Virus record (IMG/VR): IMGVR_UViG_3300036828_000615
Coordinates: 1 to 64,000 of that record
DNA length: 64,000 nucleotides
Strand: one strand, 5' to 3'
Source of the DNA: a virus
Lineage: Duplodnaviria > Heunggongvirae > Uroviricota > Caudoviricetes
Below the pieces are notes generated by a model. The model saw nothing but the letters and a program-made list of their open reading frames with translations, was not told the origin of the DNA and did no database searches. A program made the position numbers and the translations under genes. Within the stretch, counting starts at the first letter, position 1, and each line of letters begins with the position of its first letter. This document shows, in pieces, positions 1 to 64,000 of this stretch.

Positions 1-123
1 GGCACAAACTGGGCACAGCGATGGAGCGGCCGGGTCGAAGTCATGGAGGGCAAAGCCGACGTTCATCGGGACATCGAGTACCTGCAACACATGATGCAGT
101 GGCCCACAGTCGACTTGTCGTAG
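1..123 (+). CDS. hypothetical protein, 3' fragment (the gene starts upstream of the window)
   Basis: Open frame runs from the window start to a TAG at 121-123. The encoded C-terminus (...GTNWAQRWSGRVEVMEGKADVHRDIEYLQHMMQWPTVDLS) is identical to the C-terminus of the next gene. Confidence 0.5.
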   Translation, partial: GTNWAQRWSGRVEVMEGKADVHRDIEYLQHMMQWPTVDLS

Positions 124-128
124 CGCAC
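1..128. repeat. direct repeat copy 1 (127 bp, perfect)
   Basis: nt 1-127 are identical to nt 283-409. The repeat covers the 3' end of a gene and its stop codon. The window begins with ggcacaaactgg, so copy 1 may extend further upstream. Confidence 0.9.
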
Positions 129-154
129 GATTATCAGTGAAAGGTGGACAGCGC

Positions 155-406
155 GTGAAAGAGACAGTTCGTATCTGGTCGCAGGACTACACCAAGGTGC
201 TTCTGACGACCGAGGACCGCGAAGCGGCCAAGCAGTTCGTCATCGACAGTGGGGAGAATTGGCTGCCCATCGTCATCGACTACGGCACAAACTGGGCACA
301 GCGATGGAGCGGCCGGGTCGAAGTCATGGAGGGCAAAGCCGACGTTCATCGGGACATCGAGTACCTGCAACACATGATGCAGTGGCCCACAGTCGACTTG
401 TCGTAG
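155..406 (+). CDS. hypothetical protein, paralogue of the upstream gene (last 40 aa identical)
   Basis: ORF 137..406. The likely start is GTG 155, preceded by aaaggtgg. The C-terminal 40 aa are encoded by the 127-bp repeat. Confidence 0.55.
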   Translation: MKETVRIWSQDYTKVLLTTEDREAAKQFVIDSGENWLPIVIDYGTNWAQRWSGRVEVMEGKADVHRDIEYLQHMMQWPTVDLS

Positions 407-410
407 CGCA
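283..410. repeat. direct repeat copy 2 (127 bp, perfect)
   Basis: Identical to nt 1-127. The two copies diverge after gtagcgca (cgattatcag vs acattatcgg). Confidence 0.9.
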
Positions 411-437
411 ACATTATCGGAGGACGGAGCAAAACAC

Positions 438-576
438 AGTGGGTTGGACGCGTTGCAGCACCTGCGCTCGGTGGTACCGGGCGTGGTGGTGGCACAAACG
501 GACGCTTGCCCACCGGCGGTGTTTGGAGGCCATCCTTGCGCGGCTGCGTATCGAAGGACGGAGCAGACATGAGTGA
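438..576 (+). CDS. small CxxC protein (45 aa)
   Basis: GTG start after the RBS ggaggacggag. Product GWTRCSTCARWYRAWWWHK... Its stop overlaps the start of the next gene. Confidence 0.35.
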
Positions 577-694
577 CAACTTCAAGACCAGCACAGTCCG
601 TGAGTGCGTTGACTGCGGATGCCCAAAAGTGCGTTGCGACGGATACGGGTACGGCGCAAAGTGCTGCCCAGACTGTAAGCACAACCCGAAATAA
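569..694 (+). CDS. small Cys-rich zinc-ribbon-like protein (41 aa)
   Basis: ATG 569 preceded by gaaggacggag. Product MSDNFKTSTVRECVDCGCPKVRCDGYGYGAKCCPDCKHNPK. Confidence 0.5.
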   Translation: MSDNFKTSTVRECVDCGCPKVRCDGYGYGAKCCPDCKHNPK

Positions 695-724
695 CGCTTT
701 GTTATCGGCATAGGAGGGAGCAGC

Positions 725-931
725 ATGCGCGGAGCAATGCAGTGGATTCGTGACCACTATCCGGTCCCCGCAGCCCGAGGGGTGCGAGTGACGTTTGACG
801 GCAGGCCAGGGCGAATTACCAGCGCAAATGCGGGGCACCTCATTCTGCACCTAGACGGTGACCCGCCTACGCGCCGCGTACGAGTTCACCCGTGCTGGCG
901 GATGCAGTACAACTACCCCGCCGAGACATGA
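725..931 (+). CDS. hypothetical protein (68 aa)
   Basis: RBS ggagggagcagcATG. Coding sequence with balanced composition. Confidence 0.6.
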   Translation: MRGAMQWIRDHYPVPAARGVRVTFDGRPGRITSANAGHLILHLDGDPPTRRVRVHPCWRMQYNYPAET

Positions 932-1080
932 TTACCTTTGAACCGGATTCGCCGTGGGAGGTTGGCCAAGTCGTGGTGTTCCGCGAAGCAGAGGAGCCGA
1001 TATACCGCAAGGTGGTCGTATCGGTCGAGCACTCTGACGACGGCACGGAGACGCAGTACCAGCTAGAAAACCCGACATAA
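928..1080 (+). CDS. hypothetical protein (about 50 aa)
   Basis: ATG 928 overlaps the previous stop. Acidic product MITFEPDSPWEVGQ... Confidence 0.45.
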   Translation: MITFEPDSPWEVGQVVVFREAEEPIYRKVVVSVEHSDDGTETQYQLENPT

Positions 1081-1216
1081 GGCCCTATTCTCGGCGTGCT
1101 TGTGGGCTAGGCGCGGCCCCGGCTTGTGGCCGGGGCCGCGTTCCCAGTATAGGGGGCGAACCGACACGCAGGCCGCGCGTCTGTGGATCTGAGCACACAC
1201 GCGCCATAATCGGCAC

Positions 1217-1747
1217 ATGGCCTCGGCGATGAGCTGGATCACCCCGCTCAACCTATCGCTGTTCGGTGTCGAAATTTGGACCACTAGCCGGGACGGTTAT
1301 CAGGTCTCGAATCTCGGCCACGTTCGTGGTGTCGACAGAGTCATCGTCCGCAAAAACGGGTCCCGAAATAAGTCGGTTGATGTAGCCCAGCCAATTCCCG
1401 GCCGGACCCTCGCTTTAACGAAGGACAGCGGCGGTTACTGGTGCGCTGGTTATCGACTCGGGCGCGTGCACGTCCTTATGGCCGAAGCATTTCTCGGGCC
1501 GCGCCCAAGTCCCAAGCACGGGGTCCTCCACGCGGACGACAACAAGGACCACAACCTGCTGTTCAATCTCCGCTACGGCACCCAGACCGACAACCTCAAT
1601 GACGCGCAGCGTAACGGGAAGCACCCGACGGGCAGTAAGAAACGCTGTAAACGGGATCACGATCTGACTGATCCTGCGAATGTCTACCGGATACCCTCGT
1701 CCGGCTCACGGCAATGCAGGCAATGCAGGAAGGAAGGGCGGCGATGA
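1217..1747 (+). CDS. HNH homing endonuclease (NUMOD4-like N-terminus plus HNH_3)
   Basis: Motifs GYQVSNLGHVRGV and HADDNKDHNLLFNLRYGTQTDNLNDAQRNGKH. Confidence 0.85.
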   Translation: MASAMSWITPLNLSLFGVEIWTTSRDGYQVSNLGHVRGVDRVIVRKNGSRNKSVDVAQPIPGRTLALTKDSGGYWCAGYRLGRVHVLMAEAFLGPRPSPKHGVLHADDNKDHNLLFNLRYGTQTDNLNDAQRNGKHPTGSKKRCKRDHDLTDPANVYRIPSSGSRQCRQCRKEGRR

Positions 1748-1944
1748 CGACAGCGCCGATCGAGCCGCGAGAGTCGAACTGGGTCGGCTGCGCCATCTGT
1801 TTGAACCTGCGCGGTGAGCGTGTGCGCGCTCAAGTAACTGTCAACGGCCTGTCGGTCTGCGTTGACCACGCTCCGCTGGCGGCGCGGCCCGGCTTCGACA
1901 TCGGCCGCATCCGCGGTGGCACCACTAGATCCGAGCCGCTGTGA
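1744..1944 (+). CDS. hypothetical protein with CxxC motif
   Basis: ATGA overlap with the HNH stop. Product contains NWVGCAICLNLRGERV. Confidence 0.4.
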   Translation: MTTAPIEPRESNWVGCAICLNLRGERVRAQVTVNGLSVCVDHAPLAARPGFDIGRIRGGTTRSEPL

Positions 1945-2348
1945 GCGCCTCCGACGAGACCGCCGACCCGGGACCCGAGTCCGTGGAATCGCCTGCGCCC
2001 GTCGAGACGCCGGTGGCCACGATCAGCCAGCACGACGAGTGGCACCTGGTCCGCTACGGGAGCTGGGAGATCAGCGTCGGACCCGACGGCGTGCTGCGCC
2101 TTCCCGGCTACCTGCATCCGCGCGAGGTCGCCGACTTCATCGCCGCCGCCACCGCCGCCGCCGAGCTGGGCGTGCATCTGGCCGCCGCGTTCGCCGCCGC
2201 CCTAGAGGCCGGCGACAAAACCCCGGTGCCCTCCGGCGTGGTCATCACCGAGCGCGGGAGCCCGCCGCCGGGCGGGACAGTGTCGCTGGCCGCCGTCCCC
2301 CGCTCCGTCATCGGGCGCCCGCGCACCGTCCCGCGGCGCGTCTCGTGA
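1941..2348 (+). CDS. hypothetical protein (135 aa, Ala-rich C-terminus)
   Basis: GTGA overlap with the upstream stop. Confidence 0.5.
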   Translation: MSASDETADPGPESVESPAPVETPVATISQHDEWHLVRYGSWEISVGPDGVLRLPGYLHPREVADFIAAATAAAELGVHLAAAFAAALEAGDKTPVPSGVVITERGSPPPGGTVSLAAVPRSVIGRPRTVPRRVS

Positions 2349-2392
2349 TACCGGGCGCTTCCCAAGTCACCGCCCCACAACCAAGGAGCACG

Positions 2393-2698
2393 ATGACCGC
2401 ACGCAAGACCCCTGCCAAGCAGGTCCCCCGCTCCGCGCCGGTCCGGGTGGAGATCCGCGTCGCCGGGCGCATCCGCTTCGCCGACGACGTCTACGAGCCG
2501 CAGGTGGACATCACCGACGACACGGTGAGCTGGTCGGCCGACCGTAAGCCGACGATGGTGGACGAACTCCCGCCGGCGCGCCCGCCCACCCGGTTCATCG
2601 ACCAGGACGATCCCCGTGACGGTGAGGAGATCATCCAGAAGGTGCACTCCGGGCGGCGCGACCTGCCACCGGAACCGAAGGAGTCCGACGATGACTAG
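2393..2698 (+). CDS. hypothetical protein (101 aa)
   Basis: RBS aaggagcacgATG. The same 16-nt RBS-plus-start string recurs at 9477. Confidence 0.6.
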   Translation: MTARKTPAKQVPRSAPVRVEIRVAGRIRFADDVYEPQVDITDDTVSWSADRKPTMVDELPPARPPTRFIDQDDPRDGEEIIQKVHSGRRDLPPEPKESDDD

Positions 2699-3566
2699 CC
2701 TGACGTTCTTTGAAGTGACAGGAACCTACTTCGCCGTGGCCGATCCCGCTGTCTCGGGCACCATCAACGACCCGATCGTGCAGGCGGTGTCGGGCCTGGT
2801 GAGCTTCACCCCGCGGCTGCCGGTCGGCTTCCAGGGACTGGTCGCCGGCTACGAGGTGCAGGCCGCCTACAACGCCGAGCAGACCGTGTCCATCATCGGC
2901 AACGCGGTGCAGGGCACCTGGACGCTGACCTTCGGCAACGCGACCACCACCACGCTGCAGTACAACGCGAGTCCGTCCACCGTGGCCTCCGCACTGGCCG
3001 CGCTGCCCACGATCGGCGCCGGCAACGTCACCGTGGTCGCCGACGTCAACCCGCAGGCGTACCAGGTGCGCTTCGGCGGCACGCTGGCCGGAACCTCGCT
3101 CGACACCATGATCGCCAACTGGTCGAACCTGACTGACGCCAACGGCTACGACTGCGAGATCACCGTGGCGGCCACCGCGCAGGGCGGCCCGCAGATCATC
3201 GCCGACACGTCGGTCTCCATCCCGGTGCGCTCCGCGCGGATCTGGAACGGCGTGCTCTCCACCATCGACTACGTCGACAGCCCTGGGGTGATGCTGACCG
3301 CCGACATCCCCGCGCTGAACATCCCGGCCGCCTACGAACCGCTGATCTACGACGTGGCCTACTCCGCGGTGACCTTCAACGGCGAGTCCCAGACGCTGGC
3401 CAACGTCGCATTCCAGGCCCCCATGGACGCCACGCCCGTCTGCATCACCTCACCGAGCGCGGGGTTACTCAATTGGCAGAAACCGATCACCGATATCTGG
3501 ACGCCGCAGGCGCCCGCGACACTGGCGGTCGTCAACTGGCGTGCCCGCGCCGGCGCCGTCGCATGA
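2692..3566 (+). CDS. hypothetical protein (291 aa) sharing a roughly 70-aa domain with the protein at 24048..24797
   Basis: ATGA overlap. Shared motif: WTLTFGNATTTTLQYNASPSTVASALAALPTIGAGNVTVV...VRFGGTLAG here, versus WTLSFGADTTPAFVKNPSADAVQAALEALESIGVGNVVVT...VAFQGALG in the paralogue. Confidence 0.65.
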
Positions 3567-3694
3567 GCGTGGTCCACTTCGACGAGCCGTTGCACGACGT
3601 GCTGTTCGACAAGGACGGGCTGGCCACGATGGCGACCCGCTTCGTCGACACCATCTGGTGTAAGACCGCGACTGTGAAGCCGGAGTACCTGTGA
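3563..3694 (+). CDS. small hypothetical protein (43 aa)
   Basis: ATGA overlap with the upstream stop. Confidence 0.4.
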   Translation: MSVVHFDEPLHDVLFDKDGLATMATRFVDTIWCKTATVKPEYL

Positions 3695-3846
3695 GCCATA
3701 CCTGCCCCGTTCGGGTACGCGGCATCCGCGCTGATGGTCGGCCAGGGCGCCGGATCCGACCACCACCCGACTACATCTGGCGCTGCCCTGAATGCGCGCA
3801 GGGCTGGCACTACACCGCCGAGGAAGGTTGGCAGAAAATACCGTGA
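3691..3846 (+). CDS. small zinc-ribbon protein (51 aa)
   Basis: GTG start overlapping the upstream stop. Product has C...C...CPEC. Its TGA overlaps the GTG of the next gene (GTGA). Confidence 0.4.
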   Translation: MSHTCPVRVRGIRADGRPGRRIRPPPDYIWRCPECAQGWHYTAEEGWQKIP

Positions 3847-4325
3847 GCGACATCTTCGAGGACACCCCGGAGACCGACGAGTCCATCGCCTGGGTCAAGC
3901 GACCGGTCAACACCCGTACCATCCGGTCGACCCATGAGTACAAGACCGCACGCGAGCAGTACCGGCTGAAGTGTTCCGTGCACCGCCAGCCCGATGGAAC
4001 CAAGGGCGATCCGTGTGTGATTTGCGGCGAGCGTGTGGACTACAACCTCAGATATCCCCACCCGTTCTCCTGGTCGCTCGAGCATTTGATCTCTGTCAAG
4101 GACCGTCCTGATCTACTGCTCGACGAGAACAACTGGGCCAGTGCCCATTTCGGGTGCAACTCCATGAAGGGCGATGAGGAGTTGGTGCCAGATACTGGGT
4201 CGCCCTCCGAGCTGTGGATCTGGTTACCTCTGGTAACATCTGGTAGTTTTTGGCTATGGAACATGCTGCTGAGCAATGGCGCGGTGTCGTTGGCAGGGAA
4301 GATTATTACGAGGTCAGTAGCTTAG
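3843..4325 (+). CDS. HNH-family nuclease-like protein
   Basis: Motifs CVICGERVDYN...SLEHLISVKD...NWASAHFGCNSMKG. The start is uncertain (GTG 3843 or ATG 3792). Confidence 0.5.
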   Translation: MSDIFEDTPETDESIAWVKRPVNTRTIRSTHEYKTAREQYRLKCSVHRQPDGTKGDPCVICGERVDYNLRYPHPFSWSLEHLISVKDRPDLLLDENNWASAHFGCNSMKGDEELVPDTGSPSELWIWLPLVTSGSFWLWNMLLSNGAVSLAGKIITRSVA

Positions 4326-5014
4326 GGCGCGTCCGATCGGTGTCGCGCACTATCCATCGCCGTGCACGGAATTACGCCCAGAACGGGCGGGTTGTAGTCC
4401 AGTATCTTCCCTCTGTTGTGATGGCTCAGCCGCCAGATGAACAGGGACGCCCTTGTATAACCCTGAAAGCCGGCGGCCCGATGGTGCACACGCGTGTTTG
4501 CCGTCTCGTGGCCGAGGCTTTTCTAGGCCCTGCTCCTGACGGAACAGAGGTCTGCCATTTTCCCGACCGCAGTGTTATGAACAACCGCGTCGAGAACCTG
4601 CGTTGGGATACCCGCCACGAAAATAACCTCGACCAGGTCCGGCATGGAACTCACCGCAACGCCAGGAAGGCAAGATGTAAATTTGGCCATCCTTTTGACG
4701 GTGTCACGAAGGATGGCCGGCGGTTCTGTCGCAGATGCGCCGCAGATAAGGACCTAGAGAGGCGCGCCCTCCGTAATCACTTGCTGCGCGTGCAACGGCG
4801 ACGCGGTAAACCGTCACAGTGCGAACGCTGCGGCCGCACTGCACCGGGACGATACGAGTGGGTCAACATGACAGGAGATCTCCTCAAGGATGAGGACTAT
4901 GTCCGGATGTGCGCGGCGTGTCACCGCTCCTTTGACCGCGAGCGCAACGGTGTTGATGAGACTCTGGAACCAAAGCGCGAAAAATGGAGGGCTTACTACT
5001 ATGCCCGGCAGTGA
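4250..5014 (+). CDS. HNH homing endonuclease (NUMOD4 plus HNH_3)
   Basis: Motifs YYEVSSLGRVRS and HFPDRSVMNNRVENLRWDTRHENNLDQ. The C-terminus is Cys-rich. Confidence 0.8.
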   Translation: MAMEHAAEQWRGVVGREDYYEVSSLGRVRSVSRTIHRRARNYAQNGRVVVQYLPSVVMAQPPDEQGRPCITLKAGGPMVHTRVCRLVAEAFLGPAPDGTEVCHFPDRSVMNNRVENLRWDTRHENNLDQVRHGTHRNARKARCKFGHPFDGVTKDGRRFCRRCAADKDLERRALRNHLLRVQRRRGKPSQCERCGRTAPGRYEWVNMTGDLLKDEDYVRMCAACHRSFDRERNGVDETLEPKREKWRAYYYARQ

Positions 5015-5022
5015 GGAATGAA

Positions 5023-5292
5023 ATGCCCTGGGACGTCGTCAAGGATGACAGCCGCTGCCCCGCCTCCGCGCCGTTCGCCGTGGTCGGCGGCGACGGCGGG
5101 GGCAACAAGCTGTTCGGCTGCCACGCCACCGCGGACTCGGCGCGCCAGCAGCAGAAGGCGCTCTACGCCGCCACCGAGGACGAGCCGGGCCGCACGGGTC
5201 TGACCCCGGATAAGGCCGGAGAACGTGCTGGTGGAACAGGTATGCCGGCGCCCGTGCTGCCCGTCTCCCTGCCGATGACGATCGCGTGGTGA
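5023..5292 (+). CDS. hypothetical protein (89 aa)
   Basis: RBS gaggaatgaaATG. Confidence 0.5.
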   Translation: MPWDVVKDDSRCPASAPFAVVGGDGGGNKLFGCHATADSARQQQKALYAATEDEPGRTGLTPDKAGERAGGTGMPAPVLPVSLPMTIAW

Positions 5293-5531
5293 TACGCGGG
5301 TTCGTCCTCGACCGCGACGAGGACATCAGCGGCGTCAGTGGGACGGGCATCATCGCCGAAGGTGTGGTGTTCTCCGACGGCACCGCCGTGCTGCGCTGGA
5401 CCTGTGAACACACGTCGACCGCCATCTACGACAGCGTCGAGGAACTCATGGCCATCCACGGCCACGGCGGTACTACCCGGCTGCAGTTCCTCGACCGCCC
5501 TGGACGATCTTCACCGTCAGCTCCCGACTGA
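5286..5531 (+). CDS. hypothetical protein (81 aa)
   Basis: GTG start overlapping the upstream stop. Its 3' end overlaps the convergent gene 5473..5688 by 59 nt. Confidence 0.45.
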   Translation: MVIRGFVLDRDEDISGVSGTGIIAEGVVFSDGTAVLRWTCEHTSTAIYDSVEELMAIHGHGGTTRLQFLDRPGRSSPSAPD

Positions 5532-5688
5532 TCCCCACCTGTTTCGCCAGGGTGGTGTAGGAGTAGTCGCCGCTCGCGTAGAGCTGGCAGATCGCCCGGT
5601 CCCGCTGCGCACGGTAATGGCCCGCGAGGTGCACGTGCTCGGAAACTTTCCGGTGACATTCGCGGGCCTGAGCAACGAGACTATCCAT
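5473..5688 (-). CDS. small sigma-70 region-4-like HTH DNA-binding protein (71 aa)
   Basis: Motif YSYTTLAKQVGISRELTVKIVQ. ATGA overlap with the upstream HNH gene. This is the last gene of the minus-strand Ro60 operon. Confidence 0.5.
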   Translation of the reverse strand: MDSLVAQARECHRKVSEHVHLAGHYRAQRDRAICQLYASGDYSYTTLAKQVGISRELTVKIVQGGRGTAAG

Positions 5689-6215
5689 CAGCGCCCCAGA
5701 TGCTGCTCCACAGCGAGCCGAGCAGCGGCTTCCGTTAAATAACTGCCGAGATAGAGCTTCGGTTTGGGGATCGTCACGAATGCATACCATCGGTCAGTGC
5801 GACCAGTTCGCTTGTAGCGATAGACCGTCCACCCTACCGAGTGACCGTCGAATGATTCGTGACATGGCTTGCAGCGCGGCTGGTAATACTGCGGGTCCGC
5901 GCTGTATCGCTTGCCCTCCTCGATTAACTCATTGAGATCGCTGTGGTCATAAGACCATTCGAGCGCCAGGCCACCACAATCAACACAGAGGTGGAGGGTG
6001 GCGTTGCCGCGTTCCCTTCTCACTCTGACGTGAGCGCCGTTGTACCCGATGTTGTCTCCGCGCCATTGCGAATGTTCGACACCGCGCGGCAGTGGCCGCT
6101 TTTCGATCGAACCGTGCTTGCGTATTCGCAGATAGTGCATCTGGCAGTATCCGCCCACATGAACGCGTTTCGAGCACCCCTCTACGCGACAGATAGACGG
6201 CCACTTCCAACCCAT
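5688..6215 (-). CDS. HNH endonuclease with zinc-finger and AP2-like domain
   Basis: Motifs CRVEGCSKRVHVGGYCQMHYLRIRKHG and WYAFVTIPKPKLYLGSYLTEAAARLAVEQH. ATGA overlap with rsr. Confidence 0.8.
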   Translation of the reverse strand: MGWKWPSICRVEGCSKRVHVGGYCQMHYLRIRKHGSIEKRPLPRGVEHSQWRGDNIGYNGAHVRVRRERGNATLHLCVDCGGLALEWSYDHSDLNELIEEGKRYSADPQYYQPRCKPCHESFDGHSVGWTVYRYKRTGRTDRWYAFVTIPKPKLYLGSYLTEAAARLAVEQHLGR

Positions 6216-7913
6216 CAGATTCGTCCACCTGCGAAATCCGAAAGAACGGCCGGTACGTTGGCGTCGAAGCCCGCTATGTCCATCTGCGATGGATCTGTCA
6301 TGTCGGCGATAGACGTGCCGGTCGCGGTGATTGATACGACCGCGAACTTAACGTCGTGGCCGACAAATTCCCGATACGTCTTCAAAGACTGATGTGGATG
6401 GATTTGTCCGAACCAAGTTTCATTGTCGGTATAAATTTGGATCGCGCCGACGTCCAGCTTGTTCTGCATCGCCCACAGCATCGGCAACGCGCAGTCCGTA
6501 CGCCCGAAGCCCAGCGCCGCCATGTAGGAGCACACGTCGTCCAGGCGCCGACGCGGCGTGATGTCCAGCCGACTCGCCACGGAATTGCCGCTCATCCAGC
6601 CGCCGTACCCACCGTGGGAACGCCCGTCGGAGAAGCCGATCACGTCGGCGCCTTTCTCCACGTTGAGCGTCACCAGGCTCATCGCGGCACAGACCTCCCG
6701 GCAGGAGAGCGGCAGGCCCGAGGCCGGGGAGCCCATCGACCCGCTCACGTCCAGCGCCAGCAGCATCGGCACGCCCGAGGGTTCGACCGCGCCGTAGGAC
6801 AGGTAGAAGCCGGTATCCAACGCGTCGGTGATGCGCGGCGTGGGCGTCCAGGTGGAATCGCCGGTCACGCTGCGCCCCGAGGCGTAGGTGCGCTGGGCCA
6901 CCAGCACGTTGATCGGATGGATGCGCCCGCGCTTGAGCGCCGCCGCATCGGTCAGCTGGTTGGCTACCACCAGGCCGACCTTGGAGGTGGTCAGCCCCAG
7001 CCGGGTCAGCCGGGGCAACTGGCGCATCAGCGCCGTGGCCGGCAGTCCCTTGGCGATCAGCGCGTCCCAGATGTCGGGCTCGTTGACCAGCCGGTCGGGC
7101 AGCATCTCCCACGACACGTCGTGGGCGGTGATCAGCCGCACCGCGCCCGCCTTGGTCGCGGTCTGCAGCTCGATGAACGCACTGACCAGATCCGGCAGCG
7201 CCGTGTCGCTCTCGGAGAGCCAGGTCCGGTAGTGCTTCTCCCGGTGACCGGCGTTGACCCGCGCGACCCGCTCGTCGTCGCGCCCGGTCATGGTGTCCAC
7301 GATGTAGCGGTAGAGATTGTCGCGCAGTTGATCGTTGGGTGCCGGGTGGCTCAGCGCCAGCAGGTCGGCGTGGCGCCAGCCCTCGCGCTGGCGGTACTTG
7401 AGGATCTGATACGCCAGCTTGTCCACGGCGCGCCCGTTGTACCAGCCCGCGACGGCGCGCTTGAGCCCGCGGCCCCAGCCACGGAACTGCTCGACGTAGG
7501 ACGCGAACAGATACATGTGCGTGCCGGTGCGGATCACCTGCGGCAGCGCCCCCAGCGCGTAGGCGCGCCCGGCGTCATCGGCCATCGAGGCCGCGATCGC
7601 CAGCGCGAAGATGGCAGGGTTGGCCCGCGGGGCGCGACCGGCCACGGAGATCTCGGTGATCAGGTCCACCAGGGCGACCGGGTCGGTCTGCGCCAGGTTG
7701 ACGACGACCTCGGCGTTCTCCCGCGTCAGCTGGGGGGCCTTGGTGTAGTACGTTCCGCCGGAACTTCCAAGGACGATGAACCGACGCGCGCGTGCCATGT
7801 CGTCGATGGCGAACACATGGCCGCCGGCGGCGTTCTTCACCGTGGCGCCGCCGGCAGGCTGCGACTGCGGCGTGGAGCGGGTGGAAAATCCCTTCAGTAC
7901 GTCGGGCATATGT
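6215..7913 (-). CDS. rsr: Ro60/Rsr orthologue (TROVE domain plus C-terminal vWA domain)
   Basis: The N-terminus MPDVLKGF...FIVLGSSGGTYYTKAPQLTRENAEVV...VAGRAPRANPAIFALAIA matches Ro60 (human FLCFGSEGGTYY...QEGRTTKQEPMLFALAIC). The vWA motif LALDVSGSMGS is present. RBS aaggagatacATATG. The start is at 7913 rather than the track's 8014. Confidence 0.9.
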
Positions 7914-7932
7914 ATCTCCTTTGTATTTAGTT

Positions 7933-8009
7933 GGGACGCGAGCGAAGTAGTAACGGACCGGATGGTTTTCCATGCAAGGGAGATAACCGATCTGTAATCG
8001 GCTCGCGAC
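7933..8009 (-). ncRNA. Y-RNA-like ncRNA unit 6 (stem only, about 77 nt)
   Basis: Terminal stem CGCGAGC...GCUCGCG. Carries the 5' motif CCGAUUACAGAUCGGUUAUCUCCC and the 3' motif GGUCCGUUACUACUUCGCUCGCG. Its 3' end lies about 19 nt upstream of the rsr start. Confidence 0.55.
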
Positions 8010-8020
8010 AACATCTCTAG

Positions 8021-8157
8021 GGTGACGAGCGAAGTGTTGCGACCGCGATTTAGTTGCTCTGCCAGGCTGAGCTACACCCCGGCCAGGCCGAGGTGACGGG
8101 ATTTGAACCCGCGACCCACTCCTCCACAAGGTAAGCGACCGCATCCGGCTCGTCACC
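8021..8157 (-). ncRNA. Y-RNA-like ncRNA unit 5 with tRNA-like module
   Basis: Terminal stem GGUGACGAGC...GCUCGUCACC. Interior has a T-arm GUCGCGGGUUCAAAUCCCGUCACC and a D-arm-like GGGGUGUAGCUCAGCCUGGCAGAGC. Confidence 0.6.
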
Positions 8158-8167
8158 GAAGTCTGAA

Positions 8168-8240
8168 GGTTGCGAACGAAAGGCGACGACCGCCCGTTTA
8201 CGATTAACAGTCGATAAGCGATCCTCATCGGCTCGCAACC
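8168..8240 (-). ncRNA. Y-RNA-like ncRNA unit 4 (about 73 nt)
   Basis: Terminal stem GGUUGCGA...UCGCAACC with motifs CGAUGAGGAUCGCUUAUCGAC and CUUUCGUUCGC. Confidence 0.5.
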
Positions 8241-8249
8241 AATGTCTGG

Positions 8250-8376
8250 GGCCTGAGCGAAGGATGAGGCTCCGGAGAAACCGGGGCTTCGGTCCCGGCT
8301 GGAGGGTTCTTCTGCCCTCCCGATACTTCGGCCTTGCGGCCTGGCGAAGATAACCGAAATCTCGACGGCTCAGACC
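8250..8376 (-). ncRNA. Y-RNA-like ncRNA unit 3
   Basis: Terminal stem GGUCUGAGCC...GCUCAGGCC with motifs GAUUUCGGUUAUCUUCGCC and CAUCCUUCGCUCAG. Three internal hairpins. Confidence 0.5.
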
Positions 8377-8389
8377 GTCAATGCTTGAG

Positions 8390-8528
8390 GTGGGAAGCGA
8401 AGTAGTTGACGGCCCGAAAGTGCCTTAGGCCACTTGGCTACGCGGCAGGATTGGTTACCTGGCCGCGACGGGATTCGAACCCGCGTTCTCTTTTCTGGGA
8501 GATAACGGACCATCGGCCGGCTCCCCAC
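8390..8528 (-). ncRNA. Y-RNA-like ncRNA unit 2 with tRNA-like module
   Basis: Terminal stem GUGGGGAGC...GCUUCCCAC. Motif GAUGGUCCGUUAUCUCCC. T-arm GCGGGUUCGAAUCCCGU, acceptor-like CGCGGCC, and D-arm-like GUAGCCAAGUGGCCUAAGGC. Confidence 0.6.
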
Positions 8529-8542
8529 CATGAAATCTTTCA

Positions 8543-8673
8543 GGACGCGAGCGAAGTGATGACCACCGGGTTGCCGCCTCGCGGCGGCGCTCTTTATACC
8601 GGCCGAGGCCGGCACTTGGGATCGAACCAAGGTAACCATGTTGAGGTAACCGATGCTCGGACGGCTCGCGTCC
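8543..8673 (-). ncRNA. Y-RNA-like ncRNA unit 1 with T-arm-like hairpin
   Basis: Terminal stem GGACGCGAGC...GCUCGCGUCC. Motif CAUCGGUUACCUC. Hairpin CUUGGUUCGAUCCCAAG. Confidence 0.55.
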
Positions 8674-8772
8674 TATGAAGTTCTCAAACAACAGCCTTCT
8701 GTATACGCCGGTACACACCCGCGGCACAAGCCATTAACGGCGTGTCGCTGATTTACCTCTACCGGCCCTGGC

Positions 8773-9162
8773 ATGATGATTACCGTGGCGGAGGAGAACT
8801 GGATGCCGGTGGGTAGCTTCGGCGGAGCCTACGCGCAGGCATACGAGGTTTCCGATCGCGGCAACGTCCAGTCGATCCCGCGTCATCGCCGCGGTCGGCA
8901 GAACTCCACCCGCAAGGTCAACGGCCGGGTGCTCTCGCCGCGCGTCCGCGACAACGGCGTGCAGGCGGTCAACCTCTGGCACGAGAACGAGTACAAGCAG
9001 GTGCCGGTGAAGGTCCTGGTGCTCGAAGCATTCGTCGGCGAGTGCCCGGCGCACCATGAAGCGCGCTGCCTCGACGGCAACGAGGCCAACCTGGCGCTGG
9101 GCAATCTCGCCTGGAAGCCCGCGGGCGGGCTGGCAGTGCTGCATGAGCGGCTGAGCCGATGA
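8773..9162 (+). CDS. HNH endonuclease (NUMOD4 plus HNH_3)
   Basis: Motifs AYEVSDRGNVQSI and HHEARCLDGNEANLALGNL. Confidence 0.75.
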   Translation: MMITVAEENWMPVGSFGGAYAQAYEVSDRGNVQSIPRHRRGRQNSTRKVNGRVLSPRVRDNGVQAVNLWHENEYKQVPVKVLVLEAFVGECPAHHEARCLDGNEANLALGNLAWKPAGGLAVLHERLSR

Positions 9163-9449
9163 CCGGGTGTCCAGATGTGGACACCCCCAGCTGGCGCGGT
9201 ATGACCTTCGGCCAGTTCAACGCCATGCTGGCCGCGCGCAAGGCCGCCGCCGAGGAGCTGGCCCGCGTTGCGCCGCAGCTGGACGACCTCGTCGCGGCGC
9301 CGTGTGTGCACCCGTTCGAGGTGACCGGGATGCAGTGGCATGCCCGCCGCACGCCCGGACATCTGATGGTCACCATCGACTACGTCTGCCCGGACTGCGG
9401 GAAGACGGTCGCCCGGAGCAAGCGCGACATCAAGGCCACCCTGTCGTAG
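9159..9449 (+). CDS. hypothetical protein with C-terminal CPDCG
   Basis: ORF 9159..9449. The start may instead be ATG 9201, downstream of the palindrome. Confidence 0.5.
   Translation: MTGCPDVDTPSWRGMTFGQFNAMLAARKAAAEELARVAPQLDDLVAAPCVHPFEVTGMQWHARRTPGHLMVTIDYVCPDCGKTVARSKRDIKATLS
9165..9186. promoter_or_regulatory. palindrome GGGTGTCCA-N4-TGGACACCC, copy 1
   Basis: Perfect 9-bp inverted arms located 3 nt after the HNH stop. The same motif recurs at 23063 and 62245. Confidence 0.6.
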
Positions 9450-9489
9450 CCCCCGAGTAGCGTCAGACGATCCCACGAGAAGGAGCACG

Positions 9490-9837
9490 ATGACCACGAT
9501 GACCGCGAGCATCTCGTCCAGCTTCGATGTGTTCCACGCCGAGAACCCGCAGGTCTACCGCATCCTGGTGCGCCTGGCGCGCCAGTGGGTGTCGAGCACC
9601 GGGCGCCACTCGCTCGGTATCGGCGCCCTCTATGAACGGGCGCGCTGGGAGATCGCCATCGCCACCAGTGACCCCGACTACAAGATCAATAACAACTTCC
9701 GGGCGTTCTACGCCCGGCTGATCATGCACCGCGAGCTTGACCTGGTCGGGCTGTTCGAGCTGCGGACTTCCGAGGCCGACGAGTGGCTTCAGAACCTGAT
9801 CGACGCGGAGGAAAACGGATATGGAGGTCTGTGGTAA
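9490..9837 (+). CDS. hypothetical protein (115 aa)
   Basis: RBS gagaaggagcacgATG. Confidence 0.65.
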   Translation: MTTMTASISSSFDVFHAENPQVYRILVRLARQWVSSTGRHSLGIGALYERARWEIAIATSDPDYKINNNFRAFYARLIMHRELDLVGLFELRTSEADEWLQNLIDAEENGYGGLW

Positions 9838-10238
9838 TGGCTGAGATCAGCTTGTCGGGCAAGCTTCCACGAGGTGATGCGAATGGGCTTAGTCCCATCG
9901 TTAGATCACTGATCGCCGAACCAGAGAAGGTGCATGCGCTGGTTCTACTGGTTGACTGCGTGCGGATCACAACTGAAACCGAAACCGGCGAAACGATTCC
10001 GACAATGCGCATCCGTCGCGCCGAGGTGATCTCGCATGCCGACCTCAAGGAGGCGCAGCGGTTGATCCGCCGGGGCTGGGAGAAACGCGCCGGCGACACC
10101 GTGTTGCCGATCGAACTCGAGGACGATCTCACGACGATCTTCAAGGGCATCGACCTCACCACCGAGCCGGAGAAACCCCGCAAGGACGCCGAGGAGGGTG
10201 GCGAGGACGGCGCGGAGCCGGGCGACGAACAAAGCTGA
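9837..10238 (+). CDS. hypothetical protein (133 aa, acidic C-terminus)
   Basis: TAATG overlap with the upstream stop. Confidence 0.55.
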   Translation: MAEISLSGKLPRGDANGLSPIVRSLIAEPEKVHALVLLVDCVRITTETETGETIPTMRIRRAEVISHADLKEAQRLIRRGWEKRAGDTVLPIELEDDLTTIFKGIDLTTEPEKPRKDAEEGGEDGAEPGDEQS

Positions 10239-10687
10239 TGCGCAGCTATGAGGAGATCTACGCCACCGCCCGCGACGAGCGGCCGTTCTCCAACGGCACC
10301 GAGGGCTACGCCTGGATGGAGAACTGGTGCTGGGCGCCGTGTCACAACCCCGCCGAATTGGCGTGGCAGCGTTACGAGAACGGCGAGCGCAAGACCGCGC
10401 CGAAGGACTTCCCCGGCGGCTGCCCGCTGATCCTGTGCGCGCTGATCGGTCGCACCCCGACTGAGTGGATCGACACCTGGGACGGCGAGGGTCCGTACCC
10501 GCTGGGCGATAGGTTCCACTGCATCGAATACAGGGGACCAGACGACGGCCCCGGCGGGGACCCCCAGCCACGACCCCGCCGGGAGCCGCCCAATATGGAC
10601 GGATTGTTCGAGCGGCCGGAGCGGACGGTGCGGATGCTCAAGGTGGCTGAACCGGTAAGTCAAGAGCGTGTCGGTGCCCGGCGTTAA
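10238..10687 (+). CDS. hypothetical protein (149 aa)
   Basis: TGATG overlap. Product contains WMENWCWAPCHNP. Confidence 0.6.
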   Translation: MRSYEEIYATARDERPFSNGTEGYAWMENWCWAPCHNPAELAWQRYENGERKTAPKDFPGGCPLILCALIGRTPTEWIDTWDGEGPYPLGDRFHCIEYRGPDDGPGGDPQPRPRREPPNMDGLFERPERTVRMLKVAEPVSQERVGARR

Positions 10688-12692
10688 GGTGCGGGCCGTG
10701 CCTAGAAGGCGCTTCAGCAGCCGAGAGCGAACCGCGCTCTACCTCGCGGCCGATGGTCACTGTGAGGACTGTGGAGTCCGTCTGGAGCCGAGTTGGCACT
10801 CTGATCACGCCATCCCTTACTCGTTTGGTGGACCCACGAATGTTGTCAATGGCCGGGCACTGTGTCGGGCCTGCAATCTAAAGAAAGGGAACAAGATGGA
10901 CGGACTTTACGATTGGCAGCGCCAAGCGGTCGATAAGTTTCGCCGAGCAGTCAACCCTCGCCGGTTCCTGCTCGCGGCATTCCCAGGTATGGGCAAAACG
11001 AGATGCGCAGTCTCGATCCTTGAATCCACTGGCCGGTTCGGGATCATTCTTGTGCCGCAGGCTGACGTGGTTTCCCACTGGCGCAAGTGGCTACATCCCC
11101 ATCTCCCGCCAGCGAAAGTCACTACCGACGGCATTAGCCAACTCTGCCCTTGTGGCTGCCGACGTAAAGCCCGTTCAGCGGTTATGACATACGCTTTCGC
11201 AGCCGCTAATCCGCATATCCTTGCGACAATTTATCGCCAGCATGGCCCCTGCCTACTGATCTGCGATGAGGTTCACCACCTCCGTCGTGAGCGGTCATGG
11301 TCAGCGGCGATAATTAGCGCCTCCCCGTTCATCGACATGGTTCTCGCCTTATCCGCCACCCCGTTCCGTACCGACGAGGAGCCTGTTCCTTTCGTTCACA
11401 CCGAAGGGCCGTGGTCAACTGAGATCAACCTGATAACCGAGGATTACATCGCGGAGTACGGCTACGGGGCTGCGCTGACAATGGACCCGCCGCCGGTGAC
11501 CCGAGCGGTGTTCGAACGGTACGACGCGGACGTTACGTGGCTTGAAGCCGACATTGATGGCGAGGTGGAGAAGCAAGCCACATTAAGTGGGGAGCACGCG
11601 GTCGAGGTCGCCCGTAAGGCTCGCCGACATGCGATCGACGCTCGGGGTGACTGGCTCAACCGCGTTCTGATAAGCGCGGACGACAAGCTCGTATCTCTCA
11701 GGGCAGATGACCCCAGGGCAGGAGGGGTCATTATTTGTCGTGACACGAACCATGTGGTCGCGACCGCGAATCTACTTCTCGGTATCGGCACGGAAGATAT
11801 CGCCGTCTATACCCAGGACTACGCGACAACCAGTCACCGGCTCGGTGATGGCCGAATTCTCGATAACGGGACACGGTCAGGTCACCGACCAAGCCAAGAC
11901 GTTTTATCGGCATATATGGACGGCACCGCTAAATGGATCTTGACCGTTCGGAAGCTAAGCGAGGGGGTCGACGTTCCTCGGCTCCGAGTCCTGGTTTACG
12001 CGACGGTCGTCCGAACTCGGCTGTTCTTCATCCAGGCCGTGGGCCGTGTCGTCCGGGTTAGATGGGATCTCAATGTTGGGGTTGATCAAACCGCATGGAT
12101 CTACATCCCAGATGACCCGGTTACCCGAGGGTACGCAACCGAGATCGAAAACCTAGTGGCCGACGCGGAGATCACCGCCTATGAGCAGGACGAGGACGAG
12201 AACACCGAGGGAGGTCTCCCTGAGAGGTCGTCGGAGTCGTCGGAGGTGTTCGACAGGTTCGTCAGCGCCGAGGGTGAATACGCTGGCATGACATCAGGAG
12301 GGTCCGCCCATGATCCTCAGTTAGCTAAGCTCGCCGCCGAACTCGGTGGATCGGTAGTCGGCAATTTAGATGTGTTGCACAAGCTGAGCCGTCTCGGGCT
12401 ACTTAATCTGACGAACGATGATCCACCTCCACCTGATCACGACCCGGTTGATCCGATGGTTGTGTTCGCCACTAAGGTCAAGCAGAAGAATCAGGCCGTG
12501 AAAGCCTGGGCATCGCTGCGGCTTCGTCGAGAGGACTTCCCCAGCTACGGGGACTCGATCAGGTCGTGTAACCGAGATCTAGGTGAGCTATTTGGTGTCT
12601 GGGCGGAAAATCGGAACGTGAGCGCCGACCAGGTTGAGAAGGCAACCCAGTACGCCCGGGAGCAGATCAAGCGGCTACGCGGTCGTGGATGA
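10668..12692 (+). CDS. HNH nuclease domain fused to an SF2 DEAD/DEAH-type helicase
   Basis: N-terminal HNH (CEDCGVRLEPSWHSDHAIPYSFGGPT...NGRALCRACNLKKG), Walker A FPGMGKT, and motif II LLICDEVHHL. Confidence 0.8.
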   Translation: MSVPGVKVRAVPRRRFSSRERTALYLAADGHCEDCGVRLEPSWHSDHAIPYSFGGPTNVVNGRALCRACNLKKGNKMDGLYDWQRQAVDKFRRAVNPRRFLLAAFPGMGKTRCAVSILESTGRFGIILVPQADVVSHWRKWLHPHLPPAKVTTDGISQLCPCGCRRKARSAVMTYAFAAANPHILATIYRQHGPCLLICDEVHHLRRERSWSAAIISASPFIDMVLALSATPFRTDEEPVPFVHTEGPWSTEINLITEDYIAEYGYGAALTMDPPPVTRAVFERYDADVTWLEADIDGEVEKQATLSGEHAVEVARKARRHAIDARGDWLNRVLISADDKLVSLRADDPRAGGVIICRDTNHVVATANLLLGIGTEDIAVYTQDYATTSHRLGDGRILDNGTRSGHRPSQDVLSAYMDGTAKWILTVRKLSEGVDVPRLRVLVYATVVRTRLFFIQAVGRVVRVRWDLNVGVDQTAWIYIPDDPVTRGYATEIENLVADAEITAYEQDEDENTEGGLPERSSESSEVFDRFVSAEGEYAGMTSGGSAHDPQLAKLAAELGGSVVGNLDVLHKLSRLGLLNLTNDDPPPPDHDPVDPMVVFATKVKQKNQAVKAWASLRLRREDFPSYGDSIRSCNRDLGELFGVWAENRNVSADQVEKATQYAREQIKRLRGRG

Positions 12693-13266
12693 TTCCTGGG
12701 ACCTGGTCCACGAGGCGATCCTCTCCTTCGGCCTGAAAGTTCCCGACCTGGCGCGCGCACGCGCCGCGCTGCTCCGGGTCATCAGTGAACGAGCGTGGAA
12801 ACGATACCGACCCCGAGATGGTACGGGCCAACCACTTGGGGAGGTGTGCCAGCCAGCCAGCTTTGTCGAGTGGGTTGGGGCGACGGTGCCACGGGGGCTC
12901 GAAACCACCGTGGAGAACCTTGAGGAGTTGGCCCGTGGCGACACGAAACTCATGGGCGCTTTAACCAACGAGCTGCTCCGGGCCGGAGGCCGCCCAGAAA
13001 CCGGTAATAATATACCCAGTTATGGACGCCCCGAAGGAACCTCGGAGGCCAAGGCGCTTCGTCGGCTATGTAAAGACCGACCCGATCTTTACGCCAAGGT
13101 GATCGCCGGGGAGATGACGGCGCACGCCGCCGCCGTCGAAGCCGGTTTCCGGCCCCATACCTTCACCGTGCGTGCCGACCGTCCCGAGTCGATCGCGGCA
13201 ACGCTGCGACGGCAGCTCGATTCCGAGGTGTTGAGAGAAGTGATTGACCTGCTCCGAAACGACTAA
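12685..13266 (+). CDS. hypothetical protein, possibly DNA-binding
   Basis: GTGGATGA overlap with the helicase stop. No motif could be assigned with confidence. Confidence 0.5.
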   Translation: MDDSWDLVHEAILSFGLKVPDLARARAALLRVISERAWKRYRPRDGTGQPLGEVCQPASFVEWVGATVPRGLETTVENLEELARGDTKLMGALTNELLRAGGRPETGNNIPSYGRPEGTSEAKALRRLCKDRPDLYAKVIAGEMTAHAAAVEAGFRPHTFTVRADRPESIAATLRRQLDSEVLREVIDLLRND

Positions 13267-13285
13267 CGTCCCTACGAGGAGCCCG

Positions 13286-13459
13286 ATGGTCACACCGATA
13301 AAACCGTGTCCCACCCCCGACAAGCACGCCTACCGCACCCGTGGTGAGGCGCTGGCCGGTTTCCGGGTCGGGTCACAGACCGGCAAACACCACCCGTATC
13401 TGTGTCGTTGTGGGCGCTGGCATATGACGTCCAACATCGTCTGGCCGCGCGAGGGCTAG
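13286..13459 (+). CDS. small hypothetical protein (57 aa, Cys/His C-terminus)
   Basis: RBS gaggagcccgATG. Confidence 0.5.
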   Translation: MVTPIKPCPTPDKHAYRTRGEALAGFRVGSQTGKHHPYLCRCGRWHMTSNIVWPREG

Positions 13460-13590
13460 GGTCGGTCGCGCATGAAGATCTCGCAGGCATCCAGATCCAC
13501 GGTGTGTAGCCACTCTTGGAACTCGGCGTGGGTCGCGAAGCTGCGGATCTCCACCACCTCGCCGCCGACGACCCGCTCGACAATGATCAT
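13456..13590 (-). CDS. small reverse-oriented hypothetical protein (44 aa)
   Basis: RBS ggggcaggggaATG. Product MIIVERVVGGEVVEIRSFATHAEFQEWLHTVDLDACEIFMRDRP has balanced composition. It is the only minus-strand gene in this plus-strand block. Confidence 0.35.
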   Translation of the reverse strand: MIIVERVVGGEVVEIRSFATHAEFQEWLHTVDLDACEIFMRDRP

Positions 13591-13622
13591 TCCCCTGCCC
13601 CCAATGACCAGTATCGCCACAC

Positions 13623-14579
13623 ATGTCGGTGCACACAATTACCGTTACCGCCATGACCACCCACACCCCCACCCAGCCCCTGGAAGTCATCGACGTCGCC
13701 GAGGCCGGCGAGGACGACACGCACTTCTTCTCCGTCACCACCATCCTCAAGGCCCTGTCCAGCCCGGCGCTGGAGTACTGGGGCAAAAAGCAGGTGGCGA
13801 TGGAAGCCATCGACAAGCAGGGCACCTGGCAGTCCATGCTGGAGGACTCCGGCCGGGTTGAGACCATCAAGTGGCTCTGCGGCGCGCAGTGGCGCCGGCC
13901 CAAGCTCGAGCTCGGCGCCGACCAGCTCGGCACCGTCGTGCATAAGCTGTGCGAGATCTTCTCGCTGACCGGCGAGAAGCCCGACCGTGCCTTCTGTGCC
14001 GACCTGATCCGCGCGCACGCCGCGCCCACCGTGGACCTGGAGTCCGAGATTCACACCGTCGGGCTGATGCTCAACCAGTTCGACAAGTGGTGCGACCGGT
14101 TCCAGCCCGAGTACACCGCGGCTGAGCAGCCAGTTTATTCCTACCGGTTTGGCTACGCCGGCTCCTTGGATTGCATCCTGACCATCGGCGGGGTGCGGTG
14201 CCTCTGTGATTACAAAACGAGGAGGGAGCCGCTGACCGCCAAAGGAGAGGCCCAGACCCCCTACGGTGAGACCGCGTTGCAGCTCGCGGCGTACCGCCAC
14301 GCCGAACTACAGGGCGTCGTGCGCCCGCGCCGGGTCGAGAAATTTAAGCGTCGCTACTACCTTCTCGGCGAAAAAGAGAGGGAGTTGGCTCAGCCGATGG
14401 AGCCGGTCGACGGCGCGGCCTGCCTGATTATCACGCCGCAAAGCTGTGAATGTTTTCCCATGAGAGCCGATCAGGAGGTGTTCGAGTTCTTCCTGCACAC
14501 CTACGAAGCCTGGCGCTGGCTGGAAGATGTCAGCAAGCGTGTGGTCGGCGACGCACTAGTCGCGCCAGGCGATCGCTGA
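13623..14579 (+). CDS. PD-(D/E)XK-family exonuclease (RecE/YqaJ/Cas4-like)
   Basis: Motif GSLDCILTIGGVRCLCDYKTRR (D...DYK), plus several Cys. The start may be 13623 or 13653. Confidence 0.6.
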   Translation: MSVHTITVTAMTTHTPTQPLEVIDVAEAGEDDTHFFSVTTILKALSSPALEYWGKKQVAMEAIDKQGTWQSMLEDSGRVETIKWLCGAQWRRPKLELGADQLGTVVHKLCEIFSLTGEKPDRAFCADLIRAHAAPTVDLESEIHTVGLMLNQFDKWCDRFQPEYTAAEQPVYSYRFGYAGSLDCILTIGGVRCLCDYKTRREPLTAKGEAQTPYGETALQLAAYRHAELQGVVRPRRVEKFKRRYYLLGEKERELAQPMEPVDGAACLIITPQSCECFPMRADQEVFEFFLHTYEAWRWLEDVSKRVVGDALVAPGDR

Positions 14580-15130
14580 TGGGCGGCGAGCGATGGTTAC
14601 CTGTTGCGGGATGGGAAACGACGCATCACGTCAGCGATCAAGGTCGCGTCAAAAGACTTGGCCGGTATGTAACGCGGACACGCTACGGCAAGCCTTGGTC
14701 CAGATGGGAGCCGGAGATAATTCTGCGGCCACAACGCGTCAATCGCGTCAACAAAAAGCCCTACCTTTGGATCAATCTCAAATCGCAAGGTCGAGTACGA
14801 AAGGTCTGGATTCATCGGTTGGTGTTAGAAGCCTTCATTGGACCGTGCCCGATCGGCATGGAAACGCTGCACGCGAACGACATCGCTGATGACAACCGCC
14901 TGGAGAACCTTTGTTGGGGAACGCATCTTCAAAATCAGAATCAGATGTCGCGCAACGGCCATACCACCAAGCAACGCAAGGATCTTGCGAGAGTGACCGA
15001 GGCCCAGGTGCGAGCCATCCGAACCGCCGTCGGTAATGGTGAAACACAACGATCAGTAGCCCGACGGCTAGCTATTGGAACCAACACCGTCTGGTGCATC
15101 GTCCATCACAAAACGTGGCGTTACGTCTAA
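14579..15130 (+). CDS. HNH homing endonuclease with C-terminal HTH
   Basis: Motifs THHVSDQGRVKRL and HANDIADDNRLENLCWGTHLQNQNQ. TGATG overlap. Lies between the exonuclease and the annealing-protein gene. Confidence 0.8.
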   Translation: MGGERWLPVAGWETTHHVSDQGRVKRLGRYVTRTRYGKPWSRWEPEIILRPQRVNRVNKKPYLWINLKSQGRVRKVWIHRLVLEAFIGPCPIGMETLHANDIADDNRLENLCWGTHLQNQNQMSRNGHTTKQRKDLARVTEAQVRAIRTAVGNGETQRSVARRLAIGTNTVWCIVHHKTWRYV

Positions 15131-15140
15131 AAGGAGAGCC

Positions 15141-16571
15141 ATGCCGATCTCGATTCTTGAACAACAACAGCGACTGATGGAGGTAGGCCGGCTCCGACTC
15201 GGCCGTCAAATCGAAACGCGCTCAGGGAAAAAACGTCCTACATCGCTCGATACCTGGCGGCTCACGTCGCCGGATCGGCAGCGGATCGCCGACGCAGCAC
15301 AGCTATACGGCGGAACTTTGACACAGTGGGAATCCCCCACAGGCCGGACGGAGTGGGAGGTAGTCACCACAGCCGACCGGCTACCCGTTATAGTTCCTCC
15401 CAGCGCCATGTGCTTCAGTCAATTCTTCGAACTGTGGTCCGCGGCAGGTTGTCAGAGACGATGCGACAGCATCACCGAACTGATCTCAGATCAGCCTTGC
15501 ATCTGCGATCAGGAAGATTTAGAACACCGAAAATGCGAACCCCGAACGCGCTTATCGGTAATGCTCCGTGATATTAAAGGTCTTGGACTCTGGCGCCTCG
15601 ATACCCAGGGTATATATGCGGCACTGGAGCTAAAGGGGTCTGTCGAGGTTATCTCATTGGCGGCGGGCAAAGGTCAGATGCTGCCCGCCACATTACGCAT
15701 TGATCAACGCGCCTCAAAACGTCCCGACGAGGGCACTCGCCACTATGTAGTTCCTGTCCTCGACATCGACGTAACCCCAGCAGAATTACTCATGGGCACC
15801 ATCGCTGTGCAGTCGCCGAAACAGGCTGCGCTGACACCGGTTCCGGCCAGCGGTGAGAAGCCGACCTCGATCGCCGATCAGGTCGGCGGCGCGCAGAACA
15901 TCCCGTCGCGCCGCCGCGCGCAGCCCATCCCGGCGACCGGCGTCGGGCACCGCGCACTGGGTCCGGCGCAGGTGATCGCGGGCGCACCCGAGCCGATGGC
16001 CCAGGCGGGCCGTGCCGCGGGCGGGCAGTTCGCCGAGCCCGATCCGTGGAAGGCCGTCGACGACGCGCGTGAGGCGGCCGAGGCCACCCAGGACCCGCCG
16101 CGGATGTGCACCCGCGGGCAGCTCACCAAGTTGGGCATCCTGCTGGGCAAGCAGGGCTTCACCGACAAGAGCCCTGAGGGCAAGGCGGCGCGGATGGACT
16201 TCTGTCGCGAGGCGCTGTTGATGCTGGCCGACCAGGGTGTGATGAAGCGCGAGACCTGGACGGGGCGGCCGATGAAGTCCTCGATCGAGCTCACTTTTGA
16301 CGAGGCACACCACCTGATCGAGTTCTTCGAGGCCGCCGAGAAGCAACAGGCCGAGCAGGCGGCAATGTCGGACGACAGTCAAACTGAGTCAAAGGTTGAC
16401 GATGCGCCCGAACCCGAACCGGCTGAACCTGAGCCGGCCGAGGATGACACTAGCGAGCAGTCCGTGCAGGAGTTGATCGCCGGACTCGACCCGGTCGACG
16501 AACCACCCGAGTCGGACGCCCCGGCCGAGGAGGACCCTAATCAGTTGAGTTTGCTCAGCCAGGAGCCGTGA
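15141..16571 (+). CDS. putative single-strand annealing protein / recombinase partner of the exonuclease (acidic C-terminal tail)
   Basis: RBS aaaaggagagccATG. The assignment rests on position after the exonuclease and the PEPEPAEPEPAE acidic tail. No certain motif was seen. Confidence 0.45.
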   Translation: MPISILEQQQRLMEVGRLRLGRQIETRSGKKRPTSLDTWRLTSPDRQRIADAAQLYGGTLTQWESPTGRTEWEVVTTADRLPVIVPPSAMCFSQFFELWSAAGCQRRCDSITELISDQPCICDQEDLEHRKCEPRTRLSVMLRDIKGLGLWRLDTQGIYAALELKGSVEVISLAAGKGQMLPATLRIDQRASKRPDEGTRHYVVPVLDIDVTPAELLMGTIAVQSPKQAALTPVPASGEKPTSIADQVGGAQNIPSRRRAQPIPATGVGHRALGPAQVIAGAPEPMAQAGRAAGGQFAEPDPWKAVDDAREAAEATQDPPRMCTRGQLTKLGILLGKQGFTDKSPEGKAARMDFCREALLMLADQGVMKRETWTGRPMKSSIELTFDEAHHLIEFFEAAEKQQAEQAAMSDDSQTESKVDDAPEPEPAEPEPAEDDTSEQSVQELIAGLDPVDEPPESDAPAEEDPNQLSLLSQEP

Positions 16572-16727
16572 CACGCCGCACAGAATTTTCACGACACGCC
16601 GGTTAACCCCGCCGAAACGGTGTGCACCCGGCGGGTGAAGCGGTATCGTCGCCACATCGCCGACCCCGTGCTTGAGGCCGACCTTCCGAAAAAAACGAAA
16701 GTGGTTGCGGCTAGGAGGATTCCGGTA

Positions 16728-16901
16728 ATGGTAAATGGGGACAGGCGCCACGTTTCCCCGAATGCCGTCGCGGCGATCACCCCCACCATCGACACCCACT
16801 GTCCGTCCTACCGACTCGGCCGCCACATCGGCGCCGCCCTCGGGTGGACCTACGTCCGGATGCACAACCTGTTTATGGGTGCGTCCACAGCATGTGAATA
16901 A
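16728..16901 (+). CDS. small hypothetical protein (57 aa)
   Basis: Strong RBS ggctaggaggattccggtaATG. Followed by a terminator hairpin. Confidence 0.55.
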   Translation: MVNGDRRHVSPNAVAAITPTIDTHCPSYRLGRHIGAALGWTYVRMHNLFMGASTACE

Positions 16902-16933
16902 AAGCCAGCCCCCGGGACTCGCAATCCCGGGGG
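16902..16933 (+). terminator. stem-loop (12-bp GC-rich stem): putative intrinsic terminator
   Basis: cagcccccggga ctcgcaa tcccgggggctg, immediately after the stop at 16901. Confidence 0.5.
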
Positions 16934-16953
16934 CTGATTACTGCACGAAACCG

Positions 16954-18042
16954 ATGAATCGAGGTTACAGCAATGTCTGTAGCAAATGCAGCGAAACGCC
17001 GATGACGACCGGACGGCAGTACGCCCGATTGCGCATGGACATCTGGCGCGACGACGAGTGGCGTGCGCTGAGCGCCGACGCGCAGTGGCTCTACGAGCTA
17101 CTGATCTCACAGCCGACCATCAACTCGGCCGGGGTGCTTGCGCTACAGATCACCAAGTGGACGAGGTATGCCGCCGGTATGACCGGCGAGCGGATCGTGG
17201 CGGCACTGGGCTTGTTGATCGAGCGTAATTACATCGTTGTCGATGACGACACCGAGGAGGTTCTGGTTCGTAGCTTCATCCGCCATGACGTGGTGGCGTG
17301 CGGCGGATCGCCGAAGATCATGCTGTCCGCGCTGCGGACCGCGGGCCTGGTGCAATCCGAGGATCTACGGACCGTTTTGTTGGAGGAAATCCAGCGTCTT
17401 GGCCGCGATTGGTCAGAGAATCATAAGGTTTTGATAAAAGCCCTGCAAGATAGCCTTTCGATAGCCTTTCGAAAGCCTTTCGATAGCCATTCGATAGCCC
17501 CGGTTGAGGTTCAGGTTAGTAGTGAAGTTGGTTTCACCAACTTCACTTCTCCAGGCTTAGGTAAGTCGGGTACGTCACCTGCGCGCGCAGAGGAGGAATC
17601 GCGCCCGCGCGACCGGATGGGCCGACCGGCGATGTCGTTCACCGCGATGGCGGGCGGCGCCGAGGTGCGCCCCGAGCCGCCGCCACCGGACCGGCACATC
17701 CCACCGGAGGCCAACACGCTGATCCCGGCCTGTGTCACCTCGCGCAAGATCCGCGAGCGGCTACGGGTGGAGATCGGCGAACTGCTCAACGACGGCGCCG
17801 GTCGCGAGGACCTTGAGCAGGCGATGGACCGCTACGTCTCTCGCCTGGCCGGTGGCGAGGACGTGTACCCCGGCAGCGTCAAACACCTGCTGCAGCAGGT
17901 CGTCGCCCAGCGCACGATCACTGCGCAGCAGCTCCGCAATGGCCGTCCGCCCGGAAAGGGCGAACGTCGCCTGGCCAACATCCAGGCGCTGAAATCCGAC
18001 AACCCCGCGAGAAAGGAAATCACCAATGGCGATGGACCGTGA
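16954..18042 (+). CDS. putative replication initiator / replisome-organiser-like protein with internal iterons
   Basis: N-terminus ...RMDIWRDDEWRALSADAQWLYELLISQPTINSAGVLALQITKW. Contains five 11-bp direct repeats plus an AT-rich patch. The start may be 16954 or 17002. Confidence 0.5.
   Translation: MNRGYSNVCSKCSETPMTTGRQYARLRMDIWRDDEWRALSADAQWLYELLISQPTINSAGVLALQITKWTRYAAGMTGERIVAALGLLIERNYIVVDDDTEEVLVRSFIRHDVVACGGSPKIMLSALRTAGLVQSEDLRTVLLEEIQRLGRDWSENHKVLIKALQDSLSIAFRKPFDSHSIAPVEVQVSSEVGFTNFTSPGLGKSGTSPARAEEESRPRDRMGRPAMSFTAMAGGAEVRPEPPPPDRHIPPEANTLIPACVTSRKIRERLRVEIGELLNDGAGREDLEQAMDRYVSRLAGGEDVYPGSVKHLLQQVVAQRTITAQQLRNGRPPGKGERRLANIQALKSDNPARKEITNGDGP
17449..17501. repeat. iteron-like array: about 4.7 tandem copies of 11-bp GATAGCCTTTC
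   Basis: Copies read gatagcctttc gatagcctttc gaaagcctttc gatagccattc gatagcccc. The AT-rich stretch cataaggttttgataaaag lies just upstream. Confidence 0.7.
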
Positions 18043-19114
18043 CGACGTCATCGACCTGCTCACGATCATCTCGGCCAGCGACGGCCGCGAGTTCGACCAC
18101 ACGCACGTGGCGCTGTGGGGGCAGATGATCGGCCAGCTCGAGCGCGACGACGCGCTGGACGCGATCATGGCCCACTTCGCCGAGTACCCGGGCATCTGGC
18201 TCACTCCCGGCCATGTCACCCAGCGGGTCAAGGCGATGGTGAAAGACCGCCTCGACCGCATGGAACCCGATGAGCGGGCCGCCGTGGCGGGCCCGCCCGC
18301 GGTGCGCCGCGACCGTTACGGCTACGTCGACAAATCCGCGCCCGACCCCGAGCCCTACCCCGCGGACTGGACGCCGGCCCAGCGTGTGGCGGCCTACTGG
18401 AGCCAGCTGCGCAACAAGCACCCGCAGGCCAGCGCACCGGCGCAGAAGCTGCCCTGGTTCGACCCGTTCTGCCTGCCGCCCTGCCCGGACTGCGGGTCCA
18501 CCCGCTCGTGTCTGTGCCACGAGCAGGACCGCCCGTCGGTGCACCCCAACGACGAGGCGCCGCCCGCCTCCCCCGAGCACATCCTGCGCTGCCGGGCCTG
18601 GCTGGCCCAGCACCAGGCGGCCAAGGTCGGGGCGCCGATCCCGCCGGTGGAGACCGCGGGCATCTCGCCGCTGAGCGTCGCGTGCCCGCACTGCGCGGTT
18701 CCGGCGGGCCAGCGGTGCATCAACCCGCGGCCCCGCAACGCCACCGAGCCGCTGCGGGGCTGGCACCCGTCCCGGCTGGAAGCGGTCGGCATCGACGACG
18801 GGGCCCAGGCCGGGGCGCGTCAGGTGCTGGTGGACCGGGCACGGGCGGCTGGGCCGGCCCTCGGGCTGCCGACCCAGACCGCCGTCGCCGAGGCGCCCGC
18901 CGTGCCGCCCGCAGCCAACGCCGGGGCGCTGATCGAGCGCGGCAAGGCGATCGCCGAGGCCGGTGTGCACGAGCCCGCCGAGCCCACCCCGGTGGCGCCC
19001 GAGCCGATCCCCGGCGGGGGCTACCGCGACGAGCGCGGCCAGCTGCACTTCCCCGACACCGATGCCCTGGACGCCAGCTGGGCCGCGCGCTACGACAGCG
19101 TCTTCGGGAAGTGA
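18026..19114 (+). CDS. hypothetical protein with zinc-finger-like Cys clusters (362 aa)
   Basis: RBS aaaggaaatcaccaATG. Cys clusters CPDCGSTRSCLCHEQ and CPHCAVPAGQRC. Confidence 0.6.
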   Translation: MAMDRDDVIDLLTIISASDGREFDHTHVALWGQMIGQLERDDALDAIMAHFAEYPGIWLTPGHVTQRVKAMVKDRLDRMEPDERAAVAGPPAVRRDRYGYVDKSAPDPEPYPADWTPAQRVAAYWSQLRNKHPQASAPAQKLPWFDPFCLPPCPDCGSTRSCLCHEQDRPSVHPNDEAPPASPEHILRCRAWLAQHQAAKVGAPIPPVETAGISPLSVACPHCAVPAGQRCINPRPRNATEPLRGWHPSRLEAVGIDDGAQAGARQVLVDRARAAGPALGLPTQTAVAEAPAVPPAANAGALIERGKAIAEAGVHEPAEPTPVAPEPIPGGGYRDERGQLHFPDTDALDASWAARYDSVFGK

Positions 19115-19156
19115 CAACATGCGTTGTCGGCTGAGAGCCGTTCTGAGGGGCGCAAG

Positions 19157-19408
19157 ATGGCCCCGATGACCAACGACGGCGGCACGGCGGTGTTCGGGGC
19201 AACGGGGGCAAGCGGGGCACCCGCAGCGCGGCGTCAGGGCCGCACGGCAGGCGCCCGATTGCGCCTCGCCACCGAGGTTCACGACCGCGGGACGCCGCGC
19301 TGTCAGTGCGGCTGCTTTCACGAATGGGACGAGCACCGGCGCATATGGCGGTGTCCGCACTGTTCGGGAATTACACGCCAGCAAACTGCAGAAAAGGGAC
19401 CGCCATGA
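19157..19408 (+). CDS. small Cys-rich protein
   Basis: RBS gaggggcgcaagATG. Product contains CQCGCFHEWDEHRRIWRCPHCSG. Confidence 0.45.
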   Translation: MAPMTNDGGTAVFGATGASGAPAARRQGRTAGARLRLATEVHDRGTPRCQCGCFHEWDEHRRIWRCPHCSGITRQQTAEKGPP

Positions 19409-19620
19409 ACCTGCGAATGATGAGTTGCTGCATTTGTGGAGAATTCTCCGGACGGATGGAGATATGCCAGCAGTGTGCACTGATGCTGTGGCCGCACGAG
19501 ATCATCAACGGAGGCGCCAAGGAGCTGGCCGACAAGCTGATGGCGGTACCCCCGCCGCCACCGGCGTCACCGGGGCGCCCGCCGCTGACACGCCCCGCCG
19601 TGCACCTTGTTGATCGGTAA
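19405..19620 (+). CDS. small Cys-rich protein (71 aa)
   Basis: RBS aaaagggaccgccATG. Product contains CCICGEFSGRMEICQQC. Confidence 0.55.
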   Translation: MNLRMMSCCICGEFSGRMEICQQCALMLWPHEIINGGAKELADKLMAVPPPPPASPGRPPLTRPAVHLVDR

Positions 19621-19664
19621 CGGTAAACCTGCTGTAATGGCAATACTTTTCGCCCGGAGGTGTC

Positions 19665-19850
19665 ATGGAGCCCAGTGGGGTTCGGCTCGCAGCCGTCGAG
19701 CACTACGACAACGCCGCCGTCTCGCTGCGGGCGGCCCGTGATAACCCCGGCCCGCCCCAGGCGATTCAAACCTCCTATCTCGACGCGATCACCGAGTGCC
19801 TATTGGGGTTGCTGCGCGTGCAGATGCAGCGCCTCGAGGCGGGCGGATGA
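19665..19850 (+). CDS. hypothetical protein (61 aa)
   Basis: RBS ggaggtgtcATG. Confidence 0.6.
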   Translation: MEPSGVRLAAVEHYDNAAVSLRAARDNPGPPQAIQTSYLDAITECLLGLLRVQMQRLEAGG

Positions 19851-20026
19851 GCACCGTCACCGTCAACGGCGACGAGCCTGACATCGACGCGATCAAACTC
19901 GACAACGGTCGCTATGTCTGGGTGTGGACCTCTCCGAACGGGGCGTTTCACCAAGGGCCCAAACACTATCGGCGTCCCGGCGACGCGCTGAAGGCCGGCC
20001 GCGAGTGGCTGCGGCAGCGGGTCTGA
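19847..20026 (+). CDS. hypothetical protein (59 aa)
   Basis: ATGA overlap with the upstream stop. Confidence 0.5.
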   Translation: MSTVTVNGDEPDIDAIKLDNGRYVWVWTSPNGAFHQGPKHYRRPGDALKAGREWLRQRV

Positions 20027-20454
20027 TGCTATGCGCGGTGTGCCTGTGCGACGTCGCTACGACCGACGGTGTCGTCGACACGCACCGCGACCTCACCGGG
20101 CGGCCGTGCCCGATGTCGGGCCAGCCAGGGTTCGTCTGGGATGAGCGCGCCACCCGTGAGGCGGTACCGGGCCGCTCGGGCGGGCGCTGCGAGTACTGCC
20201 GTGGCGCGGGTACCGAGATGCACCACCGGATCGCGCGCAGCCAGGGTGGCCTGTGGGCGCCAAGCAATATCTTGCACCTGTGTCATGAGGATCATCACGA
20301 CTTCACTTTCGTGCGCCGCACGCTGGGCTACGAGCTGGGGGTCCTGTTGCGCCATCACCAGATTCCCGCCGACGTGCCGGTGCAGACCCCGACCGGATTG
20401 CTGTGGCTTTCCGACGACGACGTAGCCCCTCCGCTTCCGGGGTGGGCCCGGTAA
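20026..20454 (+). CDS. HNH nuclease (142 aa)
   Basis: Motif CEYCRGAGTEMHHRIARSQGG...NILHLCHEDHH. TGATG overlap. Confidence 0.7.
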   Translation: MLCAVCLCDVATTDGVVDTHRDLTGRPCPMSGQPGFVWDERATREAVPGRSGGRCEYCRGAGTEMHHRIARSQGGLWAPSNILHLCHEDHHDFTFVRRTLGYELGVLLRHHQIPADVPVQTPTGLLWLSDDDVAPPLPGWAR

Positions 20455-20482
20455 AAAAAGTAAAACCGCGAGAAGGGAAATC

Positions 20483-20737
20483 ATGGCTGACGACGAACTA
20501 CGCCTGGCGAGGTTCAAACTCAAACAGGCCAACAAGACGATCGGTAGGCAGGGTCAGACGATCCACGCCCTGCGCGCCGAGCTGGCCGAGACCCGCGAGC
20601 TGCACAGCAAGATCGAACGCGGCGAGATCCGCTCACTGGAACGCTCGGTGACCAACCTGGTCGCCCAGCTGGACCGGGTCTGCAAAGAAAACCAGAAGTT
20701 ACACGACGAGCGCCGCGAGCTGGAAGCCGAGGGATAA
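20483..20737 (+). CDS. coiled-coil protein (84 aa)
   Basis: RBS gagaagggaaatcATG. Heptad-like charged sequence. Confidence 0.65.
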   Translation: MADDELRLARFKLKQANKTIGRQGQTIHALRAELAETRELHSKIERGEIRSLERSVTNLVAQLDRVCKENQKLHDERRELEAEG

Positions 20738-20739
20738 GC

Positions 20740-21702
20740 ATGGTCGCACTGGTCTTTTCCATCCTCCTGTTCATCGGTGCCGCCGTCGGGGTCGGTGTTT
20801 TCATGATGAGCAGCGATCTCAAGTTCGCCGGCGCCATCGCGGCCGTGGTCGCCACACTGCTGGGCGTACTCATCCTGGTGTTCGCCTGCTACGACCGCGT
20901 CGACACCCGCAACGTCGGCATTATCACCGAGTTCGGCAAGCCGGTCGGCGTGCACGGCGCGGGCATCGTGTGGCACGCACCGTGGAAGTCGGTGGCCGAG
21001 CTCTCCGAGGCGATCCAGTTGCAGGCGTTCGAGTCCAACAGCTACGACGACGCCGCGGCGGGCAAGGGCTCCGACGATAACCCGGCCGCGATCAGCGTGC
21101 GGCTGGCCAACAACTCGAATGCCTACGTGGACGAGAACCTGAACTGGCGGCTGCGCGAGGGCGCGGCACCCAAGCTGTTCCAGGACTACGGCGGCAACAA
21201 CGTGTTCAACACGATCAAGCAGCAGTTGGTGGACCGCCAGGCTCAGGTCGCGCTGGCCAAGACGTTCGCCACCTTCAACCCGCAGATCATGCTGGCCGCC
21301 CAAGCCAGCGCACCGGGGGCGGCGCCGCAGGCGATGGCCCCCACCCAGGGCGCGGACCTGCCGACGCTGGCGAATCAGGTGAAGAAGGACCTGCAGGACG
21401 CCGTCGGCGGCGAGATCGAGATCCTGGATGTCCGCATCCCGCGCATCTTCTACGACCAGCCGACCCAGCAGCGCATCGACGCCTACAACCAGAAGGTGCA
21501 GGAGACGCTGAACGCGGCACAGGACGTGAAGACGGCCGAGCAGAACACCCAGGCGGCGCAGGCCCGCGCCGCCATGCCGCCGCCGGACCTACGCATCTCC
21601 ATTGCCAACTGCCTCAACGACATGGTCAAGCAGGGCCGCGACCCGGCCGGTTGCTGGGGCCAAATCGGAGGACAGCCGCTGATTCAGATGCCCAAGCCGT
21701 GA
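20740..21702 (+). CDS. SPFH/band-7 (stomatin/prohibitin-like) membrane protein
   Basis: N-terminal TM helix, then DTRNVGIITEFGKPVG...VAELSEAIQLQAFES. Confidence 0.7.
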   Translation: MVALVFSILLFIGAAVGVGVFMMSSDLKFAGAIAAVVATLLGVLILVFACYDRVDTRNVGIITEFGKPVGVHGAGIVWHAPWKSVAELSEAIQLQAFESNSYDDAAAGKGSDDNPAAISVRLANNSNAYVDENLNWRLREGAAPKLFQDYGGNNVFNTIKQQLVDRQAQVALAKTFATFNPQIMLAAQASAPGAAPQAMAPTQGADLPTLANQVKKDLQDAVGGEIEILDVRIPRIFYDQPTQQRIDAYNQKVQETLNAAQDVKTAEQNTQAAQARAAMPPPDLRISIANCLNDMVKQGRDPAGCWGQIGGQPLIQMPKP

Positions 21703-21709
21703 TGCGGCG

Positions 21710-22009
21710 ATGCCCGCAGTCCTGTTAATCAGCGCCCTGTTGGTGATCGCCGCCATGACGTTGCTGTCGTGGCGGTGGATGGAGATCAAGGGCCAGATCG
21801 AGATCGCCCGCGCCAAGGAGACCCGCCCGATCCACGGCCGGGTCGACGGGCTGGATGAGCGGGTGAGGGTAATCGAAAGCTGGGTGACTGGCGAGGATTA
21901 CCAGCGTGGCATGAGGCAACTGTCCAACAATGAGGCCATCGCGGACGCCGTGGCTTCGCTGCCACCAGAGCTGCGACAAAAATGGGAGGAGGGACAACGC
22001 CATGCCTAG
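21710..22009 (+). CDS. small membrane protein (99 aa, N-terminal TM)
   Basis: Hydrophobic N-terminus MPAVLLISALLVIAAMTLL. Confidence 0.55.
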   Translation: MPAVLLISALLVIAAMTLLSWRWMEIKGQIEIARAKETRPIHGRVDGLDERVRVIESWVTGEDYQRGMRQLSNNEAIADAVASLPPELRQKWEEGQRHA

Positions 22010-22199
22010 TTATCCCGACGTCTGGCCCGGCCGGTGCACCGTCAAAGGCTGCACCAGGATCGCCGGGGTGGCGATGAGCAAGAACTTCGGCGCAGAACGC
22101 TGGGCCCGGTGCAACGAGCACCTGGGCTGCGACGACGACGGCAACAAGACGACCGATGAGGCCGAACGGCGGCCTCATACCGACCAGGAGCAACGATGA
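22002..22199 (+). CDS. small Cys-rich protein (65 aa)
   Basis: Overlaps the upstream stop. Product contains CTVKGCTRIAG...CNEHLGC. Confidence 0.45.
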   Translation: MPSYPDVWPGRCTVKGCTRIAGVAMSKNFGAERWARCNEHLGCDDDGNKTTDEAERRPHTDQEQR

Positions 22200-22429
22200 G
22201 CGACGAACCCAGAACCTCCAAGGCGCCACAGACCCGCGCCGGCCGCGAGCTCGCCGAGCGCGCCAAGGCCCGCCAGATCTGGTGTGCCTACGCGGCCGAC
22301 GGCAGCGATTTCGTGCTGTTCGGCACCGAGCTCGCGGCGCTGCGCTATGCCGCCGAGCACCAGATGGCCTGTCGCGGCGTGGTCTACGGCCTGCCGCTGC
22401 GCGAGCAGATCCCGCCCCAGCATGGCTGA
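22196..22429 (+). CDS. hypothetical protein (77 aa)
   Basis: ATGA overlap with the upstream stop. Confidence 0.55.
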   Translation: MSDEPRTSKAPQTRAGRELAERAKARQIWCAYAADGSDFVLFGTELAALRYAAEHQMACRGVVYGLPLREQIPPQHG

Positions 22430-22880
22430 GCAGCGCGATTCACCGCTGAGCGTGCAGCGCGTCGAGGAGGTGTTCGCGGCGTGCCTGGCCCACGGCGCCG
22501 TCTCGCACCCCACCTGCACGGTGGTGGGCATCGTGTCCACGGCACACCTGTCGCTGAACCGCCTCGCCGAACACCGGCGCGACATCGCCGGGATGCTGGA
22601 GCAGCTGCCCAAGGCGTTCAAGGCGCGTGAGGCCGGTGGCGACGGTGGCTGGAGTTTCCTCAGCGCCTGCATGGACCGCGATGGGCGCCAGTGGACCGGC
22701 GAGCACCGCACGATGGAGAAACTGTTCCTGTTGGGCCTGGCCACCGAGCAGGCGAGCTGGTGTCTGCCGCGCGACATGTGGGAGGTGTTACCCGGTGCGA
22801 TGCCGTACATCAAGGTGACGCCGGATACCGAAGTGAATCCCAGAATTTGTCAACGTGACACGCCGTTGGGCGATAATTGA
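22422..22880 (+). CDS. hypothetical protein (152 aa)
   Basis: The start codon overlaps the upstream stop. Confidence 0.5.
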   Translation: MAEQRDSPLSVQRVEEVFAACLAHGAVSHPTCTVVGIVSTAHLSLNRLAEHRRDIAGMLEQLPKAFKAREAGGDGGWSFLSACMDRDGRQWTGEHRTMEKLFLLGLATEQASWCLPRDMWEVLPGAMPYIKVTPDTEVNPRICQRDTPLGDN

Positions 22881-22884
22881 AGGT

Positions 22885-23058
22885 ATGACCGATGTGTACA
22901 CCGATGTGGTGGGCTCTCTCGCACCGGCGTGGCCTGCGTCCTACAACCAGGTCATCACCCGTAGCTGCGGCCATTGCAAGGCGCAGCCGTTCGAGCTGTG
23001 CACCGGGCCCCGCGGCGAGACGCGGCGTATGCCCTGCGTGGTGCGCGCCGCGGCCTGA
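22885..23058 (+). CDS. small Cys-containing protein (57 aa)
   Basis: RBS gaaggtATG. Product contains CGHCKAQPFELC. Confidence 0.45.
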   Translation: MTDVYTDVVGSLAPAWPASYNQVITRSCGHCKAQPFELCTGPRGETRRMPCVVRAAA

Positions 23059-23060
23059 GT

Positions 23061-23086
23061 CAGGGTGTCCAAAAATGGACACCCTG
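23061..23086. promoter_or_regulatory. palindrome GGGTGTCCA-N4-TGGACACCC, copy 2 (11-bp arms)
   Basis: cagggtgtcca aaaa tggacaccctg, 3 nt after the stop at 23058. Confidence 0.6.
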
Positions 23087-23100
23087 CGCACACGGGTCAC

Positions 23101-23796
23101 ATGACCCAGGTCCTGCTGCATCCCGACAAGCTGCCCTCCTACGCCGGGGCGCAGGTGTTCATGGGCGACCCGTGGCGGTGGTGGGAGTTGCGCGCCGCCC
23201 CGATCGAGGCGGGGCTGCGCGAGGACACCGAGCGTATGGAGTACCGGGTCACGTTCGGTCCCGACGGCGACGAGGTGGTGCTCAGCGATCCACCGGCGCT
23301 GCAAATCCTCGAGGTCACCGTCGTCGAGGACATCTACGGCGGCGGGATGGTCGAGCGCACGCTGATGGAGGCCCGCTACGTCGTCGTCAGGGTGGTGTGG
23401 CACGAGTCGCCCGGGCGGCAGTGGTTCGAGATCCCCGGCGCGCGGGTCTGTCGGCCGGGCAACTATGAGTTCAAGAGCGAGGTGCGCGGGCGCGGCGTGC
23501 GCGGCGAGTACGGCGACGACATGACGTTGCGCCAGGTGCTCACCGAGCGCATGGCGGCGTTGCAGTGGCCGATCGTGGCGACACAGCGCCGGCGGCAGCG
23601 ATTCGAGCTCGAAGAATGGGGCCGCGGGGTGATCGCCGTCCTGGAGGATTACCGCGCCCTTCGGCCCGATCCCGAACCCGAACCCGAACCAGAACCGGCG
23701 CCGCAGGCCAAGGGCCGCACCGCGCACCTGGACCTGGACGGCACCGTCGGGGAGGTGAAACGCCCGACGATGCCGGCCCGCCAGATCGAGCTATGA
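23101..23796 (+). CDS. hypothetical protein (about 231 aa) with PEPEPEPEP tract
   Basis: ORF 23065..23796. The track's GTG start lies inside the palindrome, so ATG 23101 is preferred. (CCCGAA)n microsatellite at 23668-23700. Confidence 0.5.
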   Translation: MTQVLLHPDKLPSYAGAQVFMGDPWRWWELRAAPIEAGLREDTERMEYRVTFGPDGDEVVLSDPPALQILEVTVVEDIYGGGMVERTLMEARYVVVRVVWHESPGRQWFEIPGARVCRPGNYEFKSEVRGRGVRGEYGDDMTLRQVLTERMAALQWPIVATQRRRQRFELEEWGRGVIAVLEDYRALRPDPEPEPEPEPAPQAKGRTAHLDLDGTVGEVKRPTMPARQIEL

Positions 23797-24018
23797 CCGC
23801 TGTTCCTGGGCCTGTTTGTGTTCGGTGGTGGTCATCTCACTGCGTTCGGGATGTGCGCTGTCGAAGTCCATTAACTGGGCGTCCATGCCCATCAGCGCGT
23901 CATCGGCATCACGAAGCAGGGCGCGCAGCTTGTCGGCGAAGGACTTGAGCTGGCCCCGTGCGGTGTTGACCAGGGTGGCCTCGTTGCCGGCGAGTTGATC
24001 TTTTTGTGTGGTTGTCAT
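23791..24018 (-). CDS. hypothetical protein (75 aa)
   Basis: RBS gggcgggATG. Convergent with the upstream plus-strand gene. Confidence 0.55.
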   Translation of the reverse strand: MTTTQKDQLAGNEATLVNTARGQLKSFADKLRALLRDADDALMGMDAQLMDFDSAHPERSEMTTTEHKQAQEQRS

Positions 24019-24047
24019 CCCGCCCGGCTACCCGGCGCGCACCGATG

Positions 24048-24797
24048 TTATTCCGGTTGCAGCGCCTTGATCTGGGCGTCGATGCGCTCCCGTTGCCTGA
24101 TCAGGTCTTCGACCGTCGTGGCGGGCGCGGCGGCGGGCGCCACGTTGTTCGGCACTCCCGTCGCCAGCTCCCCTACGAACACCACATCGCGAGAGCCCCG
24201 CTCGATGGCGGGAACGACGCGGTAGGTCCAGCTCTGCGACGAGTCGGACAGGGTGATCAGCAGGACACCGCTCGAGTCGAGCGCACTGCGGGCCGACAGT
24301 GGGCCGGAGCCGCCCGCGCCCGGTGTGGTGGTGCTGACCGCGATGGTGCCACCGCCGGACACGATGTTTCCCGCCAGCGCGTCGACATCCTGCTCACCCA
24401 GAGCGCCCTGAAACGCGACGTTCCAGGTCCAGCCCGAACCGGTCACGACCACGTTTCCGACGCCGATGGATTCCAGCGCCTCCAGTGCGGCCTGGACGGC
24501 GTCGGCGCTGGGGTTCTTGACGAATGCCGGCGTGGTGTCGGCGCCGAAGGACAGCGTCCAGTTGGTGCTGTTGCCCCCGCCGCTGATGGCGACCTGCTGC
24601 ACCTCGTCGACACCCGGCGTGCTGGCACCCAGTGTGATGAGATCCTCGAGCTGTGCTCGTGCCACCACGATGAAGTTGCTCATCTCGGTCAGCGCCGTGC
24701 CATCGCTGCTCGGGGTCGGTACGGTGGCCACCGCGCCACCCCAGACCAGTGTCCCGTCGTCCTGCGGCATCAGCACCCGCGTTCCCGATGTGCTCAT
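24048..24797 (-). CDS. hypothetical protein (249 aa) with the roughly 70-aa domain shared with gp2692
   Basis: ATG 24797 (MSTSGTRVLMPQDDG...). The 200 aa of the track ORF upstream of this start are Arg-rich frame junk. Confidence 0.5.
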   Translation of the reverse strand: MSTSGTRVLMPQDDGTLVWGGAVATVPTPSSDGTALTEMSNFIVVARAQLEDLITLGASTPGVDEVQQVAISGGGNSTNWTLSFGADTTPAFVKNPSADAVQAALEALESIGVGNVVVTGSGWTWNVAFQGALGEQDVDALAGNIVSGGGTIAVSTTTPGAGGSGPLSARSALDSSGVLLITLSDSSQSWTYRVVPAIERGSRDVVFVGELATGVPNNVAPAAAPATTVEDLIRQRERIDAQIKALQPE

Positions 24798-24847
24798 GGT
24801 GTCATCGTTGCATCGCCGGGATGCCTGATGGTGCTGACGCGCCGCAG

Positions 24848-25336
24848 CTACGGCGCGGGCGGTGGCGGCGCCGGCGGGGGCGCGGGTGCCAGACCCTGCG
24901 GGGGCCATTGGTCGGCCGGCGTCGGGCCGGCGATCGCCCACGGCACACCCCAGCCATCGGGCACGATGTCGGGGTCCGGTAGCCGGGGATGGTCGGGTTG
25001 GCCGGGGAAGACCCGCCAGCACTGCCAGCCGGCGGCCACCGGCGCGAACCCGCCCCACTCGCAATGGATGTGCATATTCCCCCAAACGCCGGGCCGGATC
25101 TCGGCAGGCTCGAAGCCGTAGTCGCAGTAACCGCCGCCGATGCCGAGGATGTTGGAGCCGCCGCCCACGCCGGGGCACAGCACCAATACCGTGCCGCCGC
25201 CAGGACCGCCCGGAAGCCCCGGCCCCTGTCCGACAATGCCGGGGGCGCCCGGGCCGTCGTCGGCGTCGGCCTCGGGAGAGGTCCACATCAGGCAGAACAC
25301 CGACAGGCCCACTACGGAGAGGATGAGCCGGCGCAT
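24848..25336 (-). CDS. secreted Gly/Pro-rich protein (162 aa) with signal peptide
   Basis: N-terminus MRRLILSVVGLSVFCLMWTSPEADA, followed by a G/P-rich sequence ending APAPPPAPPPPAP. Confidence 0.55.
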   Translation of the reverse strand: MRRLILSVVGLSVFCLMWTSPEADADDGPGAPGIVGQGPGLPGGPGGGTVLVLCPGVGGGSNILGIGGGYCDYGFEPAEIRPGVWGNMHIHCEWGGFAPVAAGWQCWRVFPGQPDHPRLPDPDIVPDGWGVPWAIAGPTPADQWPPQGLAPAPPPAPPPPAP

Positions 25337-25339
25337 TGG

Positions 25340-25543
25340 TCAGCCGCCTCGGGGGTAGGGCTCGGCGACAGGGAACCCGCCCGCCGCGGAGCATGATTCA
25401 CGAACAGCGCCCGGCCCCTGGATATGAAACCACCCAACCCCGGCATAGTCGTCGTCGCCGTGGATGTCCGCGTCGAGGATCATCTGGACGATGGGGCAGT
25501 CGCAGTTCCGGCAGAAGCCGCGGCCGCTGACTGTGTACCCCAC
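25340..25543 (-). CDS. possible small Cys-containing protein (67 aa)
   Basis: RBS aggggcggcGTG. Product contains CRNCDC. Low confidence. Confidence 0.3.
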   Translation of the reverse strand: MGYTVSGRGFCRNCDCPIVQMILDADIHGDDDYAGVGWFHIQGPGAVRESCSAAGGFPVAEPYPRGG

Positions 25544-25551
25544 GCCGCCCC

Positions 25552-26082
25552 TTAATCGTCGCGGTCCGTGAGTGGAGGTGGCGACACCAGCGGTTCGTCG
25601 GAGGCGGGCGGGATGCCACCGCTGACCTCGATGTAGCCGGGTTTGAAGACCGGCGGAACCGGCGGCACGCCCTCCGGTGTCGGGCCGCCCGGATACACGC
25701 CTTTCATCATCGCCTCCTCGGAAACGGTGGACATGATCGGAGCCATCGCCTCCTCGGCGCGGACCTTCTTGCGCCACTCGGCGATTGCCATGACCTTCTT
25801 CTGCCTGCCCTGCAGGTACAGCGCGCCGGATGCCACCCACGCGATGACCGCGTTGACCCATTTCTCGGTGGTCACGCTCATGCCGGGGACGGCGATCATG
25901 GTGTTCAGCAGTACCAGCACGCCGCTGACGACGGCAAAGATCAGCGACCAGTTCTCAGCCAGCCAATAGGGTGCCGGTCCTTTGAGCGCGAACCATTTTG
26001 GCAACAGCGGCACGTCGCTGTCGCCCCCGCCACCATCCGGTTCACCCGGTGGGGATTCGTCTACCGGCCCAGTCGTTGACAT
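25552..26082 (-). CDS. holin-like membrane protein (two predicted TM helices)
   Basis: TM segments WSLIFAVVSGVLVLLNTMIAVPG and VNAVIAWVASGALYL. Lies immediately downstream of the lysin. ATG 26082 overlaps the lysin 3' end. Confidence 0.55.
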   Translation of the reverse strand: MSTTGPVDESPPGEPDGGGGDSDVPLLPKWFALKGPAPYWLAENWSLIFAVVSGVLVLLNTMIAVPGMSVTTEKWVNAVIAWVASGALYLQGRQKKVMAIAEWRKKVRAEEAMAPIMSTVSEEAMMKGVYPGGPTPEGVPPVPPVFKPGYIEVSGGIPPASDEPLVSPPPLTDRDD

Positions 26083-28510
26083 GCTGGATCGCGAGCTGGA
26101 CGTAGGTCTGGCCGGGGAACACCTCGCGGAGGTGATATTCAATATGTGGGGCCGTGGGGGGCTGCCAGCAGATGAACTGGATACCGAGCACGCACGCCTG
26201 GATGGCGGCGGCGATGCCTTTGACGGAGATCAGCCGGTCAGTGAGCGGGTTGATCGCGGCCTCGGGAAGCAGCTGCGCCTCCTCGATGTCGATGCCGTGT
26301 CGGTACATGCCGCGCCTCACGTCGTCGTAGGCGTCCCCGTCGAGATTGCCGAGCAGTGCAAGGCAGTTGGCGACGAATGTCTCCTCAAAACCGCCACCAA
26401 GTTCCAGTTCTGTGCAGAGCGTGTACACGTCGCGCATGATTTCCCCGGTCAGGGTGGCGGGCACCCCGGCGTACATGTCGTAGGTGTCGACCAGTTCGCA
26501 CCACTCGTCCCCGAGCAGCGGCAGCCGGAACTGGGCGATCCCTTCACCGTCGGTCGGCGGCCCGCCGTGGAACGTCTTCTCCAGGTGGCGGGACGGGTTC
26601 CCGAACACGTACCCGGCGACATAGTTGGGGCGCAGCAGCGCGAGTCGACCGCCGGGTTCAAACTCCATCCGGACGCGAGACGCCGCCTCGCCACCCTGGC
26701 TGTAGCCGCCGAGGATGACCGGGCGATCGGTGTGGGTCAGGACCCAGTCCACCGCCCAGTCCACACCGATCCTCACCGATTCGGCGTAGCTCACCGGCTT
26801 ACCGAAGCTCCACGGTGCCTGGACTGGGACCTCGTCAGCCACGTCGAGGCAGGCCTGCGCCACGTCGCTGGGGAACCCGACACCCGGTGCCGCCCATGTG
26901 CCGGCGAACGTCAGAATCGCTAATCGCCCAGACCCTCCTCCCCCTCCGGGGTCAGGGGGAAAAGGGGGCACACCACCCGCCAGGACGTTCTTGATGTGCG
27001 CGATGGCGTCGGTGATGCTACGGCCACCCAGCTGCGGCCAGCCGTATCCGTAGCCGTCTTCGCCGACCGGTCCGGCGTTCTGCTCGTAGTCCAGCTTCGC
27101 GTAGTCGAGCGGGGTCTTGGGTGCGGCATACTCAGCGCGCCAGTGCACCGACGACTTGCCCTGCTCCAGCAGATGCAGGATGTCGGACAGCGCGTCCACC
27201 AGGTACAGGTTCTGACCCTGCTCGTTGACACCCAGCTGAGGCCAGCCGGTGCCGTACCCGGTGGCCGGGTCGATGGGTCCGCATTTCTGCTCGTAGTCGA
27301 GTCGGACATAGTCAGGCACCGGTGCCTCCGGGGTGGGGTGGGGCAGGTTGGCGTAGCACGCTGCTTTGGGTGGGATGAGGGTGGCGCACTGGTCGAAGCT
27401 GATCCAGTAGCCGAACGGCTGAAAACCGGAGTCGGCGATCCACACCGCCCGCTGAGCCGGGTTGTCGTCGTAACCGGCGCAGGTGACGTAGTGGTAGATG
27501 GTCCCGCCGCCGTAGCTGGGGGACTGTGACCCTTTGATGCCGACCGGGTAGTTCGCCGGTGGGGCGACCCAGTTCATCACGATCCCGTACCCGGAGTTGA
27601 TGGACCGCAGGATGCCGTCCCACAGCCGGTCCTTCTCGTCTTGGGTGGGTGGGTCGTGGGGGGCGTCGACGCTGGTGTAGTTGGCCTCGGGCAGCCGGGG
27701 GTCCAGGCACCGTTCGATCAGCGCCACATAGTCGGTGCCGCCGGTGTCGGTGCCGCACTCGGCAGCCAGCTGCGATTCGGGGACATAGATACCCCGGATC
27801 GAGAGGCACACCTGAGCCGACGCGGGGCCGCACCAGTAGCCGGTTTCCTGCGGGACGATGTTGTGGTCGTAGTTCAGTACCTTCTCACCCACGAGTGGGA
27901 TGCCTCCTTCGGATGCGGCCTGCTGGTCAAGCAACCCGAGGAGCCGGTCGCCCATCCCCAGGCAGTATTCATATCGCTGCGCCCGGTCCTCCAGGCCGTT
28001 GTAGCCGCCGTTGATGGCGAACGTCGCACCCTCGATATCCCGCGCGTCCGCGTAGTCGTTCATCGGCCGCTGCGTCGTCCAGTACCAGGTCACGCCGTGG
28101 AAGCCGTTGGTGTCGCTGGCCAGCTCCTCGGGCAGGTCCACGAAGAACGTCGGAGTGGGGACCAGTCCCTCGCCGAACGCCCACCCCGAGCACTCGGTGT
28201 AGTTGTACTTGCCGGTGACCATGATCGGCCCGCGTCCGTGGTAGCGCGCGCCGTCGCCGGGGGAGCAGTTGCCGAGGTCGTCGCAGCGGTTTTCCAGGTA
28301 GGCGTAGTTGTCGCCGTCCCAGTCCTGTTCCTCCATGTAGAGCAGGCCCGCCGACTCGTGCCCGGTCTGGGCGCACCACATGGCGATGCGGTCCACAGAG
28401 GTGGCGTCGCATTCGTGCAGGCATTGCGCGGTCGCCGGGGCCAGCTGCGCATAGCGGTCGGGGGTGGTTCCCCACTGCATCGCCTCGCCGAGCAGGTCCG
28501 CGTAGCTCAC
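26042..28510 (-). CDS. multidomain endolysin: GH19 glycosidase, C39-like Cys peptidase, two roughly 45-aa repeats, and a cutinase-like LysB esterase (LysA-LysB fusion)
   Basis: GH19 motifs QTGHESAGLLYMEE and YHGRGPIMVTGKYNY. Peptidase motif ETGYWCGPAS. Repeats LDYEQ..GP...GYG.GWPQLG x2. Linker GGGGGSG. Esterase motif GYSQGG. Confidence 0.85.
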   Translation of the reverse strand: MSYADLLGEAMQWGTTPDRYAQLAPATAQCLHECDATSVDRIAMWCAQTGHESAGLLYMEEQDWDGDNYAYLENRCDDLGNCSPGDGARYHGRGPIMVTGKYNYTECSGWAFGEGLVPTPTFFVDLPEELASDTNGFHGVTWYWTTQRPMNDYADARDIEGATFAINGGYNGLEDRAQRYEYCLGMGDRLLGLLDQQAASEGGIPLVGEKVLNYDHNIVPQETGYWCGPASAQVCLSIRGIYVPESQLAAECGTDTGGTDYVALIERCLDPRLPEANYTSVDAPHDPPTQDEKDRLWDGILRSINSGYGIVMNWVAPPANYPVGIKGSQSPSYGGGTIYHYVTCAGYDDNPAQRAVWIADSGFQPFGYWISFDQCATLIPPKAACYANLPHPTPEAPVPDYVRLDYEQKCGPIDPATGYGTGWPQLGVNEQGQNLYLVDALSDILHLLEQGKSSVHWRAEYAAPKTPLDYAKLDYEQNAGPVGEDGYGYGWPQLGGRSITDAIAHIKNVLAGGVPPFPPDPGGGGGSGRLAILTFAGTWAAPGVGFPSDVAQACLDVADEVPVQAPWSFGKPVSYAESVRIGVDWAVDWVLTHTDRPVILGGYSQGGEAASRVRMEFEPGGRLALLRPNYVAGYVFGNPSRHLEKTFHGGPPTDGEGIAQFRLPLLGDEWCELVDTYDMYAGVPATLTGEIMRDVYTLCTELELGGGFEETFVANCLALLGNLDGDAYDDVRRGMYRHGIDIEEAQLLPEAAINPLTDRLISVKGIAAAIQACVLGIQFICWQPPTAPHIEYHLREVFPGQTYVQLAIQHVNDWAGRRIPTG

Positions 28511-28578
28511 GGCTGCATGGTCGCATACAACGAGGCAGGTCGGCCGATGATTGTTGGCGTGTCTACGAACCGGCCCGC

Positions 28579-29070
28579 TTGTGTTCTGCCACCATGTGGC
28601 CTATGGTCCCAAAGCCTGATCGGCTGGCGTCGCCCGAACCCGAGCCACAAGCTGCCGCGGAAACCATCGACACGCGGCCCCAGGAGGTCGATATCTCCGC
28701 CTACGGCGGGGACACCCTGACGATCCAGATCACCGCGCCGGACACGCTGGTGGCCGGGATGGACTGGAATGCGCAGGTCCGCAAGGACCGCAACCCGACC
28801 ACCCCCGTTGACGCCACCTTCCTGATCACCCCACCCACCGGAGCTGGTGTACCCGCGGCGGTGGTGCTCTCCGCGGTGGATACCGCCCGACTGTCGGGAG
28901 CCGGGGCGATACGGCGGGTTGTCAATCCCACCACCGGCGCCACACAACAGAGTCAGACCTACACCGGGGTTTGGGACTGCCAGATCAGCGATCCCACCAA
29001 CCCGGATCCAGTCATCACCCTGGTGCAGGGCACCATCACACTAGATGCTGACGTCACGCGGTTGCCATGA
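28579..29070 (+). CDS. hypothetical tail-associated protein (start uncertain, 28579 or 28594)
   Basis: First gene of the plus-strand tail-fibre block, divergent from the lysin. Confidence 0.5.
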   Translation: MCSATMWPMVPKPDRLASPEPEPQAAAETIDTRPQEVDISAYGGDTLTIQITAPDTLVAGMDWNAQVRKDRNPTTPVDATFLITPPTGAGVPAAVVLSAVDTARLSGAGAIRRVVNPTTGATQQSQTYTGVWDCQISDPTNPDPVITLVQGTITLDADVTRLP

Positions 29071-29474
29071 CCGAGATCGACGCCGATCAGTTAATCGGCG
29101 AGGTCATTGTCGAGGTTCCCCAGTTCGACATCACCGTCGAAGTGCCCATCCCACAGGTCACCGTCGATATCCCGGCGTACAACGTCGTCATCTCCGGGGG
29201 CGGGCCACCCGGGCCACCCGGACCACCCGGAATGGCCGGACCGCCCGGCACCGGAAATCCTGTTGTCGGAGAAGCACCGTCGGGCGTCAAAAACGGCGTC
29301 AACACCAACTTCGATACCGCGCAGCCCTACCGCACCGGCACCACGGCGGTCTACCGCAACGGCCTGCGCGAGACGCGCGGCGTGGGATACACCGAGACCG
29401 GCGCCAGCCAGATTACGTTCTCGGTAGCACCCCAAGCCGCCGACGACCTGAGCGTTGACTACATCGTCCAGTGA
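29067..29474 (+). CDS. minor tail protein with collagen-like GPPGPPGPPGMAGPPG repeat
   Basis: ATGA overlap. Contains G-P-P triplets. Confidence 0.7.
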   Translation: MTEIDADQLIGEVIVEVPQFDITVEVPIPQVTVDIPAYNVVISGGGPPGPPGPPGMAGPPGTGNPVVGEAPSGVKNGVNTNFDTAQPYRTGTTAVYRNGLRETRGVGYTETGASQITFSVAPQAADDLSVDYIVQ

Positions 29475-29485
29475 AAGGTTGACCC

Positions 29486-31102
29486 ATGACCCAGCAGCAG
29501 ATCGACGGTGGCAAGCAGATACGCTCCGGCACCGTCACCACCACCCAGCTGTCCTCCACCGCCGGGATCACCGACGCGCAGCTCGCCACCTCTTACATCA
29601 AGGCTGACGGCACCCGCGCGTTCACCGGGGAGCAGGCGGGTATCACCCCCACCGCGTCCACGTCGCTGGCCACCAAGGGCTACGTCGACACTGTGGCGCA
29701 GGGCCTGGACACCAAACCGTCCGCGCGGGCCGCCACCGTGACGGAGACGTTGACGATCGCGTCGGGCAGCGTCACGCAGATCGGCGGCACCACCGTCGAT
29801 GGTGTCGCCATCGCCGTCAACGACTACATCCTGATCATGAACGCGCCCGCAGCGACGGGCGCGGCGGGCGGCGCGGGAAACTACACCAGCCAACCGGCGA
29901 ACGGCCTCTACAAGTGCTCGGCCAACACCACCAACCTGACCGTGGCCCGCGCCCCCGAGCAGTCCGGCAGCGAGAACCCGGCCGGGGACTACGTGTTCGT
30001 GGAGAACGGCACGTCGATCACGGCGGGCAGCGGCTACACCGTCGTCGTCCCGTCGTCGGGATCGGGGTTCGTCTACGGCACCAACAACATGCAGTGGACG
30101 ATGTTCTCCGGTGCCGGGGAAGTCACCGTCGACTCGTCGTTGACGAAGACCGGCAATCAGTTGGGCCGCGCCGCCCTGACCGGCGATGTCACCGCCGCTG
30201 CCGGGTCGAACGCCACCACCATCGCCGCCGCCGCCGTGACGCTGGCCAAGATGGCGAACCTGGCCGCCAACAGCGTCATCGGCAACTCCACCGGCTCGGC
30301 GGCCACCCCGACCGCCGTCCCGATGACGGCCTTGTCCACCGCGTCGACGGTCGCTTTCCGCGACGGCAACGGCAACGCCGCGTTCAACAGCCTCATCGAG
30401 ACGGTGCAGAGCATCGCCACCGGCGGTACCACCACCACGCTGACCGTCGCGTCTCCCGGCCTGACCCAGTTCACCGGCACCCAGAACCAGACCCTGGTGC
30501 TGCCCAACGCCACCACCCTGGTCAACGGTCAATCGTTCTGGATCACCAACCGCTCCACCGGCACCATCACCGTCAACATGAACGGCGGCAGCCTGCTCAT
30601 CACGATGGCCGCGTCCTCGCAGCTGCTGGCCACCGTCACCAACAACGGCACCACCGCCGGGACGTGGGACGCCGCGTACAGCATCACCAACGCGGGCGCG
30701 GGCGGCGGCACGGTCACCAGCGTCTCGGTCGCCTCGGCCAACGGGTTCGCGGGTACGGTGGCCACAGCCACCACCACCCCCGCCATCACCGTGCAGACCA
30801 GCATCACCGGCCTGCTGAAAGGCAACGGCACCGCCGTCAGCGCGGCCAGCAACACCGCCGGTGCCGATTACGTGGCCGCCGCGAACTTCATCACCCGCGA
30901 GACCCCGTCCGGCACGGTCAACGGCTCCAACACCGCGTTTACCCTGGCGAACACCCCGGTGCCTGGGAGCGAAACCGTGATGCTCAACGGTCTAGTCCAA
31001 GAACCAGGTGCGGGGAACGACTACACAATTTCGGGGGCTGCCATCACCTACCTGACCGCCCCGTTGGCCACCGATAAATTGAGGGTCAGCTACCTCAAGT
31101 GA
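29486..31102 (+). CDS. tail fibre protein (538 aa, Thr/Gly/Ala-rich)
   Basis: RBS gaaaggttgacccATG. Low-complexity beta-rich fibre-like sequence. Confidence 0.75.
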   Translation: MTQQQIDGGKQIRSGTVTTTQLSSTAGITDAQLATSYIKADGTRAFTGEQAGITPTASTSLATKGYVDTVAQGLDTKPSARAATVTETLTIASGSVTQIGGTTVDGVAIAVNDYILIMNAPAATGAAGGAGNYTSQPANGLYKCSANTTNLTVARAPEQSGSENPAGDYVFVENGTSITAGSGYTVVVPSSGSGFVYGTNNMQWTMFSGAGEVTVDSSLTKTGNQLGRAALTGDVTAAAGSNATTIAAAAVTLAKMANLAANSVIGNSTGSAATPTAVPMTALSTASTVAFRDGNGNAAFNSLIETVQSIATGGTTTTLTVASPGLTQFTGTQNQTLVLPNATTLVNGQSFWITNRSTGTITVNMNGGSLLITMAASSQLLATVTNNGTTAGTWDAAYSITNAGAGGGTVTSVSVASANGFAGTVATATTTPAITVQTSITGLLKGNGTAVSAASNTAGADYVAAANFITRETPSGTVNGSNTAFTLANTPVPGSETVMLNGLVQEPGAGNDYTISGAAITYLTAPLATDKLRVSYLK

Positions 31103-31292
31103 TGACATTGACTTACCCCAGGTTTCAGCGGCAGAGTGACAGCGCACCTCTCACACCAGCCGTGATCAACCCTGCGCTCTGTCAGGTCATGGTAGAAACG
31201 CTGCCCCGTGGGAGGCAGTGGAGCTTCCGTGAGAAACCCCAATGTCCTTGTACGAGTCATCTGATAACTATATCTAAACGGGGCGTTGACTG

Positions 31293-31775
31293 ATGGCTGT
31301 CACCAGGGTTGCCGACCGGCAGGTCGTCGAAAGCATCGACCTGACCTCTGAGGTCGCCAACGTGCTGCCGATGGCCAACGGCGGCACCGGGGTCTCCGCT
31401 GCGGGCACCGCAGGCTTCGTGCTGACCTCCACCGGAACCGCCTGGGCCAGTAAGGCCGATGCGCCGAACGTCACGTCGACCGCGTCCTCGGCCACCCCGT
31501 CACTGACCGCGTGCGGCAACGATCAGTTGAACATCACCGCGCTGGCGGTCAACCTCACCGGCATCACCGTGACCGGCCCGGCGGTGGGATACAAGCTGAT
31601 CGTGCGGGTGAAGGACAACGGCACGTCGAGAACCTTCGCACCCGGCTCGTCGTTCCAGAGCTCCGATAACGCCGCAATGATCAGCGCCACCACGGTCGGC
31701 AAGACACACATCATGGGCTTCATCTACGACGAGGTGGCCGCCAAGTACGTCTGCGTCGCGGTCAACAGTTACTGA
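31293..31775 (+). CDS. minor tail / fibre protein (160 aa)
   Basis: Motif LPMANGGTGVSAAGTAG, typical of fibre N-termini. Confidence 0.6.
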   Translation: MAVTRVADRQVVESIDLTSEVANVLPMANGGTGVSAAGTAGFVLTSTGTAWASKADAPNVTSTASSATPSLTACGNDQLNITALAVNLTGITVTGPAVGYKLIVRVKDNGTSRTFAPGSSFQSSDNAAMISATTVGKTHIMGFIYDEVAAKYVCVAVNSY

Positions 31776-33442
31776 TGGCCACCGCTCAGTCGCGCGGCAC
31801 CAGTGTTGTCTCCACCAGCGGCACAACATGGGCCACCACCGCTAACGCCTGGGACGGCGCGGTAGGCACGAACCCAGCCACCTACGCCACCTTCACTAAT
31901 GCGGCCTCTGGTGGCGTCGGCACCATCGTTATCGGCGGGTACACGTTTGCCGGCCCCGTGATGGGCGCGACGATCAGCAGCGTCAGCGCCGCGATACGAA
32001 GTTTGGTCGCTACTACTTCGCGTTGGACTTCAGTTACGGTGCAATTACAGGATTCTACCGGCACCGCCATCGGCTCGGCGGCGACCGCGACACTGAGTAC
32101 GTCGGCGCACACGGACACATTGACGGTGGGCACACCGACCGACCTGCAGGTGTTCAATGGTCTGCGGGTGCTGGTGACAGCCACCCACAGCGGAACGGTA
32201 AGCTCCGTCTTCTCGCTCGACCAAGTCGACCTCACCGTCACCTACACGGCACCGCCGAAGGTGTCCACCTTCAGCGACAACTTCGCCACCCAGGACACCA
32301 CGAAATGGACGGGGTGGGGCGCCAACGCTTCGGTAGTAAATCAGCAATTGTCGCTGGTCGCTGCCCCCTCTAGTCCGGGGCAGATAACCAGTAACGCGGT
32401 TTACGATCTGACCGAGTCGTCTATTTACATCCGGGCTCTTCAGTTCGCCCAGTGTGCTACCAGCAACTACGTGCCGTTCCGGCTCGCTTCCCCCAACAAT
32501 GGTTACGGCGACTATATGGAGTGGGGCTACATTCCCAGCCCCACTAATGGCAACGCGATCGCAATTTCTGTGTACGTCAACGGAACCCAGGTCTATGTCA
32601 GCGCCTTCTACACCTACGACCCCGTCACCTTCGCGTGGCTGCGTTTTCGTCACACCGGGGGCGTGGTCTATTTCGATGCCAGCCCGGACTGTCTGACCTG
32701 GACGAACTGCGGCAGTTGGACCGTCAGCGGCACCACCGGCATGACCAATATGTATGTCGCGCTGCTCGGCGGACAGACCACCGGAACCATTACTGTTCCC
32801 AACACCATCTGGGACAACCTCAACACCCCGCCGGGTCCGAAGATCTCCACCTTCACCGACAACTTCGCGACCCAGGACGTCTCCAAGTGGGCGGGGTGGG
32901 GCTCCAACGCCTCCGTGTCCGGTGGGCAACTGGTGCTGCTCACGGCCGCTTCCGGGAGCGGCATCGTCACGTCCGTTGCCGTATATGACCTCACCGAGTC
33001 GGCGGTTTATGTCCAGGTTGTCCAGTTCGGGCAGGCTGCCACCACCCTGTACGCCCCTTTCCGGCTCACCAGTACCAATGGCCTGAATTATGTGGAGTGG
33101 GCTCGAAACGACAGTGGTGGCGCCCTGTACATGTCCGCCAGCGTGTTCATCAACAACAGCAACATCGTGTCGAACTTCTACGCGTACAACTCCACCAGTT
33201 TCGCGTGGCTGCGTATTCGACACACCGCGAACGTGATCTATTTCGATGCCAGCCCAGACGGTGTCACCTGGACGAACTACATGACCTGGACGAACACCAT
33301 CTTGGATATCACCCAGCTGGAGCTGGAGGTGTTCGGCGGCGCCAGCAGCGGCACTATCACCGTGAACAACACCATCTGGGACAACCTCAACGTCCCGCCC
33401 GCCCCGGCGGCGTCGCCGAGCGGATTCTTCGCACTGTTCTAA
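31775..33442 (+). CDS. tail protein with two tandem roughly 180-aa lectin-like domains
   Basis: Internal duplication: STFSDNFATQDTTKWTGWGANASV... versus STFTDNFATQDVSKWAGWGSNASV... Confidence 0.7.
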   Translation: MATAQSRGTSVVSTSGTTWATTANAWDGAVGTNPATYATFTNAASGGVGTIVIGGYTFAGPVMGATISSVSAAIRSLVATTSRWTSVTVQLQDSTGTAIGSAATATLSTSAHTDTLTVGTPTDLQVFNGLRVLVTATHSGTVSSVFSLDQVDLTVTYTAPPKVSTFSDNFATQDTTKWTGWGANASVVNQQLSLVAAPSSPGQITSNAVYDLTESSIYIRALQFAQCATSNYVPFRLASPNNGYGDYMEWGYIPSPTNGNAIAISVYVNGTQVYVSAFYTYDPVTFAWLRFRHTGGVVYFDASPDCLTWTNCGSWTVSGTTGMTNMYVALLGGQTTGTITVPNTIWDNLNTPPGPKISTFTDNFATQDVSKWAGWGSNASVSGGQLVLLTAASGSGIVTSVAVYDLTESAVYVQVVQFGQAATTLYAPFRLTSTNGLNYVEWARNDSGGALYMSASVFINNSNIVSNFYAYNSTSFAWLRIRHTANVIYFDASPDGVTWTNYMTWTNTILDITQLELEVFGGASSGTITVNNTIWDNLNVPPAPAASPSGFFALF

Positions 33443-33452
33443 GGAGGCAACG

Positions 33453-34016
33453 ATGCACCAGAGTGTGATGCAGTTCGTCTTCCGCACCCTGACCGCGCAG
33501 AACGTGGCGGCCACCAGGGTGCTGGAGGTGGGCAGCTACAACGTCAACGGGACCGTGCGCGAGTACGTCACCTCACTGGGACCCGAGGTCTACCTGGGGG
33601 TGGACGCGGCCGAGGGACCCGACGTGGACCAGGTGGTCAACTGCGAGCAACTGGTGAGGACCGTCGGCAAGGACTGGGATGTGGTGGTGTCCACCGAGAT
33701 GCTGGAGCACGTGCAGGACTGGTGGACCTGCCTGTCTCAGCTGGTGTACGCGGTCGCCCCGGGCGGGCTGCTGCTGGTCACCACCCGCGGCCCCGGCTTC
33801 CCGTATCACCCGTACCCCACCGACAACTGGCGCTTCACCGTCGAGCTGCTCGCCGATGCGCTGGACCGGATGATGCTGACGCGGGTGGTGTGTGAGTCCG
33901 ACCCCGAGGCGCCGGGCGTGTTCCTGCTGGCGCGTAAACCCCGCGACTGGTGCCTGACGCCGCGGCAGCTGGCAATGAACCTTGAGGGCCTGCACGCGCA
34001 GGCTATGACCGGATGA
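33453..34016 (+). CDS. class I SAM-dependent methyltransferase
   Basis: RBS taaggaggcaacgATG. Motifs VLEVGSYNVNG and VVVSTEMLEHV. Confidence 0.7.
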   Translation: MHQSVMQFVFRTLTAQNVAATRVLEVGSYNVNGTVREYVTSLGPEVYLGVDAAEGPDVDQVVNCEQLVRTVGKDWDVVVSTEMLEHVQDWWTCLSQLVYAVAPGGLLLVTTRGPGFPYHPYPTDNWRFTVELLADALDRMMLTRVVCESDPEAPGVFLLARKPRDWCLTPRQLAMNLEGLHAQAMTG

Positions 34017-34705
34017 AGCTGCGCCTGGTCTGCGCCACCCGCGGCTCCAAAGCCGCGTTCATGGCCGGGACGCATCTGGGCCGGTGCCTGCGTAACTTCC
34101 TGTGGCGCCAGGACTTCGAGGTCCAACTGTTCGCCGACAACACTCGCGGCCTACCCGTCGTCTACAACAAGGCCCTCGATGACGCCAGAGACGATCCGGC
34201 CACCCTGGTGTTCCTGCACGACGACGTGTACCTGGCCGACTACTTCTGGCCCGAGCGCCTCGCCGACGCGCTCATCAAGTTCGATGTCGTCGGGCTCGCC
34301 GGGCACACCCAGCGCGCGCTGGGCCAGACCACCTGGTTCGTCCCCGACGACGGACCGGCCGGTCTGCTGTCGGGCATCGTGGCACACGGGGAGGACCTGG
34401 GTGCGCAGATCAGCCTGTACGGCGCCGCGGGCAAGGAGTGCAAGCTAATGGACGGCCTGTTCCTGGCCGCCGAGTCGGCGACCCTGATCGAGCACGGCAT
34501 CCGGTTCGAGGAGGAGCTGGACTTCCACTTCTACGACCTGGACTTCTGCCGCCAGGTGGAGAAGGCCGGCCTGTCGATGGGCACCTGGTCCATCTCCGTC
34601 ATCCACCGCAGCGGCGGCCTGACCGAACCGGACGGCCGGTGGAACCGCAACCGCCAGATCTACCAGCGCAAATGGGGAGAGCCCGATGTCCTGCAAAGCT
34701 GGTGA
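34013..34705 (+). CDS. GT-A-type glycosyltransferase
   Basis: ATGA overlap. DxD-like FLHDDVYLAD. Confidence 0.55.
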   Translation: MKLRLVCATRGSKAAFMAGTHLGRCLRNFLWRQDFEVQLFADNTRGLPVVYNKALDDARDDPATLVFLHDDVYLADYFWPERLADALIKFDVVGLAGHTQRALGQTTWFVPDDGPAGLLSGIVAHGEDLGAQISLYGAAGKECKLMDGLFLAAESATLIEHGIRFEEELDFHFYDLDFCRQVEKAGLSMGTWSISVIHRSGGLTEPDGRWNRNRQIYQRKWGEPDVLQSW

Positions 34706-34706
34706 C

Positions 34707-35099
34707 TCACGTCGCCACGGCGGTAGCCGGGGGCTGCCCGGATAGGGGACGGCCCGCCGCGATGAGCGTCGACACCGGGACGGGCGGCGGCCCGCCGGCC
34801 GTCGGCGCCGAGCCGCCACCGCCCATGAGCTGGGTCAGCACCTGTTGCTGCATCTGGGGCTGCATGGCGCTGGCGAGCAGGGTTGCCAGCGCCGTCGCCA
34901 TCCTGGCCAGGATCTGCTTCTGTTCGGCAACCTCACGCTCCAGCGCCTCGATGCGCTCGGCGTGACCGGGTGTATGAGCCTTGCCGTTGGCATTCACCGC
35001 GTCCCTGGCCGCCTGTCGGCGTGTGGCCCGGTTGGGGGGCTCGCTGGGGATCTCGCCCATCTCGTTAATGTCGTCGAGCTCGTTAATGTCGTCGTCCAT
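34707..35099 (-). CDS. hypothetical protein (130 aa, acidic N-terminus)
   Basis: RBS caaaggagatgaacacATG. Confidence 0.55.
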   Translation of the reverse strand: MDDDINELDDINEMGEIPSEPPNRATRRQAARDAVNANGKAHTPGHAERIEALEREVAEQKQILARMATALATLLASAMQPQMQQQVLTQLMGGGGSAPTAGGPPPVPVSTLIAAGRPLSGQPPATAVAT

Positions 35100-35103
35100 G
35101 TGT

Positions 35104-35760
35104 TCATCTCCTTTGTGAGAAGTCCTCGTTGGTGGGCGAGGCACTCTGGTTGTTCTCAATCGTGATCAGCGACTCCTTGAGGTGCCCGCACACCAGGCTG
35201 GAGTCGATCCACACTCCGAAGCCCTGCTCGCGTGCCCGTTTGCAGAACGACAGGTCGTGGCTGATCAGCGGGGGGACGGCTGTGAACATGGGGCCGTCGT
35301 CCCACTTCTCGAACACGCGGCGGTGGATGCTGGTGAACCCGAACCCGACCGAGTCGACCGGGTAGGCGGCGGGCCGCAGCGCCATCTCGCGCACCGCCTC
35401 CGGCGTCAGCGGCCGGTATCCGGCCTGGTCGCTGCATTCCATCCACGCCATCGCGTGATGCGGCGGCCGGTGCCCGAAGTACAGCGGGCCGACGATGTCG
35501 AAGTCGTCGGGGTAGTCGGCGATGGTGCGGAACGCCTGGGGTGGTGCGAGCATGTCGTGCTCGACGATGACCAGGCGGTCCCACTCGCCGAAGTTGCTCA
35601 TCGCGTCGTCGCGCAGGTTCTCCATCGCCTCCTCGACGTAGACGCCGTTGGTGGCGACCCAGCCGATGATGGGTGACTGGTCCATACCCAGCCAGCCGGT
35701 GAAGAACGCCGCCGAAAGATTCTTGTAGAGCGGGAATGCCACGATCAGTTTGCCGGTCAT
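35104..35760 (-). CDS. GT2-like glycosyltransferase (218 aa)
   Basis: ATGA overlap. Motifs LIVAFPLYKN and DRLVIVEHD. Confidence 0.5.
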   Translation of the reverse strand: MTGKLIVAFPLYKNLSAAFFTGWLGMDQSPIIGWVATNGVYVEEAMENLRDDAMSNFGEWDRLVIVEHDMLAPPQAFRTIADYPDDFDIVGPLYFGHRPPHHAMAWMECSDQAGYRPLTPEAVREMALRPAAYPVDSVGFGFTSIHRRVFEKWDDGPMFTAVPPLISHDLSFCKRAREQGFGVWIDSSLVCGHLKESLITIENNQSASPTNEDFSQRR

Positions 35761-36083
35761 GGGGTCGCCTTGGTCAGGTCGTCCCACGACGACACCTCGT
35801 CCCAGGTGGTGTAGTGCCCGCCGTGCTCGATGGTCATCACCCCCCAATCGTGGCTGTTGTCGGCGTCGACGAGATCGGTGCGTACCGCGACGGACAAAGT
35901 GTCCGGGTTCTGTTTGACCGCGCCAGCAATGTACTCCGGTGGTGTCGGCGTTGCCACGGGCGGCGGCGGGGCCGGCATATCCGCTGGCACCTGCGGCATT
36001 GTCGGCGCGGGTTCAACGGGCGGATCGACGTGTTTGGGCACCATCAACGCGGAGATGTCCGGCGGCTCGGCGGCTTGAGACAT
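35757..36083 (-). CDS. Pro-rich hypothetical protein (108 aa)
   Basis: RBS gaaaggtagtcATG. Confidence 0.5.
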   Translation of the reverse strand: MSQAAEPPDISALMVPKHVDPPVEPAPTMPQVPADMPAPPPPVATPTPPEYIAGAVKQNPDTLSVAVRTDLVDADNSHDWGVMTIEHGGHYTTWDEVSSWDDLTKATP

Positions 36084-36099
36084 GACTACCTTTCTGTGC

Positions 36100-36420
36100 T
36101 TAGGCCGGGCTGAAAATCTGCTCATATTCGGTGGCGTCGTAGCGGCGGGCGTTCTCGCCGTCGAACACCACGTAGTCGCCGATGAACACCTGCTGCGCCT
36201 GACCGTTCTTGTAGAGGCTCAGCAGGTAGGCAAGGTCGCCGGGATGCTCCTCGTCGGGGTAGGACAGCCACTCCACCCGGTAGCCGCCCGCGGGCAGTGT
36301 GGCCATCAGGTCGTACACGTCCAGGATGGACGGCGCCGTGGGGTCGTCGATATTGGGCGGGTTGACGTTGATGAGCCACGACGTGTGTGGCGTTGACGGC
36401 ACGACTTGGTTGCTTCCCAT
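36100..36420 (-). CDS. hypothetical protein (106 aa)
   Basis: RBS aagggaaagagATG. Confidence 0.6.
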   Translation of the reverse strand: MGSNQVVPSTPHTSWLINVNPPNIDDPTAPSILDVYDLMATLPAGGYRVEWLSYPDEEHPGDLAYLLSLYKNGQAQQVFIGDYVVFDGENARRYDATEYEQIFSPA

Positions 36421-36429
36421 CTCTTTCCC

Positions 36430-39400
36430 TTACATGTAGGCGCGGATCCAGACTCCACCATCGCCACCCTTACCGCCAGGACCTGCGGCCAGCGCGTTGA
36501 AGTAACCCCAGATACCACCGCCGCCACCGCCGCCCGGAGCGTTCCCGTTGGCGCTGGCGGCGGGTTGTGCTCCACCGCCGTAGTAGATCCCGGCGTAACC
36601 GTCGGCACCCGTCAAGGGCTGGTTACCGGGTGAGAGCCCGGTAGTGGAGCCTGCTGCCGAGGAGCCGCCATTGGCGGTGATGGTGGTGTGCCCGGTCATG
36701 GCCACCTGCGATTGCGCGCCCGCACTGCCGCTGGGAAAGCCACCGCCGCCAGCACCGCCTATCCCGCCCGCGCCGATGGTGACGGTGAAGCTGGTGGTGC
36801 TGGTGGGGATGTCAACGCCATAGACGAGGGTCACCGGCGTCGCCCAGATTCCGGCACCACCGCCGACACCGTTGGACGGACCGCCGCCGCCCTGCCCGCC
36901 CATGCCCGCGCCGACCACCAGGATGTCGAAGTGGTTTCCCGCTTTCATCCACGACGGGACGCTGTAGGTGTAGGAGCCCGCCGCCGCGTACTGCGTCACA
37001 AGTGGTGCATAGGTCGTGGCCGCGGCCGCGCCGGACAGCGCCATCCATGGCACGGTCTGCGACCAGGTGGGGCTGGGGATGCTGCTGGGCGGCGCGGCCG
37101 GTGCCGGGTTGAGCGGGACGGCGACCGAGCCCCAGGACGCCGCCGACGAGAGCGTCGCCGAGATGGTGACGCTCGCCGCCCCCGCCGCGTCACCCATCAC
37201 ACACGAGCCGTAGCTGCTGGCACCGCTGGCGACGTTTTGGCGCTGAGTTTGGTTGTAGGCGCTCAACGTCAGAGACACGTTTGCCTGCACCACGCCGAAC
37301 ATCTGGACGATGCGACCACCTGTCGCACCGCTGGTCACGGTGTGTGACGGCGCTGCCGTTGACCCGTTTGCTGTTTGCGCCGTGCCGAACGACGCGACGT
37401 TCGTGTACGTGTCGACACCGACGCTGAGGTAGGCGGCGTCACTGGCGAGCGGGTTCGGTGTTGCGGTGGTGGTAATGGTCTGTGCCCCGGTGGGCGGGTT
37501 GATCAGCCCATACAGGGCCACGGTAGAGCAGACCCCGCCGACGGGACCGTACTGATACACACCGAGCTGGGCGAGGGTTGTGCTGCCGATCTTGCAGGAA
37601 ATCGTCGGTGCGCTAGTGGTGTTTGCTGCCGTGACGACGGTGACTCCGACGACAAGCGCGGTCGCGGTGGCGGCGATGGTGACATTGGTGTTCTGGGTGG
37701 CTGCCCCCGCGACCGCAACGTTGGTTCCAGCCGGGGCAGCGTCGATGGCGATGGTCCCGGCGCTGATGGCCCGCGTGACGGCGAGTTGCTTCGGGTACGC
37801 GGTGGGGTGGCCCGCGCTGGGCAGCCAGGCGTGGTTGATCCCGGCGAGGCTATAGGTGCCGGTGCCCGCGATGACCACCTCCATGGCGTAGTAGGTGTTC
37901 TGCTGCGCGGTGAGGTAGTTGGCAGCCGGGATCGCGAGGTTGACCCAGGTCGGCGACGATCCACCGAGAGTGATGTTGCCCACGACATTAGGTGACGCGT
38001 ACACCAGGGTCAGCGCCCCGGTGGAGCCGTTCATCGAGTAAATGTTGTAGTAGACGCCGGTGATGGTGGCCGGACCGTAACCCAGCCACTCCACGCTCTG
38101 CTTGACCCCGGCATCGGGGGTGCCGATGATTCCCATCGCGCTCTGGGCGGCGGTGACCGAGACGGTGGTGGCCGACGACGAGCCGCTAATGCTGGACAGC
38201 GGAAACACCGAATCGGCGGTGGGGTCGATCGCGTTGTAGGACGGCTTGGTCACCGCCCGGTTGTTCAAGCTGGTCTGGTTGGTGCCGGTGGTACCCGCGA
38301 CCGAGTTGGTGGGCGGCGTGGTCTGATTGCCGAAGTTGAACCCGAGGTAACCCATCGCCTGGTTGAACACCGACGCAAGCTGGCCGACCGCGTTGCCGCT
38401 GCCGGTACCACCCGTGACGCCCTGGATGGTCTTGTCGACAGTGGACTGAAACGCCGTGGTCACGTCGGTCAGCACGCCACCGATAGGGCTCTGCACATTA
38501 AGCCCAGGGATGAAGCTCCCCAGGGTGGGCTGGCTGTAGATCCTGGTCATCATGTCCTGCAGCCCGGCGAACAGGGAGCTGACCGGGTTGCCGGTGTTGG
38601 TACTACTGGCTGGGGTGCCGTTGATCGGGATGGCTATGCCGCCCCACAGGCTCGACGTGGTGCAGGAGAAGTTGACGCTGGCCGCGCCGGGTGCGTCGCC
38701 GATCACCAGCGGAAGCCCGGCCCCGGCGGTGAACGGCTGGTTGGACCGCTGCGTCTGATTGAACCCGGTGAGGTTGGTCGCGTATCCGCCGAACGCCGCC
38801 ACCACCCGGTCGTAGGAATTGGTGCCGCTCACCGTCAGGGACGGCGTGGTGTTGGTTGAACTGAAGGCGGTGACGGGAGTGCCGAACGACACCGCGCTGC
38901 TGAAGGACTCGGAGTTGATGGACATCGCTACAGAGTTCGATGCCGACGCATAGATCTGCTGGACTCCGGTGGGTGCGTTCTGCAGGACGAACGCAAAGAG
39001 GTAGAGGACGGGCGCCGAAGAATAGCTCACAGAGGCGACTTGCGTCATCAGCGGGCCGGACGACCCACCGATCCTCACGGTGAGAGTGCCTGGCGTATCG
39101 TACGTCGACACGAACACCACGGCGTTCGGGCCGGTGATGGTGTGGTTCTCGGTGACGACCGTGCTACTTAATTGGACACCGGCACCGACCGCGTCGAAAA
39201 CCACCGGAATAGCCGGTCTGCTCGCCCCGTACAGACCTTGGCTGAACAGGTCGGTGAGTGACTGGGCGTGGGTTTCCTCCACGCAGCGGACGTCGTCTAA
39301 GTAGTAGGTTTGGGCACCGGCATTCTGGCCGGAGAATCCGACTATGCCGCACGCTATATCGTATCCAGGGGGAATCTGCACCCACCCGGACATCTTCATC

Positions 39401-42400
39401 CACCCGGTTGTGGAAATCGCCGTAAAATTGACCGACTGCGCCCAGATGCTCGTTTGGACAGATCCGCCGGAGGCGTAATTAACGACGAAAACTCCGAGAT
39501 AGGCGCCTCCAGTCGTTGTGGTGTTGGTGGATTTGGCCCTGATGTACAGCTCGATGTTGAACCATTGTCCCGGCTGGCATCTCGTCATCGCGTCATAAAG
39601 CTGTGTTGTGACGGGGGTGGTGGGCGCAAAGAACACAACGTCGTACTGGGTGGATACGTCCGTGGAGGTCTGGACGGAATACGAATGAGTCCCGCTGTGT
39701 GCCTGGGCGGTCGTGTAGCCGAACGCCGCATCGACAGGGGTTCCGTAGCTGCCGGTGAAGCGCGTGACCGTGGTGTCCTCGAAGTCCGGGGAGAGCACCA
39801 GGTTGGTTCCGGAAGCCCTTGCGGCCTGCCACAGCGTCTGCGGCAGCAAGCCCGGCGACATCGCGTTGGCGAATGTGCCGGTGATGATCTTGGTGGCGTC
39901 CAGGCCGGGGATCCAGTTGGCGTTGGTGATGGCGTCGGTCAGCCTGCTGCCGCTCAAGCCACCCAGCCATGTCGAGGTCAGGGCCGGGATGATGTTCTGG
40001 TCGGTGATGGCCCCGGTCAGCCGGGTGCTATGGATGGTGTTGGTCCACGCGGAGGTGAGGGTTGGTATCCAGTTCTGGTTGGTGATGGCGCTGGACAGTT
40101 GGCTGCCCGCCAATGTCGCGGTGGTGATGGCGTTACGCAGCAACCCGCCGTCGACAGTGTTCACCCACGCCGACGTGAGGGCGGGGATGAAGTTCTGATT
40201 CGTGATCGCGGACGTGAGCTGGCTGCCCGCGATGCCGACGGCGACGTTGATGGCACCGGTCAGTAGGCTCCCATGGATGGTTCCGCCCCAGGTAGAGGTG
40301 AGCGCCGGTATCCAGTTCTGATTGGTGATGGCCGAGCCCAGTAGGTTGCCGGCGATCGTCTTGCCCCATGCCGAGGTCAAGGCCGGGATGACCGTCTGAT
40401 CGGTGATGGCACCGACGAGCTTGCTGGCGTGGAAGCTGTTGACCCAGGTGCTGGTCAGCGCCGGAATGATGTTTTGATCCGTGATGGCACCCAGCAGTTT
40501 CGCGCCGCTCAAGGTGCCCACCCACGTCGAGGTGAGCGCGGGAATGACGTTCTGGTCGGTGATCGCCCCGAACAGTTTGGACGCGTGAAGGGAGTTGACC
40601 CACGTGCTGGTCAGGGCCGGGATCACGTTCTGGTCCGTGATCGCGCCGACAAGCTTGGAGGCGTGGAATGTGTTGATCCAGGTCGAGGTCAGCGCGGGAA
40701 TGATGTTCTGATCGGTGATAGCCCCGGTCAGCCGCCAGCCGTGAATGGTTCCCGTCCAGGCGCTTGTCAGGGCCGGGATGATGTTCTGATCTGTGATGAG
40801 GCCCAGCAGCTTGCTGCCACTGAGAGTGCCCAGCCAGGTGGACGTCAAGGCCGGGATTACGTTCTGGTCGGTGATCGCGCCGACGAGCTTGGAAGCGTGA
40901 AAACTGTTGATCCATGTGCTGGTCAGCGCCGGGATGATGTTCTGGTCGGTGATGGCCCCAGTGAGCCGCCAGCCGTGGATGGTGCCGGTCCAGGCCGAGG
41001 TGAGCGCGGGGATGATGTTCTGATCGGTGATGAGACCGAGCAGCTTGCTGCCACTGAGGGTTCCGAGCCATGTCGACGTCAGCGCCGGTATGACGTTTTG
41101 GTCAGTGATGGCTCCGAACAACTTGGAGGCGTGTAGCGAGTTCACCCAGGTTGATGTCAGGGCGGGGATCACGTTCTGATCCGTGATCGCCCCGACGAGC
41201 TTGGAGGCGTGGAAGCTGTTGATCCACGTCGAGGTCAGCGCCGGAATGATGTTTTGATCGGTAATGGCCCCGGTCAAGCGCCACCCGTGGATCGTGCCCA
41301 GCCACGCGGACGTGAGAGCCGGGATCACGTTCTGATCCGTGATGAGACCCAGCAGCTTGCTGCCGCTCAGAGTGCCCAGCCACGTGCTGGTCAACGCGGG
41401 GATGACATTCTGATCGGTGATCGCACCGAACAGCTTGGAGGCGTGCAACGAGTTGACCCAGGTCGAGGTAAGCGCGGGAATGATGTTCTGATCGGTGATA
41501 GCCCCGGTTAGTCGCCACCCATGAATGGTCCCCAGCCACGCAGAGGTGAGGCTGGGGATGATGTTCTGGTCCGTGATCAGGCCGAACAGCTTGGACGAGT
41601 GAATCGAGTTGACCCATGTGCTGGTCAGGGCCGGGATGATGTTCTGATCGGTGATGGCGCCCAGGAGCCTGCTGCCGTGCAACGTCCCGAGCCATGAGGA
41701 CGTCAGGGCCGGGATGTGCAGCTGGTCGATGAGCTTGGTGATCGGGTCCATCGGGGCCAGCAGGTTGGCCGGATGAAGCATGTTGGTGATGAACGTGTTG
41801 ATCGCGGTCGTCACATCGAACGCGACATCGGAAAGGGTTGGCAGGCCCAGCATCGCGGTCAGGTTGCTGAAGTAAACGCTGGGGTCCAGCATGTTGTTGA
41901 CGAAGTTGTTGATCGCGTTCTCGATATCGAACGAGACATCTGCCAACGTGGGCAAGCCCAGCATCTCGGTGAGATTGTGGAAGAACGTGTCCAGCTGGGT
42001 GACGTTGAGGATGCCGCCCAGGCCGACCGAGTTGAGGATGGCCTGCAGGATGTCCTGCTGCGCCGAGGTGTCGATCACCGCGATGTCGTCGATGTAGACG
42101 ATGTCGCCGGTGGGGATGTCGCTCTCGAAGCGCAGGACGAAGTCGGCACTGTCGTAGTTGTAGGTGCTGGGCACGGTGACCTTGCCGCGCATCCAGGTCC
42201 ACTGGCCCGGTGTGGGCATCGTGATACGGGTGGCGCTCACCTCGGAGCTGGGGTCGGAGCCGCTGGACTCGGTGGCGATCATCACCAGGTCGAGATGCCC
42301 GGTGCCGGCGGTGGTGGTGGCCGTGTCGGGCCAGACGAACGCCTCGACGTCGAAGGTCTGCCCGGACTTCACGTACTGGGTCAGCGGACCCACCTGGTTG

Positions 42401-43251
42401 CGCAGCAGATGCCCGTCGCGGGTGGTGCCGTCCGCGGTGATCTTCATCGAGTGCGTGCCGGTGCGCGCGTGGTCGGTGGACTGCGTGCCCATGATCGCGC
42501 CGGGCCACACCAGCGTCGTCTCGAAGCTGGGGTCGAGCACCAGGTTCAGGCCGGTCCGCCAGTGCAGCATGAACATGTCGAAGCCGGTCAGCAGGTTCGT
42601 CGGCATCAGTTGGTGCTCAATGAAATTGATGATCGACGCGCCCGCATCAGTGAGGTCGGACAGCCAACCGGACGGGTTACCCAGGAAGGCGTAGAAGAAC
42701 CCGAACAGCTTCTGCACTTCGTCGTAGGATGCGGTCCCCGCCCCGAAGCCAAACGCGTTCATGATCGCGTCGATCAGGGACTGGACTGCTTCGGTCCCCC
42801 CGGCGATCAGGTCCAGCGCCAGGTTCTCCAGCGGGATGAACCCGGTCACGCCGCCGGAGTGGGTGGCGTCGGATACCAGTGTCGCCAGCAGGTTGCTCGG
42901 CTTGAGCATGTCCTCGATGAAGGTGACGATCGCGCCCACCGGATCGAAGTTCGGGTCCAGCGGGTTGAGTTCACCCAGGAATGTCCACAGGTTGGAGAAC
43001 ATCGAGGTGAGCTTGCTCCAGTCGGCGTTGAGCGTGGTGATGTCCACGCCGGGGAACAGGCTGCCGATGATCTTATCCACGATCGCCTGCAGCGCGTCCC
43101 AGATGACCTGGGCGGTGTTCTTGCCCAGCTTGCCGATGACGTCTTCGACACCCTGGTCGATCTGCTGGAGTGGATTCTTGTCGACCTTGAACAGGTTGGT
43201 GCCGGTCGCCGGGACTTGCCCGGAGAACAGGTCGATCGCGCCGAAGGCCAT
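36430..43251 (-). CDS. giant minor tail protein (2273 aa): about 23 tandem 26-aa repeats, CBM-like modules, Gly-rich C-terminus
   Basis: Repeat ITDQNIIPALTSTWVNSxHASKLFGA. N-terminal repeats of type F(I/V)xxML.P.NLL. C-terminal GGGGPSNGVGGGAG...GGGGGGGIWGYF. Confidence 0.85.
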   Translation of the reverse strand: MAFGAIDLFSGQVPATGTNLFKVDKNPLQQIDQGVEDVIGKLGKNTAQVIWDALQAIVDKIIGSLFPGVDITTLNADWSKLTSMFSNLWTFLGELNPLDPNFDPVGAIVTFIEDMLKPSNLLATLVSDATHSGGVTGFIPLENLALDLIAGGTEAVQSLIDAIMNAFGFGAGTASYDEVQKLFGFFYAFLGNPSGWLSDLTDAGASIINFIEHQLMPTNLLTGFDMFMLHWRTGLNLVLDPSFETTLVWPGAIMGTQSTDHARTGTHSMKITADGTTRDGHLLRNQVGPLTQYVKSGQTFDVEAFVWPDTATTTAGTGHLDLVMIATESSGSDPSSEVSATRITMPTPGQWTWMRGKVTVPSTYNYDSADFVLRFESDIPTGDIVYIDDIAVIDTSAQQDILQAILNSVGLGGILNVTQLDTFFHNLTEMLGLPTLADVSFDIENAINNFVNNMLDPSVYFSNLTAMLGLPTLSDVAFDVTTAINTFITNMLHPANLLAPMDPITKLIDQLHIPALTSSWLGTLHGSRLLGAITDQNIIPALTSTWVNSIHSSKLFGLITDQNIIPSLTSAWLGTIHGWRLTGAITDQNIIPALTSTWVNSLHASKLFGAITDQNVIPALTSTWLGTLSGSKLLGLITDQNVIPALTSAWLGTIHGWRLTGAITDQNIIPALTSTWINSFHASKLVGAITDQNVIPALTSTWVNSLHASKLFGAITDQNVIPALTSTWLGTLSGSKLLGLITDQNIIPALTSAWTGTIHGWRLTGAITDQNIIPALTSTWINSFHASKLVGAITDQNVIPALTSTWLGTLSGSKLLGLITDQNIIPALTSAWTGTIHGWRLTGAITDQNIIPALTSTWINTFHASKLVGAITDQNVIPALTSTWVNSLHASKLFGAITDQNVIPALTSTWVGTLSGAKLLGAITDQNIIPALTSTWVNSFHASKLVGAITDQTVIPALTSAWGKTIAGNLLGSAITNQNWIPALTSTWGGTIHGSLLTGAINVAVGIAGSQLTSAITNQNFIPALTSAWVNTVDGGLLRNAITTATLAGSQLSSAITNQNWIPTLTSAWTNTIHSTRLTGAITDQNIIPALTSTWLGGLSGSRLTDAITNANWIPGLDATKIITGTFANAMSPGLLPQTLWQAARASGTNLVLSPDFEDTTVTRFTGSYGTPVDAAFGYTTAQAHSGTHSYSVQTSTDVSTQYDVVFFAPTTPVTTQLYDAMTRCQPGQWFNIELYIRAKSTNTTTTGGAYLGVFVVNYASGGSVQTSIWAQSVNFTAISTTGWMKMSGWVQIPPGYDIACGIVGFSGQNAGAQTYYLDDVRCVEETHAQSLTDLFSQGLYGASRPAIPVVFDAVGAGVQLSSTVVTENHTITGPNAVVFVSTYDTPGTLTVRIGGSSGPLMTQVASVSYSSAPVLYLFAFVLQNAPTGVQQIYASASNSVAMSINSESFSSAVSFGTPVTAFSSTNTTPSLTVSGTNSYDRVVAAFGGYATNLTGFNQTQRSNQPFTAGAGLPLVIGDAPGAASVNFSCTTSSLWGGIAIPINGTPASSTNTGNPVSSLFAGLQDMMTRIYSQPTLGSFIPGLNVQSPIGGVLTDVTTAFQSTVDKTIQGVTGGTGSGNAVGQLASVFNQAMGYLGFNFGNQTTPPTNSVAGTTGTNQTSLNNRAVTKPSYNAIDPTADSVFPLSSISGSSSATTVSVTAAQSAMGIIGTPDAGVKQSVEWLGYGPATITGVYYNIYSMNGSTGALTLVYASPNVVGNITLGGSSPTWVNLAIPAANYLTAQQNTYYAMEVVIAGTGTYSLAGINHAWLPSAGHPTAYPKQLAVTRAISAGTIAIDAAPAGTNVAVAGAATQNTNVTIAATATALVVGVTVVTAANTTSAPTISCKIGSTTLAQLGVYQYGPVGGVCSTVALYGLINPPTGAQTITTTATPNPLASDAAYLSVGVDTYTNVASFGTAQTANGSTAAPSHTVTSGATGGRIVQMFGVVQANVSLTLSAYNQTQRQNVASGASSYGSCVMGDAAGAASVTISATLSSAASWGSVAVPLNPAPAAPPSSIPSPTWSQTVPWMALSGAAAATTYAPLVTQYAAAGSYTYSVPSWMKAGNHFDILVVGAGMGGQGGGGPSNGVGGGAGIWATPVTLVYGVDIPTSTTSFTVTIGAGGIGGAGGGGFPSGSAGAQSQVAMTGHTTITANGGSSAAGSTTGLSPGNQPLTGADGYAGIYYGGGAQPAASANGNAPGGGGGGGIWGYFNALAAGPGGKGGDGGVWIRAYM
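39900..41725. repeat. 78-bp tandem coding repeats with higher-order (3-unit) organisation
   Basis: At least 22 near-identical 78-bp units encoding the 26-aa repeat. Three sub-types recur in order: VNSLHASKLFG / LGTLSGSKLLG / LGTIHGWRLTG. Confidence 0.85.
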
Positions 43252-43254
43252 GTC

Positions 43255-44763
43255 TCAGACCTCGGCGAGCCGCCGGGTCGCCGCAGCGGGCGCGAACGTG
43301 CTCGGTTCGCTGACCGGGGTGACCTGTACGAACACCTGTGCGTCGGTCGGGTTGAACTGGTATAAACCTATAGCCCCATCGTTATAGAGATTGACGTAGA
43401 TCACGGCCGCGGTGTTGAGCGGCACCACCGCCATGCCGTTGGTCGGGTTCAGCGCATCCGACGGGCTGTTCGGCGTGGAGTAGTGCGGCATGATGTTGAC
43501 CTCGCCCAGCGTGTTACCGAAGCCCCGCGCGATGAGCTGGCCGGCGGTCGGGTCGTTGAGCAGGATCTCGCAGCCGACGGTCAGCGGATTGGGTGTCAGC
43601 TCCACTCCGAACGCACCGACGTGGCCCCAGCAGATCGGGGTGTAGGGGAACGGCTGCGGCGGGATCTGGAACGAACCGATCGCCGCGCGCTGGCTGATGC
43701 CCGAGAACGAGGTGAAGGCGTTCTCGGGCATCGAGTACGGCGAGGGGATCAGCTGGCTGATGCTCACCGGCACCCACAGCGGATAGGTGACCAGGGCGCC
43801 GCCCGAAGACGGCGGGCTGGCGGAAACGCCGGCCCCGCCGGTGTCGGTGAAGTTCGTCGTCGAGCCGCTCGACACCGCGCCCGCCCGGGTGGTGTAGGTG
43901 CCCGGGGTGGTGGTGCGGTAGATGTGATAACCCGTCGCCGAGGGGACGGGGTTCCACGAGAGCACTCCCGAGCCGTTGGTTCCCGACGTGGTGATCGACA
44001 CCGCCGCGCCGGGGATGGACTCGCCGGCCGGGCTGATGGTGGTCACCACGTACTCGTAGGTGTTGGCCGCCAGCGAGCCTCCGGTCGAGGAGGCCACCGC
44101 CGTGAGCCCCGAGGGCGGTGCCAGTCCCAGGCTCACCGTGCGTCCGGTGTAGCCCAGCACGTCGCCGGGTTCGGGCGGGTTGGTCGTCAGGTCCACATCC
44201 GGGCAGCTGTAGAGCGCGGCGGACGGACCGACCGGGCCCAGCGGGATCGCCAGGTCCATGTGCCAGGTGGGTTCCAGCGGAGTGCCGCCGGTGATGACAT
44301 CACTGGAGGAATCCGGCGGGATCACCGCGACGGTGGGGGTGATGATCGGGCACGGCCCAGGCGGGCCGGGGCTGCCCAGCATGACCCGGCGCCAGCTCGA
44401 TCCGTACCAGACGTAGGCGCTCGCGCCGATGATGGCGCCGCTGGCCGCCACGTCGTCCATCAGCCAGAACTTGCCGATGTCGGCGACGGTGTTGCCCAGC
44501 GTCTCGGGCAGCTCGCTGGGGGTGTCGATGGTCATGTCGGTCTGCAGCCGCAGCGCGAACGCGGCCGGGCCGGGCGGCCCCTGACCGCCCACCACCGCGG
44601 GCATCACCATCGCGCCGATGTCGGAGTAGATCTCGTAGGTCGCCCCGAACGGGGAGGTGGACTCCGGTGGGATGACCGACCCGAACAGGTAGGTGCCGAC
44701 CAGGTAGGACGCCAGGTAACTCTCGTCGGCGCCGGCCGGGACGGTGGGGACAGACGTGGTCAT
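43255..44763 (-). CDS. minor tail protein (502 aa), paralogue of the next gene
   Basis: Shares IPPQPFPYTPICWGHVGAFGVELTPNPLTVGCEILLNDP...GEVNIMPHYST with gp44774. Contains GPPGP motifs. Confidence 0.8.
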   Translation of the reverse strand: MTTSVPTVPAGADESYLASYLVGTYLFGSVIPPESTSPFGATYEIYSDIGAMVMPAVVGGQGPPGPAAFALRLQTDMTIDTPSELPETLGNTVADIGKFWLMDDVAASGAIIGASAYVWYGSSWRRVMLGSPGPPGPCPIITPTVAVIPPDSSSDVITGGTPLEPTWHMDLAIPLGPVGPSAALYSCPDVDLTTNPPEPGDVLGYTGRTVSLGLAPPSGLTAVASSTGGSLAANTYEYVVTTISPAGESIPGAAVSITTSGTNGSGVLSWNPVPSATGYHIYRTTTPGTYTTRAGAVSSGSTTNFTDTGGAGVSASPPSSGGALVTYPLWVPVSISQLIPSPYSMPENAFTSFSGISQRAAIGSFQIPPQPFPYTPICWGHVGAFGVELTPNPLTVGCEILLNDPTAGQLIARGFGNTLGEVNIMPHYSTPNSPSDALNPTNGMAVVPLNTAAVIYVNLYNDGAIGLYQFNPTDAQVFVQVTPVSEPSTFAPAAATRRLAEV

Positions 44764-44773
44764 GACAGTCTCC

Positions 44774-46633
44774 TTATTCCGCGCTGATCGCTGCGATGGC
44801 CGAGGCCCACGCCCCGCGCAGAACCAGGGAGCCCGACCAGTTGTAGAGCTGGTTGGGCGTGTTCTGCAGCTGATAGCCCGCGATCCGGTTGATCTCGGTG
44901 TTGTTGACCCACGGCGCCCCGGGAATGGTGGCGAACGCGCCGCCCGAGTACGCCTCGGCGATGATCAGCGCGTTGACCGCGGCGGGGAAGATGGTGCCCG
45001 AGTCGTAGGCCAGGTCGTGCTGGCCGCTGTTGTGGCTCTGGGTGTTGATGACCGGCGTGGAGCCCAGGCCCATTACCTCGTAGGCGTCGAAGCCGTGCAC
45101 CACGCCCGAGCCGGTGACGTTGATCGCCACCCCGTTGGTGGCCGGACAGTCCGGCATCACCCAGGCGCTGATCCAGTACGCCACACCGTCGTCGCCGGCG
45201 GGGGTCTGGATACAGTTCGTCGAGCCGGGGTTCCAGATCGCGAACGTGCCCGTCGGGGTGATCGGGCCGAGCGGGTTGAGGTGGGGCGCGCTCACCACCA
45301 CCGAGCTGCCGGAGAGCACCACTCCGCCCATGACCACCACCACCGCGTCGCCGGCGACGATGGTCTTCTCGAAGGCGGGGAACAGGTTGTTGCAGTGCCC
45401 CACCATCTCGACGGGCGGAGTCGTCGGGCCGCCGCCGCCGGGCGTGCCGCCCGCGCCACCACCGAGGCTGCTGTAGCTGGCCTGCAGCATCGGCATCACC
45501 GTGACGTAGAGCTGCGCGTTGCGCGGGTTGAAGTTGTAGACGCCCAGCTTGCCGTCGTTCCACAGGTTCACATACACGCTGCCCTGCGCGGCGTTCACGT
45601 GGTTGGGCGGCACGATCGCATACCCGTTGACGGGGCTGATCGACTTGGCCTTGTCCTTGCTCGTGGAGTAATGCGGGAAGATGTTGACCTCGCCGATCGT
45701 CGTGCCCATCCCGCGCCCGATCTGCGTGCCGATGACCGGATCGCCCAACAGCACCTGGCAGCCCACCCGGAACGGGGACTTGGAGATCGTCACACCGCCC
45801 TCGCCCAGATGCCCCCAGACGATCGGGGTCCACGGGAAGGGCTGCGGCGGGATCGCGAAGTACCCGACCAGCACCTGCTGGGCCACCCCGGCGTACCCGG
45901 CGAACGCCGACTGCGGTACCGAGTAGGTGCGCGGCAGATAGTTGCCCAGCCCGCCCGGTCGCCAGATCGAGTGCCCGTCGCCGGTGTACTGGCCGGAGAA
46001 CATGAACACGTCACCGGAGACCGCACCCGTGTCCATCACGTCGGGGAAGGACCCCAGCGCCGACACCGGCCCGCTCGGTCCCGCCGGGGCGGCCAGGTGG
46101 AACAGCCAGAACGGGTCCAGCCGCGGCCCGAACGTCTCCACGTAGGACTGCGCCGACGGGTCGATCAGCTCGACGTCGGGGGTGATGTCGGGCACCGGGC
46201 CCGGGGGTCCCCAGGAGCCCATCATCAGCTTGCGGTAGCTGGCGCCGTACCAGATGTAGGCCCATTGCGCGGTGACCAGACCCTGGCTGTCGTGTTCTTG
46301 AATGATGTAGTAGCGCCCGATGTCATGGGGCGTGTCGGTCAGCGGCTTCAGCCTGGTCGGGTCATTGGCGGTCGGGTCGATGATCTGGCGGGTGGCGAAG
46401 CTGATCGGCCCCGGCGGTCCCTGCGCGCCGTCGAGCGCCGAGGTGTCCAGGTCGCCCTGATCGGCCATCACCTCCAGGTCCGCGGAGTAGCCCGAGGGTG
46501 TGCCGGGCATGGTGGCCTGCGCCTTGACGTGGACGTTGATCACCGCGTGCCCCAGTGGCACCAGCTCCCCGAGCTGTGGGGGTGCCACCGGCGGCGGCGC
46601 GGTGGGGTCGGTGAAATAGGCCGGGACGCTCAT
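44774..46633 (-). CDS. minor tail protein (619 aa), paralogue of gp43255
   Basis: Motif IPPQPFPWTPIVWGHLGEGGVTISKSPFRVGCQVLLGDP...GEVNIFPHYST. Confidence 0.8.
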   Translation of the reverse strand: MSVPAYFTDPTAPPPVAPPQLGELVPLGHAVINVHVKAQATMPGTPSGYSADLEVMADQGDLDTSALDGAQGPPGPISFATRQIIDPTANDPTRLKPLTDTPHDIGRYYIIQEHDSQGLVTAQWAYIWYGASYRKLMMGSWGPPGPVPDITPDVELIDPSAQSYVETFGPRLDPFWLFHLAAPAGPSGPVSALGSFPDVMDTGAVSGDVFMFSGQYTGDGHSIWRPGGLGNYLPRTYSVPQSAFAGYAGVAQQVLVGYFAIPPQPFPWTPIVWGHLGEGGVTISKSPFRVGCQVLLGDPVIGTQIGRGMGTTIGEVNIFPHYSTSKDKAKSISPVNGYAIVPPNHVNAAQGSVYVNLWNDGKLGVYNFNPRNAQLYVTVMPMLQASYSSLGGGAGGTPGGGGPTTPPVEMVGHCNNLFPAFEKTIVAGDAVVVVMGGVVLSGSSVVVSAPHLNPLGPITPTGTFAIWNPGSTNCIQTPAGDDGVAYWISAWVMPDCPATNGVAINVTGSGVVHGFDAYEVMGLGSTPVINTQSHNSGQHDLAYDSGTIFPAAVNALIIAEAYSGGAFATIPGAPWVNNTEINRIAGYQLQNTPNQLYNWSGSLVLRGAWASAIAAISAE

Positions 46634-47328
46634 GGCTTCCTTTCCGCGCAGTCAGGACAGGACTGGCCGGGTTCCAGCTCGCGTTTGCACACCGAGCACA
46701 CCCACTCCTCGGTGATCGTCGGGGTCACCGACCAGGGCGACGCGAGCTGCTGGCCCCGGTCGCCGTCGCGCATCGCGGCCAGCCGACGGGTGTCGGGCGG
46801 CAGGTGATGCTCGGTGGAACGGTGGTGCGGCAGCAGTTCGCCGGCGGCGTCGTCGGGCGCGCGCACGTCCACATAGGTGTAGGCACCCTCATAACAGCCC
46901 GGCGCCGTGTACGGGCGCTTCTTGACGTAGACGTGCGCGGAGCGCCGGAACCCCAGCAGCGCCAGCGTCCAGGCGATCGCCACCTTCGGCTGGGTCATAT
47001 AGACACCGGACAGATCGACGGTGTGCCCGTCGGGGTCGGTGGGATAGTCCAGCGCCTGATAGATCTCGAGGTAGGCGGCCTGCACCTTGAGCATCTCCTG
47101 GGCGAGTTTGCGCTCCTGCCCGGTCAGCCCGGCCGCCTCGATGGTCTTGTGCGTCAGCTCGCCGTGCTCGCCGAACTGCAGCAGGGGTGCCTGGCCGGCG
47201 TAGTCGTCGGCCGAGGAGCTCGGGGTGTAGCGGGAGTCGGGCCGCGCGTTACGCGCGCCGACGTCACGCGGCTGACCCTCGACGATCGGGGGGTGCCCAT
47301 TTTTGGGCACCGGGTGCTCAGGCGCCAT
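46630..47328 (-). CDS. hypothetical tail-associated protein with C-terminal zinc ribbon
   Basis: ATGA overlap. C-terminal CSVCKRELEPGQSCPDC. Confidence 0.55.
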   Translation of the reverse strand: MAPEHPVPKNGHPPIVEGQPRDVGARNARPDSRYTPSSSADDYAGQAPLLQFGEHGELTHKTIEAAGLTGQERKLAQEMLKVQAAYLEIYQALDYPTDPDGHTVDLSGVYMTQPKVAIAWTLALLGFRRSAHVYVKKRPYTAPGCYEGAYTYVDVRAPDDAAGELLPHHRSTEHHLPPDTRRLAAMRDGDRGQQLASPWSVTPTITEEWVCSVCKRELEPGQSCPDCAERKP

Positions 47329-47878
47329 GGCCGCTCCTTGGACGCTGAGCCGCGATGGCTCGCATCCGCTCCCGGTTACGTGTGCGCTGGCATTCGCGGC
47401 AGATCCTCGAGGTCACCCCGGTTTTCTTATTCAGATACAGGTAGGTGTTCTCCGGCGTGTACTCATGCCTGAGCGGGCAGTGCGTCTTGTTGGTGTTGCG
47501 GTTGGTGCCGTGCACCTGCTGGTCCTGCGCGTTTTCGGTCTTGGTTCCCCACGAGAGGTTGTCCAGCCGGTTGTTCGCCGGGTCGCGGTCGGGGAAGTGA
47601 CGGCACTCCAGCCCCGGCGGGCACGGTCCCACGAACGCCTCCAACGCCAGCCGGTGCACATAGTGGCGCTCCTGCACGTTGCAGCTGGACAGCACCACGA
47701 TCAGGTGCCCCTCTTTGGTCTGTGGGTAGGGCTTGAGCAGCCGCCCGCAGTGCATGGCCGTGCCGCCGCCGCGCACCCGGCGCGGATGCGGCAATGACCG
47801 CACCCTGCCCAGGTCGCTGACTTCGTAGAGCCCTTCGAATCCCACTACCGGCAACCACCGCTCGTTGTAATCATCCAT
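47318..47878 (-). CDS. HNH homing endonuclease (NUMOD4 plus HNH_3) inside the tail gene cluster
   Basis: Motifs YEVSDLGRVRSL and HFPDRDPANNRLDNLSWGTKTENAQDQ. Confidence 0.8.
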   Translation of the reverse strand: MDDYNERWLPVVGFEGLYEVSDLGRVRSLPHPRRVRGGGTAMHCGRLLKPYPQTKEGHLIVVLSSCNVQERHYVHRLALEAFVGPCPPGLECRHFPDRDPANNRLDNLSWGTKTENAQDQQVHGTNRNTNKTHCPLRHEYTPENTYLYLNKKTGVTSRICRECQRTRNRERMRAIAAQRPRSGHGA

Positions 47879-47924
47879 AAATGTATAATAGTTACATCAG
47901 TGCAGTTCATACGTGTTTTTCTCC

Positions 47925-49868
47925 TTATGCCTCGAAAATAGTGCCTTCGCCAGCTACCTCACTGATCAGGCTGTAGACCGCGCCGATGGTCTTGAACGCG
48001 GCGGCGAACGGATCGCCCTTGTGCTTGTCCTGGCCGATCTTGAGGCTCACCGTCAGTGGCTTGTCCCAGCTCCACTCCCGCTTGATGCCGTAGACGTTGT
48101 CGACGTAAATGATCCCGTTCTCCTCGAAGCCGACCCGATCTCCCAGGTAGTAGTCGTAGTCGGCGATCCACGGCATCCCGTCGATGGCGTCGGCCTTGAA
48201 CGCGACGAACGTGCGGGTCTTCCAGTTCCCGTCGCGCAGGGTGAGCACCGACGCGAGCGTGTAGGCGGTGCCCGAGCCCTGCTCGAAGTGCTCCTGCCAG
48301 GCCACGTCGCCGCCATAGAGGGCGCGGACCGGATCAGTGAATCTTTGCCAGGCCAATAATGTATTATCAAGCTGCCCCTGGTACAAGTTGTCAAGTCCCG
48401 CACCGATCGGCGCGCTGCCCACTTGTCCGAACAGGCCCTCGGTAATCACCAGCTGGAGCTGAGACAGTCCGTAGCGGATGGCGAAGGTCTGCGCCTGGTT
48501 GACCAGCACCGGGGATTTGGAGCCGGTCATGATCGTCTTGGGCGAACCCTTGTGCCAGGTCAGATCGGAATTGATGATGCCGTTGTAGGTCGAGTCCCAC
48601 CAGATGACCTTCGGTGGCGCCGGTGCCACGTCGAGCAGCGTGGAGATCAGCGTGGACTGGTCGATGCCCGCCGCGTCGGCCAGCGGCTCGCCGTTCAGGA
48701 TGGCCGCCGGGTCGTAGACCTTTCCGCTGCCCAGGTCATAGCTGATCGGGGTGATCAGGTCGTCCAGCGTCACCGCCACCGTGGACAGGAATCCATCGGC
48801 CGCGGTTCCGCTCGGGCCGGTGACGCCGTCCTTCTGCTCGAAGGCGAACACGCAGCAGTTGCGCTGCGGGGCGGCCAGCTTGTCGAGGTTGCTCTTGAGG
48901 TTGTTGGTGTCGACGCCCAGGTTGTTCAGCGTGTCGGGGATGGTGTTGAGCAGCCCCGCCAGCTCGCCGTTCGGCGAGTCCGGGTCGGTCTTGAGGTAGG
49001 TGTAGACCCGCATGATGCAGCCGGCGTCATTCAGGATGTCCTTGAACGAGTCGTACCAGTTCTTCCAGGTCGCGCCGACCGCGCTCCACCGCGACTGGTC
49101 GAACAACGGGTCCACGAACGCCACCTGGATCGGCCAGGCGGTCGGCAGGAAGTTGGTCAGCGCGTCGGCGTTGAGCGGGTCGATCCAGCCGAACGGGTTC
49201 AGCGCGTTGGTGATCGTCGACCAGCCCGGCATGAACAGCCGGGCCAGGTTGATGAAGGCGCTCACCATGCAGATGGTGCGCACCGGTCCGGGCAGCACCC
49301 ACATGCGCGGCAGCTGGATCTCCGGCGGGAAGATCGGGTTGGCCGCGATCAGCAGGCGCTTGGCGTGCTCGAAGAAACTCAGGGCGGTCAGCTCGATCTC
49401 GTGAACGCCCTTGTCGTCCTTCTTGACGTGGATCTCGGTGATCTTGCCGCCCCAGCGTTTGCGCCAGTCCTGCTGCGTGGGGATCGGGTCGATGAGCAGG
49501 TGCAGGTCGGCGACCAGGTGGGTCTGGTTGGTCATGTAGTCGGTGAGCCAGTTGTCGTAGGTGATCTTCACCGAGCACTTGCCGGTGTCGTCCATCAACT
49601 CCTCGACGCTCACGTCGACCTCGCCGTCGAGCTCCTGCATGACGTCGAGGTTGTTGTCGGCCAGCCGGATCAGCGGCTTGTTCTTGGCCGCCATCAGCGT
49701 GGTCAGCCGCACGCCCTCGAGATAGGTCGCGGCCGCCACCGGTTGGGTCAGCGGCGGTTCCCCGGCGACCCCGGGAATCGGCAGAAACGACTGCACCCAG
49801 CTGGTCAGCTTCATCCCGGCCGTGCTGGCAGTCGGCAGGCCGAGAATGTCCTGTAGCGCCTGGCTCAT
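47925..49868 (-). CDS. minor tail protein (647 aa)
   Basis: Large protein with balanced composition, located in the distal tail gene block. Confidence 0.75.
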   Translation of the reverse strand: MSQALQDILGLPTASTAGMKLTSWVQSFLPIPGVAGEPPLTQPVAAATYLEGVRLTTLMAAKNKPLIRLADNNLDVMQELDGEVDVSVEELMDDTGKCSVKITYDNWLTDYMTNQTHLVADLHLLIDPIPTQQDWRKRWGGKITEIHVKKDDKGVHEIELTALSFFEHAKRLLIAANPIFPPEIQLPRMWVLPGPVRTICMVSAFINLARLFMPGWSTITNALNPFGWIDPLNADALTNFLPTAWPIQVAFVDPLFDQSRWSAVGATWKNWYDSFKDILNDAGCIMRVYTYLKTDPDSPNGELAGLLNTIPDTLNNLGVDTNNLKSNLDKLAAPQRNCCVFAFEQKDGVTGPSGTAADGFLSTVAVTLDDLITPISYDLGSGKVYDPAAILNGEPLADAAGIDQSTLISTLLDVAPAPPKVIWWDSTYNGIINSDLTWHKGSPKTIMTGSKSPVLVNQAQTFAIRYGLSQLQLVITEGLFGQVGSAPIGAGLDNLYQGQLDNTLLAWQRFTDPVRALYGGDVAWQEHFEQGSGTAYTLASVLTLRDGNWKTRTFVAFKADAIDGMPWIADYDYYLGDRVGFEENGIIYVDNVYGIKREWSWDKPLTVSLKIGQDKHKGDPFAAAFKTIGAVYSLISEVAGEGTIFEA

Positions 49869-50442
49869 GTCACACCGCCGGCTTAGGGTGCGTGACGTGA
49901 AGCGGTGCGGACGATGCGGAGAAGCGAAGCCGCCGGAGGCGTTCTACGCCAGCGTCCCTCGCATCTGCAAAGACTGCATTAAGGCCGCATCTGCCCGGTG
50001 GCGAAAAGCCAATCCTGAGCAAGTGCGTGATTACGCCGCTGGATATTCCAGGAAGGAACCACGTAGGTATTACGCCGGTTACCGCGCGCGGAACCGCCGA
50101 CACTTGCGTGCCTATGCTCGCCAACGTCACCACGAGCGATATGACACCGAGCCGAGTTATCGCCTGCGGTGCAGGATGTATGGCGCGCTGCGACGAGCAC
50201 GTAAACAGACCGGCGCGATCCCGTTCACTATCGAGGAACTCGAGGGGAAGTTCACCTACTGGAACAACTGCTGCTGGGTCTGCGGCGATCCGGCCGACGA
50301 GGTCGATCACGTCAAACCATTGGCGGTCGGTGGCAAACATATGCTGTGCAACCTGAGGCCGATCTGTATCTCGTGCAACCGCCGTAAACATGGTCGGTGG
50401 CCCCTGCCGTCGCGGGCAGAGATTCTGGGATTCGCTGCGTAG
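49867..50442 (+). CDS. HNH endonuclease (start uncertain)
   Basis: Motif CWVCGDPADEVDHVKPLAVGGKHMLCNLRPICISCNRRKHG. Opposite strand, inserted between tail genes. Confidence 0.65.
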   Translation: MSHRRLRVRDVKRCGRCGEAKPPEAFYASVPRICKDCIKAASARWRKANPEQVRDYAAGYSRKEPRRYYAGYRARNRRHLRAYARQRHHERYDTEPSYRLRCRMYGALRRARKQTGAIPFTIEELEGKFTYWNNCCWVCGDPADEVDHVKPLAVGGKHMLCNLRPICISCNRRKHGRWPLPSRAEILGFAA

Positions 50443-50451
50443 CACCATAAT

Positions 50452-51627
50452 TCACCGGCTCCGCTTAAACCTTTGTGGGATTATGGCGACTATCACTCCG
50501 TTGGGGTCGCTGTGCGCCACCGTCAGGTTGGTCACCGTCTGCGGTGGTACAGCAAACATAAATTTATTATTCCACTGAAGCTGCAGCGGAACGCCCTGGT
50601 TGGCGATGCCGGACAGGAAGAAGTCCAGCACCATCGACTGCCGGATCAGGTCGAACACCAGGGAGTCCTTCGGATCGGCCGCCGAGGTCAGGGTGCGCTT
50701 GGAGGGCTCGGTGTCACACAGGTAGGTGCCCATCGAGGGCGCGGTCTGCGGCAGCGCCACCAGCCGGGTCGAGTCGTTGTCCTGCACAATGGCCTGCCCG
50801 GGACTGGACACCAGAAAGCTCACGTAGCTCGGCAGGTCGCCGCGGTTGGCGATCGGCAGGGTGCCCCAGTAGAACTCGCTCATCCCGGTCAGCTCGTCGA
50901 CGAACGTGACCAGCCCGCTCAGGATGCCCCCGCCCTGCGGGTAGACCTTGGGCGGGCCGGCGTTGGCCGCCGAGAACGTCTTGTACAGCGAGGGCTTGGT
51001 GAAGTACGGGCGCGCCGCCAGCCAGGTGATGTCCCACTGGCTCGCGTTGTTGCCGTAGGCGACCGGGTCGATCTTCTGCGCGCTCTTGACCGTTTCCTGC
51101 GGGCGCACCGGAATCCAGCGCCAGCCCGAGTAGCGCGTGTAGACGCCCATCCAGCCGTCGTTGGCCTCATCCTGGCCGGCCCACCAGTTGTCCTCGGCCA
51201 GCCGGTACTGGTACTCGGTCATCGGCGGAGCCTGGGTGCCCACGATGATGCCCAGGTCGAACTGACGCTCGGGGATGTTCTGGCGTTCGATACTGGCGCC
51301 GAACATGTAGGGGCTGTTGACCAGCACCTGCTTGAAGGGCCACTGCTGATCACCCTGCAGCTGGGTGGCCAGCCGAACCCCCTCACGGCCCTTGTTCGGC
51401 CCGGCCAGGTTGAACACCCGGGACAGGTCGGGCACCAGGTACACCAGGTGCGTCATCATGCCGCGCACCTGCGGCGGCAGCTGCAGGAAGCTCACCGGTG
51501 CGACCAGCTCGGGGAGATAGGCCGTCGAGTAGCTACCCTGCGGCCAGTTCGTCTGCACCCCGCCGACGGTGACCAGCCGGGGGGCGATGGCGGCGCGGGT
51601 CATGCCACGCGGGCGCGAAGTGGTCAT
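50452..51627 (-). CDS. minor tail protein (distal-tail-like, 391 aa)
   Basis: ATGA overlap with the TMP stop. Lies immediately downstream of the TMP. Confidence 0.7.
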   Translation of the reverse strand: MTTSRPRGMTRAAIAPRLVTVGGVQTNWPQGSYSTAYLPELVAPVSFLQLPPQVRGMMTHLVYLVPDLSRVFNLAGPNKGREGVRLATQLQGDQQWPFKQVLVNSPYMFGASIERQNIPERQFDLGIIVGTQAPPMTEYQYRLAEDNWWAGQDEANDGWMGVYTRYSGWRWIPVRPQETVKSAQKIDPVAYGNNASQWDITWLAARPYFTKPSLYKTFSAANAGPPKVYPQGGGILSGLVTFVDELTGMSEFYWGTLPIANRGDLPSYVSFLVSSPGQAIVQDNDSTRLVALPQTAPSMGTYLCDTEPSKRTLTSAADPKDSLVFDLIRQSMVLDFFLSGIANQGVPLQLQWNNKFMFAVPPQTVTNLTVAHSDPNGVIVAIIPQRFKRSR

Positions 51628-54600
51628 GCCGGCACCCCCGCGCCGCCGAAGAATGCCGGCGCCCGCATGAAGGACAGCATCGAGGACTGGATGAAATTCT
51701 TGGCGCTGTCACCGGGCTTGGGGTCGATGTTCTGGTTGACGGTCAGACTGTTGCCGCCGCTCATCGCGGCTCCCGGGGTCGCCGCGGGCGGTTGGCTGGC
51801 CGCCATCCCGCGTGCGATGTTGGCCGCCGGCGGGGGGCCGAGGCGCCCCTCGGCGCGGGCCTGGCGGATCGCGAGGGACGCCGGGTGCTCCAGCCAGTCG
51901 AGAATGCCGCCCGCGCCGCCGATCGACCCACCGGAACCCGCGCCGCCCCACCCGCCGTCACGGTCGCTGTCGCCGCCGCCGCCACCGTCGCCCCCACCGA
52001 AGTACACGTTGGGGTCCCCCGAGGCGGCCGGTCCGGCCGATCCGCTCCCCGGGAACATCCCCGGCAGCCCCTTGGGCGGTCCGCTCCCCGGCCCGGCCCC
52101 GGGTAGCTGCCCGGCCCCGCCCCCTGGTGGCGGCGCCGCCGACGCCGGGGGCGCTATCTCCTTTTTGTCGTGACCCCAGAATCTGCGGGTGCGTTTACCG
52201 TTGAGCGTCATCTCGAATTCCGCCCCCGGCGGCGCGCCCGCAAGTGGTGTGAGGAAATGCGCCCCTTCGGGGGCGCCCTCCATTCCCGGCTCCTCGCTGC
52301 CTTCGGGCTGGATGTTCGGTTTCTCCTCCGCCGGCGCCGTGTCTTTCGGATACCACCTGCCCTTCCTGTTGACCATGTCGCCGTGCTGGTAGGTGTAGCC
52401 GCCGCCGGAGGGGATGTCCTTCTCACCCCAGGGCATCGTGTACACGCCCGATGCATCAGGTCCCCCGGCCGCGGGCGTGGTGGCCGCACCGCCCGGCGCC
52501 TGGTCGGTACCCGAGGCGCCCAGACCGGCGCCTGGACCCCCAGTGCCCTTCCACTTGCCGCCGACGCCACCCGCTTCGCCGACCATGTTGGCCAGGTTCA
52601 GCGCGAACGACGCGCCGCCGGCGAACAGCTTCCAGATGCCCCACTCCCACGGCGGCTTGGCGAACACGTCGCCGAACCCGAGTTCCTGGGCCATGCCCTT
52701 GACCAGACCCGCGCCCATCGAGGCGGCGTTCTCGTCCGGCGTCGTCTTCTCCTTGGTTCCCGGCGCCGGTGCCAGCTCCTTCTCGGTCTGGTCAATGATG
52801 GCGTCGTGCTGGGCCCTCTTGGCGTTGGTGACCGCCGTGGTGGCGGCCTCGTCGGCCGTGGTGGCCTTGCGAAGTTCGGCCATCGCATCCTTGTATGGCT
52901 TGAAGTTCTCCTCCCAGTCCCGGCGCTGCTGCGCGGTCATCTTGGCCAGTGAATCCTTGTACTGGTCCTCGATGCCGGTGACCGCTTCCCGTGCCTGGCG
53001 CAGCCGCTCGGCAGTGTTGATCTGGTCCTGGATGGCCTTGTCGAGGCTGGTGGTGTCCTTGGTGAGGTTCTCCTGGGCCCGCTCGGCGGCGTGCAGCCAT
53101 TCGATGAAGTCGTGCGCCTGCTTCACCGTCATGCCCATCAGGTTGTCCAGCGAGGGATACACGTAGTACCCGAACCTGGTGCTCACCGCGCCGGGGGTGT
53201 CGGCCGCCGCCCGGGCCCCCTCCGAGTGCGGCGGTGGCCGGTCGCCGGGTGCGGCAGGGGCGTCGCGGTCACCACCGCCGCCGTCGTCGGGACCATCGCC
53301 ACCCATGACGCTGCTGTAGGGGGAGGGCACGATGGCCGGCTCGCCGCCGCCCTGCATTCCCAGCGCCGAGGACAGCCAGGACGGTAGCACCGCCTTGAGC
53401 TGGGCGCGCAGTGCCGCACCGGCCGGAGAGAGCCGGGTGCTGCCCCCGATCGCGGCGCTGCCGTAGCTGCCGGCGTAGCTGCCCGCGGTGGACGCGCCGC
53501 CCCAGGCCCCCGACCCGCTCGCGCCGGTCGAGCGCATCGCCGAGGCGAAACGGCGCAGCCGGTCGGTCTCCTCCGGCGTGTAGGAGAGACCGCTCATGTC
53601 CGCCTTGCCCGCAGGCCACCAGTCCAGGCCGTGATTCTTGCCGCCGTGCTCCTGATGGCCCGGATAGGTGGACGCGTTCAGCCCGTACTGGCGCCCCAGT
53701 GCCAACACCCAGCCGAAGCCCGCGCTGGCGAACTCGGGGTGCTCGTGGCCGGTGCCGGGCAGATTGGTCCCGGTCGGCATCCCGTAGGGCGCCCCGTCGG
53801 GGCCGGTCTCGAAGCTGGTGTGCACGTGCCCGTGGTGTCCGCCCCAGTCGGCGTTGTAGTACTGCGGCTGGCTGGTGCCGGGCCCGACTAGCCCATAGGG
53901 CGCCGCCTCCCCGTAGAACTCGCGGGTGTTGGGCGGGTTGTAGATGACCTGCAACACCCCGGTCCCGCCGCCGGTCGCGCGCCGTTGCAGGGTCCCCTGG
54001 TTCATCGCGTGCAGCAGACCAGCAGGCGCGGCGCCGGGCGGGATGACCCGCTCACCGGGTTGGGCGATGATCGGGATCATGCCACCGGTGGCGTAGCTGC
54101 CCTGCGGGCCCACTCCCAGGATGTGGTCGAGGATGTCGGCGTAGTTCTGGCTGCTGTTGCGGTTCATGATGAACGTGCCCGGCGGCACCTTCATCGGCAC
54201 GGTGTCGCGCCCTGGCCAGTAGTTGCCCTTGATGTGCCCGCCGCCGTTGAACCCCTCGGGCTTGTTGCCGGTCAGCATCTCCCAGAAACTCTTGTGCTCC
54301 TCGTCGCCCTTCTTCTCGGGCAGCGCGAAGCCCAGTTCGCCCAGTATCCCCTTGAAGAACCCGGACAGCAGCCCGCCTTTTTGGTATCCCATCGGCGCCA
54401 TCGTCGAGTCGGCCTGCTGCACGTTGAGGACCGCCAGGTCCGGCGGCACGTTCTTACCCAGACCGCCCTTGCCGCGCGGGCGGTCTGGCGCGCCGTTGGC
54501 GTAATACCGCTGGATGTAGCGCATCGAGGCGATCAGGTTGGTCAGCGGGTTGCGCAGTCCCTTCGGGTCCACCCCGAACTCCGCGGCCGTGCCGGGGGTG

Positions 54601-57600
54601 ACCTGGGCCGCGCCCACCGCCTCGTTGATCCCGGTGTTGACGTCGATGTAGCCGTGCTGGGTGACGCCTGGCTCCCACCACCCCGTTTTCTGGCCGCCGG
54701 ATTCACGTCCGATCAGGACCTTCATCGGCCCCATCCACACGGCCGGGTTGAGTCCCACGGCCTCGCACGCGCGCAGGATGGCGCTGGTTTCGTCGAGCCC
54801 GCCGGGACCCGGTGCCTGCGGGAGATTGCCGAGCAGGCCGCCCGGTTGCATTCCGACCATCCCGCCCAGGGCATAGTTCTGGTTGATCTTCCAGTGCTCC
54901 CACTCCGCGTTCGGCGACCCGGCGTGGCCTTTGATGTAGTTCATCATCGCCACGGCCTGGTTGTAGGGGCCCAGCGCCATCGCGTCCTGCGGGGTGTGCA
55001 CGTTGGGGAAGCCGTATCTGCGGTAGTTCGACAGCGTCAGCTGCCCCAGCCCGACGGACGGGTCGCCCGCCGTCGCGTTGCTGTCGGTCTGGTTCCAGGC
55101 GTTCGGACTCCAGCCGGACTCACCGTGCGAAAAACCCTCCGAGGGGCTGCCCGCGATGATCTTGGACACCCCGGACCACTGATCGGGCGCGAAGCCGCCC
55201 GCGATCATGCCCTTCCAGTAAGTGGCCGAGGTTCCCGGCAGTCCGACATGGGGGGCCAGGTGGCTCGGCGAGTGATAGCTCAGCGACGTCTTGGCCCCGC
55301 CGTGCAGCGGTCCCGCCCCCAGTGCCCCGCCGCTGGCCATGCCGATCAGGCCGCCGGTCTGGTTCCTTGACGAGCCGCCCCAGAGTGGGATGCCGTGCGG
55401 GGTGCCGTAGTGGCTCTGGATACTCGTCCACCAGTCGAAGTTCATCCCCGGGATCTGCCCCGGGTCCACGGTGTAGCCGCCCCCGTTGAAGCCGGCCCAG
55501 CCGCCGGTCGCCATGGCCGCATACACCTGGTTCTGCACGTCGCCGGTCGCCGGCGCGGCCGGCGCGCCGGATGCGGGCGCGCCGGTGGTCGCCGCGGAGC
55601 TCGGCAGGGTTTCGCCCGGCGCAAGCGTGAGCTTCACCGGCACGTCGAGGCCCTCGCTGCCCTGGAACCTCGACGGGATGCCGATGGAGTCCATCACCTC
55701 CGACGGGCCTTTTTTCTCGCCCTCCTTCACGTTCAGCGCGGTGGGAAACGCCACTCCGGGCGAAGTGACTCCACCGATGACCACGTCGCCCTGGAATTTG
55801 TCGGGGACCCCGGCGCGGGTCATGGTGTCGCCCTCGCCCATCGGCTGCGGTGTCAGCACATTGATCCCGGCCGGCAGTGCGATGCCACCGGTGGCTCCCT
55901 GTAGGCCGGGCGCAATCCCGGCCATGTCGAGCACCGTGCCGCCGGTTTGGAACGCCTGCGCATTCATCCAGTCCAGCTGCGGGCCGAACCGTGTTGAGGC
56001 CGGAAGGTTCATCACCTTCTCGCCCGCGGTCGCCCAGATCGGCACCCGATCGGTGCCGCCCGGGCCGCCCACGGTGCCGCCGTGCTGGTACTGGGACATG
56101 TCGCCGAGCGCCTGCATCAGCCAGATCAGCGGAGCGCCGGGGCCGGCCATCAGCGCGGTGCCCGTCTGGGCGGCGCCCTCGATGCCTTCCATCCAGCCCG
56201 GCAGCTTCGGCGGGGCTGGCGGCTCCTTGGGGGGACCGCCCGGCGTTCCCGGCGGCGCGCCGAACAGATGGGTGTAGAGGTTGACGTTCATGCCGCCGTT
56301 GGCGAACGAGTCGGCCAGCTCCGGCGCCACACCCATGTCCTTGAGCGACTGCTGCGGGGTTTTACCGGGTATCGGCTCGACTTTGAACTCGATCTTGGCG
56401 TGCTCGGAGATCTTGACGAACTCGTCGGGCCCGAATCTGGTGTTCAGGTATTCCTGCAGCGTGTCGAGGTCTTCTTGCGTGCTGGCGACGAACTTTTTGA
56501 TTTTGCCGGTGGCCGTATCCGCGTCGACCTGGATGCCGTGGCGCGCCAGCTGGTCCTGCACCTGCTTGAGGGCCGTCGGGTCGATGGTCATGTCGTCACC
56601 GACGGCACCCAGCGCGTCCTGCAGCTCGGCCGCCTTGCGCTTGACGTGGCCGTGCTCGTCGAGCTCGACGTTGCCCAGCGGGTCGGTCATCGGCGCGCCG
56701 TAGACGGCGCGGAAGTCCTCCCACACCCGCGCGGCGGCCTTGCTGTTGTTGATCAGGTCGGCCAGCGGCCCCTGCAGGCCCTCCATTTTGTTGCCGAGGG
56801 CGTCCAGGGCGTCGGCGCCCTTATCGGCCATCGTGTCCAGGCGCAGGTCCAGAAATTCCTTCAGGCTGGGGACCGCGTCGGTGGTGGCCTTGTTGATCCC
56901 CTTCATGGCGGTGACCAGCCCAGTCGGGTCGGGGCCGCCCATTTTGGCGAACGGCGCGGTCATCGCCATGAACGCCTCGTTGACCGTCGCGATCGCGATC
57001 ACGGTGGCGTTCTTGAAGAACTGCAGGGAGCCCGACATGTCGCGCAGCATGTCGGCCATGAAGTGGGTGATCTTGGCGCCCCACTCCAGCAGCTTCTCCG
57101 CGATGCGCCCGACCCAGCCGATGAACTCGTCCTGATGCAGCTGCAGCCAGCTGCTCATGTGGTCGCCCACCTCGTTGAGCTTGCCGACGAGCCCCTCGCC
57201 CAGTGGTGCCAGTGCGGCCATCACCTGGCTCTGTAGCCGCTCCATCGTGTCTTCGAGCTGCTTGGTGGCCTCCAACGCTTCCTTGAACGGCTCGGCCAGC
57301 GCCCGGCCGTGTTTGTTGAACGCGTCGACCATCGCCTCGTGGGTGGGGATGATGCCGTGGCGGATCTGGTCGACGAAGTTCTCGGCGGCCTTGGCCTGCA
57401 GCCCCATCGACTCCACCCACGCGACCGCGCCCGCCCGGCCCTCCCTGGTGGTCAGGTCGTACGCCTGGATGATCCCCACGAACTCCTGCATCGGCATGCC
57501 GATTTTGTTCAGCTGTTCGACCAGATGGCTGAACGCGAACGAGTAGCGGCCCAGCGCCGGTTTGCCCAGTTCCTGGTTGAGCAGGCCCATCATCATCGCG

Positions 57601-59765
57601 GAGTCCTGCGCGTCCAGCCCGGTCGCCTGCAACGCCGGGGACATCAAGTCCAGGTCACGGGTCAGCTCGTTGATGTCGGCGCCGGTCATCCGGGCGATGT
57701 TGACGAACTCGGTCAGTAGCCGATTGGTCTGGCCGGCCGGAACGTCGAAGGAGTTGAACGCCGCGGTGAGGTTGTCGACGTTGATCTTGGTGTCGCCCAG
57801 CAGTTCGTTGCCCTCGGCCAGGGTGGTCGCCAGCTCGGTCAACTGCCCACGGCTCAGCCCGGCACCGTTGCTCAGTCCCGACAGGCGCTGACTCAGTTCG
57901 CCGACCACGCTGGCGACATCCTTGAAGTGCACCAGCTCGCCGGAGCCGGCGATGTCGCGCACCACTTCCAGGTAGCTCTCGAGGTGCTCGACGCCCAGCG
58001 TCTGGCCGGCGACCTTGCGGGCGGTCTCCTGCCAGCGGTCGCCGATGTCGGTCAAGACCTTGGCGAACTGTCCGGCGATCGAGGTGTAGGTCGAGATGCC
58101 CGAGAAGACGGCGTTGATCGCCTCCTGGGCCTCCCCGGCTACCGCCTTGAACGCCGATCCGATGACCGGGATGTGCCCGACGGTGGAGTCGATGCCCATG
58201 TTGATCGCGTTGAGCGGGGTCTCCATCGCAGTCTTGGTGGTCTGGGCCACCAGGCCGAACGCGGCCTGGAAATCGGGTACCTTGCCTTCGATCACCGAGG
58301 TGAAGGCGCCCATCGCGGTCTCGGCGGCGCCCTTGGCCACCTCGCCCCAGTCCTTGAACTCCTTGTTGATGAACTCGAAGGAGTTCTTCATGGCGTCGAC
58401 GAACACGCGCCCGACGAAGGCGGCGATCTCGAGTGAGGGGCCCTTCATCGCGTCGGCCATCGCCTGTGCCGACCGCGACGCGGCCTGCCCGGCGGCCTCG
58501 GGGTCCAGGAAGGGGTGGCCGTAGACCTTGCCGCCCATCGCGTGCGCCGCCGCGTCCAGTTCCATGGACGTCTTGAGGGTTTTGTCCCTGAGCTGGTCGA
58601 TCTGTTCGACGCCGCGGCGGGCGACGGCGGCACTCTTCTCGCCCAGCAGGTCCAGCATCCGTCCCCACCCGGGGATCAGCGACAAGAAGTCGGCCATCAT
58701 CGGGCTGACCTTGATTCTGCTGCCGAAGGCCTGGTTGAACGCCTGCGCGGTCTGCCCGCCGATGGTGCCGAATTGCTGGGCCAACTGCGGCAGCAGCTGC
58801 TCGAAGCGCATCTGCTTGCCGACCTGCGCGGTGACACCGCGGAAACCCTCACCGAAGACGCTGGACGCCCGGTCGCCGAATTGGCTGTACAGCGTGCTCA
58901 CCTGGTCGAGGAACTGCGACTGCTCGGCGCGGAATGACTGCAGCCGCTCGGCGAAACTGTAGTTGAGCCGGGCCGAGAACGACTCCGATGCCATCGCGCC
59001 CATGCGGGCGAACTGCTCGGTCCACATCGGCTCGAACTGCTCGAACCGCTGCGTCGACAGGAACTCCCCGAGTCGGCGGCCGAATCCGCCGCCGAACTCC
59101 TGGCCGGATTCCTCGCCGGTGCCGCGGAACTTCGCCGGCAGTGCCACCGGCAGCAGCTCGCTCAGATTGCTGCTCAGCACCGCCCGCCGGAAACCCCCGC
59201 CGAACTCCTCGCCGGCCCGCTGCCCGGTCGACGACGCCTGGACGGCCCCGGCGACGTCGCGGAAGGCTTGGTTCGACGCCTCGGCCCAGCTCCTGCTTAC
59301 TTCACGCGCGCTCTCATCGAAATGCACCCGCATCGCCTGGCTGGCCTTCTGAGCCTGCTCGGCAACCGACCCGAAGATTCCCCGGAAATCTGCGTGCTGA
59401 ACCTCGGAGGTGATGGCACTGGCCACCATCTTGCCGACGTTCTGGGCGCCCGCCTGGCTCAGGAACGAGGTGGAGAACGCCCGCCCGGCGCTTCCGCCAG
59501 CCGCGGCGGACTCCGCCTCAGCCGCGGCGAAAGCCCGGCTGACCCCGGCCTGCATCCCGGCGATCTGGGCGCCCGCCGACGTCACGGCCTGGCGCATATT
59601 GTTCGCCAGCGCGGCGTTGAGCGGCGCGGCGAGGTTGGCGTTGAACTGGTTGGCGAACCCGGTCGCGGCCTCGCGGCCGATCTGCTCCATCTGCCGGTAG
59701 ATCCCGGCAGCTGAGGCCGCGACGTCAACCCATGAGATGCCTTCGCCGGCGCCGGGTGCACTCAT
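51624..59765 (-). CDS. tape measure protein (2713 aa) with SLT-like transglycosylase motif, His-rich motif and Gly-rich tract
   Basis: Helical, repeat-rich N-terminal two-thirds. SLT-like motif GRESGGQ...GAAQV near 54.7 kb. His-rich motif WGGHHGHVHTSF...HEH...GHQEHGG near 53.8 kb. Gly-rich tract GGGDGGGGGDSDRDGGWGGAGSGG. Confidence 0.9.
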   Translation of the reverse strand: MSAPGAGEGISWVDVAASAAGIYRQMEQIGREAATGFANQFNANLAAPLNAALANNMRQAVTSAGAQIAGMQAGVSRAFAAAEAESAAAGGSAGRAFSTSFLSQAGAQNVGKMVASAITSEVQHADFRGIFGSVAEQAQKASQAMRVHFDESAREVSRSWAEASNQAFRDVAGAVQASSTGQRAGEEFGGGFRRAVLSSNLSELLPVALPAKFRGTGEESGQEFGGGFGRRLGEFLSTQRFEQFEPMWTEQFARMGAMASESFSARLNYSFAERLQSFRAEQSQFLDQVSTLYSQFGDRASSVFGEGFRGVTAQVGKQMRFEQLLPQLAQQFGTIGGQTAQAFNQAFGSRIKVSPMMADFLSLIPGWGRMLDLLGEKSAAVARRGVEQIDQLRDKTLKTSMELDAAAHAMGGKVYGHPFLDPEAAGQAASRSAQAMADAMKGPSLEIAAFVGRVFVDAMKNSFEFINKEFKDWGEVAKGAAETAMGAFTSVIEGKVPDFQAAFGLVAQTTKTAMETPLNAINMGIDSTVGHIPVIGSAFKAVAGEAQEAINAVFSGISTYTSIAGQFAKVLTDIGDRWQETARKVAGQTLGVEHLESYLEVVRDIAGSGELVHFKDVASVVGELSQRLSGLSNGAGLSRGQLTELATTLAEGNELLGDTKINVDNLTAAFNSFDVPAGQTNRLLTEFVNIARMTGADINELTRDLDLMSPALQATGLDAQDSAMMMGLLNQELGKPALGRYSFAFSHLVEQLNKIGMPMQEFVGIIQAYDLTTREGRAGAVAWVESMGLQAKAAENFVDQIRHGIIPTHEAMVDAFNKHGRALAEPFKEALEATKQLEDTMERLQSQVMAALAPLGEGLVGKLNEVGDHMSSWLQLHQDEFIGWVGRIAEKLLEWGAKITHFMADMLRDMSGSLQFFKNATVIAIATVNEAFMAMTAPFAKMGGPDPTGLVTAMKGINKATTDAVPSLKEFLDLRLDTMADKGADALDALGNKMEGLQGPLADLINNSKAAARVWEDFRAVYGAPMTDPLGNVELDEHGHVKRKAAELQDALGAVGDDMTIDPTALKQVQDQLARHGIQVDADTATGKIKKFVASTQEDLDTLQEYLNTRFGPDEFVKISEHAKIEFKVEPIPGKTPQQSLKDMGVAPELADSFANGGMNVNLYTHLFGAPPGTPGGPPKEPPAPPKLPGWMEGIEGAAQTGTALMAGPGAPLIWLMQALGDMSQYQHGGTVGGPGGTDRVPIWATAGEKVMNLPASTRFGPQLDWMNAQAFQTGGTVLDMAGIAPGLQGATGGIALPAGINVLTPQPMGEGDTMTRAGVPDKFQGDVVIGGVTSPGVAFPTALNVKEGEKKGPSEVMDSIGIPSRFQGSEGLDVPVKLTLAPGETLPSSAATTGAPASGAPAAPATGDVQNQVYAAMATGGWAGFNGGGYTVDPGQIPGMNFDWWTSIQSHYGTPHGIPLWGGSSRNQTGGLIGMASGGALGAGPLHGGAKTSLSYHSPSHLAPHVGLPGTSATYWKGMIAGGFAPDQWSGVSKIIAGSPSEGFSHGESGWSPNAWNQTDSNATAGDPSVGLGQLTLSNYRRYGFPNVHTPQDAMALGPYNQAVAMMNYIKGHAGSPNAEWEHWKINQNYALGGMVGMQPGGLLGNLPQAPGPGGLDETSAILRACEAVGLNPAVWMGPMKVLIGRESGGQKTGWWEPGVTQHGYIDVNTGINEAVGAAQVTPGTAAEFGVDPKGLRNPLTNLIASMRYIQRYYANGAPDRPRGKGGLGKNVPPDLAVLNVQQADSTMAPMGYQKGGLLSGFFKGILGELGFALPEKKGDEEHKSFWEMLTGNKPEGFNGGGHIKGNYWPGRDTVPMKVPPGTFIMNRNSSQNYADILDHILGVGPQGSYATGGMIPIIAQPGERVIPPGAAPAGLLHAMNQGTLQRRATGGGTGVLQVIYNPPNTREFYGEAAPYGLVGPGTSQPQYYNADWGGHHGHVHTSFETGPDGAPYGMPTGTNLPGTGHEHPEFASAGFGWVLALGRQYGLNASTYPGHQEHGGKNHGLDWWPAGKADMSGLSYTPEETDRLRRFASAMRSTGASGSGAWGGASTAGSYAGSYGSAAIGGSTRLSPAGAALRAQLKAVLPSWLSSALGMQGGGEPAIVPSPYSSVMGGDGPDDGGGGDRDAPAAPGDRPPPHSEGARAAADTPGAVSTRFGYYVYPSLDNLMGMTVKQAHDFIEWLHAAERAQENLTKDTTSLDKAIQDQINTAERLRQAREAVTGIEDQYKDSLAKMTAQQRRDWEENFKPYKDAMAELRKATTADEAATTAVTNAKRAQHDAIIDQTEKELAPAPGTKEKTTPDENAASMGAGLVKGMAQELGFGDVFAKPPWEWGIWKLFAGGASFALNLANMVGEAGGVGGKWKGTGGPGAGLGASGTDQAPGGAATTPAAGGPDASGVYTMPWGEKDIPSGGGYTYQHGDMVNRKGRWYPKDTAPAEEKPNIQPEGSEEPGMEGAPEGAHFLTPLAGAPPGAEFEMTLNGKRTRRFWGHDKKEIAPPASAAPPPGGGAGQLPGAGPGSGPPKGLPGMFPGSGSAGPAASGDPNVYFGGGDGGGGGDSDRDGGWGGAGSGGSIGGAGGILDWLEHPASLAIRQARAEGRLGPPPAANIARGMAASQPPAATPGAAMSGGNSLTVNQNIDPKPGDSAKNFIQSSMLSFMRAPAFFGGAGVPA

Positions 59766-60343
59766 CAGATCGTCCTGACTTTCGTGGTGCCGGGCCTAGC
59801 CGGTGCCGCGTTGGCGTACCGCTGCGCATCGCGGCGGTCGGCCTCCTCCCAGGTGATCACATCAGCCGGGAAGAACTGGGTGCCCCGCAGTGGATCCTCG
59901 GGCCGTTGGGCCACCCCGGGCCGGGCGTAGGGCTCGGTCATCGTCGCGATCCCGGCGTTCTGCTCGGCCATGTTGGCGAGCAGCTGCGCCTCCTGTGACC
60001 AACCGCCGTCGAGCCAGTGGCGCACCGACGAGCCGGGCGGTGCGCCGACGACGACGGACACCATCTCGGCCAGCGTCAGCGCATTGACGTCCCGGTTCAG
60101 CGCCATCACGTCGCGGTGGAAGGCATGCCAGCAATCGCCCACGACGTGCGCCAGCATCACGATTCCCCCGGCGGTCCCACCTGCGTCTGCGGCGACACGG
60201 CCGGCGCGAACCAGCCCTCGAAGAACCTGGCCTGCTCGATGTCGGGGAGCAGGGTGACCCGCTCCTGCACCCGGTCGGGCACTCTGGCCAGATCCATCCA
60301 TTCCAGGCTCATCTGGACCTGGTCGAACTTGCGCAGCTTCCAC
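59765..60343 (-). CDS. tail assembly chaperone T-portion, probably expressed by -1 frameshift from the G frame near 60170-60190
   Basis: The first 60 aa of the ORF are out-of-frame junk. The real sequence is WHAFHRDVMALNRDV...onwards. G-run ccgccgggggaa at the G stop. ATGA overlap with the TMP start. Confidence 0.55.
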   Translation of the reverse strand: MEAAQVRPGPDEPGMDGSGQSARPGAGAGHPAPRHRAGQVLRGLVRAGRVAADAGGTAGGIVMLAHVVGDCWHAFHRDVMALNRDVNALTLAEMVSVVVGAPPGSSVRHWLDGGWSQEAQLLANMAEQNAGIATMTEPYARPGVAQRPEDPLRGTQFFPADVITWEEADRRDAQRYANAAPARPGTTKVRTI

Positions 60344-60732
60344 ATGAAGTTGTACGTCGGGCGGATGGTGTCGATGCGCGGGAACACGATCGGCGCATCC
60401 CCGGCCGGACCACCCGGTATCGGGGTGAACACGAACAGCTCCGCGTCGGTGTACGGATCGCCCGCGCTGCCGTCGGCGTTGCGGTGCGCATAGGAGTGCT
60501 CCCAGCGCGACTTGGGCGGCTCGGGTGCGCTCGGCGCCGTCGGCGGAATGAATTCCTCCGGCGGCACCGGGTCCTCCGGCGGCGGGATCGGGATGAACTC
60601 CTCGGGTTCGCGTGCCGCGGCCACACCGTTGGTGGTCGCGGCGCCGTTGGTGCCGTTGGTGCTAACCCGCTTCGCCGCCTTGCGTGGTGCCGTGGTGCGT
60701 GGCGCCGGCTTACGCTTGGCGGCGACCGTCAT
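60157..60732 (-). CDS. tail assembly chaperone (G-like)
   Basis: Lies between the major tail gene and the TMP. Pro-rich. Its 3' end overlaps the next ORF by 187 nt. Confidence 0.65.
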   Translation of the reverse strand: MTVAAKRKPAPRTTAPRKAAKRVSTNGTNGAATTNGVAAAREPEEFIPIPPPEDPVPPEEFIPPTAPSAPEPPKSRWEHSYAHRNADGSAGDPYTDAELFVFTPIPGGPAGDAPIVFPRIDTIRPTYNFMWKLRKFDQVQMSLEWMDLARVPDRVQERVTLLPDIEQARFFEGWFAPAVSPQTQVGPPGES

Positions 60733-61328
60733 GTGTGCTCGCCGTCCGTCCAGTACTCGTAGGCGTGGTTGTTGTTCACGTCGGGGAACGGCTTGAGCGT
60801 GAGGTCATAAGCCGCCAGCTCCTTGTGCACCCACTTGAGTGGGCCGACCAAGGTGATACGCCCGTAGGGCACCACCAGGCGCATCGACATCTTCAGGTAG
60901 TAGGCGTCGATCACCCACGACCCGTAGTCGAGCAGCTCGCGGTTCATCTTCGACGCGATCAGCGTGCCATTGGTCGACGTGGGCGGGGTCACCGTCACGT
61001 TGGCGGCGCCGTGCGCGGCCTTCTGCACGTCGGCGTTCATCAGCTGCAGCAGCTTGAACTTCAACGTGATGCCGTACTTCTCCTGCAGCACGGCGATCAG
61101 GTCGCCGCCCCAGTCGTTGATTTCGGTGTTGGGACGTTCCTCAGTGCGGTCCACACCTTCCACGCCGACCCGGCCCAGCGTGATGAACGCGGGGTCCAGC
61201 GCGGTGGTGGCGTCGGTGGGTAGCGCGGTGCCCAGGGGCGCGACCAGCACACCGCCGGTGATTTTCGGACTCGGTGCCGCAACTTCTTGAACGTCGGAGA
61301 CCAGTATCGGACCAGATCCACTCGTCAT
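60729..61328 (-). CDS. major tail subunit (199 aa)
   Basis: Lies immediately upstream of the chaperones, with an ATGA overlap. Confidence 0.65.
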   Translation of the reverse strand: MTSGSGPILVSDVQEVAAPSPKITGGVLVAPLGTALPTDATTALDPAFITLGRVGVEGVDRTEERPNTEINDWGGDLIAVLQEKYGITLKFKLLQLMNADVQKAAHGAANVTVTPPTSTNGTLIASKMNRELLDYGSWVIDAYYLKMSMRLVVPYGRITLVGPLKWVHKELAAYDLTLKPFPDVNNNHAYEYWTDGEHT

Positions 61329-61417
61329 CAGATTCCTCCTGCTTAGCGGGATGACGAGGGCAGTCTGGATCCGCCACGGTAACTAACCGCGCAAGACACG
61401 CCCGGTTACGATTTCGT

Positions 61418-62053
61418 GTGTCCGCACGCCCGAAATGCAAAGATGCTGGTGTGTGCAACGTCGAGGGTTGCCTCAAGCCAACAAGGTGCCAGGGCTTTTG
61501 CGACATGCACCATGCGCGGTGGCTGAAGTACGGCGGTCCCGGGCCAGCGGAGATGATCGGGAAATGGGCCAGCCTTGAGACCAGGTTCGCCAACGGCATC
61601 GCTGCGGGGCCCTTGCCTGAAGATCCCGGCCTGGGCCGCTGCTACATCTGGATGCGCAGCGTCACCGAACGCGGCTACGGCAAACTCCAGGACAAGGGCC
61701 GCCAGATCTACGTGCATCGCTATGCCTGGTTCCTCGCCTACGGCGAATGGCCCACAAAACATCTTGATCACCGATGCCGCAATCCCCGTTGTGTGCGAAT
61801 TGATCATCTCCGCGAAGTCACTCACAAACAGAACATCGAGAACCACAGCGGTCGGCCCAACGCATCCAACAAGACCTCGCGCTACCGCGGCGTACATCTG
61901 ACCGGGGGAAAATGGATTGCTGGTTTCACCCACAACGGCAAACATCACCACGTCGGAACGTTCACCGACGAGGACGCGGCTGGTAACGCCGTCAGGCTAG
62001 CCCGCAACGAGTGCTTTACTCACAACGACGCCGATAGGAAGGAGGCGTTATGA
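61418..62053 (+). CDS. HNH endonuclease with zinc-finger and AP2 domain
   Basis: Motifs CNVEGCLKPTRCQGFCDMHHARWLKYG and SRYRGVHLTGGKWIAGFTHNGKHHHVGTFTDEDAAGNAVRLARNE. Confidence 0.8.
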   Translation: MSARPKCKDAGVCNVEGCLKPTRCQGFCDMHHARWLKYGGPGPAEMIGKWASLETRFANGIAAGPLPEDPGLGRCYIWMRSVTERGYGKLQDKGRQIYVHRYAWFLAYGEWPTKHLDHRCRNPRCVRIDHLREVTHKQNIENHSGRPNASNKTSRYRGVHLTGGKWIAGFTHNGKHHHVGTFTDEDAAGNAVRLARNECFTHNDADRKEAL

Positions 62054-62241
62054 AAATCACCGTGGTTGTGGAGCTCGGCACCCGCACCGTCGTCGAACAG
62101 ATCCTCACTCCCGAGGACTTCCGCGGCGACTACCGTGCGGCGATCACCGAGGCCGTCACCCGCATCGAACTGAGTACTTTCGGTCCCGAAATCTCCGAAG
62201 CGCCGTCGTTCGACGAGCAGCTACGGATGCGCGGACAGTGA
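62050..62241 (+). CDS. small hypothetical protein (63 aa)
   Basis: RBS aggaaggaggcgttATGA. Confidence 0.55.
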   Translation: MKITVVVELGTRTVVEQILTPEDFRGDYRAAITEAVTRIELSTFGPEISEAPSFDEQLRMRGQ

Positions 62242-62244
62242 ACC

Positions 62245-62265
62245 GGGTGTCCGGAAATGGACACC
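62245..62265. terminator. palindrome GGGTGTCC-N5-TGGACACC, copy 3, between convergent genes (putative bidirectional terminator or operator)
   Basis: gggtgtcc ggaaa tggacacc, lying between the stops at 62241 (+) and 62269 (-). Confidence 0.55.
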
Positions 62266-62268
62266 GGG

Positions 62269-62817
62269 TCAACGGCGGCGGCGCGACGGAGGCGGGGCGG
62301 CGGGCGGCAGTGGCGCGCGCTGGGGAGCCTGGCGCTGCCCCGGCGCCCGGGGCGGCAGACCCGGAATACGCCAGGTGACCATCGCCCGGTAGCGGGTCAT
62401 GTTCACATACGGGTCGGCCTTGCGTGTCGGCAGCGACGTGGCCCGCGAGTAGGTTATGTACCAGTTGTCCCCGTTGGTCATCTGCTGGGTGTAGCCCGCG
62501 GCGTTGGCGCCCCAGGCCACGGCGTCGTCGATCAGCTGCTCGGCCAGGTACTCCTCGGAGTTGTTGGCGTACGCGTGCAGAATTATCGCCACGTCCCACA
62601 ACAACATCTCGCCACGCAGCACGCCACCACCGGCCTCGATCCGCAGGAAGCCGTTGATCGTGTCGGCGGTCTTGGACGGCTGCGGTGCGCGGGTGGCCAC
62701 CGGGGTCGGGGTGACCAACGGCGTGAAGTACGCCTTGGCCAGCGCCTCGGAGGGCGGCGGGCGCACCGTGGAGCGCGGGCGGGTCAGGTCGGAGCCGGTG
62801 GGCCCGGCGCGGGTCAT
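62269..62817 (-). CDS. head-tail connector / tail terminator-like protein (182 aa)
   Basis: Lies upstream of the major tail gene. The overlapping 313-aa ORF 62156..63097 is Arg-rich junk. Confidence 0.55.
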   Translation of the reverse strand: MTRAGPTGSDLTRPRSTVRPPPSEALAKAYFTPLVTPTPVATRAPQPSKTADTINGFLRIEAGGGVLRGEMLLWDVAIILHAYANNSEEYLAEQLIDDAVAWGANAAGYTQQMTNGDNWYITYSRATSLPTRKADPYVNMTRYRAMVTWRIPGLPPRAPGQRQAPQRAPLPPAAPPPSRRRR

Positions 62818-63350
62818 TCCTCAGGCCCTTCGTCGGCGGCCGCGACCGCTTCCATCGCCGGGTACGCCTCGGCGTAGTGGCTATCCTCGCCCTCGAAGTC
62901 GTAGCTCTGGGCGCCCTCGTAGTTCGGGTCGCGGCGCAGATGCTCAGGGTAGGGATCCGAGCCCACCGCCGCGTACGCCTTGAGCAGAGTGGAGTTCCAC
63001 TCGTCGTCGAGGCGGGCTTTCGCGTTGCCCGGCTTGACCCGGCCGCGGGCGCGGATGTTCTCCATGTTGTCCGAATGCCACCAGACATATTGCGCATCGG
63101 GGATGACCGCCAGCGCGTTGGCCTCCTCGGCGAGCTCCCGGCCGCGTTCGTCGACCATCGCCTCGATCTCAGGGTTGTGCATGATGCGCCGGAAGGCGTC
63201 GGGGTGAATGACCAGGTAGATGCCCAGCCCGACCTCGATGCGCTCGGGCAGGTGTTCGGAAGCCTGCTGTTCCTCCAGCTCGGCCATCGCGTGCTCGGAG
63301 CCCGGGTCGGGTTCTGAGCCCCACTCGGCGACCGGCTCGAAGGAGGTCAT
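62814..63350 (-). CDS. hypothetical head-tail joining protein (178 aa, acidic)
   Basis: ATGA overlap with the upstream gene. Confidence 0.55.
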   Translation of the reverse strand: MTSFEPVAEWGSEPDPGSEHAMAELEEQQASEHLPERIEVGLGIYLVIHPDAFRRIMHNPEIEAMVDERGRELAEEANALAVIPDAQYVWWHSDNMENIRARGRVKPGNAKARLDDEWNSTLLKAYAAVGSDPYPEHLRRDPNYEGAQSYDFEGEDSHYAEAYPAMEAVAAADEGPEE

Positions 63351-63778
63351 GTAATCCGCCTCAGCTTGACCAGCCCGCCCGACCATTCCAGCAGGTCCGG
63401 CCACGGTCCGGTGCGTTCATCGGACGGGTCGCCGTCCACCCAGAAGGCCACCCCGGACTCGGGCACCCAGTTACCCAGCGTGTCCAGCTCCGGAGCGAGA
63501 ATCACCTGGTCGGACGCCTTGTAGACGGTAGGGTCGTTGCACGCCATGTGCAGGATCGACTCGATGCGCTCGGCGAACTCGGGGCCCATGATCTCGCGGC
63601 TCGATCCGCGCCGGCCGAACTGGGTGATCGAGTACACCCAGCGCACCACCGGCGGGTCCTCCTGCACCAGCGGGTTGTTGCCGTGCTCGTCCTCGGTGGC
63701 GAGGTCCAGATACCGGGCGATGTGCACCACCGGCCACGGCGACGGGATCAGCCCGGCGTCGAAAAGACTCGCCGACAC
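63347..63778 (-). CDS. hypothetical structural-module protein (143 aa)
   Basis: GTG start. The tandem genes are translationally coupled. Confidence 0.55.
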   Translation of the reverse strand: MSASLFDAGLIPSPWPVVHIARYLDLATEDEHGNNPLVQEDPPVVRWVYSITQFGRRGSSREIMGPEFAERIESILHMACNDPTVYKASDQVILAPELDTLGNWVPESGVAFWVDGDPSDERTGPWPDLLEWSGGLVKLRRIT

Positions 63779-63779
63779 G

Positions 63780-63869
63780 TCATGGCCTCCGCCAGAACGG
63801 CATCAGCGTCAGCAGCAGGATGATGACCAGCAACACGGTGTTGATGATGATCAGGGTGTGATCGTCCAT
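63780..63869 (-). CDS. 29-aa hydrophobic peptide
   Basis: RBS ataggaggggtcctctgATG. Product MDDHTLIIINTVLLVIILLLTLMPFWRRP. Confidence 0.4.
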   Translation of the reverse strand: MDDHTLIIINTVLLVIILLLTLMPFWRRP

Positions 63870-64000
63870 CAGAGGACCCCTCCTATCCGGAAGTTGGCGA
63901 GGCGGTTCTTCTGCTCGTCGTTCAGGGAGAGGCCGAAACACTGCCCGGGCGCCAGCCGGAACCCGGGGGTGGCGATCTCCTTGATGTTGCCCGCGCGCAT
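63866..64000 (-). CDS. partial ORF (its 5' end is at or beyond the window edge)
   Basis: Open frame ending in TGATG overlap with the peptide gene. The window ends at a possible ATG. Confidence 0.35.

Follow-up and report, generated by a model that had tools for sequence, protein, structure and literature searches.

A phage Ro60 gene preceded by six tandem Y-RNA-like units: a probable enlarged version of the bacterial Rsr/Y-RNA system

The 5′ leader of the Ro60 gene (rsr) of an uncultured actinobacterial phage is filled by an array of six tandem Y-RNA-like units (8673..7934, minus strand), which differ in their interiors and have a Ro60-binding-type stem in common. The array lies in the window, that is the whole 64,000-nt stretch of DNA that was analysed (positions 1 to 64,000 of IMG/VR record IMGVR_UViG_3300036828_000615), and judged from its sequence it would be an enlarged form of the Ro60/Y-RNA system known from bacteria and phages. 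The original prediction of six same-strand units with a conserved closing stem is supported, the observation being real, every sequence feature quoted in it having been found, and its reading essentially right. The locus is probably a phage version of the bacterial Rsr/Y-RNA system, with one minus-strand transcription unit from whose leader the RNAs are cut to be bound by Rsr. The phage nature of the element, also predicted, is borne out by the detection of endolysin and minor tail protein genes.

The Ro60 gene and its leader

The protein encoded at 6215..7909 (minus strand, 564 aa) is a Ro60 orthologue, as had been proposed, with the TROVE (HEAT-repeat ring; 140.8 bits, cutoff 23) and then vWA_Ro60 (168.9 bits, cutoff 27.7) Pfam domains that characterise Ro60/Rsr and with PDB matches to Rsr (2NVO, E 1e-99) and Xenopus Ro60 (1YVP, E 6e-86). 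It carries GSSGGTYY and GRAPRANPAIFALAIA and is identical to a database protein (P0001; JGI annotation '60 kDa SS-A/Ro ribonucleoprotein'). The rsr start codon, first placed at 7913 to give 566 aa, is the ATG at 7909 as read from the sequence, in agreement with P0001, and the ribosome-binding site AAGGAG lies at 7921-7916 (minus strand).

All six units are on the same strand as rsr, 25-764 nt 5′ of its start and within the 4 kb taken as the rule for bacterial and phage Y RNAs; rsr, the units and their neighbours are all on the minus strand, a correction to the original prediction. The units are 73-141 nt long with gaps of 8-13 nt (13, 11, 8, 10 and 10 nt from U1 to U6), not 73-138 nt with gaps of 9-21 nt as initially measured. 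The gap from U6 to the rsr start codon is only 24 nt, such that co-transcription of the units with rsr is plausible. The GC3 filter for coding sequence rejected every ORF of the array region, and the equivalent 550-1060 nt are left without genes by gene callers in every relative examined. Each unit folds better than its own shuffles (z -2.3 to -3.7).

A promoter-like block (8700..8729, minus strand) stands 5′ of the first unit, with TTGTGC (8729-8724) and TATACA (8705-8700) separated by 18 nt. A TTGCNC-N15-18-TATACA arrangement is kept at this position in most of eight aligned arrays, and this conservation suggests a candidate promoter. A consensus sigma-70 promoter scan did not report the block at 8700..8729, because TATACA lacks the final T. 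Directly 5′ of U1, alignment revealed a conserved leader, TTTGAGAACTTCATA (8674..8688, minus strand), with 11 invariant columns over eight related arrays. The inter-unit spacers are weaker versions of this leader, for which a role in 5′ processing might be guessed.

The whole array falls within the stretch from the promoter-like block to the rsr ribosome-binding site, and U6 is not followed by a terminator-like site before rsr. This arrangement would also be in keeping with a long structured 5′ leader, not made up of separate RNAs, that controls the translation of rsr or the stability of its mRNA in cis, e.g. through Rsr bound to its own leader. Likewise, the loop of U6 shows 86% complementarity to the region of the ribosome-binding site in the window. 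This pairing is, however, weak (-11.6 kcal/mol, z -1.7) and unconserved in eight relatives, and six diversified, type-conserved modules are hard to fit to a single attenuator. Moreover, the YrlA of M. smegmatis likewise has its gene 5′ of rsr and is nonetheless a discrete RNA bound by Rsr (PMC4201824). Regulation in cis in place of separate RNAs is considered unlikely, while the leader may have a feedback role on top of released RNAs.

A shared module and its covariation

The preferred reading, in which the units are discrete Y RNAs, draws on a module found in all six, consisting of a terminal stem, GAGC-C(bulge)-G, a second stem, UUAYCU and a 3′ CUUCGYUC. The 8-10-bp terminal stem originally described as closing each unit was recovered with 8-10 of 10 positions paired per unit. 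A bulged C and then a G-C pair come next, so that the units have the long end-to-end stem with a conserved 5′-strand motif and a bulged nucleotide that is general to Y RNAs. Across 51 units from 10 arrays, 90.8% of terminal stem cells were paired, a figure inflated by finding units partly via a complementarity search, with the invariant UUCG anchor limiting the inflation. Since UUCG is invariant the register of the stem is fixed, and pairing falls to 40-47% with the 3′ partner shifted by 1-3 columns. Changes on both sides of the stem were seen in 101 cells vs 26 ± 3.9 in shuffles (0/500 shuffles reaching 101). The stems passed the covariation check that had been suggested for them, with compensatory changes both among paralogues and in homologues.

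The array contains six copies of the composite 5′ motif of the module, and the rest of the window contains one (128 kb searched in all, both strands). Over 225 loci it was counted 515 times in the 259 kb just upstream of rsr (same strand) vs 29 times in the other 2.75 Mb, a density ~190-fold higher upstream of rsr than elsewhere. A covariance model (R1) built from the units of other phages only, without window sequence, placed its four best window matches all inside the array (E 2e-8 to 9e-4), with no further match at E < 0.1 in the window.

Six units of six types

Consensus and compensatory pairs were counted in per-type alignments, which are small (7-9 sequences each). U1 (type A; 8543..8673, minus strand, 131 nt) has a lone T-arm hairpin (CUUGGUUCGAUCCCAAG) and two more hairpins. 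Its terminal stem is 10/10 paired with a fold z of -3.7, and 11 of 27 consensus pairs show compensatory change, including the T stem (8 first-position units). U2 (type B; 8389..8529, minus strand, 141 nt) is YrlA-like with the T arm GCGGGUUCGAAUCCCGU, a long acceptor-like hairpin and a D arm, GCC-AAGUGGCCUAA-GGC, which we take to be like the D arm of long-variable-arm tRNAs. Its terminal stem is again 10/10 paired, the Rfam YrlA model matches it partially (22.5 bits) and 14 of its 42 consensus pairs are compensatory (eight orthologues). U3 (type C; 8249..8377, minus strand, 129 nt) is long with several hairpins, a terminal stem 9/10 paired and 11 compensatory changes in 27 consensus pairs (seven orthologues), its 5′ half scoring 23.7 bits by model R1. 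The minimal U4 (type E; 8168..8240, minus strand, 73 nt), made up of stem 1, a bulged C, stem 2 and a loop, is matched over its full length by model R1 (34.4 bits, E 1.8e-6), with 8 of 20 consensus pairs compensatory (seven orthologues). U5 (type D; 8021..8157, minus strand, 137 nt) is a tRNA mimic of the canonical YrlA type, in which a T arm is followed by an acceptor-like hairpin of 7-8 bp, UA and the D arm GCUC-AGCCUGGCA-GAGC. It gave a full-length Rfam YrlA match (model 1-114, all four helices; 46.5 bits, E 4.7e-9 for a 951-nt region searched), its orthologues score 39-55.5 bits, and 15 of 44 consensus pairs are compensatory, mostly in the acceptor-like stem (seven homologues). U6 (type F; 7934..8010, minus strand, 77 nt), the last before the rsr ribosome-binding site, is also minimal and matched at full length by model R1 (41.8 bits, E 2.4e-8), with 4 of 15 consensus pairs compensatory (nine last-position units).

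The tRNA-like module of YrlA, with T arm, acceptor-like stem-loop and D arm on an Rsr-type stem, is found complete in U5 and in the same order with a different D arm in U2, while U1 has a T arm only and U3, U4 and U6 have no tRNA-like part. The T/acceptor/D modules claimed for U2 and U5 and the lone T arm claimed for U1 are all present, and the sequences quoted at the outset were recovered for both arms (T and D) of U5 and for the T arm of U1 and of U2. No Rfam gathering score was reached by any unit or anywhere in the window; for YrlA (RF02553, gathering score 69 bits) the best were the 46.5 bits of U5 and 22.5 bits of U2. The Rfam search suggested in the original prediction was in this sense positive for YrlA (U5 full-length, U2 partial, both sub-cutoff) and negative for metazoan Y_RNA (RF00019), which had no match over 7850-8800 even at E<=10. 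The YrlA motif GNCGAAN0-1G is absent from all six units (no CGAA), the 5′ strand reading GCCGGAU (U5), GCCGAU (U4, U6), GCCGUC (U1, U3) and GCCGGC (U2), while that of bacterial relatives reads GCCGAAG or GCCGGAG.

Arrays of 5-7 units are found on related phage contigs as well, where the unit types are recognisable, their order is nearly unchanged and the stems show compensatory base changes. The types persist between phages that share only 51-77% identity in their Rsr proteins. Two to four units are common upstream of actinobacterial and phage rsr, six or seven being the maximum seen in 225 loci; as such the multiplicity of units, earlier regarded as unexplained, is at the top of the range and is not anomalous. 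In other phages Y units sit within tRNA gene arrays, and tRNA arrays occur near Ro genes in many actinophages.

The T, acceptor-like and D arms of U2 and U5 could indicate that the tRNA-like units are mainly tRNA decoys independent of Rsr, absorbing anticodon nucleases or occupying tRNA-modifying or processing enzymes, with the stem present for stability. In keeping with this, a unit of the U2 type from another locus (L141) scores 34.3 bits on the Rfam tRNA model (cutoff 29), and Y units lie inside the tRNA gene arrays of other phages. The same module is nevertheless kept in U3, U4 and U6 without a tRNA-like part and in U1 with its T arm only, and is almost confined to the vicinity of rsr. ARAGORN found no tRNA genes in the window, and over 7850-8800 there was no match to the Rfam tRNA model (tRNA-Sec 19.6 bits, E 0.5). 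A decoy role of this kind is improbable. Least probable of all is a reading of the units as what is left of a decayed phage tRNA array, or as intergenic repeats of a family without function, which the T-arm and D-arm sequences and the actinophage tRNA arrays near Ro genes might suggest, because the units covary, their types being conserved and their stems preserved by compensatory changes at such Rsr divergence, unlike decay, and the shared module is not tRNA-like.

Genes downstream of rsr

A gene for a 175-aa HNH endonuclease (5688..6215, minus strand; PHROG HNH endonuclease families and phrog_4160) sits between rsr and a gene for a small helix-turn-helix (HTH) protein of 71 aa (5473..5688, minus strand). 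Both had been proposed as accessory genes of the system. The HTH gene is indeed conserved next to rsr, on its downstream side, in phages as well as bacteria, and the HNH gene is no part of the system. The latter has a GC content of 57.8% and GC3 of 65% vs 67% and 87% for rsr, both its junctions read CTGATGG with overlapping stop and start codons, and it occurs in the window only, being absent at the corresponding position in every relative examined. It is an insertion that does not belong to the conserved system. The HTH protein, first read as a 105-aa ORF from 5790, is the 71-aa product of 5688-5473, and its description as "sigma-r4-like" was not upheld, with only weak, sub-cutoff matches to several HTH families. 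It is 53-79% identical to the ORF directly after rsr in five related contigs and 37% identical to gp36 of Gordonia phage Cashline, itself directly after a Ro gene. A tblastn search with it gave 101 matches (E <= 1e-3) among 229 rsr loci, 35 of these matches being in loci from bacterial genomes. The matches listed share the strand of rsr and lie downstream of it, within a few hundred bases and no further away than ~2 kb.

Proposed function

Taking the units as discrete Rsr-bound RNAs, a single minus-strand transcription unit would run from the promoter-like block through the six Y RNAs and rsr to the small HTH protein, a homing-type HNH gene having presumably been inserted secondarily before the latter. 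The anatomy of the array, its conservation and covariation and its close linkage to rsr are shown by the sequences; we infer that the units are transcribed, that the six RNAs are excised from the rsr leader and that every one of them uses the shared module to bind the Rsr ring. The module would comprise a 9-10-bp terminal stem ending GAGC/GYUC, a bulged C, then G-C, G-U and A-U pairs, an internal loop, a second stem (..UCGG/CCGG..) and UUAYCU. The differing interiors may act as effector modules linking Rsr to different partners or gating different substrates, namely a YrlA-type tRNA mimic (U5), a variant tRNA mimic (U2), a T arm only (U1), a large multi-hairpin module (U3) and minimal stem-loops (U4, U6). 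By analogy with Deinococcus, Salmonella and the Thermus phage phiLo the likeliest partner would be the host PNPase, such that RNA decay could be redirected or damped during infection, with host tRNA-handling enzymes as the alternative; a partner for any individual effector module would be proposed by pure analogy.

Comparison with known systems

In Deinococcus radiodurans, Rsr is found with Yrn1, Yrn2 and further small RNAs encoded upstream of rsr. The window resembles it in having several small RNAs at this position, and the 5′ strand of the Rfam Deinococcus_Y_RNA consensus, GCCGAAG...CGGUUAC, is similar to GAGCCG...CGGUUAYC of the window. The Deinococcus Y RNA differs in the arrangement of its tRNA-like part, and its model (RF01053, cutoff 80 bits) reached only 22.2 bits in the window units (U3, E 0.26).

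With the metazoan Y RNAs (hY1, hY3, hY4 and hY5) the units share a terminal helix whose 5′ strand has one bulged C, followed by an upper stem and a loop that varies. The GGUCCGA...GUUAUC of hY1, hY4 and hY5 presumably resembles GAGCCGGAU...GGUUAUC of the window units. Metazoan Y RNAs are encoded by separate Pol III genes and are not known to have a tRNA-like module. With no match to the metazoan model, the likeness to human Y RNAs is a putative one.

Chen et al. 2014 (PMC4201824) located YrlA on the strand of rsr, and no more than 4 kb away from it, in 254 bacteria and 22 phages. In M. smegmatis YrlA is encoded 5′ of rsr, and both YrlA and YrlB co-precipitate with Rsr (PMC4201824). As in these systems (RF02553), the RNAs of the window lie just 5′ of rsr on the same strand, with 5′ and 3′ ends that pair into an Rsr-binding-type stem with a conserved 5′-strand motif. 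The order T arm, acceptor-like stem, D arm of YrlA is that of U5, and the T arm of YrlB is comparable to that of U1. In contrast, there are six RNAs where two are reported, U3, U4 and U6 have no reported counterpart, and U2 differs from YrlA in its D arm and in an extra hairpin in its orthologues. Recognition by tRNA enzymes (TruB, DusA, RNase P as well as CCA-adding enzyme) has been shown only for the YrlA of Salmonella and M. smegmatis (PMC4201824).

The cluster C mycobacteriophages (e.g. ET08; 22 phages, PMC4201824) are likewise actinophages in which a tRNA-like Y RNA lies upstream of a Ro gene, YrlA-like RNA alone being reported there (PMC4201824). A motif scan found three units upstream of the Ro gene of Catera, vs six in the window, and none of these units is annotated in the GenBank records. 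The Rsr proteins are ~52% identical, and the window phage is siphovirus-like with no DNA-level relation to cluster C.

The Ro60 of Thermus phage phiLo has been shown experimentally to bind two Yrl RNAs encoded upstream, Yrl1 and Yrl2, as well as the host PNPase (PMC12135203; PDB 9KOP, 9L5Y). The phiLo protein is distant from that of the window (E 4.5e-4), and its two RNAs have no tRNA-like modules described, unlike the six of the window, some of which are tRNA-like. With a phage Ro60 and Y-like RNAs encoded upstream of it, phiLo offers the best functional analogy for the locus.

The phage and its rsr gene

The window has a G+C content of 65.5% and carries endolysin, helicase, exonuclease and several minor tail protein genes typical of actinobacteriophages, with two very large ORFs of 2273 and 2713 aa lying among the minor tail genes (36430-43251 and 51624-59765, both minus strand) and no tRNA gene in the 64 kb. 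Among 50,697 deposited phage genomes no close DNA relative was found, the sole DNA match being roughly 400 nt at about 72% identity within the cluster C mycobacteriophage Ro gene, and the phage appears to be without a close cultured relative. The rsr gene and its array form a minus-strand block amid plus-strand genes, with rsr running from an ATG at 7909 to a stop codon at 6215-6217 and encoding 564 aa. The identification of the product as Ro60 was borne out, with Pfam TROVE and vWA_Ro60 matches far above cutoffs and matches to the solved structures of Deinococcus radiodurans Rsr (2NVO, E 1e-99) and Xenopus Ro60 (1YVP, E 6e-86). The protein is identical to database protein P0001, which comes from an 86.9-kb JGI metagenome contig. 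No RNA-repair or decay partner (RtcB, PNPase and the like) was found in a Pfam search of ten neighbouring ORFs.

Architecture of the array

The observation of six same-strand Y-RNA-like units upstream of rsr is confirmed and its interpretation supported, with strand and coordinates corrected: the array occupies 740 nt of the minus strand, from 8673 to 7934, with spacers of 8-13 nt between units and 24 nt, including AAGGAG, between U6 and the rsr start codon. No ORF overlapping the array passes a GC3 filter for coding sequence. U1 (type A, 8673-8543, 131 nt) has two hairpins besides a lone T-arm hairpin, U2 (type B, 8529-8389, 141 nt) has a T arm, a long acceptor-like hairpin and a variant D arm, and U3 (type C, 8377-8249, 129 nt) has several hairpins, none of them tRNA-like. 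U4 (type E, 8240-8168, 73 nt) and U6 (type F, 8010-7934, 77 nt) are each a minimal stem-loop, while U5 (type D, 8157-8021, 137 nt) is of the YrlA type with a T arm, an acceptor-like hairpin and a D arm.

All six units begin with six variable bases, GAGCCG, 9-10 bases and (G/C)(G/C)UUAYC, and end with UUCG(C/U)U(C/U) and a complement of the six opening bases. The closing stem is present in the fold of each unit, with a stability greater than that of shuffled sequences (z -2.3 to -3.7). Stem 1 of 9-10 bp ends in GAGC/GYYC, and a bulged C (C8151 in U5) separates it from G-C, G-U and A-U pairs; an internal loop leads on to stem 2, whose 5' strand is the UCGG of the conserved CGGUUAYC, and beyond this lies the variable interior. 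This layout of stem, bulge, stem and loop is the Y RNA plan. The further claim of a likeness to human Y RNAs drew no support from the metazoan Y RNA model, which gave no match over 7850-8800 even with E-value reporting. A CCA tail encoded just beyond the terminal stem was considered as a rule and rejected, since it occurs in only 14 of 51 units aligned from ten arrays.

Relation to curated RNA families

At gathering thresholds no Rfam family matched anywhere in the window, and ARAGORN reported no tRNA or tmRNA there. A more sensitive search, with E-value reporting over 7850-8800, aligned U5 with the whole YrlA model (positions 1-114, 46.5 bits, E 4.7e-9), its T arm, acceptor-like hairpin and D arm being correctly placed, and matched the T/acceptor/D part of U2 to the same model at 22.5 bits. 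The tRNA-like modules of the original prediction are thus recognizable in both units, at scores below gathering and with no call from ARAGORN. The match of U3 to the Deinococcus Y RNA model (22 bits) was insignificant. On these search results U5 is YrlA-like in architecture with a diverged sequence, and U1, U2, U3, U4 and U6 fall outside any curated family.

In the related contig L141, the 5' half of a U2-type unit (2366-2428) matches the Rfam tRNA model at 34.3 bits (cutoff 29), the alignment having an acceptor stem of 7 bp, a reduced D arm, a loop CUGCAAA that resembles an anticodon loop, and a T arm. The tRNA fold and the YrlA-like fold of this unit are mutually exclusive because both need the strand CGCGGCC. 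In U2 of the window the alternative tRNA-type acceptor stem has 5 pairs only.

Conservation and covariation in relatives

Uncultured contigs, the longest of them 165 kb, encode Rsr proteins 62-77% identical to that of the window. In the relatives for which DNA was retrieved, a set without three of the closest (P0003, P0004 and P0009), the 550-1060 nt before rsr are free of genes and occupied by units of the same kind: five in contigs L001, L002, L060 and L061, in L062 and L063 and in L003, five to six in L057, six in L141 and L142 and in L144, six to seven in L140 and seven in L145. Unit types can be matched between contigs, with A having a T arm only, B being a variant tRNA mimic, C long, D YrlA and E and F short. 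Their order is nearly constant, being A, B, C, D, E, sometimes G (a type seen in relatives only) and F, with the window reading A B C E D F.

The terminal modules of 51 units from ten arrays were aligned without gaps, in a register set by the invariant UUCG, and 90.8% of cells were paired. Changes on both sides of a pair were found in 101 cells against 26 +/- 3.9 in shuffles, with 0 of 500 shuffles reaching 101, figures to be read knowing that the 3' ends of units were picked partly by complementarity and that shuffle controls ignore relatedness. When the 3' partner was shifted by 1-3 columns, pairing fell to 40-47%, and at stem positions 2-6 each of the five pairs is represented by four to six pair types. 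The terminal stems of the original prediction are in this way supported by covariation in homologues. Within unit types, for which the sets are small, compensatory change was seen in 15 of 44 consensus pairs in type D, 14 of 42 in type B, 11 of 27 in each of types A and C, 8 of 20 in type E and 4 of 15 in type F.

On its 5' strand the core reads GAGC in nearly all cases (L003 and most bacteria have GGGC), while the 3' strand in the same 51 units is near-uniform inside one genome and varies between genomes. It reads GCUC in the window and L140 (GCUU or GUUC in a few units), GCCC, giving an A·C mismatch, in L001, L144 and L057, GUUC in L062, L141, L143 and L145, and GCCU in L003. Because the unit types predate the split between the phages, these differences amount to concerted evolution confined to the putative Rsr-binding helix, brought about either by selection by the phage's own Rsr or by local gene conversion.

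An independent model and linkage to rsr

The array is more than chance on three independent checks. Firstly, a scan of both strands of the window places six copies of the composite 5' motif in the array and a single copy anywhere else. Secondly, a covariance model (R1) was made without any window sequence, from 45 units on other contigs represented by their 5' and 3' modules, and was run over the whole window with filters off; its best four matches were U6 (41.8 bits, E 2.4e-8), U4 (34.4 bits, E 1.8e-6) and, over their 5' halves, U5 and U3, and no match with E < 0.1 lay outside the array. Thirdly, across 225 rsr loci from viral, metagenomic and genomic collections the motif was found 515 times in the 259 kb that lie up to 1.3 kb upstream of the gene on its own strand, with the other 2.75 Mb contributing 29 occurrences, a density about 190-fold higher just upstream of rsr.

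R1 spans U4 and U6, detects the 5' halves of U3 and U5 and recovers weak fragments of U1 and U2. Its poor performance on the long units is due to their large interior; a single covariance model for all units was accordingly dropped and per-type alignments were used. One short signature (GNGCCG, 4-14 nt, GGUUAYC and a complementary 3' arm) marks every unit, and the candidate Y RNAs that it picks out upstream of 225 rsr genes from actinobacteria and phages number more than 500, including classes without a tRNA-like part.

Neighbouring genes and upstream signals

The original prediction had joined an HNH endonuclease and a sigma-r4-like HTH protein to the system, and of these the HTH protein stands as a conserved neighbour whereas the HNH gene does not. 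The HNH gene (6215-5688, minus strand, 175 aa) overlaps the rsr stop codon (TGATG) and has 57.8% G+C and 65% GC3 against 67% and 87% for rsr. No HNH gene follows rsr in any relative examined, and with no copy there and a different base composition it was rejected as a functional Rsr partner; we read it as a free-standing homing endonuclease. The heptamer CTGATGG lies at both of its edges (5686-5692 and 6213-6219, minus strand), each copy containing a stop and a start codon that overlap (TGATG), and looks like the original junction of rsr stop and HTH start, duplicated on HNH insertion. Five HNH or NUMOD4-HNH ORFs or domains are found in 7 kb around the rsr block, at 3792-4325 (+), 4250-5014 (+), 5688-6215 (-), 8773-9162 (+) and 10668-10900 (+), and the NUMOD4 gene diverging from the array has a homologue at the same place in L140, L141, L143 and L145.

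The small HTH gene (5473-5688, minus strand, 71 aa) starts with an ATG at 5688 that overlaps the HNH stop codon, and its product has weak, below-cutoff matches to Pfam HTH families, so that the sigma-r4-like label was not upheld. Homologues 53-79% identical lie directly after rsr in relatives, as does Gordonia phage Cashline gp36 (L227, 3583-3795; 37% identical) after the Ro gene. A tblastn search returned 101 matches among 229 loci, bacterial genome loci accounting for 35. Phages and at least 35 bacterial genome loci (Nocardioides, Cellulomonas, Micropruina and others) have an HTH protein of roughly 66-72 aa after rsr, in most cases immediately adjacent and encoded on the same strand. No published link of such a protein to Rsr was found in the searchable literature, making it a frequent, so far undescribed rsr neighbour. 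Since the HNH gene is missing in relatives and the HTH gene is kept after rsr, the conserved unit is the array, rsr and the small HTH protein.

A Band_7 protein comes next after the HTH protein in some relatives. Genes with Pfam matches to Acb5, Sequestin, PTH2 (peptidyl-tRNA hydrolase) and Band_7 occur in relatives within a few kb downstream of rsr (L140 4875-5129, L143 3960-4310, L141 6380-6838, L145 6823-7173), which suggests an accessory or counter-defence neighbourhood; none of the four matched the window's ORFs neighbouring rsr.

Before unit 1, most of eight aligned arrays have a TTGCNC-N15-18-TATACA block and the almost invariant leader TTTGAGAACTTCATAGG. As a sigma-70 promoter scan reported no site upstream of the array, the block is called promoter-like only. 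An ECF-type GGAAC...CGTT promoter read by eye was dropped, its spacing being too long and variable. The inter-unit spacers resemble weaker copies of the leader, and we suspect that this sequence is a processing signal.

Possible function

Beyond the anatomy, conservation, covariation and rsr linkage observed here, established Rsr/Y-RNA work would have the units released from one common transcript, each binding Rsr via the shared module, with the interiors acting as effector modules. The best-supported analogy is tethering to, or modulation of, host PNPase, as shown for D. radiodurans, Salmonella and the Ro60 and Yrl RNAs of Thermus phage phiLo (PMC4201824, PMC12135203). In U5 a 7-8-bp acceptor-like stem is followed by UA and then the D arm, and for this reason U5 might be cut by RNase P and given CCA, as with YrlA of M. 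smegmatis, which RNase P cleaves and to which CCA is added (PMC4201824). A broader proposal, which we consider improbable, is that the array is a phage adaptor set in which every type, from A to G, would bring one and the same Rsr ring to its own host partner or class of substrate, the two kinds of tRNA mimic would also engage or decoy tRNA-targeting factors, and the 3'-strand variants would reflect co-evolution of RNA and Rsr; candidate partners would be PNPase, other exonucleases, tRNA-processing or modifying enzymes and ribosomes. Autoregulation by pairing of the U6 loop with the rsr ribosome-binding site was rejected, with z -1.7 in the window and no conservation in relatives.

Comparison with known systems

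The original prediction held that the multiplicity of units goes unexplained by the standard description. Counting by motif, which gives a lower bound (in L145 a fuller scanner detects 7), puts bacterial genome loci at 0-5 units, with a mode of 2, and viral and metagenomic loci at 0-6, six being found also in viral contigs L017, L044 and L049, whose Rsr is 40-47% identical to that of the window. From these counts several units are the rule in Actinobacteria, with the window clade at the top of the range. In other phage lineages (L050, L051, L057, L004, L228 and L229), Y-like units lie inside or beside tRNA gene arrays.

Among isolated phages, Catera has 3 units, Cashline 2, Sparky 2 and Sixama 1-2, none of them annotated in the GenBank records. 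Upstream of the Ro gene, Mycobacterium phage Catera (L226) has its three Y-like units at 1603-1990, one YrlA-like, and Cashline its two at 1695-1990, both YrlA-like. All four have fewer units than the six of the window.

YrlA has been identified in 254 bacteria and 22 phages (PMC4201824). At least two Y RNAs each are reported from Salmonella, M. smegmatis and D. radiodurans, with more said to await discovery, non-YrlA partners escaping bioinformatic discovery according to the authors of the 2014 survey (PMC4201824). In D. radiodurans further small RNAs lie upstream of rsr besides about two recognised Y RNAs. No published array of five or more was found in the searchable literature, most subscription journals being outside its reach. 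Whereas the experimentally studied bacteria have about two recognised Y RNAs each and phiLo has two Yrl RNAs (PMC12135203), the window has six units. Five to seven conserved, ordered and diversified units would equip one Rsr with several distinct effector modules, and such phages offer a natural experiment in which Y-RNA loop function becomes testable one unit at a time. The known Rsr/Y-RNA framework is thereby enlarged and not changed, the locus being a known system in expanded, diversified form, not a system of a new kind.

Follow-up and report, generated by a model that had tools for sequence, protein, structure and literature searches.

A family of identical-stem hairpins at stop codons in uncultivated mycobacteriophage-like viruses

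The palindromes found in a 64 kb stretch of DNA from a tailed virus (the window, meaning the whole stretch analysed) are members of a larger family of hairpins with identical stems that occurs in uncultivated mycobacteriophage-like viruses. Comparison of the copies indicates that base pairing is kept up by compensatory change, and the family is best, if tentatively, explained as a clade-specific, REP-like intercistronic RNA hairpin that would protect or define 3' ends and affect translation at the stop/start junction (probability about 0.45). Action at the RNA level is what we infer solely from position and covariation, and the same covariation would be given by a cruciform or by a single-stranded DNA hairpin. 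Within the clade the element has probably spread by recombination, partly alongside HNH cassettes.

Copies in the window and in the rest of the phage genome

Sequence read-out and a pattern search of the 64 kb window placed exact GGTGTCC-N6-GGACACC palindromes at 9166-9185, 23064-23083 and 62246-62265, in agreement with the first-pass annotation, which had reported these three with the same extended arms; none of 100 shuffled windows contained a match. Window-wide, GGTGTCC is the sole 7-bp stem that occurs in at least three perfect hairpins. A fourth copy (S4), overlooked in the earlier reading, has a stem that is the compensatory variant with C-G in place of T-A. The four hairpins are as follows:

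S1, 9165-9186, plus strand: GGGTGTCCA-GATG-TGGACACCC, 9-bp arms, -17.5 kcal/mol
S2, 23061-23086, plus strand: CAGGGTGTCCA / TGGACACCCTG with loop AAAA, 11-bp arms, -21.1 kcal/mol
S3, 62245-62265, no strand assigned: GGGTGTCC-GGAAAT-GGACACC, between convergent stops
S4, 47292-47311, minus strand: reads GGTGCCC-AAAAAT-GGGCACC on that strand, -15.5 kcal/mol

Two further copies in the same phage lie just beyond the window (L066 1269-1288 and 6744-6763), and the total for this phage is at least six, with four GGTGTCC and two GGTGCCC stems side by side in one genome. Two Logan assemblies of the phage match the JGI contig at 100% identity, so the palindromes are no assembly artefact. Lone half-sites are not enriched in the window (24 seen against 17 expected, and six of the 24 derive from the three palindromes).

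S1 to S4, and the capsid-upstream copy S5, lie immediately after stop codons. The spacing of 3-7 nt given earlier was roughly correct, the measured distances to the extended arms being 2 nt for S1 (from the TGA of the HNH gene 8773-9162, which ends at 9162), 2 nt for S2 (from a stop ending at 23058, with an ATG at 23101, 15 nt downstream of the hairpin) and 3 nt for S3 (from a stop ending at 62241). Another 3 nt separate S3 from the stop at 62269, so that this copy does sit exactly between two convergent genes, as had been claimed. S4 lies 6 nt 3' of the TGA of a minus-strand HNH gene. The genes concerned are:

8773-9162, plus strand: NUMOD4/HNH_3 endonuclease gene directly upstream of S1, shortened and possibly inactive
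9159-9449, plus strand: gene downstream of S1, with candidate starts ATG 9159, GTG 9177 (in the hairpin loop) and ATG 9201
23101-23796, plus strand: gene downstream of S2, 231 aa, no known family, start as in JGI gene call P0006
46630-47328, minus strand: minor tail protein gene, with S4 within its first codons
47318-47878, minus strand: NUMOD4/HNH_3 endonuclease gene directly upstream of S4
49822-50442, plus strand: HNH endonuclease gene, antisense in the tail operon, at a junction where the relative L033 has a 46-nt spacer with the hairpin
61418-62241, plus strand: HNH_3 endonuclease gene (61418-62053) and orf63 (62050-62241), an insertion in the minus-strand structural operon that ends at S3
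62269-62817, minus strand: tail-terminator gene, its stop 3 nt from S3

The motif family in related phages

Searches across the genome and in related phages found the motif enriched well beyond the three sites first recognized: about 26 further positions carry it in at least 10 related metagenomic phage contigs, and it is multi-copy in the blastn relatives of the window. The basic unit is a 7-bp stem, GGUG(U/C)CC / GG(A/G)CACC, with a 6-nt loop, and the stem is often lengthened to 8-11 bp. Within 196 kb of related loci there were 24 perfect copies, three with a change in a single arm (two at the terminal pair and one yielding G.U on the sense strand) and three with double changes, all of them compensatory. 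Another 530 kb gave six perfect copies, four compensatory doubles and a single non-compensatory double at 6-nt spacing, which is within the chance background. Seven of the eight doubles at 6-nt spacing are thus compensatory, at four stem positions, where chance would give one in 21. At the orthologous capsid-upstream site, six phages show 100% pairing with two pairs altered on both sides. S3 has orthologous copies in L004, L048/L042/L138 and L036. Across lineages at around 70% nucleotide identity, orthologous copies retain the stem, while loops and flanks have diverged.

The loop sequences are unconstrained and the flanks vary freely, and yet about 30 of the 32 copies have a 6-nt spacer (the other two have 8 nt) and the loop ends show a purine/pyrimidine preference that carries no pairing requirement. 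A plain RNA hairpin would not explain the near-fixed loop length and the loop-end preference, which hint at protein recognition or at recent common descent.

Copies in the family sit 0-9 nt 3' of stop codons, and where the spacer between genes is long the copy is nearer to the upstream stop than to the downstream start (0 against 202 nt for S5, 16 against 219 nt in L024). In more distant relatives, hairpins with other stems occupy two of the same junctions, one preceding the capsid leader and the other separating the tail-terminator gene from the major-tail gene; at the latter, unrelated hairpins are found in HNH-less relatives and in the cultured phage Bipper, and in another subclade TGACAAC-gccg-GTTGTCA stands about 230 nt ahead of the capsid gene. 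The hairpin, and not the sequence of its stem, is the conserved feature at a given position. Rfam covariance models gave no match at gathering score anywhere in the window.

Predicted folding and proposed role

All copies are predicted to fold as a hairpin in their sequence context, with core energies of -14 to -21 kcal/mol. The stable RNA hairpin envisaged at the outset is therefore borne out by prediction, and the copies are placed where an element for transcript ends or processing would sit. For S1 and S2 an additional lower stem is predicted, in which the last part of the upstream ORF pairs with nucleotides just ahead of the downstream start; at S2 this stem extends to 2 nt before ATG 23101.

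In an mRNA, such a hairpin would mark the end of a cistron and could block 3'-to-5' exonucleases, so that a stable 3' end is left once Rho has terminated transcription or an RNase has cut. As it begins within a few nucleotides of the stop codon, it may also hinder the terminating ribosome. REPs at up to 15 nt from a stop codon stall ribosomes and lower expression, and REPs also stabilise the upstream mRNA (PMC12306157). Where a start codon lies in or just after the hairpin (S1, its counterpart in L168, and S4), downstream translation would depend on the terminating ribosome melting the structure. Occlusion of the next start codon had been suggested for the first two copies. It is plausible for S1, where homologue N-termini suggest that translation starts either at ATG 9159 or, inside the loop, at GTG 9177; the homologues P0010 and P0011 share a conserved S-(W/Y)-R/T-G ahead of the site corresponding to ATG 9201. 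In L168 an ATG lies 1 nt past the hairpin. For S2 it is not supported, the called ATG being clear of the hairpin, although the predicted lower stem comes close to it.

The shared stem could have arisen by copying and homogenisation among sites of the clade through recombination or gene conversion, partly together with HNH cassettes; gene conversion has likewise been proposed for REP evolution (PMC12306157). The mechanism that copied an identical stem to non-orthologous sites is at this stage a proposal, and a hairpin-specific protein may contribute to the sharing. Two copies count against the REP-like reading, namely one inside a giant ORF of a relative (L024 3936) and S4, which is translated through.

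Association with HNH endonuclease genes

Of the four window copies, three come directly after an HNH homing-endonuclease gene, which raises the possibility that the hairpin is part of an HNH cassette, breaking the endonuclease's own target and moving with the gene in the manner of T4 MobA/gene-60. The insert would stand between the endonuclease gene and its conserved neighbour, or just within the 5' end of that neighbour, and HNH-less copies would be remnants from which the endonuclease has been lost. S4 is a clean, in-frame insertion of 24 nt at the 5' end of the tail gene 46630-47328, whose product starts with MAPEHPVPKNGHPPIVEGQP in the window and with MPERRIVEGQP in L062. Both the insert and the HNH gene are absent from L062, L063 and L064, and about 22 nt between the two still match the HNH-less allele (GGAGCG..ATG..CCTGAGC), a stretch that recalls the 'homR' segment of MobA elements. 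For S1, the ortholog of HNH gene 8773-9162 in L168 is also followed by a hairpin, with the same 9-bp arms and a GAAA loop, and the HNH-less relatives L166/L167 have neither gene nor hairpin. The phage carries at least eight HNH genes, which makes turnover of such genes plausible. In T4, the insert protects against self-nicking by MobA, and the endonuclease can vanish while the insert stays (bioRxiv 10.1101/2022.08.31.505936).

The cassette is nevertheless unlikely to account for the family. No hairpin follows four other HNH genes of the window, and in relatives the majority of copies have no HNH gene close by, among them the capsid-upstream copy, which is kept in at least seven phages; joint presence and joint absence of endonuclease and insert, as for MobA, hold at S4 and S1 and fail for these HNH-independent copies. 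A hairpin of other sequence is already present at the tail-terminator/major-tail junction of HNH-less relatives, where it looks ancestral, with the HNH gene inserted beside it. Moreover, a protective spacer needs neither a hairpin shape nor one common sequence. The S4 insert shares with the T4 arrangement its place in the 5' part of the gene downstream of an HNH gene, its absence from endonuclease-free relatives and the target-like stretch in between. It differs in being only 24 nt long, in frame and stop-free, so that copies here are translated or intergenic and not bypassed. Translational bypass signals (a stop after the take-off codon, matched take-off and landing codons) were not found in the S4 insert. 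Unlike in T4, the same hairpin stands at many endonuclease-free loci, and a protective role here is putative. Should the cassette reading be true, the gene-60 principle would reach another phage world.

A broader form, of similarly low probability, is that the hairpin is a portable stem-loop of 20-24 nt carried or captured by the HNH endonucleases of the clade, which would both break their own target and couple translation of the neighbour to the endonuclease stop. It would lie between the endonuclease gene and an essential neighbour, or in frame in the first codons of that neighbour, and the endonuclease-free copies would be footprints of old invasions, since adopted as intercistronic RNA signals. 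If so, a one-off arrangement in T4 would become a reusable element in actinobacteriophages.

That the palindrome might be a recombination site or homing target, another of the initial suggestions, has weak support. The HNH-less alleles at S1 and S4 lack the palindrome, contrary to what a homing-endonuclease target would require, and only the junction at 49.8-50.4 kb fits, where L033 has the hairpin in place of the HNH gene of the window.

Other explanations

Improbable as well is a selfish or neutral mini-palindrome of the REP/MITE kind, spread and homogenised by recombination or template switching and with no function of its own, gene ends merely being the places where insertions are tolerated. 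Differing junctions are occupied in differing relatives, and presence or absence varies even among close relatives at several of them. S4 is a clean insertion that combines the variant stem of S5 with the loop of S2. Template switching within quasi-palindromes can yield symmetric changes with no need for selection. A neutral element does not account well for stems kept across lineages whose loops and flanks have diverged, or for positions that coincide with junctions where other lineages keep unrelated hairpins. RAYT (IS200/IS605-like tyrosine transposase) domains were absent from the approximately 40 proteins scanned, the flanks of about 30 copies showed no conserved tag of the GTAG or CGTC type, and no target-site duplication was seen.

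The binding site for a dimeric regulator that the first-pass annotation favoured is rather improbable. A double-stranded operator for a phage or host protein (repressor, late activator or roadblock), of the kind predicted for the 17-bp repeats of Cluster O mycobacteriophages (PMC4351075), would suit the strongly conserved 7-bp half-sites and the free spacer sequence of almost constant length, and the unpaired purine/pyrimidine preference at the spacer ends resembles an 8-bp half-site, GGTGTCCR. Moreover, a conserved -10-like TAYAAT, ahead of the capsid leader, is found 33 nt downstream of S5, and L046 has three copies clustered in a repeat-rich control region beside a small HTH-like ORF. Against an operator, in the variants the two arms have changed together so as to keep pairing, and variant and canonical sites are found side by side in one genome, which a single protein would not require. 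Independently varying arms, expected of an operator, are contradicted by the doubles, only one of which is non-compensatory. The two 8-nt spacers and the absence of half-site enrichment also speak against it, and the copies are anchored to stop codons and not to promoters; promoter and terminator scans found no sigma-70-like promoters beside them.

Termination by the hairpin itself would fit the GC-rich stem-loops directly after stops, one of them exactly between convergent genes, features shared with intrinsic terminators of actinobacteria and actinophages; another copy has an insulator position just upstream of a putative capsid promoter. U-tract-less terminators have been reported in the early region of actinophage phiC31 (Ingham et al. 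1995, cited in PMC3993855). A U-tract of 7-9 nt is absent 3' of the hairpin at all window and L066 copies, where the 3' flanks are G/C-rich on both strands, and consensus terminator scans (hairpin plus T-run) picked none of the copies. Among prophages, the nearest relatives come from Mycobacterium and Mycolicibacterium genomes, suggesting a mycobacterial host, and transcription by mycobacterial RNA polymerase in vitro was not terminated by hairpins without a U-tract, even with NusA and NusG (PMC3993855); if the host is a mycobacterium, a self-sufficient terminator is thus unlikely. A bidirectional Rho-independent terminator of the phiC31 kind is accordingly very unlikely, the more so as S3, S4 and S5 lie inside the essential late operon, where read-through is needed and an efficient stop would cut off tail and capsid genes, and as termination has no need of one stem reused in identical form.

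Comparison with known repeats

The hairpins resemble REPs in being short, GC-rich palindromes with a stem conserved family-wide, placed just 3' of stop codons and between genes of the same operon. Their density of about one per 12 kb is comparable in order of magnitude to that of REPs in E. coli. They differ in residing in a phage genome and not a bacterial chromosome, with only about six copies per genome, and in having neither a BIME-like paired arrangement nor a RAYT-like transposase among the proteins seen. The GTAG/CGTC-type tag at one end, a REP feature (PMC3733652), is also lacking. If the RNA reading is true, phages of high-GC hosts, in which classical terminators are scarce, would partition long late operons with a REP-like hairpin, and the hairpin would be a compact, portable tool with which mRNA ends and translational coupling could be controlled in mycobacteria.

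Hairpins with a shared stem that recur at a few places in a phage genome and have regulatory roles include the T4-type PeSLs, which flank mobile or variable genes, and the nut/boxB sites of lambda, where function depends on the loop sequence. Unlike PeSLs, the present copies have no associated promoter consensus that could be found, and unlike boxB their loop is not conserved.

Repeated short palindromes are already known in a few phage groups, among them Cluster O mycobacteriophages. The Cluster O repeats (TGTTCGG-N3-CCGAACA) also consist of invariant 7-bp inverted repeats around a variable centre, are present in many copies per genome and are often intergenic or at the 5' ends of genes (PMC4351075). 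They are of another sequence, with a centre of 3 bp as against 6 bp here, and are not tied to stop codons; they number more than 30, and one third lie inside genes. The authors of that study preferred a dimeric DNA-binding protein as the explanation and found no connection with indels (PMC4351075), whereas several of the present copies coincide with insertions; compensatory variants, found here, are not reported there. The present family forms an unusually clean comparative set, with one stem recurring at numerous non-orthologous gene ends, four stem positions that show compensatory changes, presence or absence among close relatives and a link to homing-endonuclease insertions.

Copies of the Hairpin in the Phage Genome

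The three palindromes reported by the first-pass annotation were recovered by sequence read-out at their described positions. The pattern GGTGTCC-N6-GGACACC has exactly three matches in the window and none in 100 dinucleotide-preserving shuffles, and GGTGTCC is the only stem common to three or more perfect hairpins there; isolated GGTGTCC half-sites are not enriched in the window. Once mismatches were allowed, a fourth site was found on the minus strand (the coding strand at that locus); it differs from the canonical hairpin by replacement of a T-A pair with C-G, and has the same loop as copy 2. A Logan assembly of the same phage (L066), matching at 100% identity over 10.6 kb, continues rightward past the window and adds two further copies, so that the phage has at least six, with stem position 5 being T-A in four and C-G in two.

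Copies of the hairpin in this phage (window coordinates unless stated)
9165–9186 (+): copy 1 (S1), extended arms of 9 bp
23061–23086 (+): copy 2 (S2), extended arms of 11 bp
62245–62265: copy 3 (S3), extended arms of 7–8 bp
47292–47311 (−): fourth copy (S4), GGTGCCC-AAAAAT-GGGCACC, 6 nt past the TGA that ends a gene on the minus strand
Right of the window, in L066: GGTGTCC-ACATAT-GGACACC, 62 nt upstream of the gene preceding the portal gene
Right of the window, L066 6744–6763: S5, GGTGCCC-AAATTC-GGGCACC, starting immediately behind a TGA, with 202 nt between it and the major capsid gene

The gene preceding the portal gene encodes 531 aa without a family match, and is presumably the large terminase. 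A literature search with the literal motif sequence returned primers only.

The window covers 64 kb of an 86.9-kb metagenomic contig (about 65% G+C) and belongs to a siphovirus of the actinobacteriophage type, encoding minor tail proteins, a lysin, a Ro60/TROVE protein and a 2713-aa tape-measure protein. The last is the product of one of two giant structural genes (51624–59765 (−), tape-measure-like with an SLT domain), the other specifying a 2273-aa glycine-rich minor tail protein (36430–43251 (−)). A mycobacterial host is likely, since the nearest cultured relatives, judged by a tail protein, include Bipper and other Mycobacterium phages along with M. abscessus prophages (<50% identity), and capsid relatives include prophages in the genomes of Mycobacterium and Mycolicibacterium. 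Megablast of 16 kb around copies 1 and 2 against 50,697 phage records gave no match, nor did protein searches of the genes downstream of S2 and S1 against known phages. Searches with the gene downstream of S2, with the HNH gene at S4 and, among viral contigs, with the gene following S1 gave no relatives, or relatives in unrelated contexts only.

Position at Gene Ends and Start Codons

Five of the six copies lie 0–6 nt after a stop codon; for the sixth, the preceding stop is the TAA of a small uncalled ORF, 9 nt away. The placement of copies 1–3 just behind stop codons stands, and the distance of 3–7 nt proposed earlier is roughly right, with 2–3 nt from the upstream stop to the extended arm; copy 3 does lie exactly between two convergent genes, as had been described, and fills the 27-nt gap separating their stops. 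Where spacers are long, the hairpin keeps close to the upstream stop (0 versus 202 nt at S5, and 16 versus 219 nt in the related locus L024).

Copies 1 and 2 were also said to cover the start codons of the following ORFs. This is not supported for copy 2, where the called start, ATG 23101, is 15 nt downstream of the hairpin; in the predicted fold, a lower stem joins the region of the stop codon to the bases immediately upstream of that ATG. For copy 1, two gene callers differ (ATG 9159 versus ATG 9201), and homologues conserve residues upstream of the position equivalent to 9201, which suggests a start either at GTG 9177, within the loop, or at ATG 9159. In the related locus L168 the ATG is 1 nt downstream of the stem, leaving no room for a Shine-Dalgarno sequence. 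It is a reasonable inference that downstream initiation may be coupled to melting of the hairpin by a terminating ribosome.

The reading we favor, tentatively (probability about 0.45), is that the palindromes are a family of intercistronic RNA hairpins resembling the repetitive extragenic palindromic (REP) elements of bacteria. In long operons, such a hairpin would shield the 3' ends of cistrons or set where they lie, and would also affect ribosomes where one gene stops and the next starts, as REPs do when they are no more than 15 nt from a stop codon (PMC12306157); all of these functional steps are read from anatomy and comparison.

Distribution among Related Phages

The advice to search for the motif genome-wide and in related phages proved productive: beyond the fourth window copy and the two outside it, about 26 distinct genomic positions carry the motif when all sets are pooled. 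A scan of viral contigs returned 61 loci, about half of which were unrelated single-copy terminators in low-GC phages, taken as chance matches and excluded. Each of a set of high-GC contigs with 66–90% nucleotide identity to the window in structural genes has between one and four copies, and further copies occur in the capsid-profile metagenome loci L101–L103 and L138, and in L168. Contigs that bear the motif include 3300036821_000055, the 3300047160 contigs, Ga0318505_10000007 and Ga0182034_10000003. The motif is present in only 4 of 76 loci of the capsid-profile metagenome scan, no credible copy was found in 15 prophage loci (including Mycobacterium genomes), and the first 50 kb of Bipper have neither a GGTGTCC hairpin nor a repeated stem. 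On this distribution the hairpin family is confined to one subclade, and a large covariation data set is consequently not to be had. One Protofrankia prophage locus has an exact-arm match with a 7-nt spacer, which was taken as chance.

Contig Ga0376658_0000050 (63.7 kb; L065/L167) shares 87–96% identity with window positions 26000–43000, the lysis and tail-fibre region, but differs in the early and head regions, a clear case of mosaicism; the GGTGTCC hairpin is absent from the 38 kb of it examined. In the relatives L024 and L040 the capsid gene has a giant, tape-measure-like gene as its immediate upstream neighbor, an unusual order.

Association with HNH Endonuclease Genes

The window has a very heavy burden of homing endonucleases, with at least eight HNH genes in 64 kb, one fused to a helicase and one antisense within the tail operon.

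HNH genes in the window
1217–1747
4250–5014
8773–9162
10668–12692
14450–15130
47318–47878
49822–50442
61418–62053

S1 and S4 each lie downstream of a NUMOD4/HNH_3 gene, and S3 follows an HNH_3 gene and a 63-codon ORF. At the S1 locus, L168 has an orthologous HNH gene and then TGA-ac-hairpin-c-ATG of the downstream gene, while an HNH-less relative has neither HNH gene nor hairpin; both the gene at 8773–9162 and its ortholog in L168 appear truncated and are possibly inactive. Three relatives likewise lack both HNH gene and hairpin at the S4 locus, where the hairpin forms an in-frame insertion of its own, 24 nt long, within the first codons of a tail gene, with about 22 nt between it and the HNH insertion that still match the uninterrupted allele. 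This layout resembles the MobA/gene-60 cassette of T4, whose hairpin-containing insert, located downstream of the nick site, guards against self-cleavage (bioRxiv 10.1101/2022.08.31.505936). That the hairpin is a component of endonuclease cassettes is nevertheless unlikely, given that four of the window HNH genes have no hairpin with them and most copies in relatives are distant from any HNH gene. At 49.8–50.4 kb, an antisense HNH gene in the window corresponds to a 46-nt hairpin-bearing spacer in L033. From these comparisons the association is real but partial, and fits either co-transfer of the hairpin in homing or shared use of a few permissive junctions.

Conservation of Pairing

Related loci totalling 196 kb contain 24 perfect copies, three altered in one arm only (at the terminal pair in two cases, with a sense-strand G.U as the result in the third), and three with double changes, all compensatory (GGTGCCC/GGGCACC, GGTGTTC/GAACACC and CGTGTCC/GGACACG). 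A second data set adds a compensatory AGTGTCC/GGACACT, and a single non-compensatory double at 6-nt spacing, within the chance background at other spacings. At the orthologous site upstream of the capsid gene, chosen by homology and not by pairing, the stem is 100% paired in six phages with two pairs changed on both sides, a result matched by 13 of 500 shuffles. By this evidence the stem pairing is selected, or kept by a symmetrising process.

About 30 copies have a 6-nt loop and two an 8-nt loop; the loop is free in sequence except that its first base is a purine and its last a pyrimidine, with no requirement for pairing between them; G.U versus A.C strand asymmetry at this loop-closing position was for that reason uninformative as a discriminator of RNA and DNA. 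The near-constant loop length and the same stem at non-orthologous sites still need either copying descent or a specific binding partner. A mobile palindrome without function is decidedly unlikely. An operator on duplex DNA, such as the dimeric-regulator site that the first-pass annotation preferred alongside a recombination/homing target, is quite improbable, as maintained pairing speaks against independent recognition of half-sites; small HTH/zinc-finger proteins that would be candidate binders are encoded, for example, at 5473–5790 and 22855–23058. WhiA (motif GACAC) and other actinobacterial regulators were rejected, the compensatory GGCAC variant breaking the motif.

Conserved Junctions and Other Non-Coding Features

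At two junctions having a hairpin is an older and more general trait than the sequence of that hairpin, since relatives have hairpins of other sequence at both. At the first, in front of the capsid gene, a conserved block comes after the hairpin, then a −10-like TAYAAT that is likewise conserved and a leader (about 130 nt) with strong conservation, which places the hairpin just before a probable capsid promoter; in another subclade an unrelated hairpin, TGACAAC-gccg-GTTGTCA, stands at the same distance from the capsid gene. At the tail-terminator/major-tail junction, relatives with a 70–109-nt spacer, including Bipper, have hairpins of quite different sequence, and in the motif phages the tail-terminator stop is directly followed by the GGTGTCC hairpin and then by an inserted antisense HNH cassette. 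That the hairpin is a self-sufficient terminator is highly improbable: no copy has a U-tract downstream or was picked by a terminator scan, and mycobacterial RNA polymerase needs a U-tract for termination in vitro (PMC3993855).

The stretch of about 200 nt in front of the major capsid gene (L066 6764–6965, alignment A4) is conserved in six phages; it comprises a CGGCGTGTCG block, the −10-like TAYAAT and the leader with its repeated GGTGACGA(A/G)CC motif, and could be a regulatory RNA or a structured 5' UTR. An attenuator at S5, with the 3' arm pairing to a GTGTC block in the capsid leader, was dropped because hairpin-bearing relatives lack that block. Downstream of the capsid gene there is another, stronger hairpin without a T-run (L066 8430–8470, ACCGAGCGGCCAC...GTGGCCGCTCGGT, 13 bp), so the GGTGTCC family is not the sole gene-end hairpin of the phage; the ORF beyond it (L066 ~8527–8718) appears Endonuclease-VII-like by eye, with no match in Pfam. 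In relatives, a repeat-rich non-coding region adjoining the capsid gene (L102 1860–2330, L103 5186–5600 and L046 5740–6370) contains up to five copies of a second hairpin family, AGGGGTTCA-N5-TGAACCCCT, along with direct repeats (GGGACC..ATCCC) and other perfect palindromes, and looks like an origin or control region.

Within the window, an apparently non-coding, more AT-rich stretch (16570–17600) holds a canonical terminator with a T-run at 16905–16937 (−), overlapping palindromes at 17455–17486 and a 15-bp hairpin at 17518–17550. The Ro60/TROVE protein, which also has a vWA domain, is encoded at 6215–8014 (−). Directly upstream of its gene, on the same strand, is a YrlA-like (Y RNA-like) match at 8021–8154 (46.5 bits, short of the Rfam gathering score of 69; E 1.8e-8), and a weaker one lies at 8417–8492. 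Three tRNA-like T-arm motifs were recognized by eye in the 750-nt gap (8015–8770), which may thus contain two or three tandem Y-like RNAs.

Follow-up and report, generated by a model that had tools for sequence, protein, structure and literature searches.

LysA and LysB are textbook examples of separate mycobacteriophage lysis components, and both are under development as anti-mycobacterial enzymes. In the canonical cassette, lysA and lysB are distinct genes and a holin gene follows them; D29 and Ms6 have this arrangement, as do Peanam and Asayake, which are Cluster K-like. Payne & Hatfull (PMC3314691) list 25-26 LysA organisations, and an esterase occurs in none of them. In Ms6, internal in-frame initiation lets the single lysA gene encode two endolysins (PMC3111421), and some LysBs, such as those of Ms6 (PMC8309991), DismalFunk and the loci L019 and L023, carry their own N-terminal peptidoglycan-binding domain. 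The DUF4185/GH183 endo-D-arabinanase resides within multidomain actinobacteriophage lysis proteins, e.g., in Gordonia phage GMA6 (PMC10115798). In all 50,697 deposited phage records searched, lysA and lysB proved to be separate genes, and a literature search returned no description of a natural LysA-LysB fusion.

The window, i.e., the whole stretch of 64,000 nucleotides analysed here, stems from an uncultivated, siphovirus-type phage that infects a mycolic-acid-containing actinobacterium, probably Mycobacterium or a close relative. Domain assignments confirm that one of its genes joins predicted LysA-type wall-cutting enzymes and a predicted LysB-type esterase in a single 822-residue protein. 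The parts follow each other in the order GH19 domain, C39-like cysteine peptidase, two repeats of about 45 residues, Pro/Gly linker and LysB-type cutinase-fold esterase:

26042 to 28510, minus strand: fused endolysin gene from the ORF list (822 aa, GTG start, stop codon at 26042-26044)
27929 to 28483, minus strand: GH19 glycoside hydrolase domain of the LysA type (aa ~10-194; Pfam PF00182, phmmer against the PDB), with GHESAG at aa50, YMEE at aa58 and YHGRGP at aa90
27323 to 27898, minus strand: C39-like cysteine peptidase domain of the LysA 'N5' type (aa ~205-396; PF13529, PHROG 1519/6007), with YWCGPAS at aa 225-231 (Cys) and HYVTCAGYDD at aa 340-349 (His)
27167 to 27313, minus strand: repeat 1, an Rv3766_C-type module (aa ~400-448; DY.(R/K)LDYEQ..GP...GYG.GWPQLG; pairwise alignment, PF27131 in homologs), with LDYEQ at aa404 and GWPQLG at aa422
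26981 to 27106, minus strand: repeat 2, an Rv3766_C-type module (aa ~469-510), with LDYEQ at aa473 and GWPQLG at aa490
26927 to 26980, minus strand: Pro/Gly-rich interdomain linker (aa 511-528, ...LAGGVPPFPPDPGGGGGSGR; from the sequence), with GGGGGSG at aa522
26045 to 26926, minus strand: LysB-type cutinase-fold serine esterase (aa 529-822; PHROG 102, tblastn, AF2/Foldseek), with the pentapeptide motif GYSQGG at aa602
26699 to 26701, 26477 to 26479 and 26144 to 26146, minus strand: candidate catalytic residues Ser604, Asp678 and His789

The preliminary description of this ORF had listed the same elements, and all of them were found where it had placed them. With the canonical cassette the gene shares the GH19 domain, the C39-like 'N5' domain, a cutinase-fold LysB with a GXSXG Ser-Asp-His triad that starts with the same beta1 strand, and the order lysA, lysB, holin, with a putative holin in the window. 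In contrast, the modules of the window form one polypeptide, while in the nearest cultured phages there are two genes, which overlap by 4 nt (ATGA-type), and a LysA with a different C-terminal wall-binding region. In these Cluster K-like mycobacteriophages C39 precedes GH19. The domain order, originally described as atypical, is thus unusual in comparison with cultured mycobacteriophages but not within the gene's own metagenomic family, where GH19-first is the rule. Wall tethering of the esterase is shared with the LysBs bearing a peptidoglycan-binding domain; there, however, the tether sits within a free-standing LysB, while in the window the tether and two peptidoglycan hydrolases come from the fusion with LysA. 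As in the DUF4185/GH183 proteins, an enzyme attacking the arabinogalactan/mycomembrane part of the envelope is placed inside a larger multidomain lysis protein, but the latter proteins contain an arabinan-cutting glycosidase of a different fold instead of a mycolate-releasing esterase. Proteins with C39-like and DUF4185 domains (P0038-P0045) appeared as related matches in the homolog search.

The GH19 and peptidase assignments held at curated Pfam thresholds. PF00182 matched with 33.1 bits (E 6.6e-8; cut-off 25.5), and phmmer against the PDB returned the GH19 domains of mycobacteriophage LysA proteins, 9hnv (E 1.7e-48) and 9hqw (E 3e-38), to which the acidic residues of GHES...YMEE are conserved. 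For the peptidase, PF13529 matched with 51.9 bits (E 1.6e-13; cut-off 24), PHROG 1519 and 6007, both 'endolysin', cover the domain, and alignments A2 and A4 show hardly any variation in the columns that hold the Cys of YWCGP and the His of HYV. The papain-like signature is therefore present, and the earlier label 'C39' stands in the sense of the C39-like family PF13529 but not in that of a bona fide bacteriocin-processing enzyme. A true peptidase C39 (bacteriocin-processing, double-glycine, PF03412) was rejected, as PF13529 was the sole family matched and a transporter context is lacking.

The two repeats noted previously can indeed be aligned with each other (45% identity, E 8e-12) and are homologous. 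Homologs of the module carry the precomputed Pfam family PF27131, 'Rv3766_C'. Its AF2 model reaches a pLDDT of 88, and no solved structural relative was found for it. We presume that it serves as a cell-wall-binding module. The GGGGGSG linker, too, is where it had been reported, and, as a whole, the linker is similar to those that relatives encode in the -1 frame, e.g., PPDPGGGGGTPTERH in L054.

In principle, the gene could encode a polyprotein, the Gly-rich linker of which is cut by its own C39-like peptidase or by a host protease, freeing LysA and LysB and reducing the fusion to a means of co-expression or co-export. True C39 peptidases cleave after Gly-Gly, the GGGGG of the linker stands directly after the C39-like domain, and the linkers of fused homologs are also Gly-rich. 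However, some of these homologs, e.g., P0001, have no Gly run in the linker, and in LysA proteins, PF13529 domains are taken to be peptidases that act on peptidoglycan (Payne & Hatfull 2012, PMC3314691). We consider processing of this kind improbable.

The C-terminal domain begins at the conserved beta1 strand AILTFAGTW and, by profile, homology and modelled fold, is a LysB-type cutinase-fold esterase with a candidate Ser-Asp-His triad. PHROG 102 'endolysin' matches aa 529-819 with an E value of 1e-66. In tblastn, aa 529-820 aligned with annotated 'lysin B' genes of many mycobacteriophages at up to 38.5% identity (E 9e-36), and HMMER matched the domain to Cluster K LysB proteins (E ~1e-20). 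The AlphaFold (AF2) model (pLDDT 87.3, pTM 0.84) found D29 LysB (3HC7) as the best PDB match in Foldseek (E 3.8e-10, TM 0.68 on target), followed by cutinases, acetyl-xylan esterases and Rv3802c. Ser604 of GYSQG, Asp678 and His789 (Asp152 and His263 in domain numbering) are invariant across a 49-sequence alignment. Neither Pfam Cutinase (PF01083) nor PE-PPE matched the domain even at E <= 10, and its homologs P0016 and P0037 gave sub-threshold Cutinase matches only (E ~3e-4). Divergence of this degree is common among accepted LysBs, and the annotated LysBs among the HMMER matches have '-' as their precomputed Pfam entry. The preliminary assignment of a LysB-type domain with GYSQGG is hence upheld by PHROG 102, lysin B homology and the AF2 fold, while the profile support anticipated for a cutinase came from PHROG 102 and not from Pfam at threshold.

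Sequence alone gives no substrate, and the domain might be a cutinase-like lipase with another role, for example in superinfection or on free lipids of the outer membrane; a recent report on D29 LysB (PMC13463830) describes a second, infection-stage role for that enzyme. Phage LysB nevertheless provides the best matches in both fold and sequence, and the domain is encoded within a lysis cassette next to a holin-like gene, rendering a different role very unlikely.

This neighbourhood comprises two further genes on the same strand:

25552 to 26082, minus strand: gene for a holin-like membrane protein (176 aa when started at the ATG at 26082; an alternative TTG at 26142 opens the longest form of the ORF; hydrophobic segments, synteny)
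24848 to 25336, minus strand: gene for a conserved putative secreted protein of 162 aa (tblastn synteny)

The first of these had been described as a two-TM holin-like gene. Its 41-nt overlap with the 3' end of the lysin gene was verified for the ATG at 26082, but just one hydrophobic segment is strong (aa ~45-66) and the other (aa ~74-90) is weaker. The gene directly follows the lysin gene in L008, L009, L027 and L065 as well, and its product matched no Pfam or PHROG family. The label 'holin-like' thus reflects position, hydrophobic segments and synteny. With 176 residues, the protein is long for a holin. The 162-aa protein, which gave no family match, recurs with 60-67% identity beside lysA/lysB in about 30 related loci (tblastn).

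Neither a stop codon nor a frame break was detected across the junction in the window. The fusion is not an assembly artefact, because independent contigs also carry LysA and LysB in frame: P0002/L009 is 92-94% identical, P0001/L008 is a full-length homolog of 828 aa (76% identity, 99% coverage), some ten additional homologs measure 770-850 aa, and about ten fused proteins of 800-850 aa possess other N-terminal catalytic modules. The concern that a frameshift error at the linker had joined two genes, raised in the preliminary description together with the fusion itself, is thereby dispelled. Such an error would consist of an extra T in the homopolymer-rich C5T4C5 tract at the junction, falsely joining lysA and lysB of a genome with two ORFs. 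Removal of one T from the window does turn its junction into a flawless one of the -1 type (C_CCT_TTC; LysA then ends in ...PPFPLTPEGEEGLGD and a stop codon), and most relatives are of this type. However, the closest relative, L009, is in frame on an independent IMG/VR contig. It reads TTTC where the window has TTTT, its linker lacks one codon in comparison, and the substitutions and 3-nt indel that separate the two sequences keep the frame. LysA and LysB are likewise in frame in L008/P0001 and in some ten other fused proteins, so that a false joining has hardly any likelihood left.

The linker also spans a conserved slippery heptamer that marks the -1 lysA/lysB junction of relatives, a property that adds to the initial reading of this region. 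Programmed -1 frameshifting is established for the tail assembly chaperone genes (G/GT) of dsDNA phages. The junctions of the relatives resemble these genes in that two ORFs overlap, of which the second is in the -1 frame and has no start of its own, that a heptamer is present at the junction and that the two predicted products share an N-terminus. They differ from G/GT in that lysis genes are affected, that the heptamer is C_CCU_UUN and that frameshifting is predicted from sequence; a C_CCU_UUN-type heptamer is absent from the chaperone junction of the window phage. In one paper, C_CCU_UUN is documented as slippery in eukaryotic systems only and not in actinobacteria.

All 24 related metagenomic loci with an out-of-frame lysA-lysB junction have lysB in the -1 frame, and all 24 carry an in-phase X_XXY_YYZ heptamer at the frame switch, within a narrow permitted interval; as the loci are phylogenetically related, the count of 24/24 overstates their independence. 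The heptamer is C_CCT_TTA/C in 23 loci and A_AAT_TTA in one (L033). Heptamers occur 25 times in the 800 codons of the permitted intervals and twice in 8,907 LysA codons elsewhere. They are missing from the controls in which lysB has its own start codon (L001, L019-26, L058-61 and L065). Linkers predicted for the transframe products are similar to those of the in-frame fusions, and in a neighbour-joining tree (calculated without support values) the clade of the window, L009 and L008 is nested among the -1 types. As to an SD-like element upstream of the heptamer, GGTGAG/GGGGAG is conserved there but also encodes Gly-Glu.

Two fundamentally different explanations can be offered for these junctions: Either the relatives produce LysA-LysB by -1 frameshifting at C_CCU_UUN, or lysB is translated independently, from a non-canonical start or by termination-reinitiation at the LysA stop, and the heptamer merely encodes Pro-Pro-Phe/Leu. 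Independent translation would fit the LysA stop that lies 9 nt into beta1 in about 13 loci (CTG-ACN), and it is possible in the five -1-type loci with GTG or TTG at or adjoining beta1. It is also in line with the failure to detect a consistent stimulatory RNA structure downstream of the heptamer (z-scores of -2.4 to +1.7, around 0). An Rfam search gave no match. Codon-position GC of the linker points in the same direction, with a GC3 of 0.88 in the LysA frame vs 0.57 in the LysB frame, a difference confounded by Pro/Gly composition. On the other hand, in 19 of the 24 junctions (20/25 when L063 is counted) the stretch from the opening of the -1 frame to beta1 is free of ATG, GTG and TTG; beta1 is a strand always included in free-standing LysBs, whether D29-type or from Cluster K. 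A constraint on the protein would permit synonymous codons, yet CCC-CCT-TT(A/C) is invariant although CCT (7.8% of Pro codons elsewhere) and TTA are rare; in L013, L017 and L027, the TTA of the heptamer is the only one in the ORF. Furthermore, the canonical slippery heptamer at the same spot in L033 is another one and codes for other residues (Asn-Leu), the heptamer is often the very point at which the -1 frame opens, and the in-frame fusions hard-wire the same product. Taken together, independent translation of lysB appears rather unlikely, and we favour, with some reserve, -1 frameshifting at C_CCU_UUN in the relatives. LysA-LysB fusion by programmed ribosomal frameshifting, as predicted here, appears to be undescribed for phage lysis genes.

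Two features of the window gene bear on such a site:

26960 to 26966, minus strand: C_CCT_TTT heptamer in X_XXY_YYZ phase with the ORF (Pro516, Phe517), homologous to the -1 heptamer of the relatives
26952 to 26954, minus strand: TGA in the -1 frame, three codons past the heptamer (frame translation)

In the gene, CCT accounts for 4 of 62 Pro codons and TTT for 4 of 20 Phe codons. At the position of the TGA, L009 carries TAA. The heptamer may be a mere remnant, or ribosomes may still slip on it. In the latter case, a -1 shift would yield a LysA-only product of 519 aa ending ...PPFSP according to frame translation. We regard continued use of the window's heptamer as doubtful. Equally tentative is the wider idea that the relatives set the ratio of LysA to LysA-LysB by frameshifting at C_CCU_UUN and that the site is active with inverted polarity in the window and L009. 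There, the 0 frame would encode the bifunctional 822-aa LysA-LysB, and a -1 slip at 26960-26966 would give the 519-aa LysA-only enzyme via the retained -1-frame stop. If so, recoding would be a means of switching, in a tunable manner, between lysins with one and with two enzymes. Like Ms6 lysA, the -1-type relatives, and possibly the window, would then derive two product lengths from one lysis gene; in Ms6, by contrast, alternative initiation is used instead of frameshifting, and both products are peptidoglycan hydrolases without an esterase.

As a whole, we judge it likely that the window encodes a genuine single-chain LysA-LysB enzyme, hard-wired from a -1-frameshift lineage. Based on comparison of the loci, we infer an ancestral lineage in which lysB lost its own start codon and would have been read as a C-terminal extension of LysA via -1 ribosomal frameshifting at the conserved C_CCU_UUN, until a gain of 1 nt just after the heptamer made the fusion constitutive in the sub-lineage of the window. 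Extrapolating from established knowledge of LysA and LysB, the downstream holin-like protein would first permeabilise the membrane. A single LysA-LysB molecule would then cut glycan and peptide bonds of peptidoglycan and also hydrolyse the ester that anchors the mycolic acids of the outer membrane to arabinogalactan. The wall-binding module of LysA would deliver the esterase to the wall and hold it there, with the stoichiometry fixed at 1:1.

That such a fusion exists in nature and has been maintained in evolution implies that both activities can work from one chain, which here holds two peptidoglycan hydrolases, a wall-binding module and a mycolate esterase, and it bears on the route by which LysB reaches its substrate. 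So far, such enzymes have been combined artificially (e.g., PMC8107382), and the fusion offers a ready-made enzybiotic scaffold against Mycobacterium and its relatives. The frameshift idea is directly testable with simple reporters. If lysB in this family is indeed mostly a -1 transframe extension, gene callers would systematically mis-annotate these lysB genes as N-terminally truncated, as exemplified by P0122, where the annotated lysB start lies after beta1, and programmed frameshifting in tailed phages would reach beyond the tail-chaperone genes.

The lysin gene is a single open reading frame on the minus strand (26042..28510) that starts with GTG, encodes 822 amino acids and has no internal stop codons, and all motifs quoted in the preliminary description were found in it. 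Its third-position GC of 0.86 is usual for genuine genes in the window, the overall GC content of which is 65%. The assignments of the first two modules as a GH19 glycosidase and a C39-like peptidase hold, with matches to PF00182 and Peptidase_C39_2 (PF13529), respectively, above the Pfam curated cut-offs. The N-terminal 190 residues also align with solved mycobacteriophage LysA GH19 structures (9hnv, E 1.7e-48; 9hqw, E 3e-38), and the acidic residues of the GHES...MEE motif are kept in this alignment. The two repeats proposed to follow the peptidase (residues ~400-448 and ~469-510) proved homologous (45% identity, E 8e-12). The repeat region gave neither a Pfam nor a PHROG match in our searches; a large protein database assigns the repeats to the recent Pfam family PF27131 'Rv3766_C', and the AlphaFold model of the module is confident (pLDDT 88), though it has no relative among solved structures. 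The C-terminal position of this module in LysA proteins, taken by itself, suggests that it binds the cell wall.

The C-terminal 294 residues had been proposed to form a LysB-type esterase. The isolated region yielded no Pfam match (0 hits), and four other lines of evidence support the assignment. First, it matches PHROG 102 'endolysin' (E 1e-66). Second, tblastn and HMMER searches connect it with annotated lysin B genes of many mycobacteriophages and Mycobacterium prophages. Third, the AlphaFold model (pLDDT 87.3, pTM 0.84) has the D29 LysB crystal structure 3HC7 as its best PDB match (E 3.8e-10), followed by acetyl-xylan esterases, cutinases and the mycobacterial cutinase-like Rv3802c. Fourth, Ser604 within GYSQG, Asp678 and His789 are invariant across 49 homologs.

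Among the deposited phages, matches to both halves of the protein occur in the Cluster K-like Anayavirus and Timquatrovirus; all of these encode lysA and lysB as two neighbouring genes, which overlap by 4 nt or are separated by a short gap. The LysA modules of the window are arranged in the opposite order to those of the Cluster K-like phages, and its esterase domain starts exactly where the free-standing LysB starts (...GRLAILTFAGT versus MSKPMLLTAAGT). The suspicion that a frameshift artefact had joined two genes was examined by comparison with the related locus L009. Both DNA sequences are in frame across the junction; since they differ there by substitutions and by an indel of 3 nt, a shared homopolymer error is excluded. 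We thus consider it very improbable that the in-frame join stems from sequencing or assembly; the window gene is most likely a constitutive LysA-LysB fusion. Further fused proteins come from independent contigs: P0001 (828 aa) is 76% identical at 99% coverage, the product of L009 (P0002, 771 aa) is 92-94% identical over the shared part and carries another N-terminal catalytic module, and about ten more proteins of 800-850 aa from a metagenome-scale protein search end in the same esterase. Sequence, profiles, fold and independent contigs together show that four functional modules and a linker reside in one ORF and that this arrangement recurs in nature.

The N-terminal catalytic module is exchanged among otherwise similar backbones of C39-like peptidase, repeats and LysB, as seen when the window is compared with the homologous proteins P0002, P0016 and P0013. 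The window has GH19 (27929-28483, minus strand), P0002 an unassigned lysozyme-like domain and P0016 a GH25-like start, and the recombination boundary lies directly before the C39-like domain. In another homolog, P0037 (878 aa, on one 3.3-kb Logan contig), a Cluster-K-type LysA runs in frame into a LysB-like esterase, in the order C39, GH19, K-type C-terminal region and esterase with a weak Pfam Cutinase match. P0037 may be an independent LysA-LysB fusion, seen on a single short contig. In the metagenomic lysins P0038-P0045 and P0117, the same C39-like peptidase, in some cases along with GH19, is joined to DUF4185/GH183. By their predicted domains, these lysins constitute a second route by which an enzyme for the arabinogalactan layer, here of the endo-D-arabinanase family, is fused to LysA.

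Relatives of about 550 aa that appear unfused (P0003, P0009 and others) are not ordinary two-gene cassettes. At L004 and L005, the first beta-strand of the LysB domain (beta1), which is conserved, is encoded in the -1 frame within the non-conserved tail of the LysA ORF, and no start codon precedes it. Another 54 loci were gathered from collections of viruses, genomes and metagenomes, and all junctions were classified. In 24 distinct junctions lysB lies in the -1 frame, and all 24 contain an in-phase X_XXY_YYZ heptamer between the opening of this frame and beta1; because these loci are related, they do not count as independent cases. Twenty-three loci have C_CCT_TTA or C_CCT_TTC, and L033 has another canonical heptamer, A_AAT_TTA. 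Heptamer density is 25 in 800 codons, compared with 2 over the 8,907 remaining codons of these LysA ORFs. The codons involved are rare: CCT makes up 7.8% of the Pro codons elsewhere in these genes, and the TTA of the heptamer is the only one of the ORF in three loci. No ATG, GTG or TTG precedes beta1 in 19 of the 24 junctions, and in several loci a TGA closes the -1 frame immediately 5' of the heptamer. The 0-frame tails of these LysA proteins resemble nothing found in our comparisons, and the peptides predicted after the slip are Pro/Gly-rich linkers like those of the in-frame fusions (L054 after the -1 slip, PPDPGGGGGTPTERH; window in frame, PPDPGGGGGSGRL; P0013, ...GGTPTDRH). Free-standing LysBs with a start of their own, i.e., those of Cluster K phages, Mycobacterium prophages and L065, lack the heptamer. 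Among the in-frame fusions it is kept in the window and L009 and has been lost from L008 and L018; the cases known only as proteins have no Pro-Pro-Phe motif.

A neighbour-joining tree built from the esterase domains, calculated without support values, places the coupled arrangements in one clade, which also includes L065; within this clade, in-frame fusions have at least two origins, and the group of the window, L009 and L008 is nested among the -1 types. We infer from these sequence comparisons that the window fusion derives from a lysA-lysB pair coupled by -1 frameshifting, which would have been brought into frame by the gain of one nucleotide. When one T is removed from the T4 run in the window, a perfect -1-type junction is restored, the transframe product of which is identical to the present protein. 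Three codons past the heptamer, the -1 frame ends in TGA in the window (26952-26954, minus strand) and in TAA in L009 (about 4351-4353); the 0-frame codon there is Asp GAC or Asn AAC, respectively, such that the G/A substitution keeps the stop. Its retention in this one comparison is suggestive. Continued slippage at the retained C_CCT_TTT, which would yield a 519-aa LysA-only product, appears possible though rather unlikely.

Some observations fit frameshifting poorly. Folding of the 70 nt that follow the heptamer, done for 26 loci, revealed no consistent hairpin (z-scores around 0), and Rfam gave no match at the junction. Codon-position GC in the linker favours the LysA frame, a test we judge confounded because the Pro/Gly-rich -1-frame peptide forces the LysA-frame pattern and because GC3 is likewise about 0.5 in the window's own in-frame linker. 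Five -1-type loci have GTG or TTG at or beside beta1, so that independent initiation is possible there. P0121, a close LysB gene call, has GTG just ahead of beta1, and a look-up of its locus found no record. Published evidence, all eukaryotic, comprises C_CCU_UUA as an established giardiavirus slippery site and an in vivo heptamer list that includes CCCTTTA, CCCTTTT and AAATTTA (bioRxiv 10.1101/2021.04.23.441185).

Automatic gene callers place the start of the -1-type lysB at whichever GTG or TTG comes first downstream (P0122; L005 6680-7504), thereby dropping beta1 and the loop behind it, some 25-30 residues. In this clade, many proteins listed in databases as 'LysB' are therefore probably annotated with a truncated N-terminus.

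The window represents the genome of an actinophage of siphovirus type, with a series of minor tail proteins akin to mycobacteriophage families and these genes around the lysin and in the structural region:
24848-25336, minus strand: putative secreted protein, 162 aa, signal-peptide-like N-terminus and Gly/Pro/Trp/Cys-rich core
25552-26082 (or from TTG at 26142), minus strand: next ORF after the lysin, one strong hydrophobic segment and a weaker one
36430-43251, minus strand: minor tail protein, 2,273 aa, very long structural gene
51624-59765, minus strand: tape measure protein, 2,713 aa, very long structural gene

The ORF after the lysin occupies the same place in several relatives and matches no holin family; we infer from its position that it is holin-like. 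The 162-aa protein belongs to no Pfam or PHROG family. In some 30 related loci it is found beside the lysis genes (60-67% identity; e.g., L005 4498-4836 and L030 3953-4300), either upstream of lysA or downstream of the holin-like ORF, and it may be a lysis-cassette component that has so far gone unrecognised. Upstream of the lysin lie divergently transcribed tail-fibre-like genes. A scan for promoters and terminators (23.5-29.3 kb) yielded nothing beyond expectation.

A tail assembly chaperone pair (60157-60732, continuing to 59766, minus strand) precedes the tape measure gene. Its second ORF is open in the -1 frame and the first has a G-run (CCGGGGGAATCGTGA) at its end; this junction has no canonical X_XXY_YYZ heptamer and is uninformative as an internal comparator. 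At 6215-8014 (minus strand) the window codes for a Ro60/TROVE-like RNA-binding protein (phrog_850), and in the related locus L063 a TROVE/vWA_Ro60 protein (4153-5865) adjoins the lysis cassette. The window contains no Y-RNA-like Rfam match, nor any tRNA gene or Rfam family over its whole length. A DNA-level search of 50,697 deposited phage records revealed no close relative of the window, the sole match being a 540-nt stretch of the C39 region (~73% identical).

None of the 25-26 LysA architectures of cultured mycobacteriophages includes an esterase (PMC3314691), and our search of 8 million papers found neither a natural LysA-LysB fusion nor frameshifting in lysis cassettes. All matches to 'fusion' dealt with engineered constructs, the fusion of membranes or capsid-protease fusions. 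The closest precedents are LysBs carrying their own peptidoglycan-binding domain (PMC8309991), Ms6 lysA with two in-frame products (PMC3111421), multidomain actinophage lysis proteins with DUF4185/GH183 arabinanase (PMC10115798) and the -1 frameshift of tail assembly chaperones. Each module was already known; the single-chain architecture and, as judged from sequence, the apparent recoding that makes it in relatives are new forms of known types. Following known LysA and LysB biology (reviewed in PMC6116114, PMC3314691), once the membrane is permeabilised, one and the same protein would cut glycan and peptide bonds of peptidoglycan and free the mycolate layer from arabinogalactan, with the presumed wall-binding repeats of LysA positioning the esterase.
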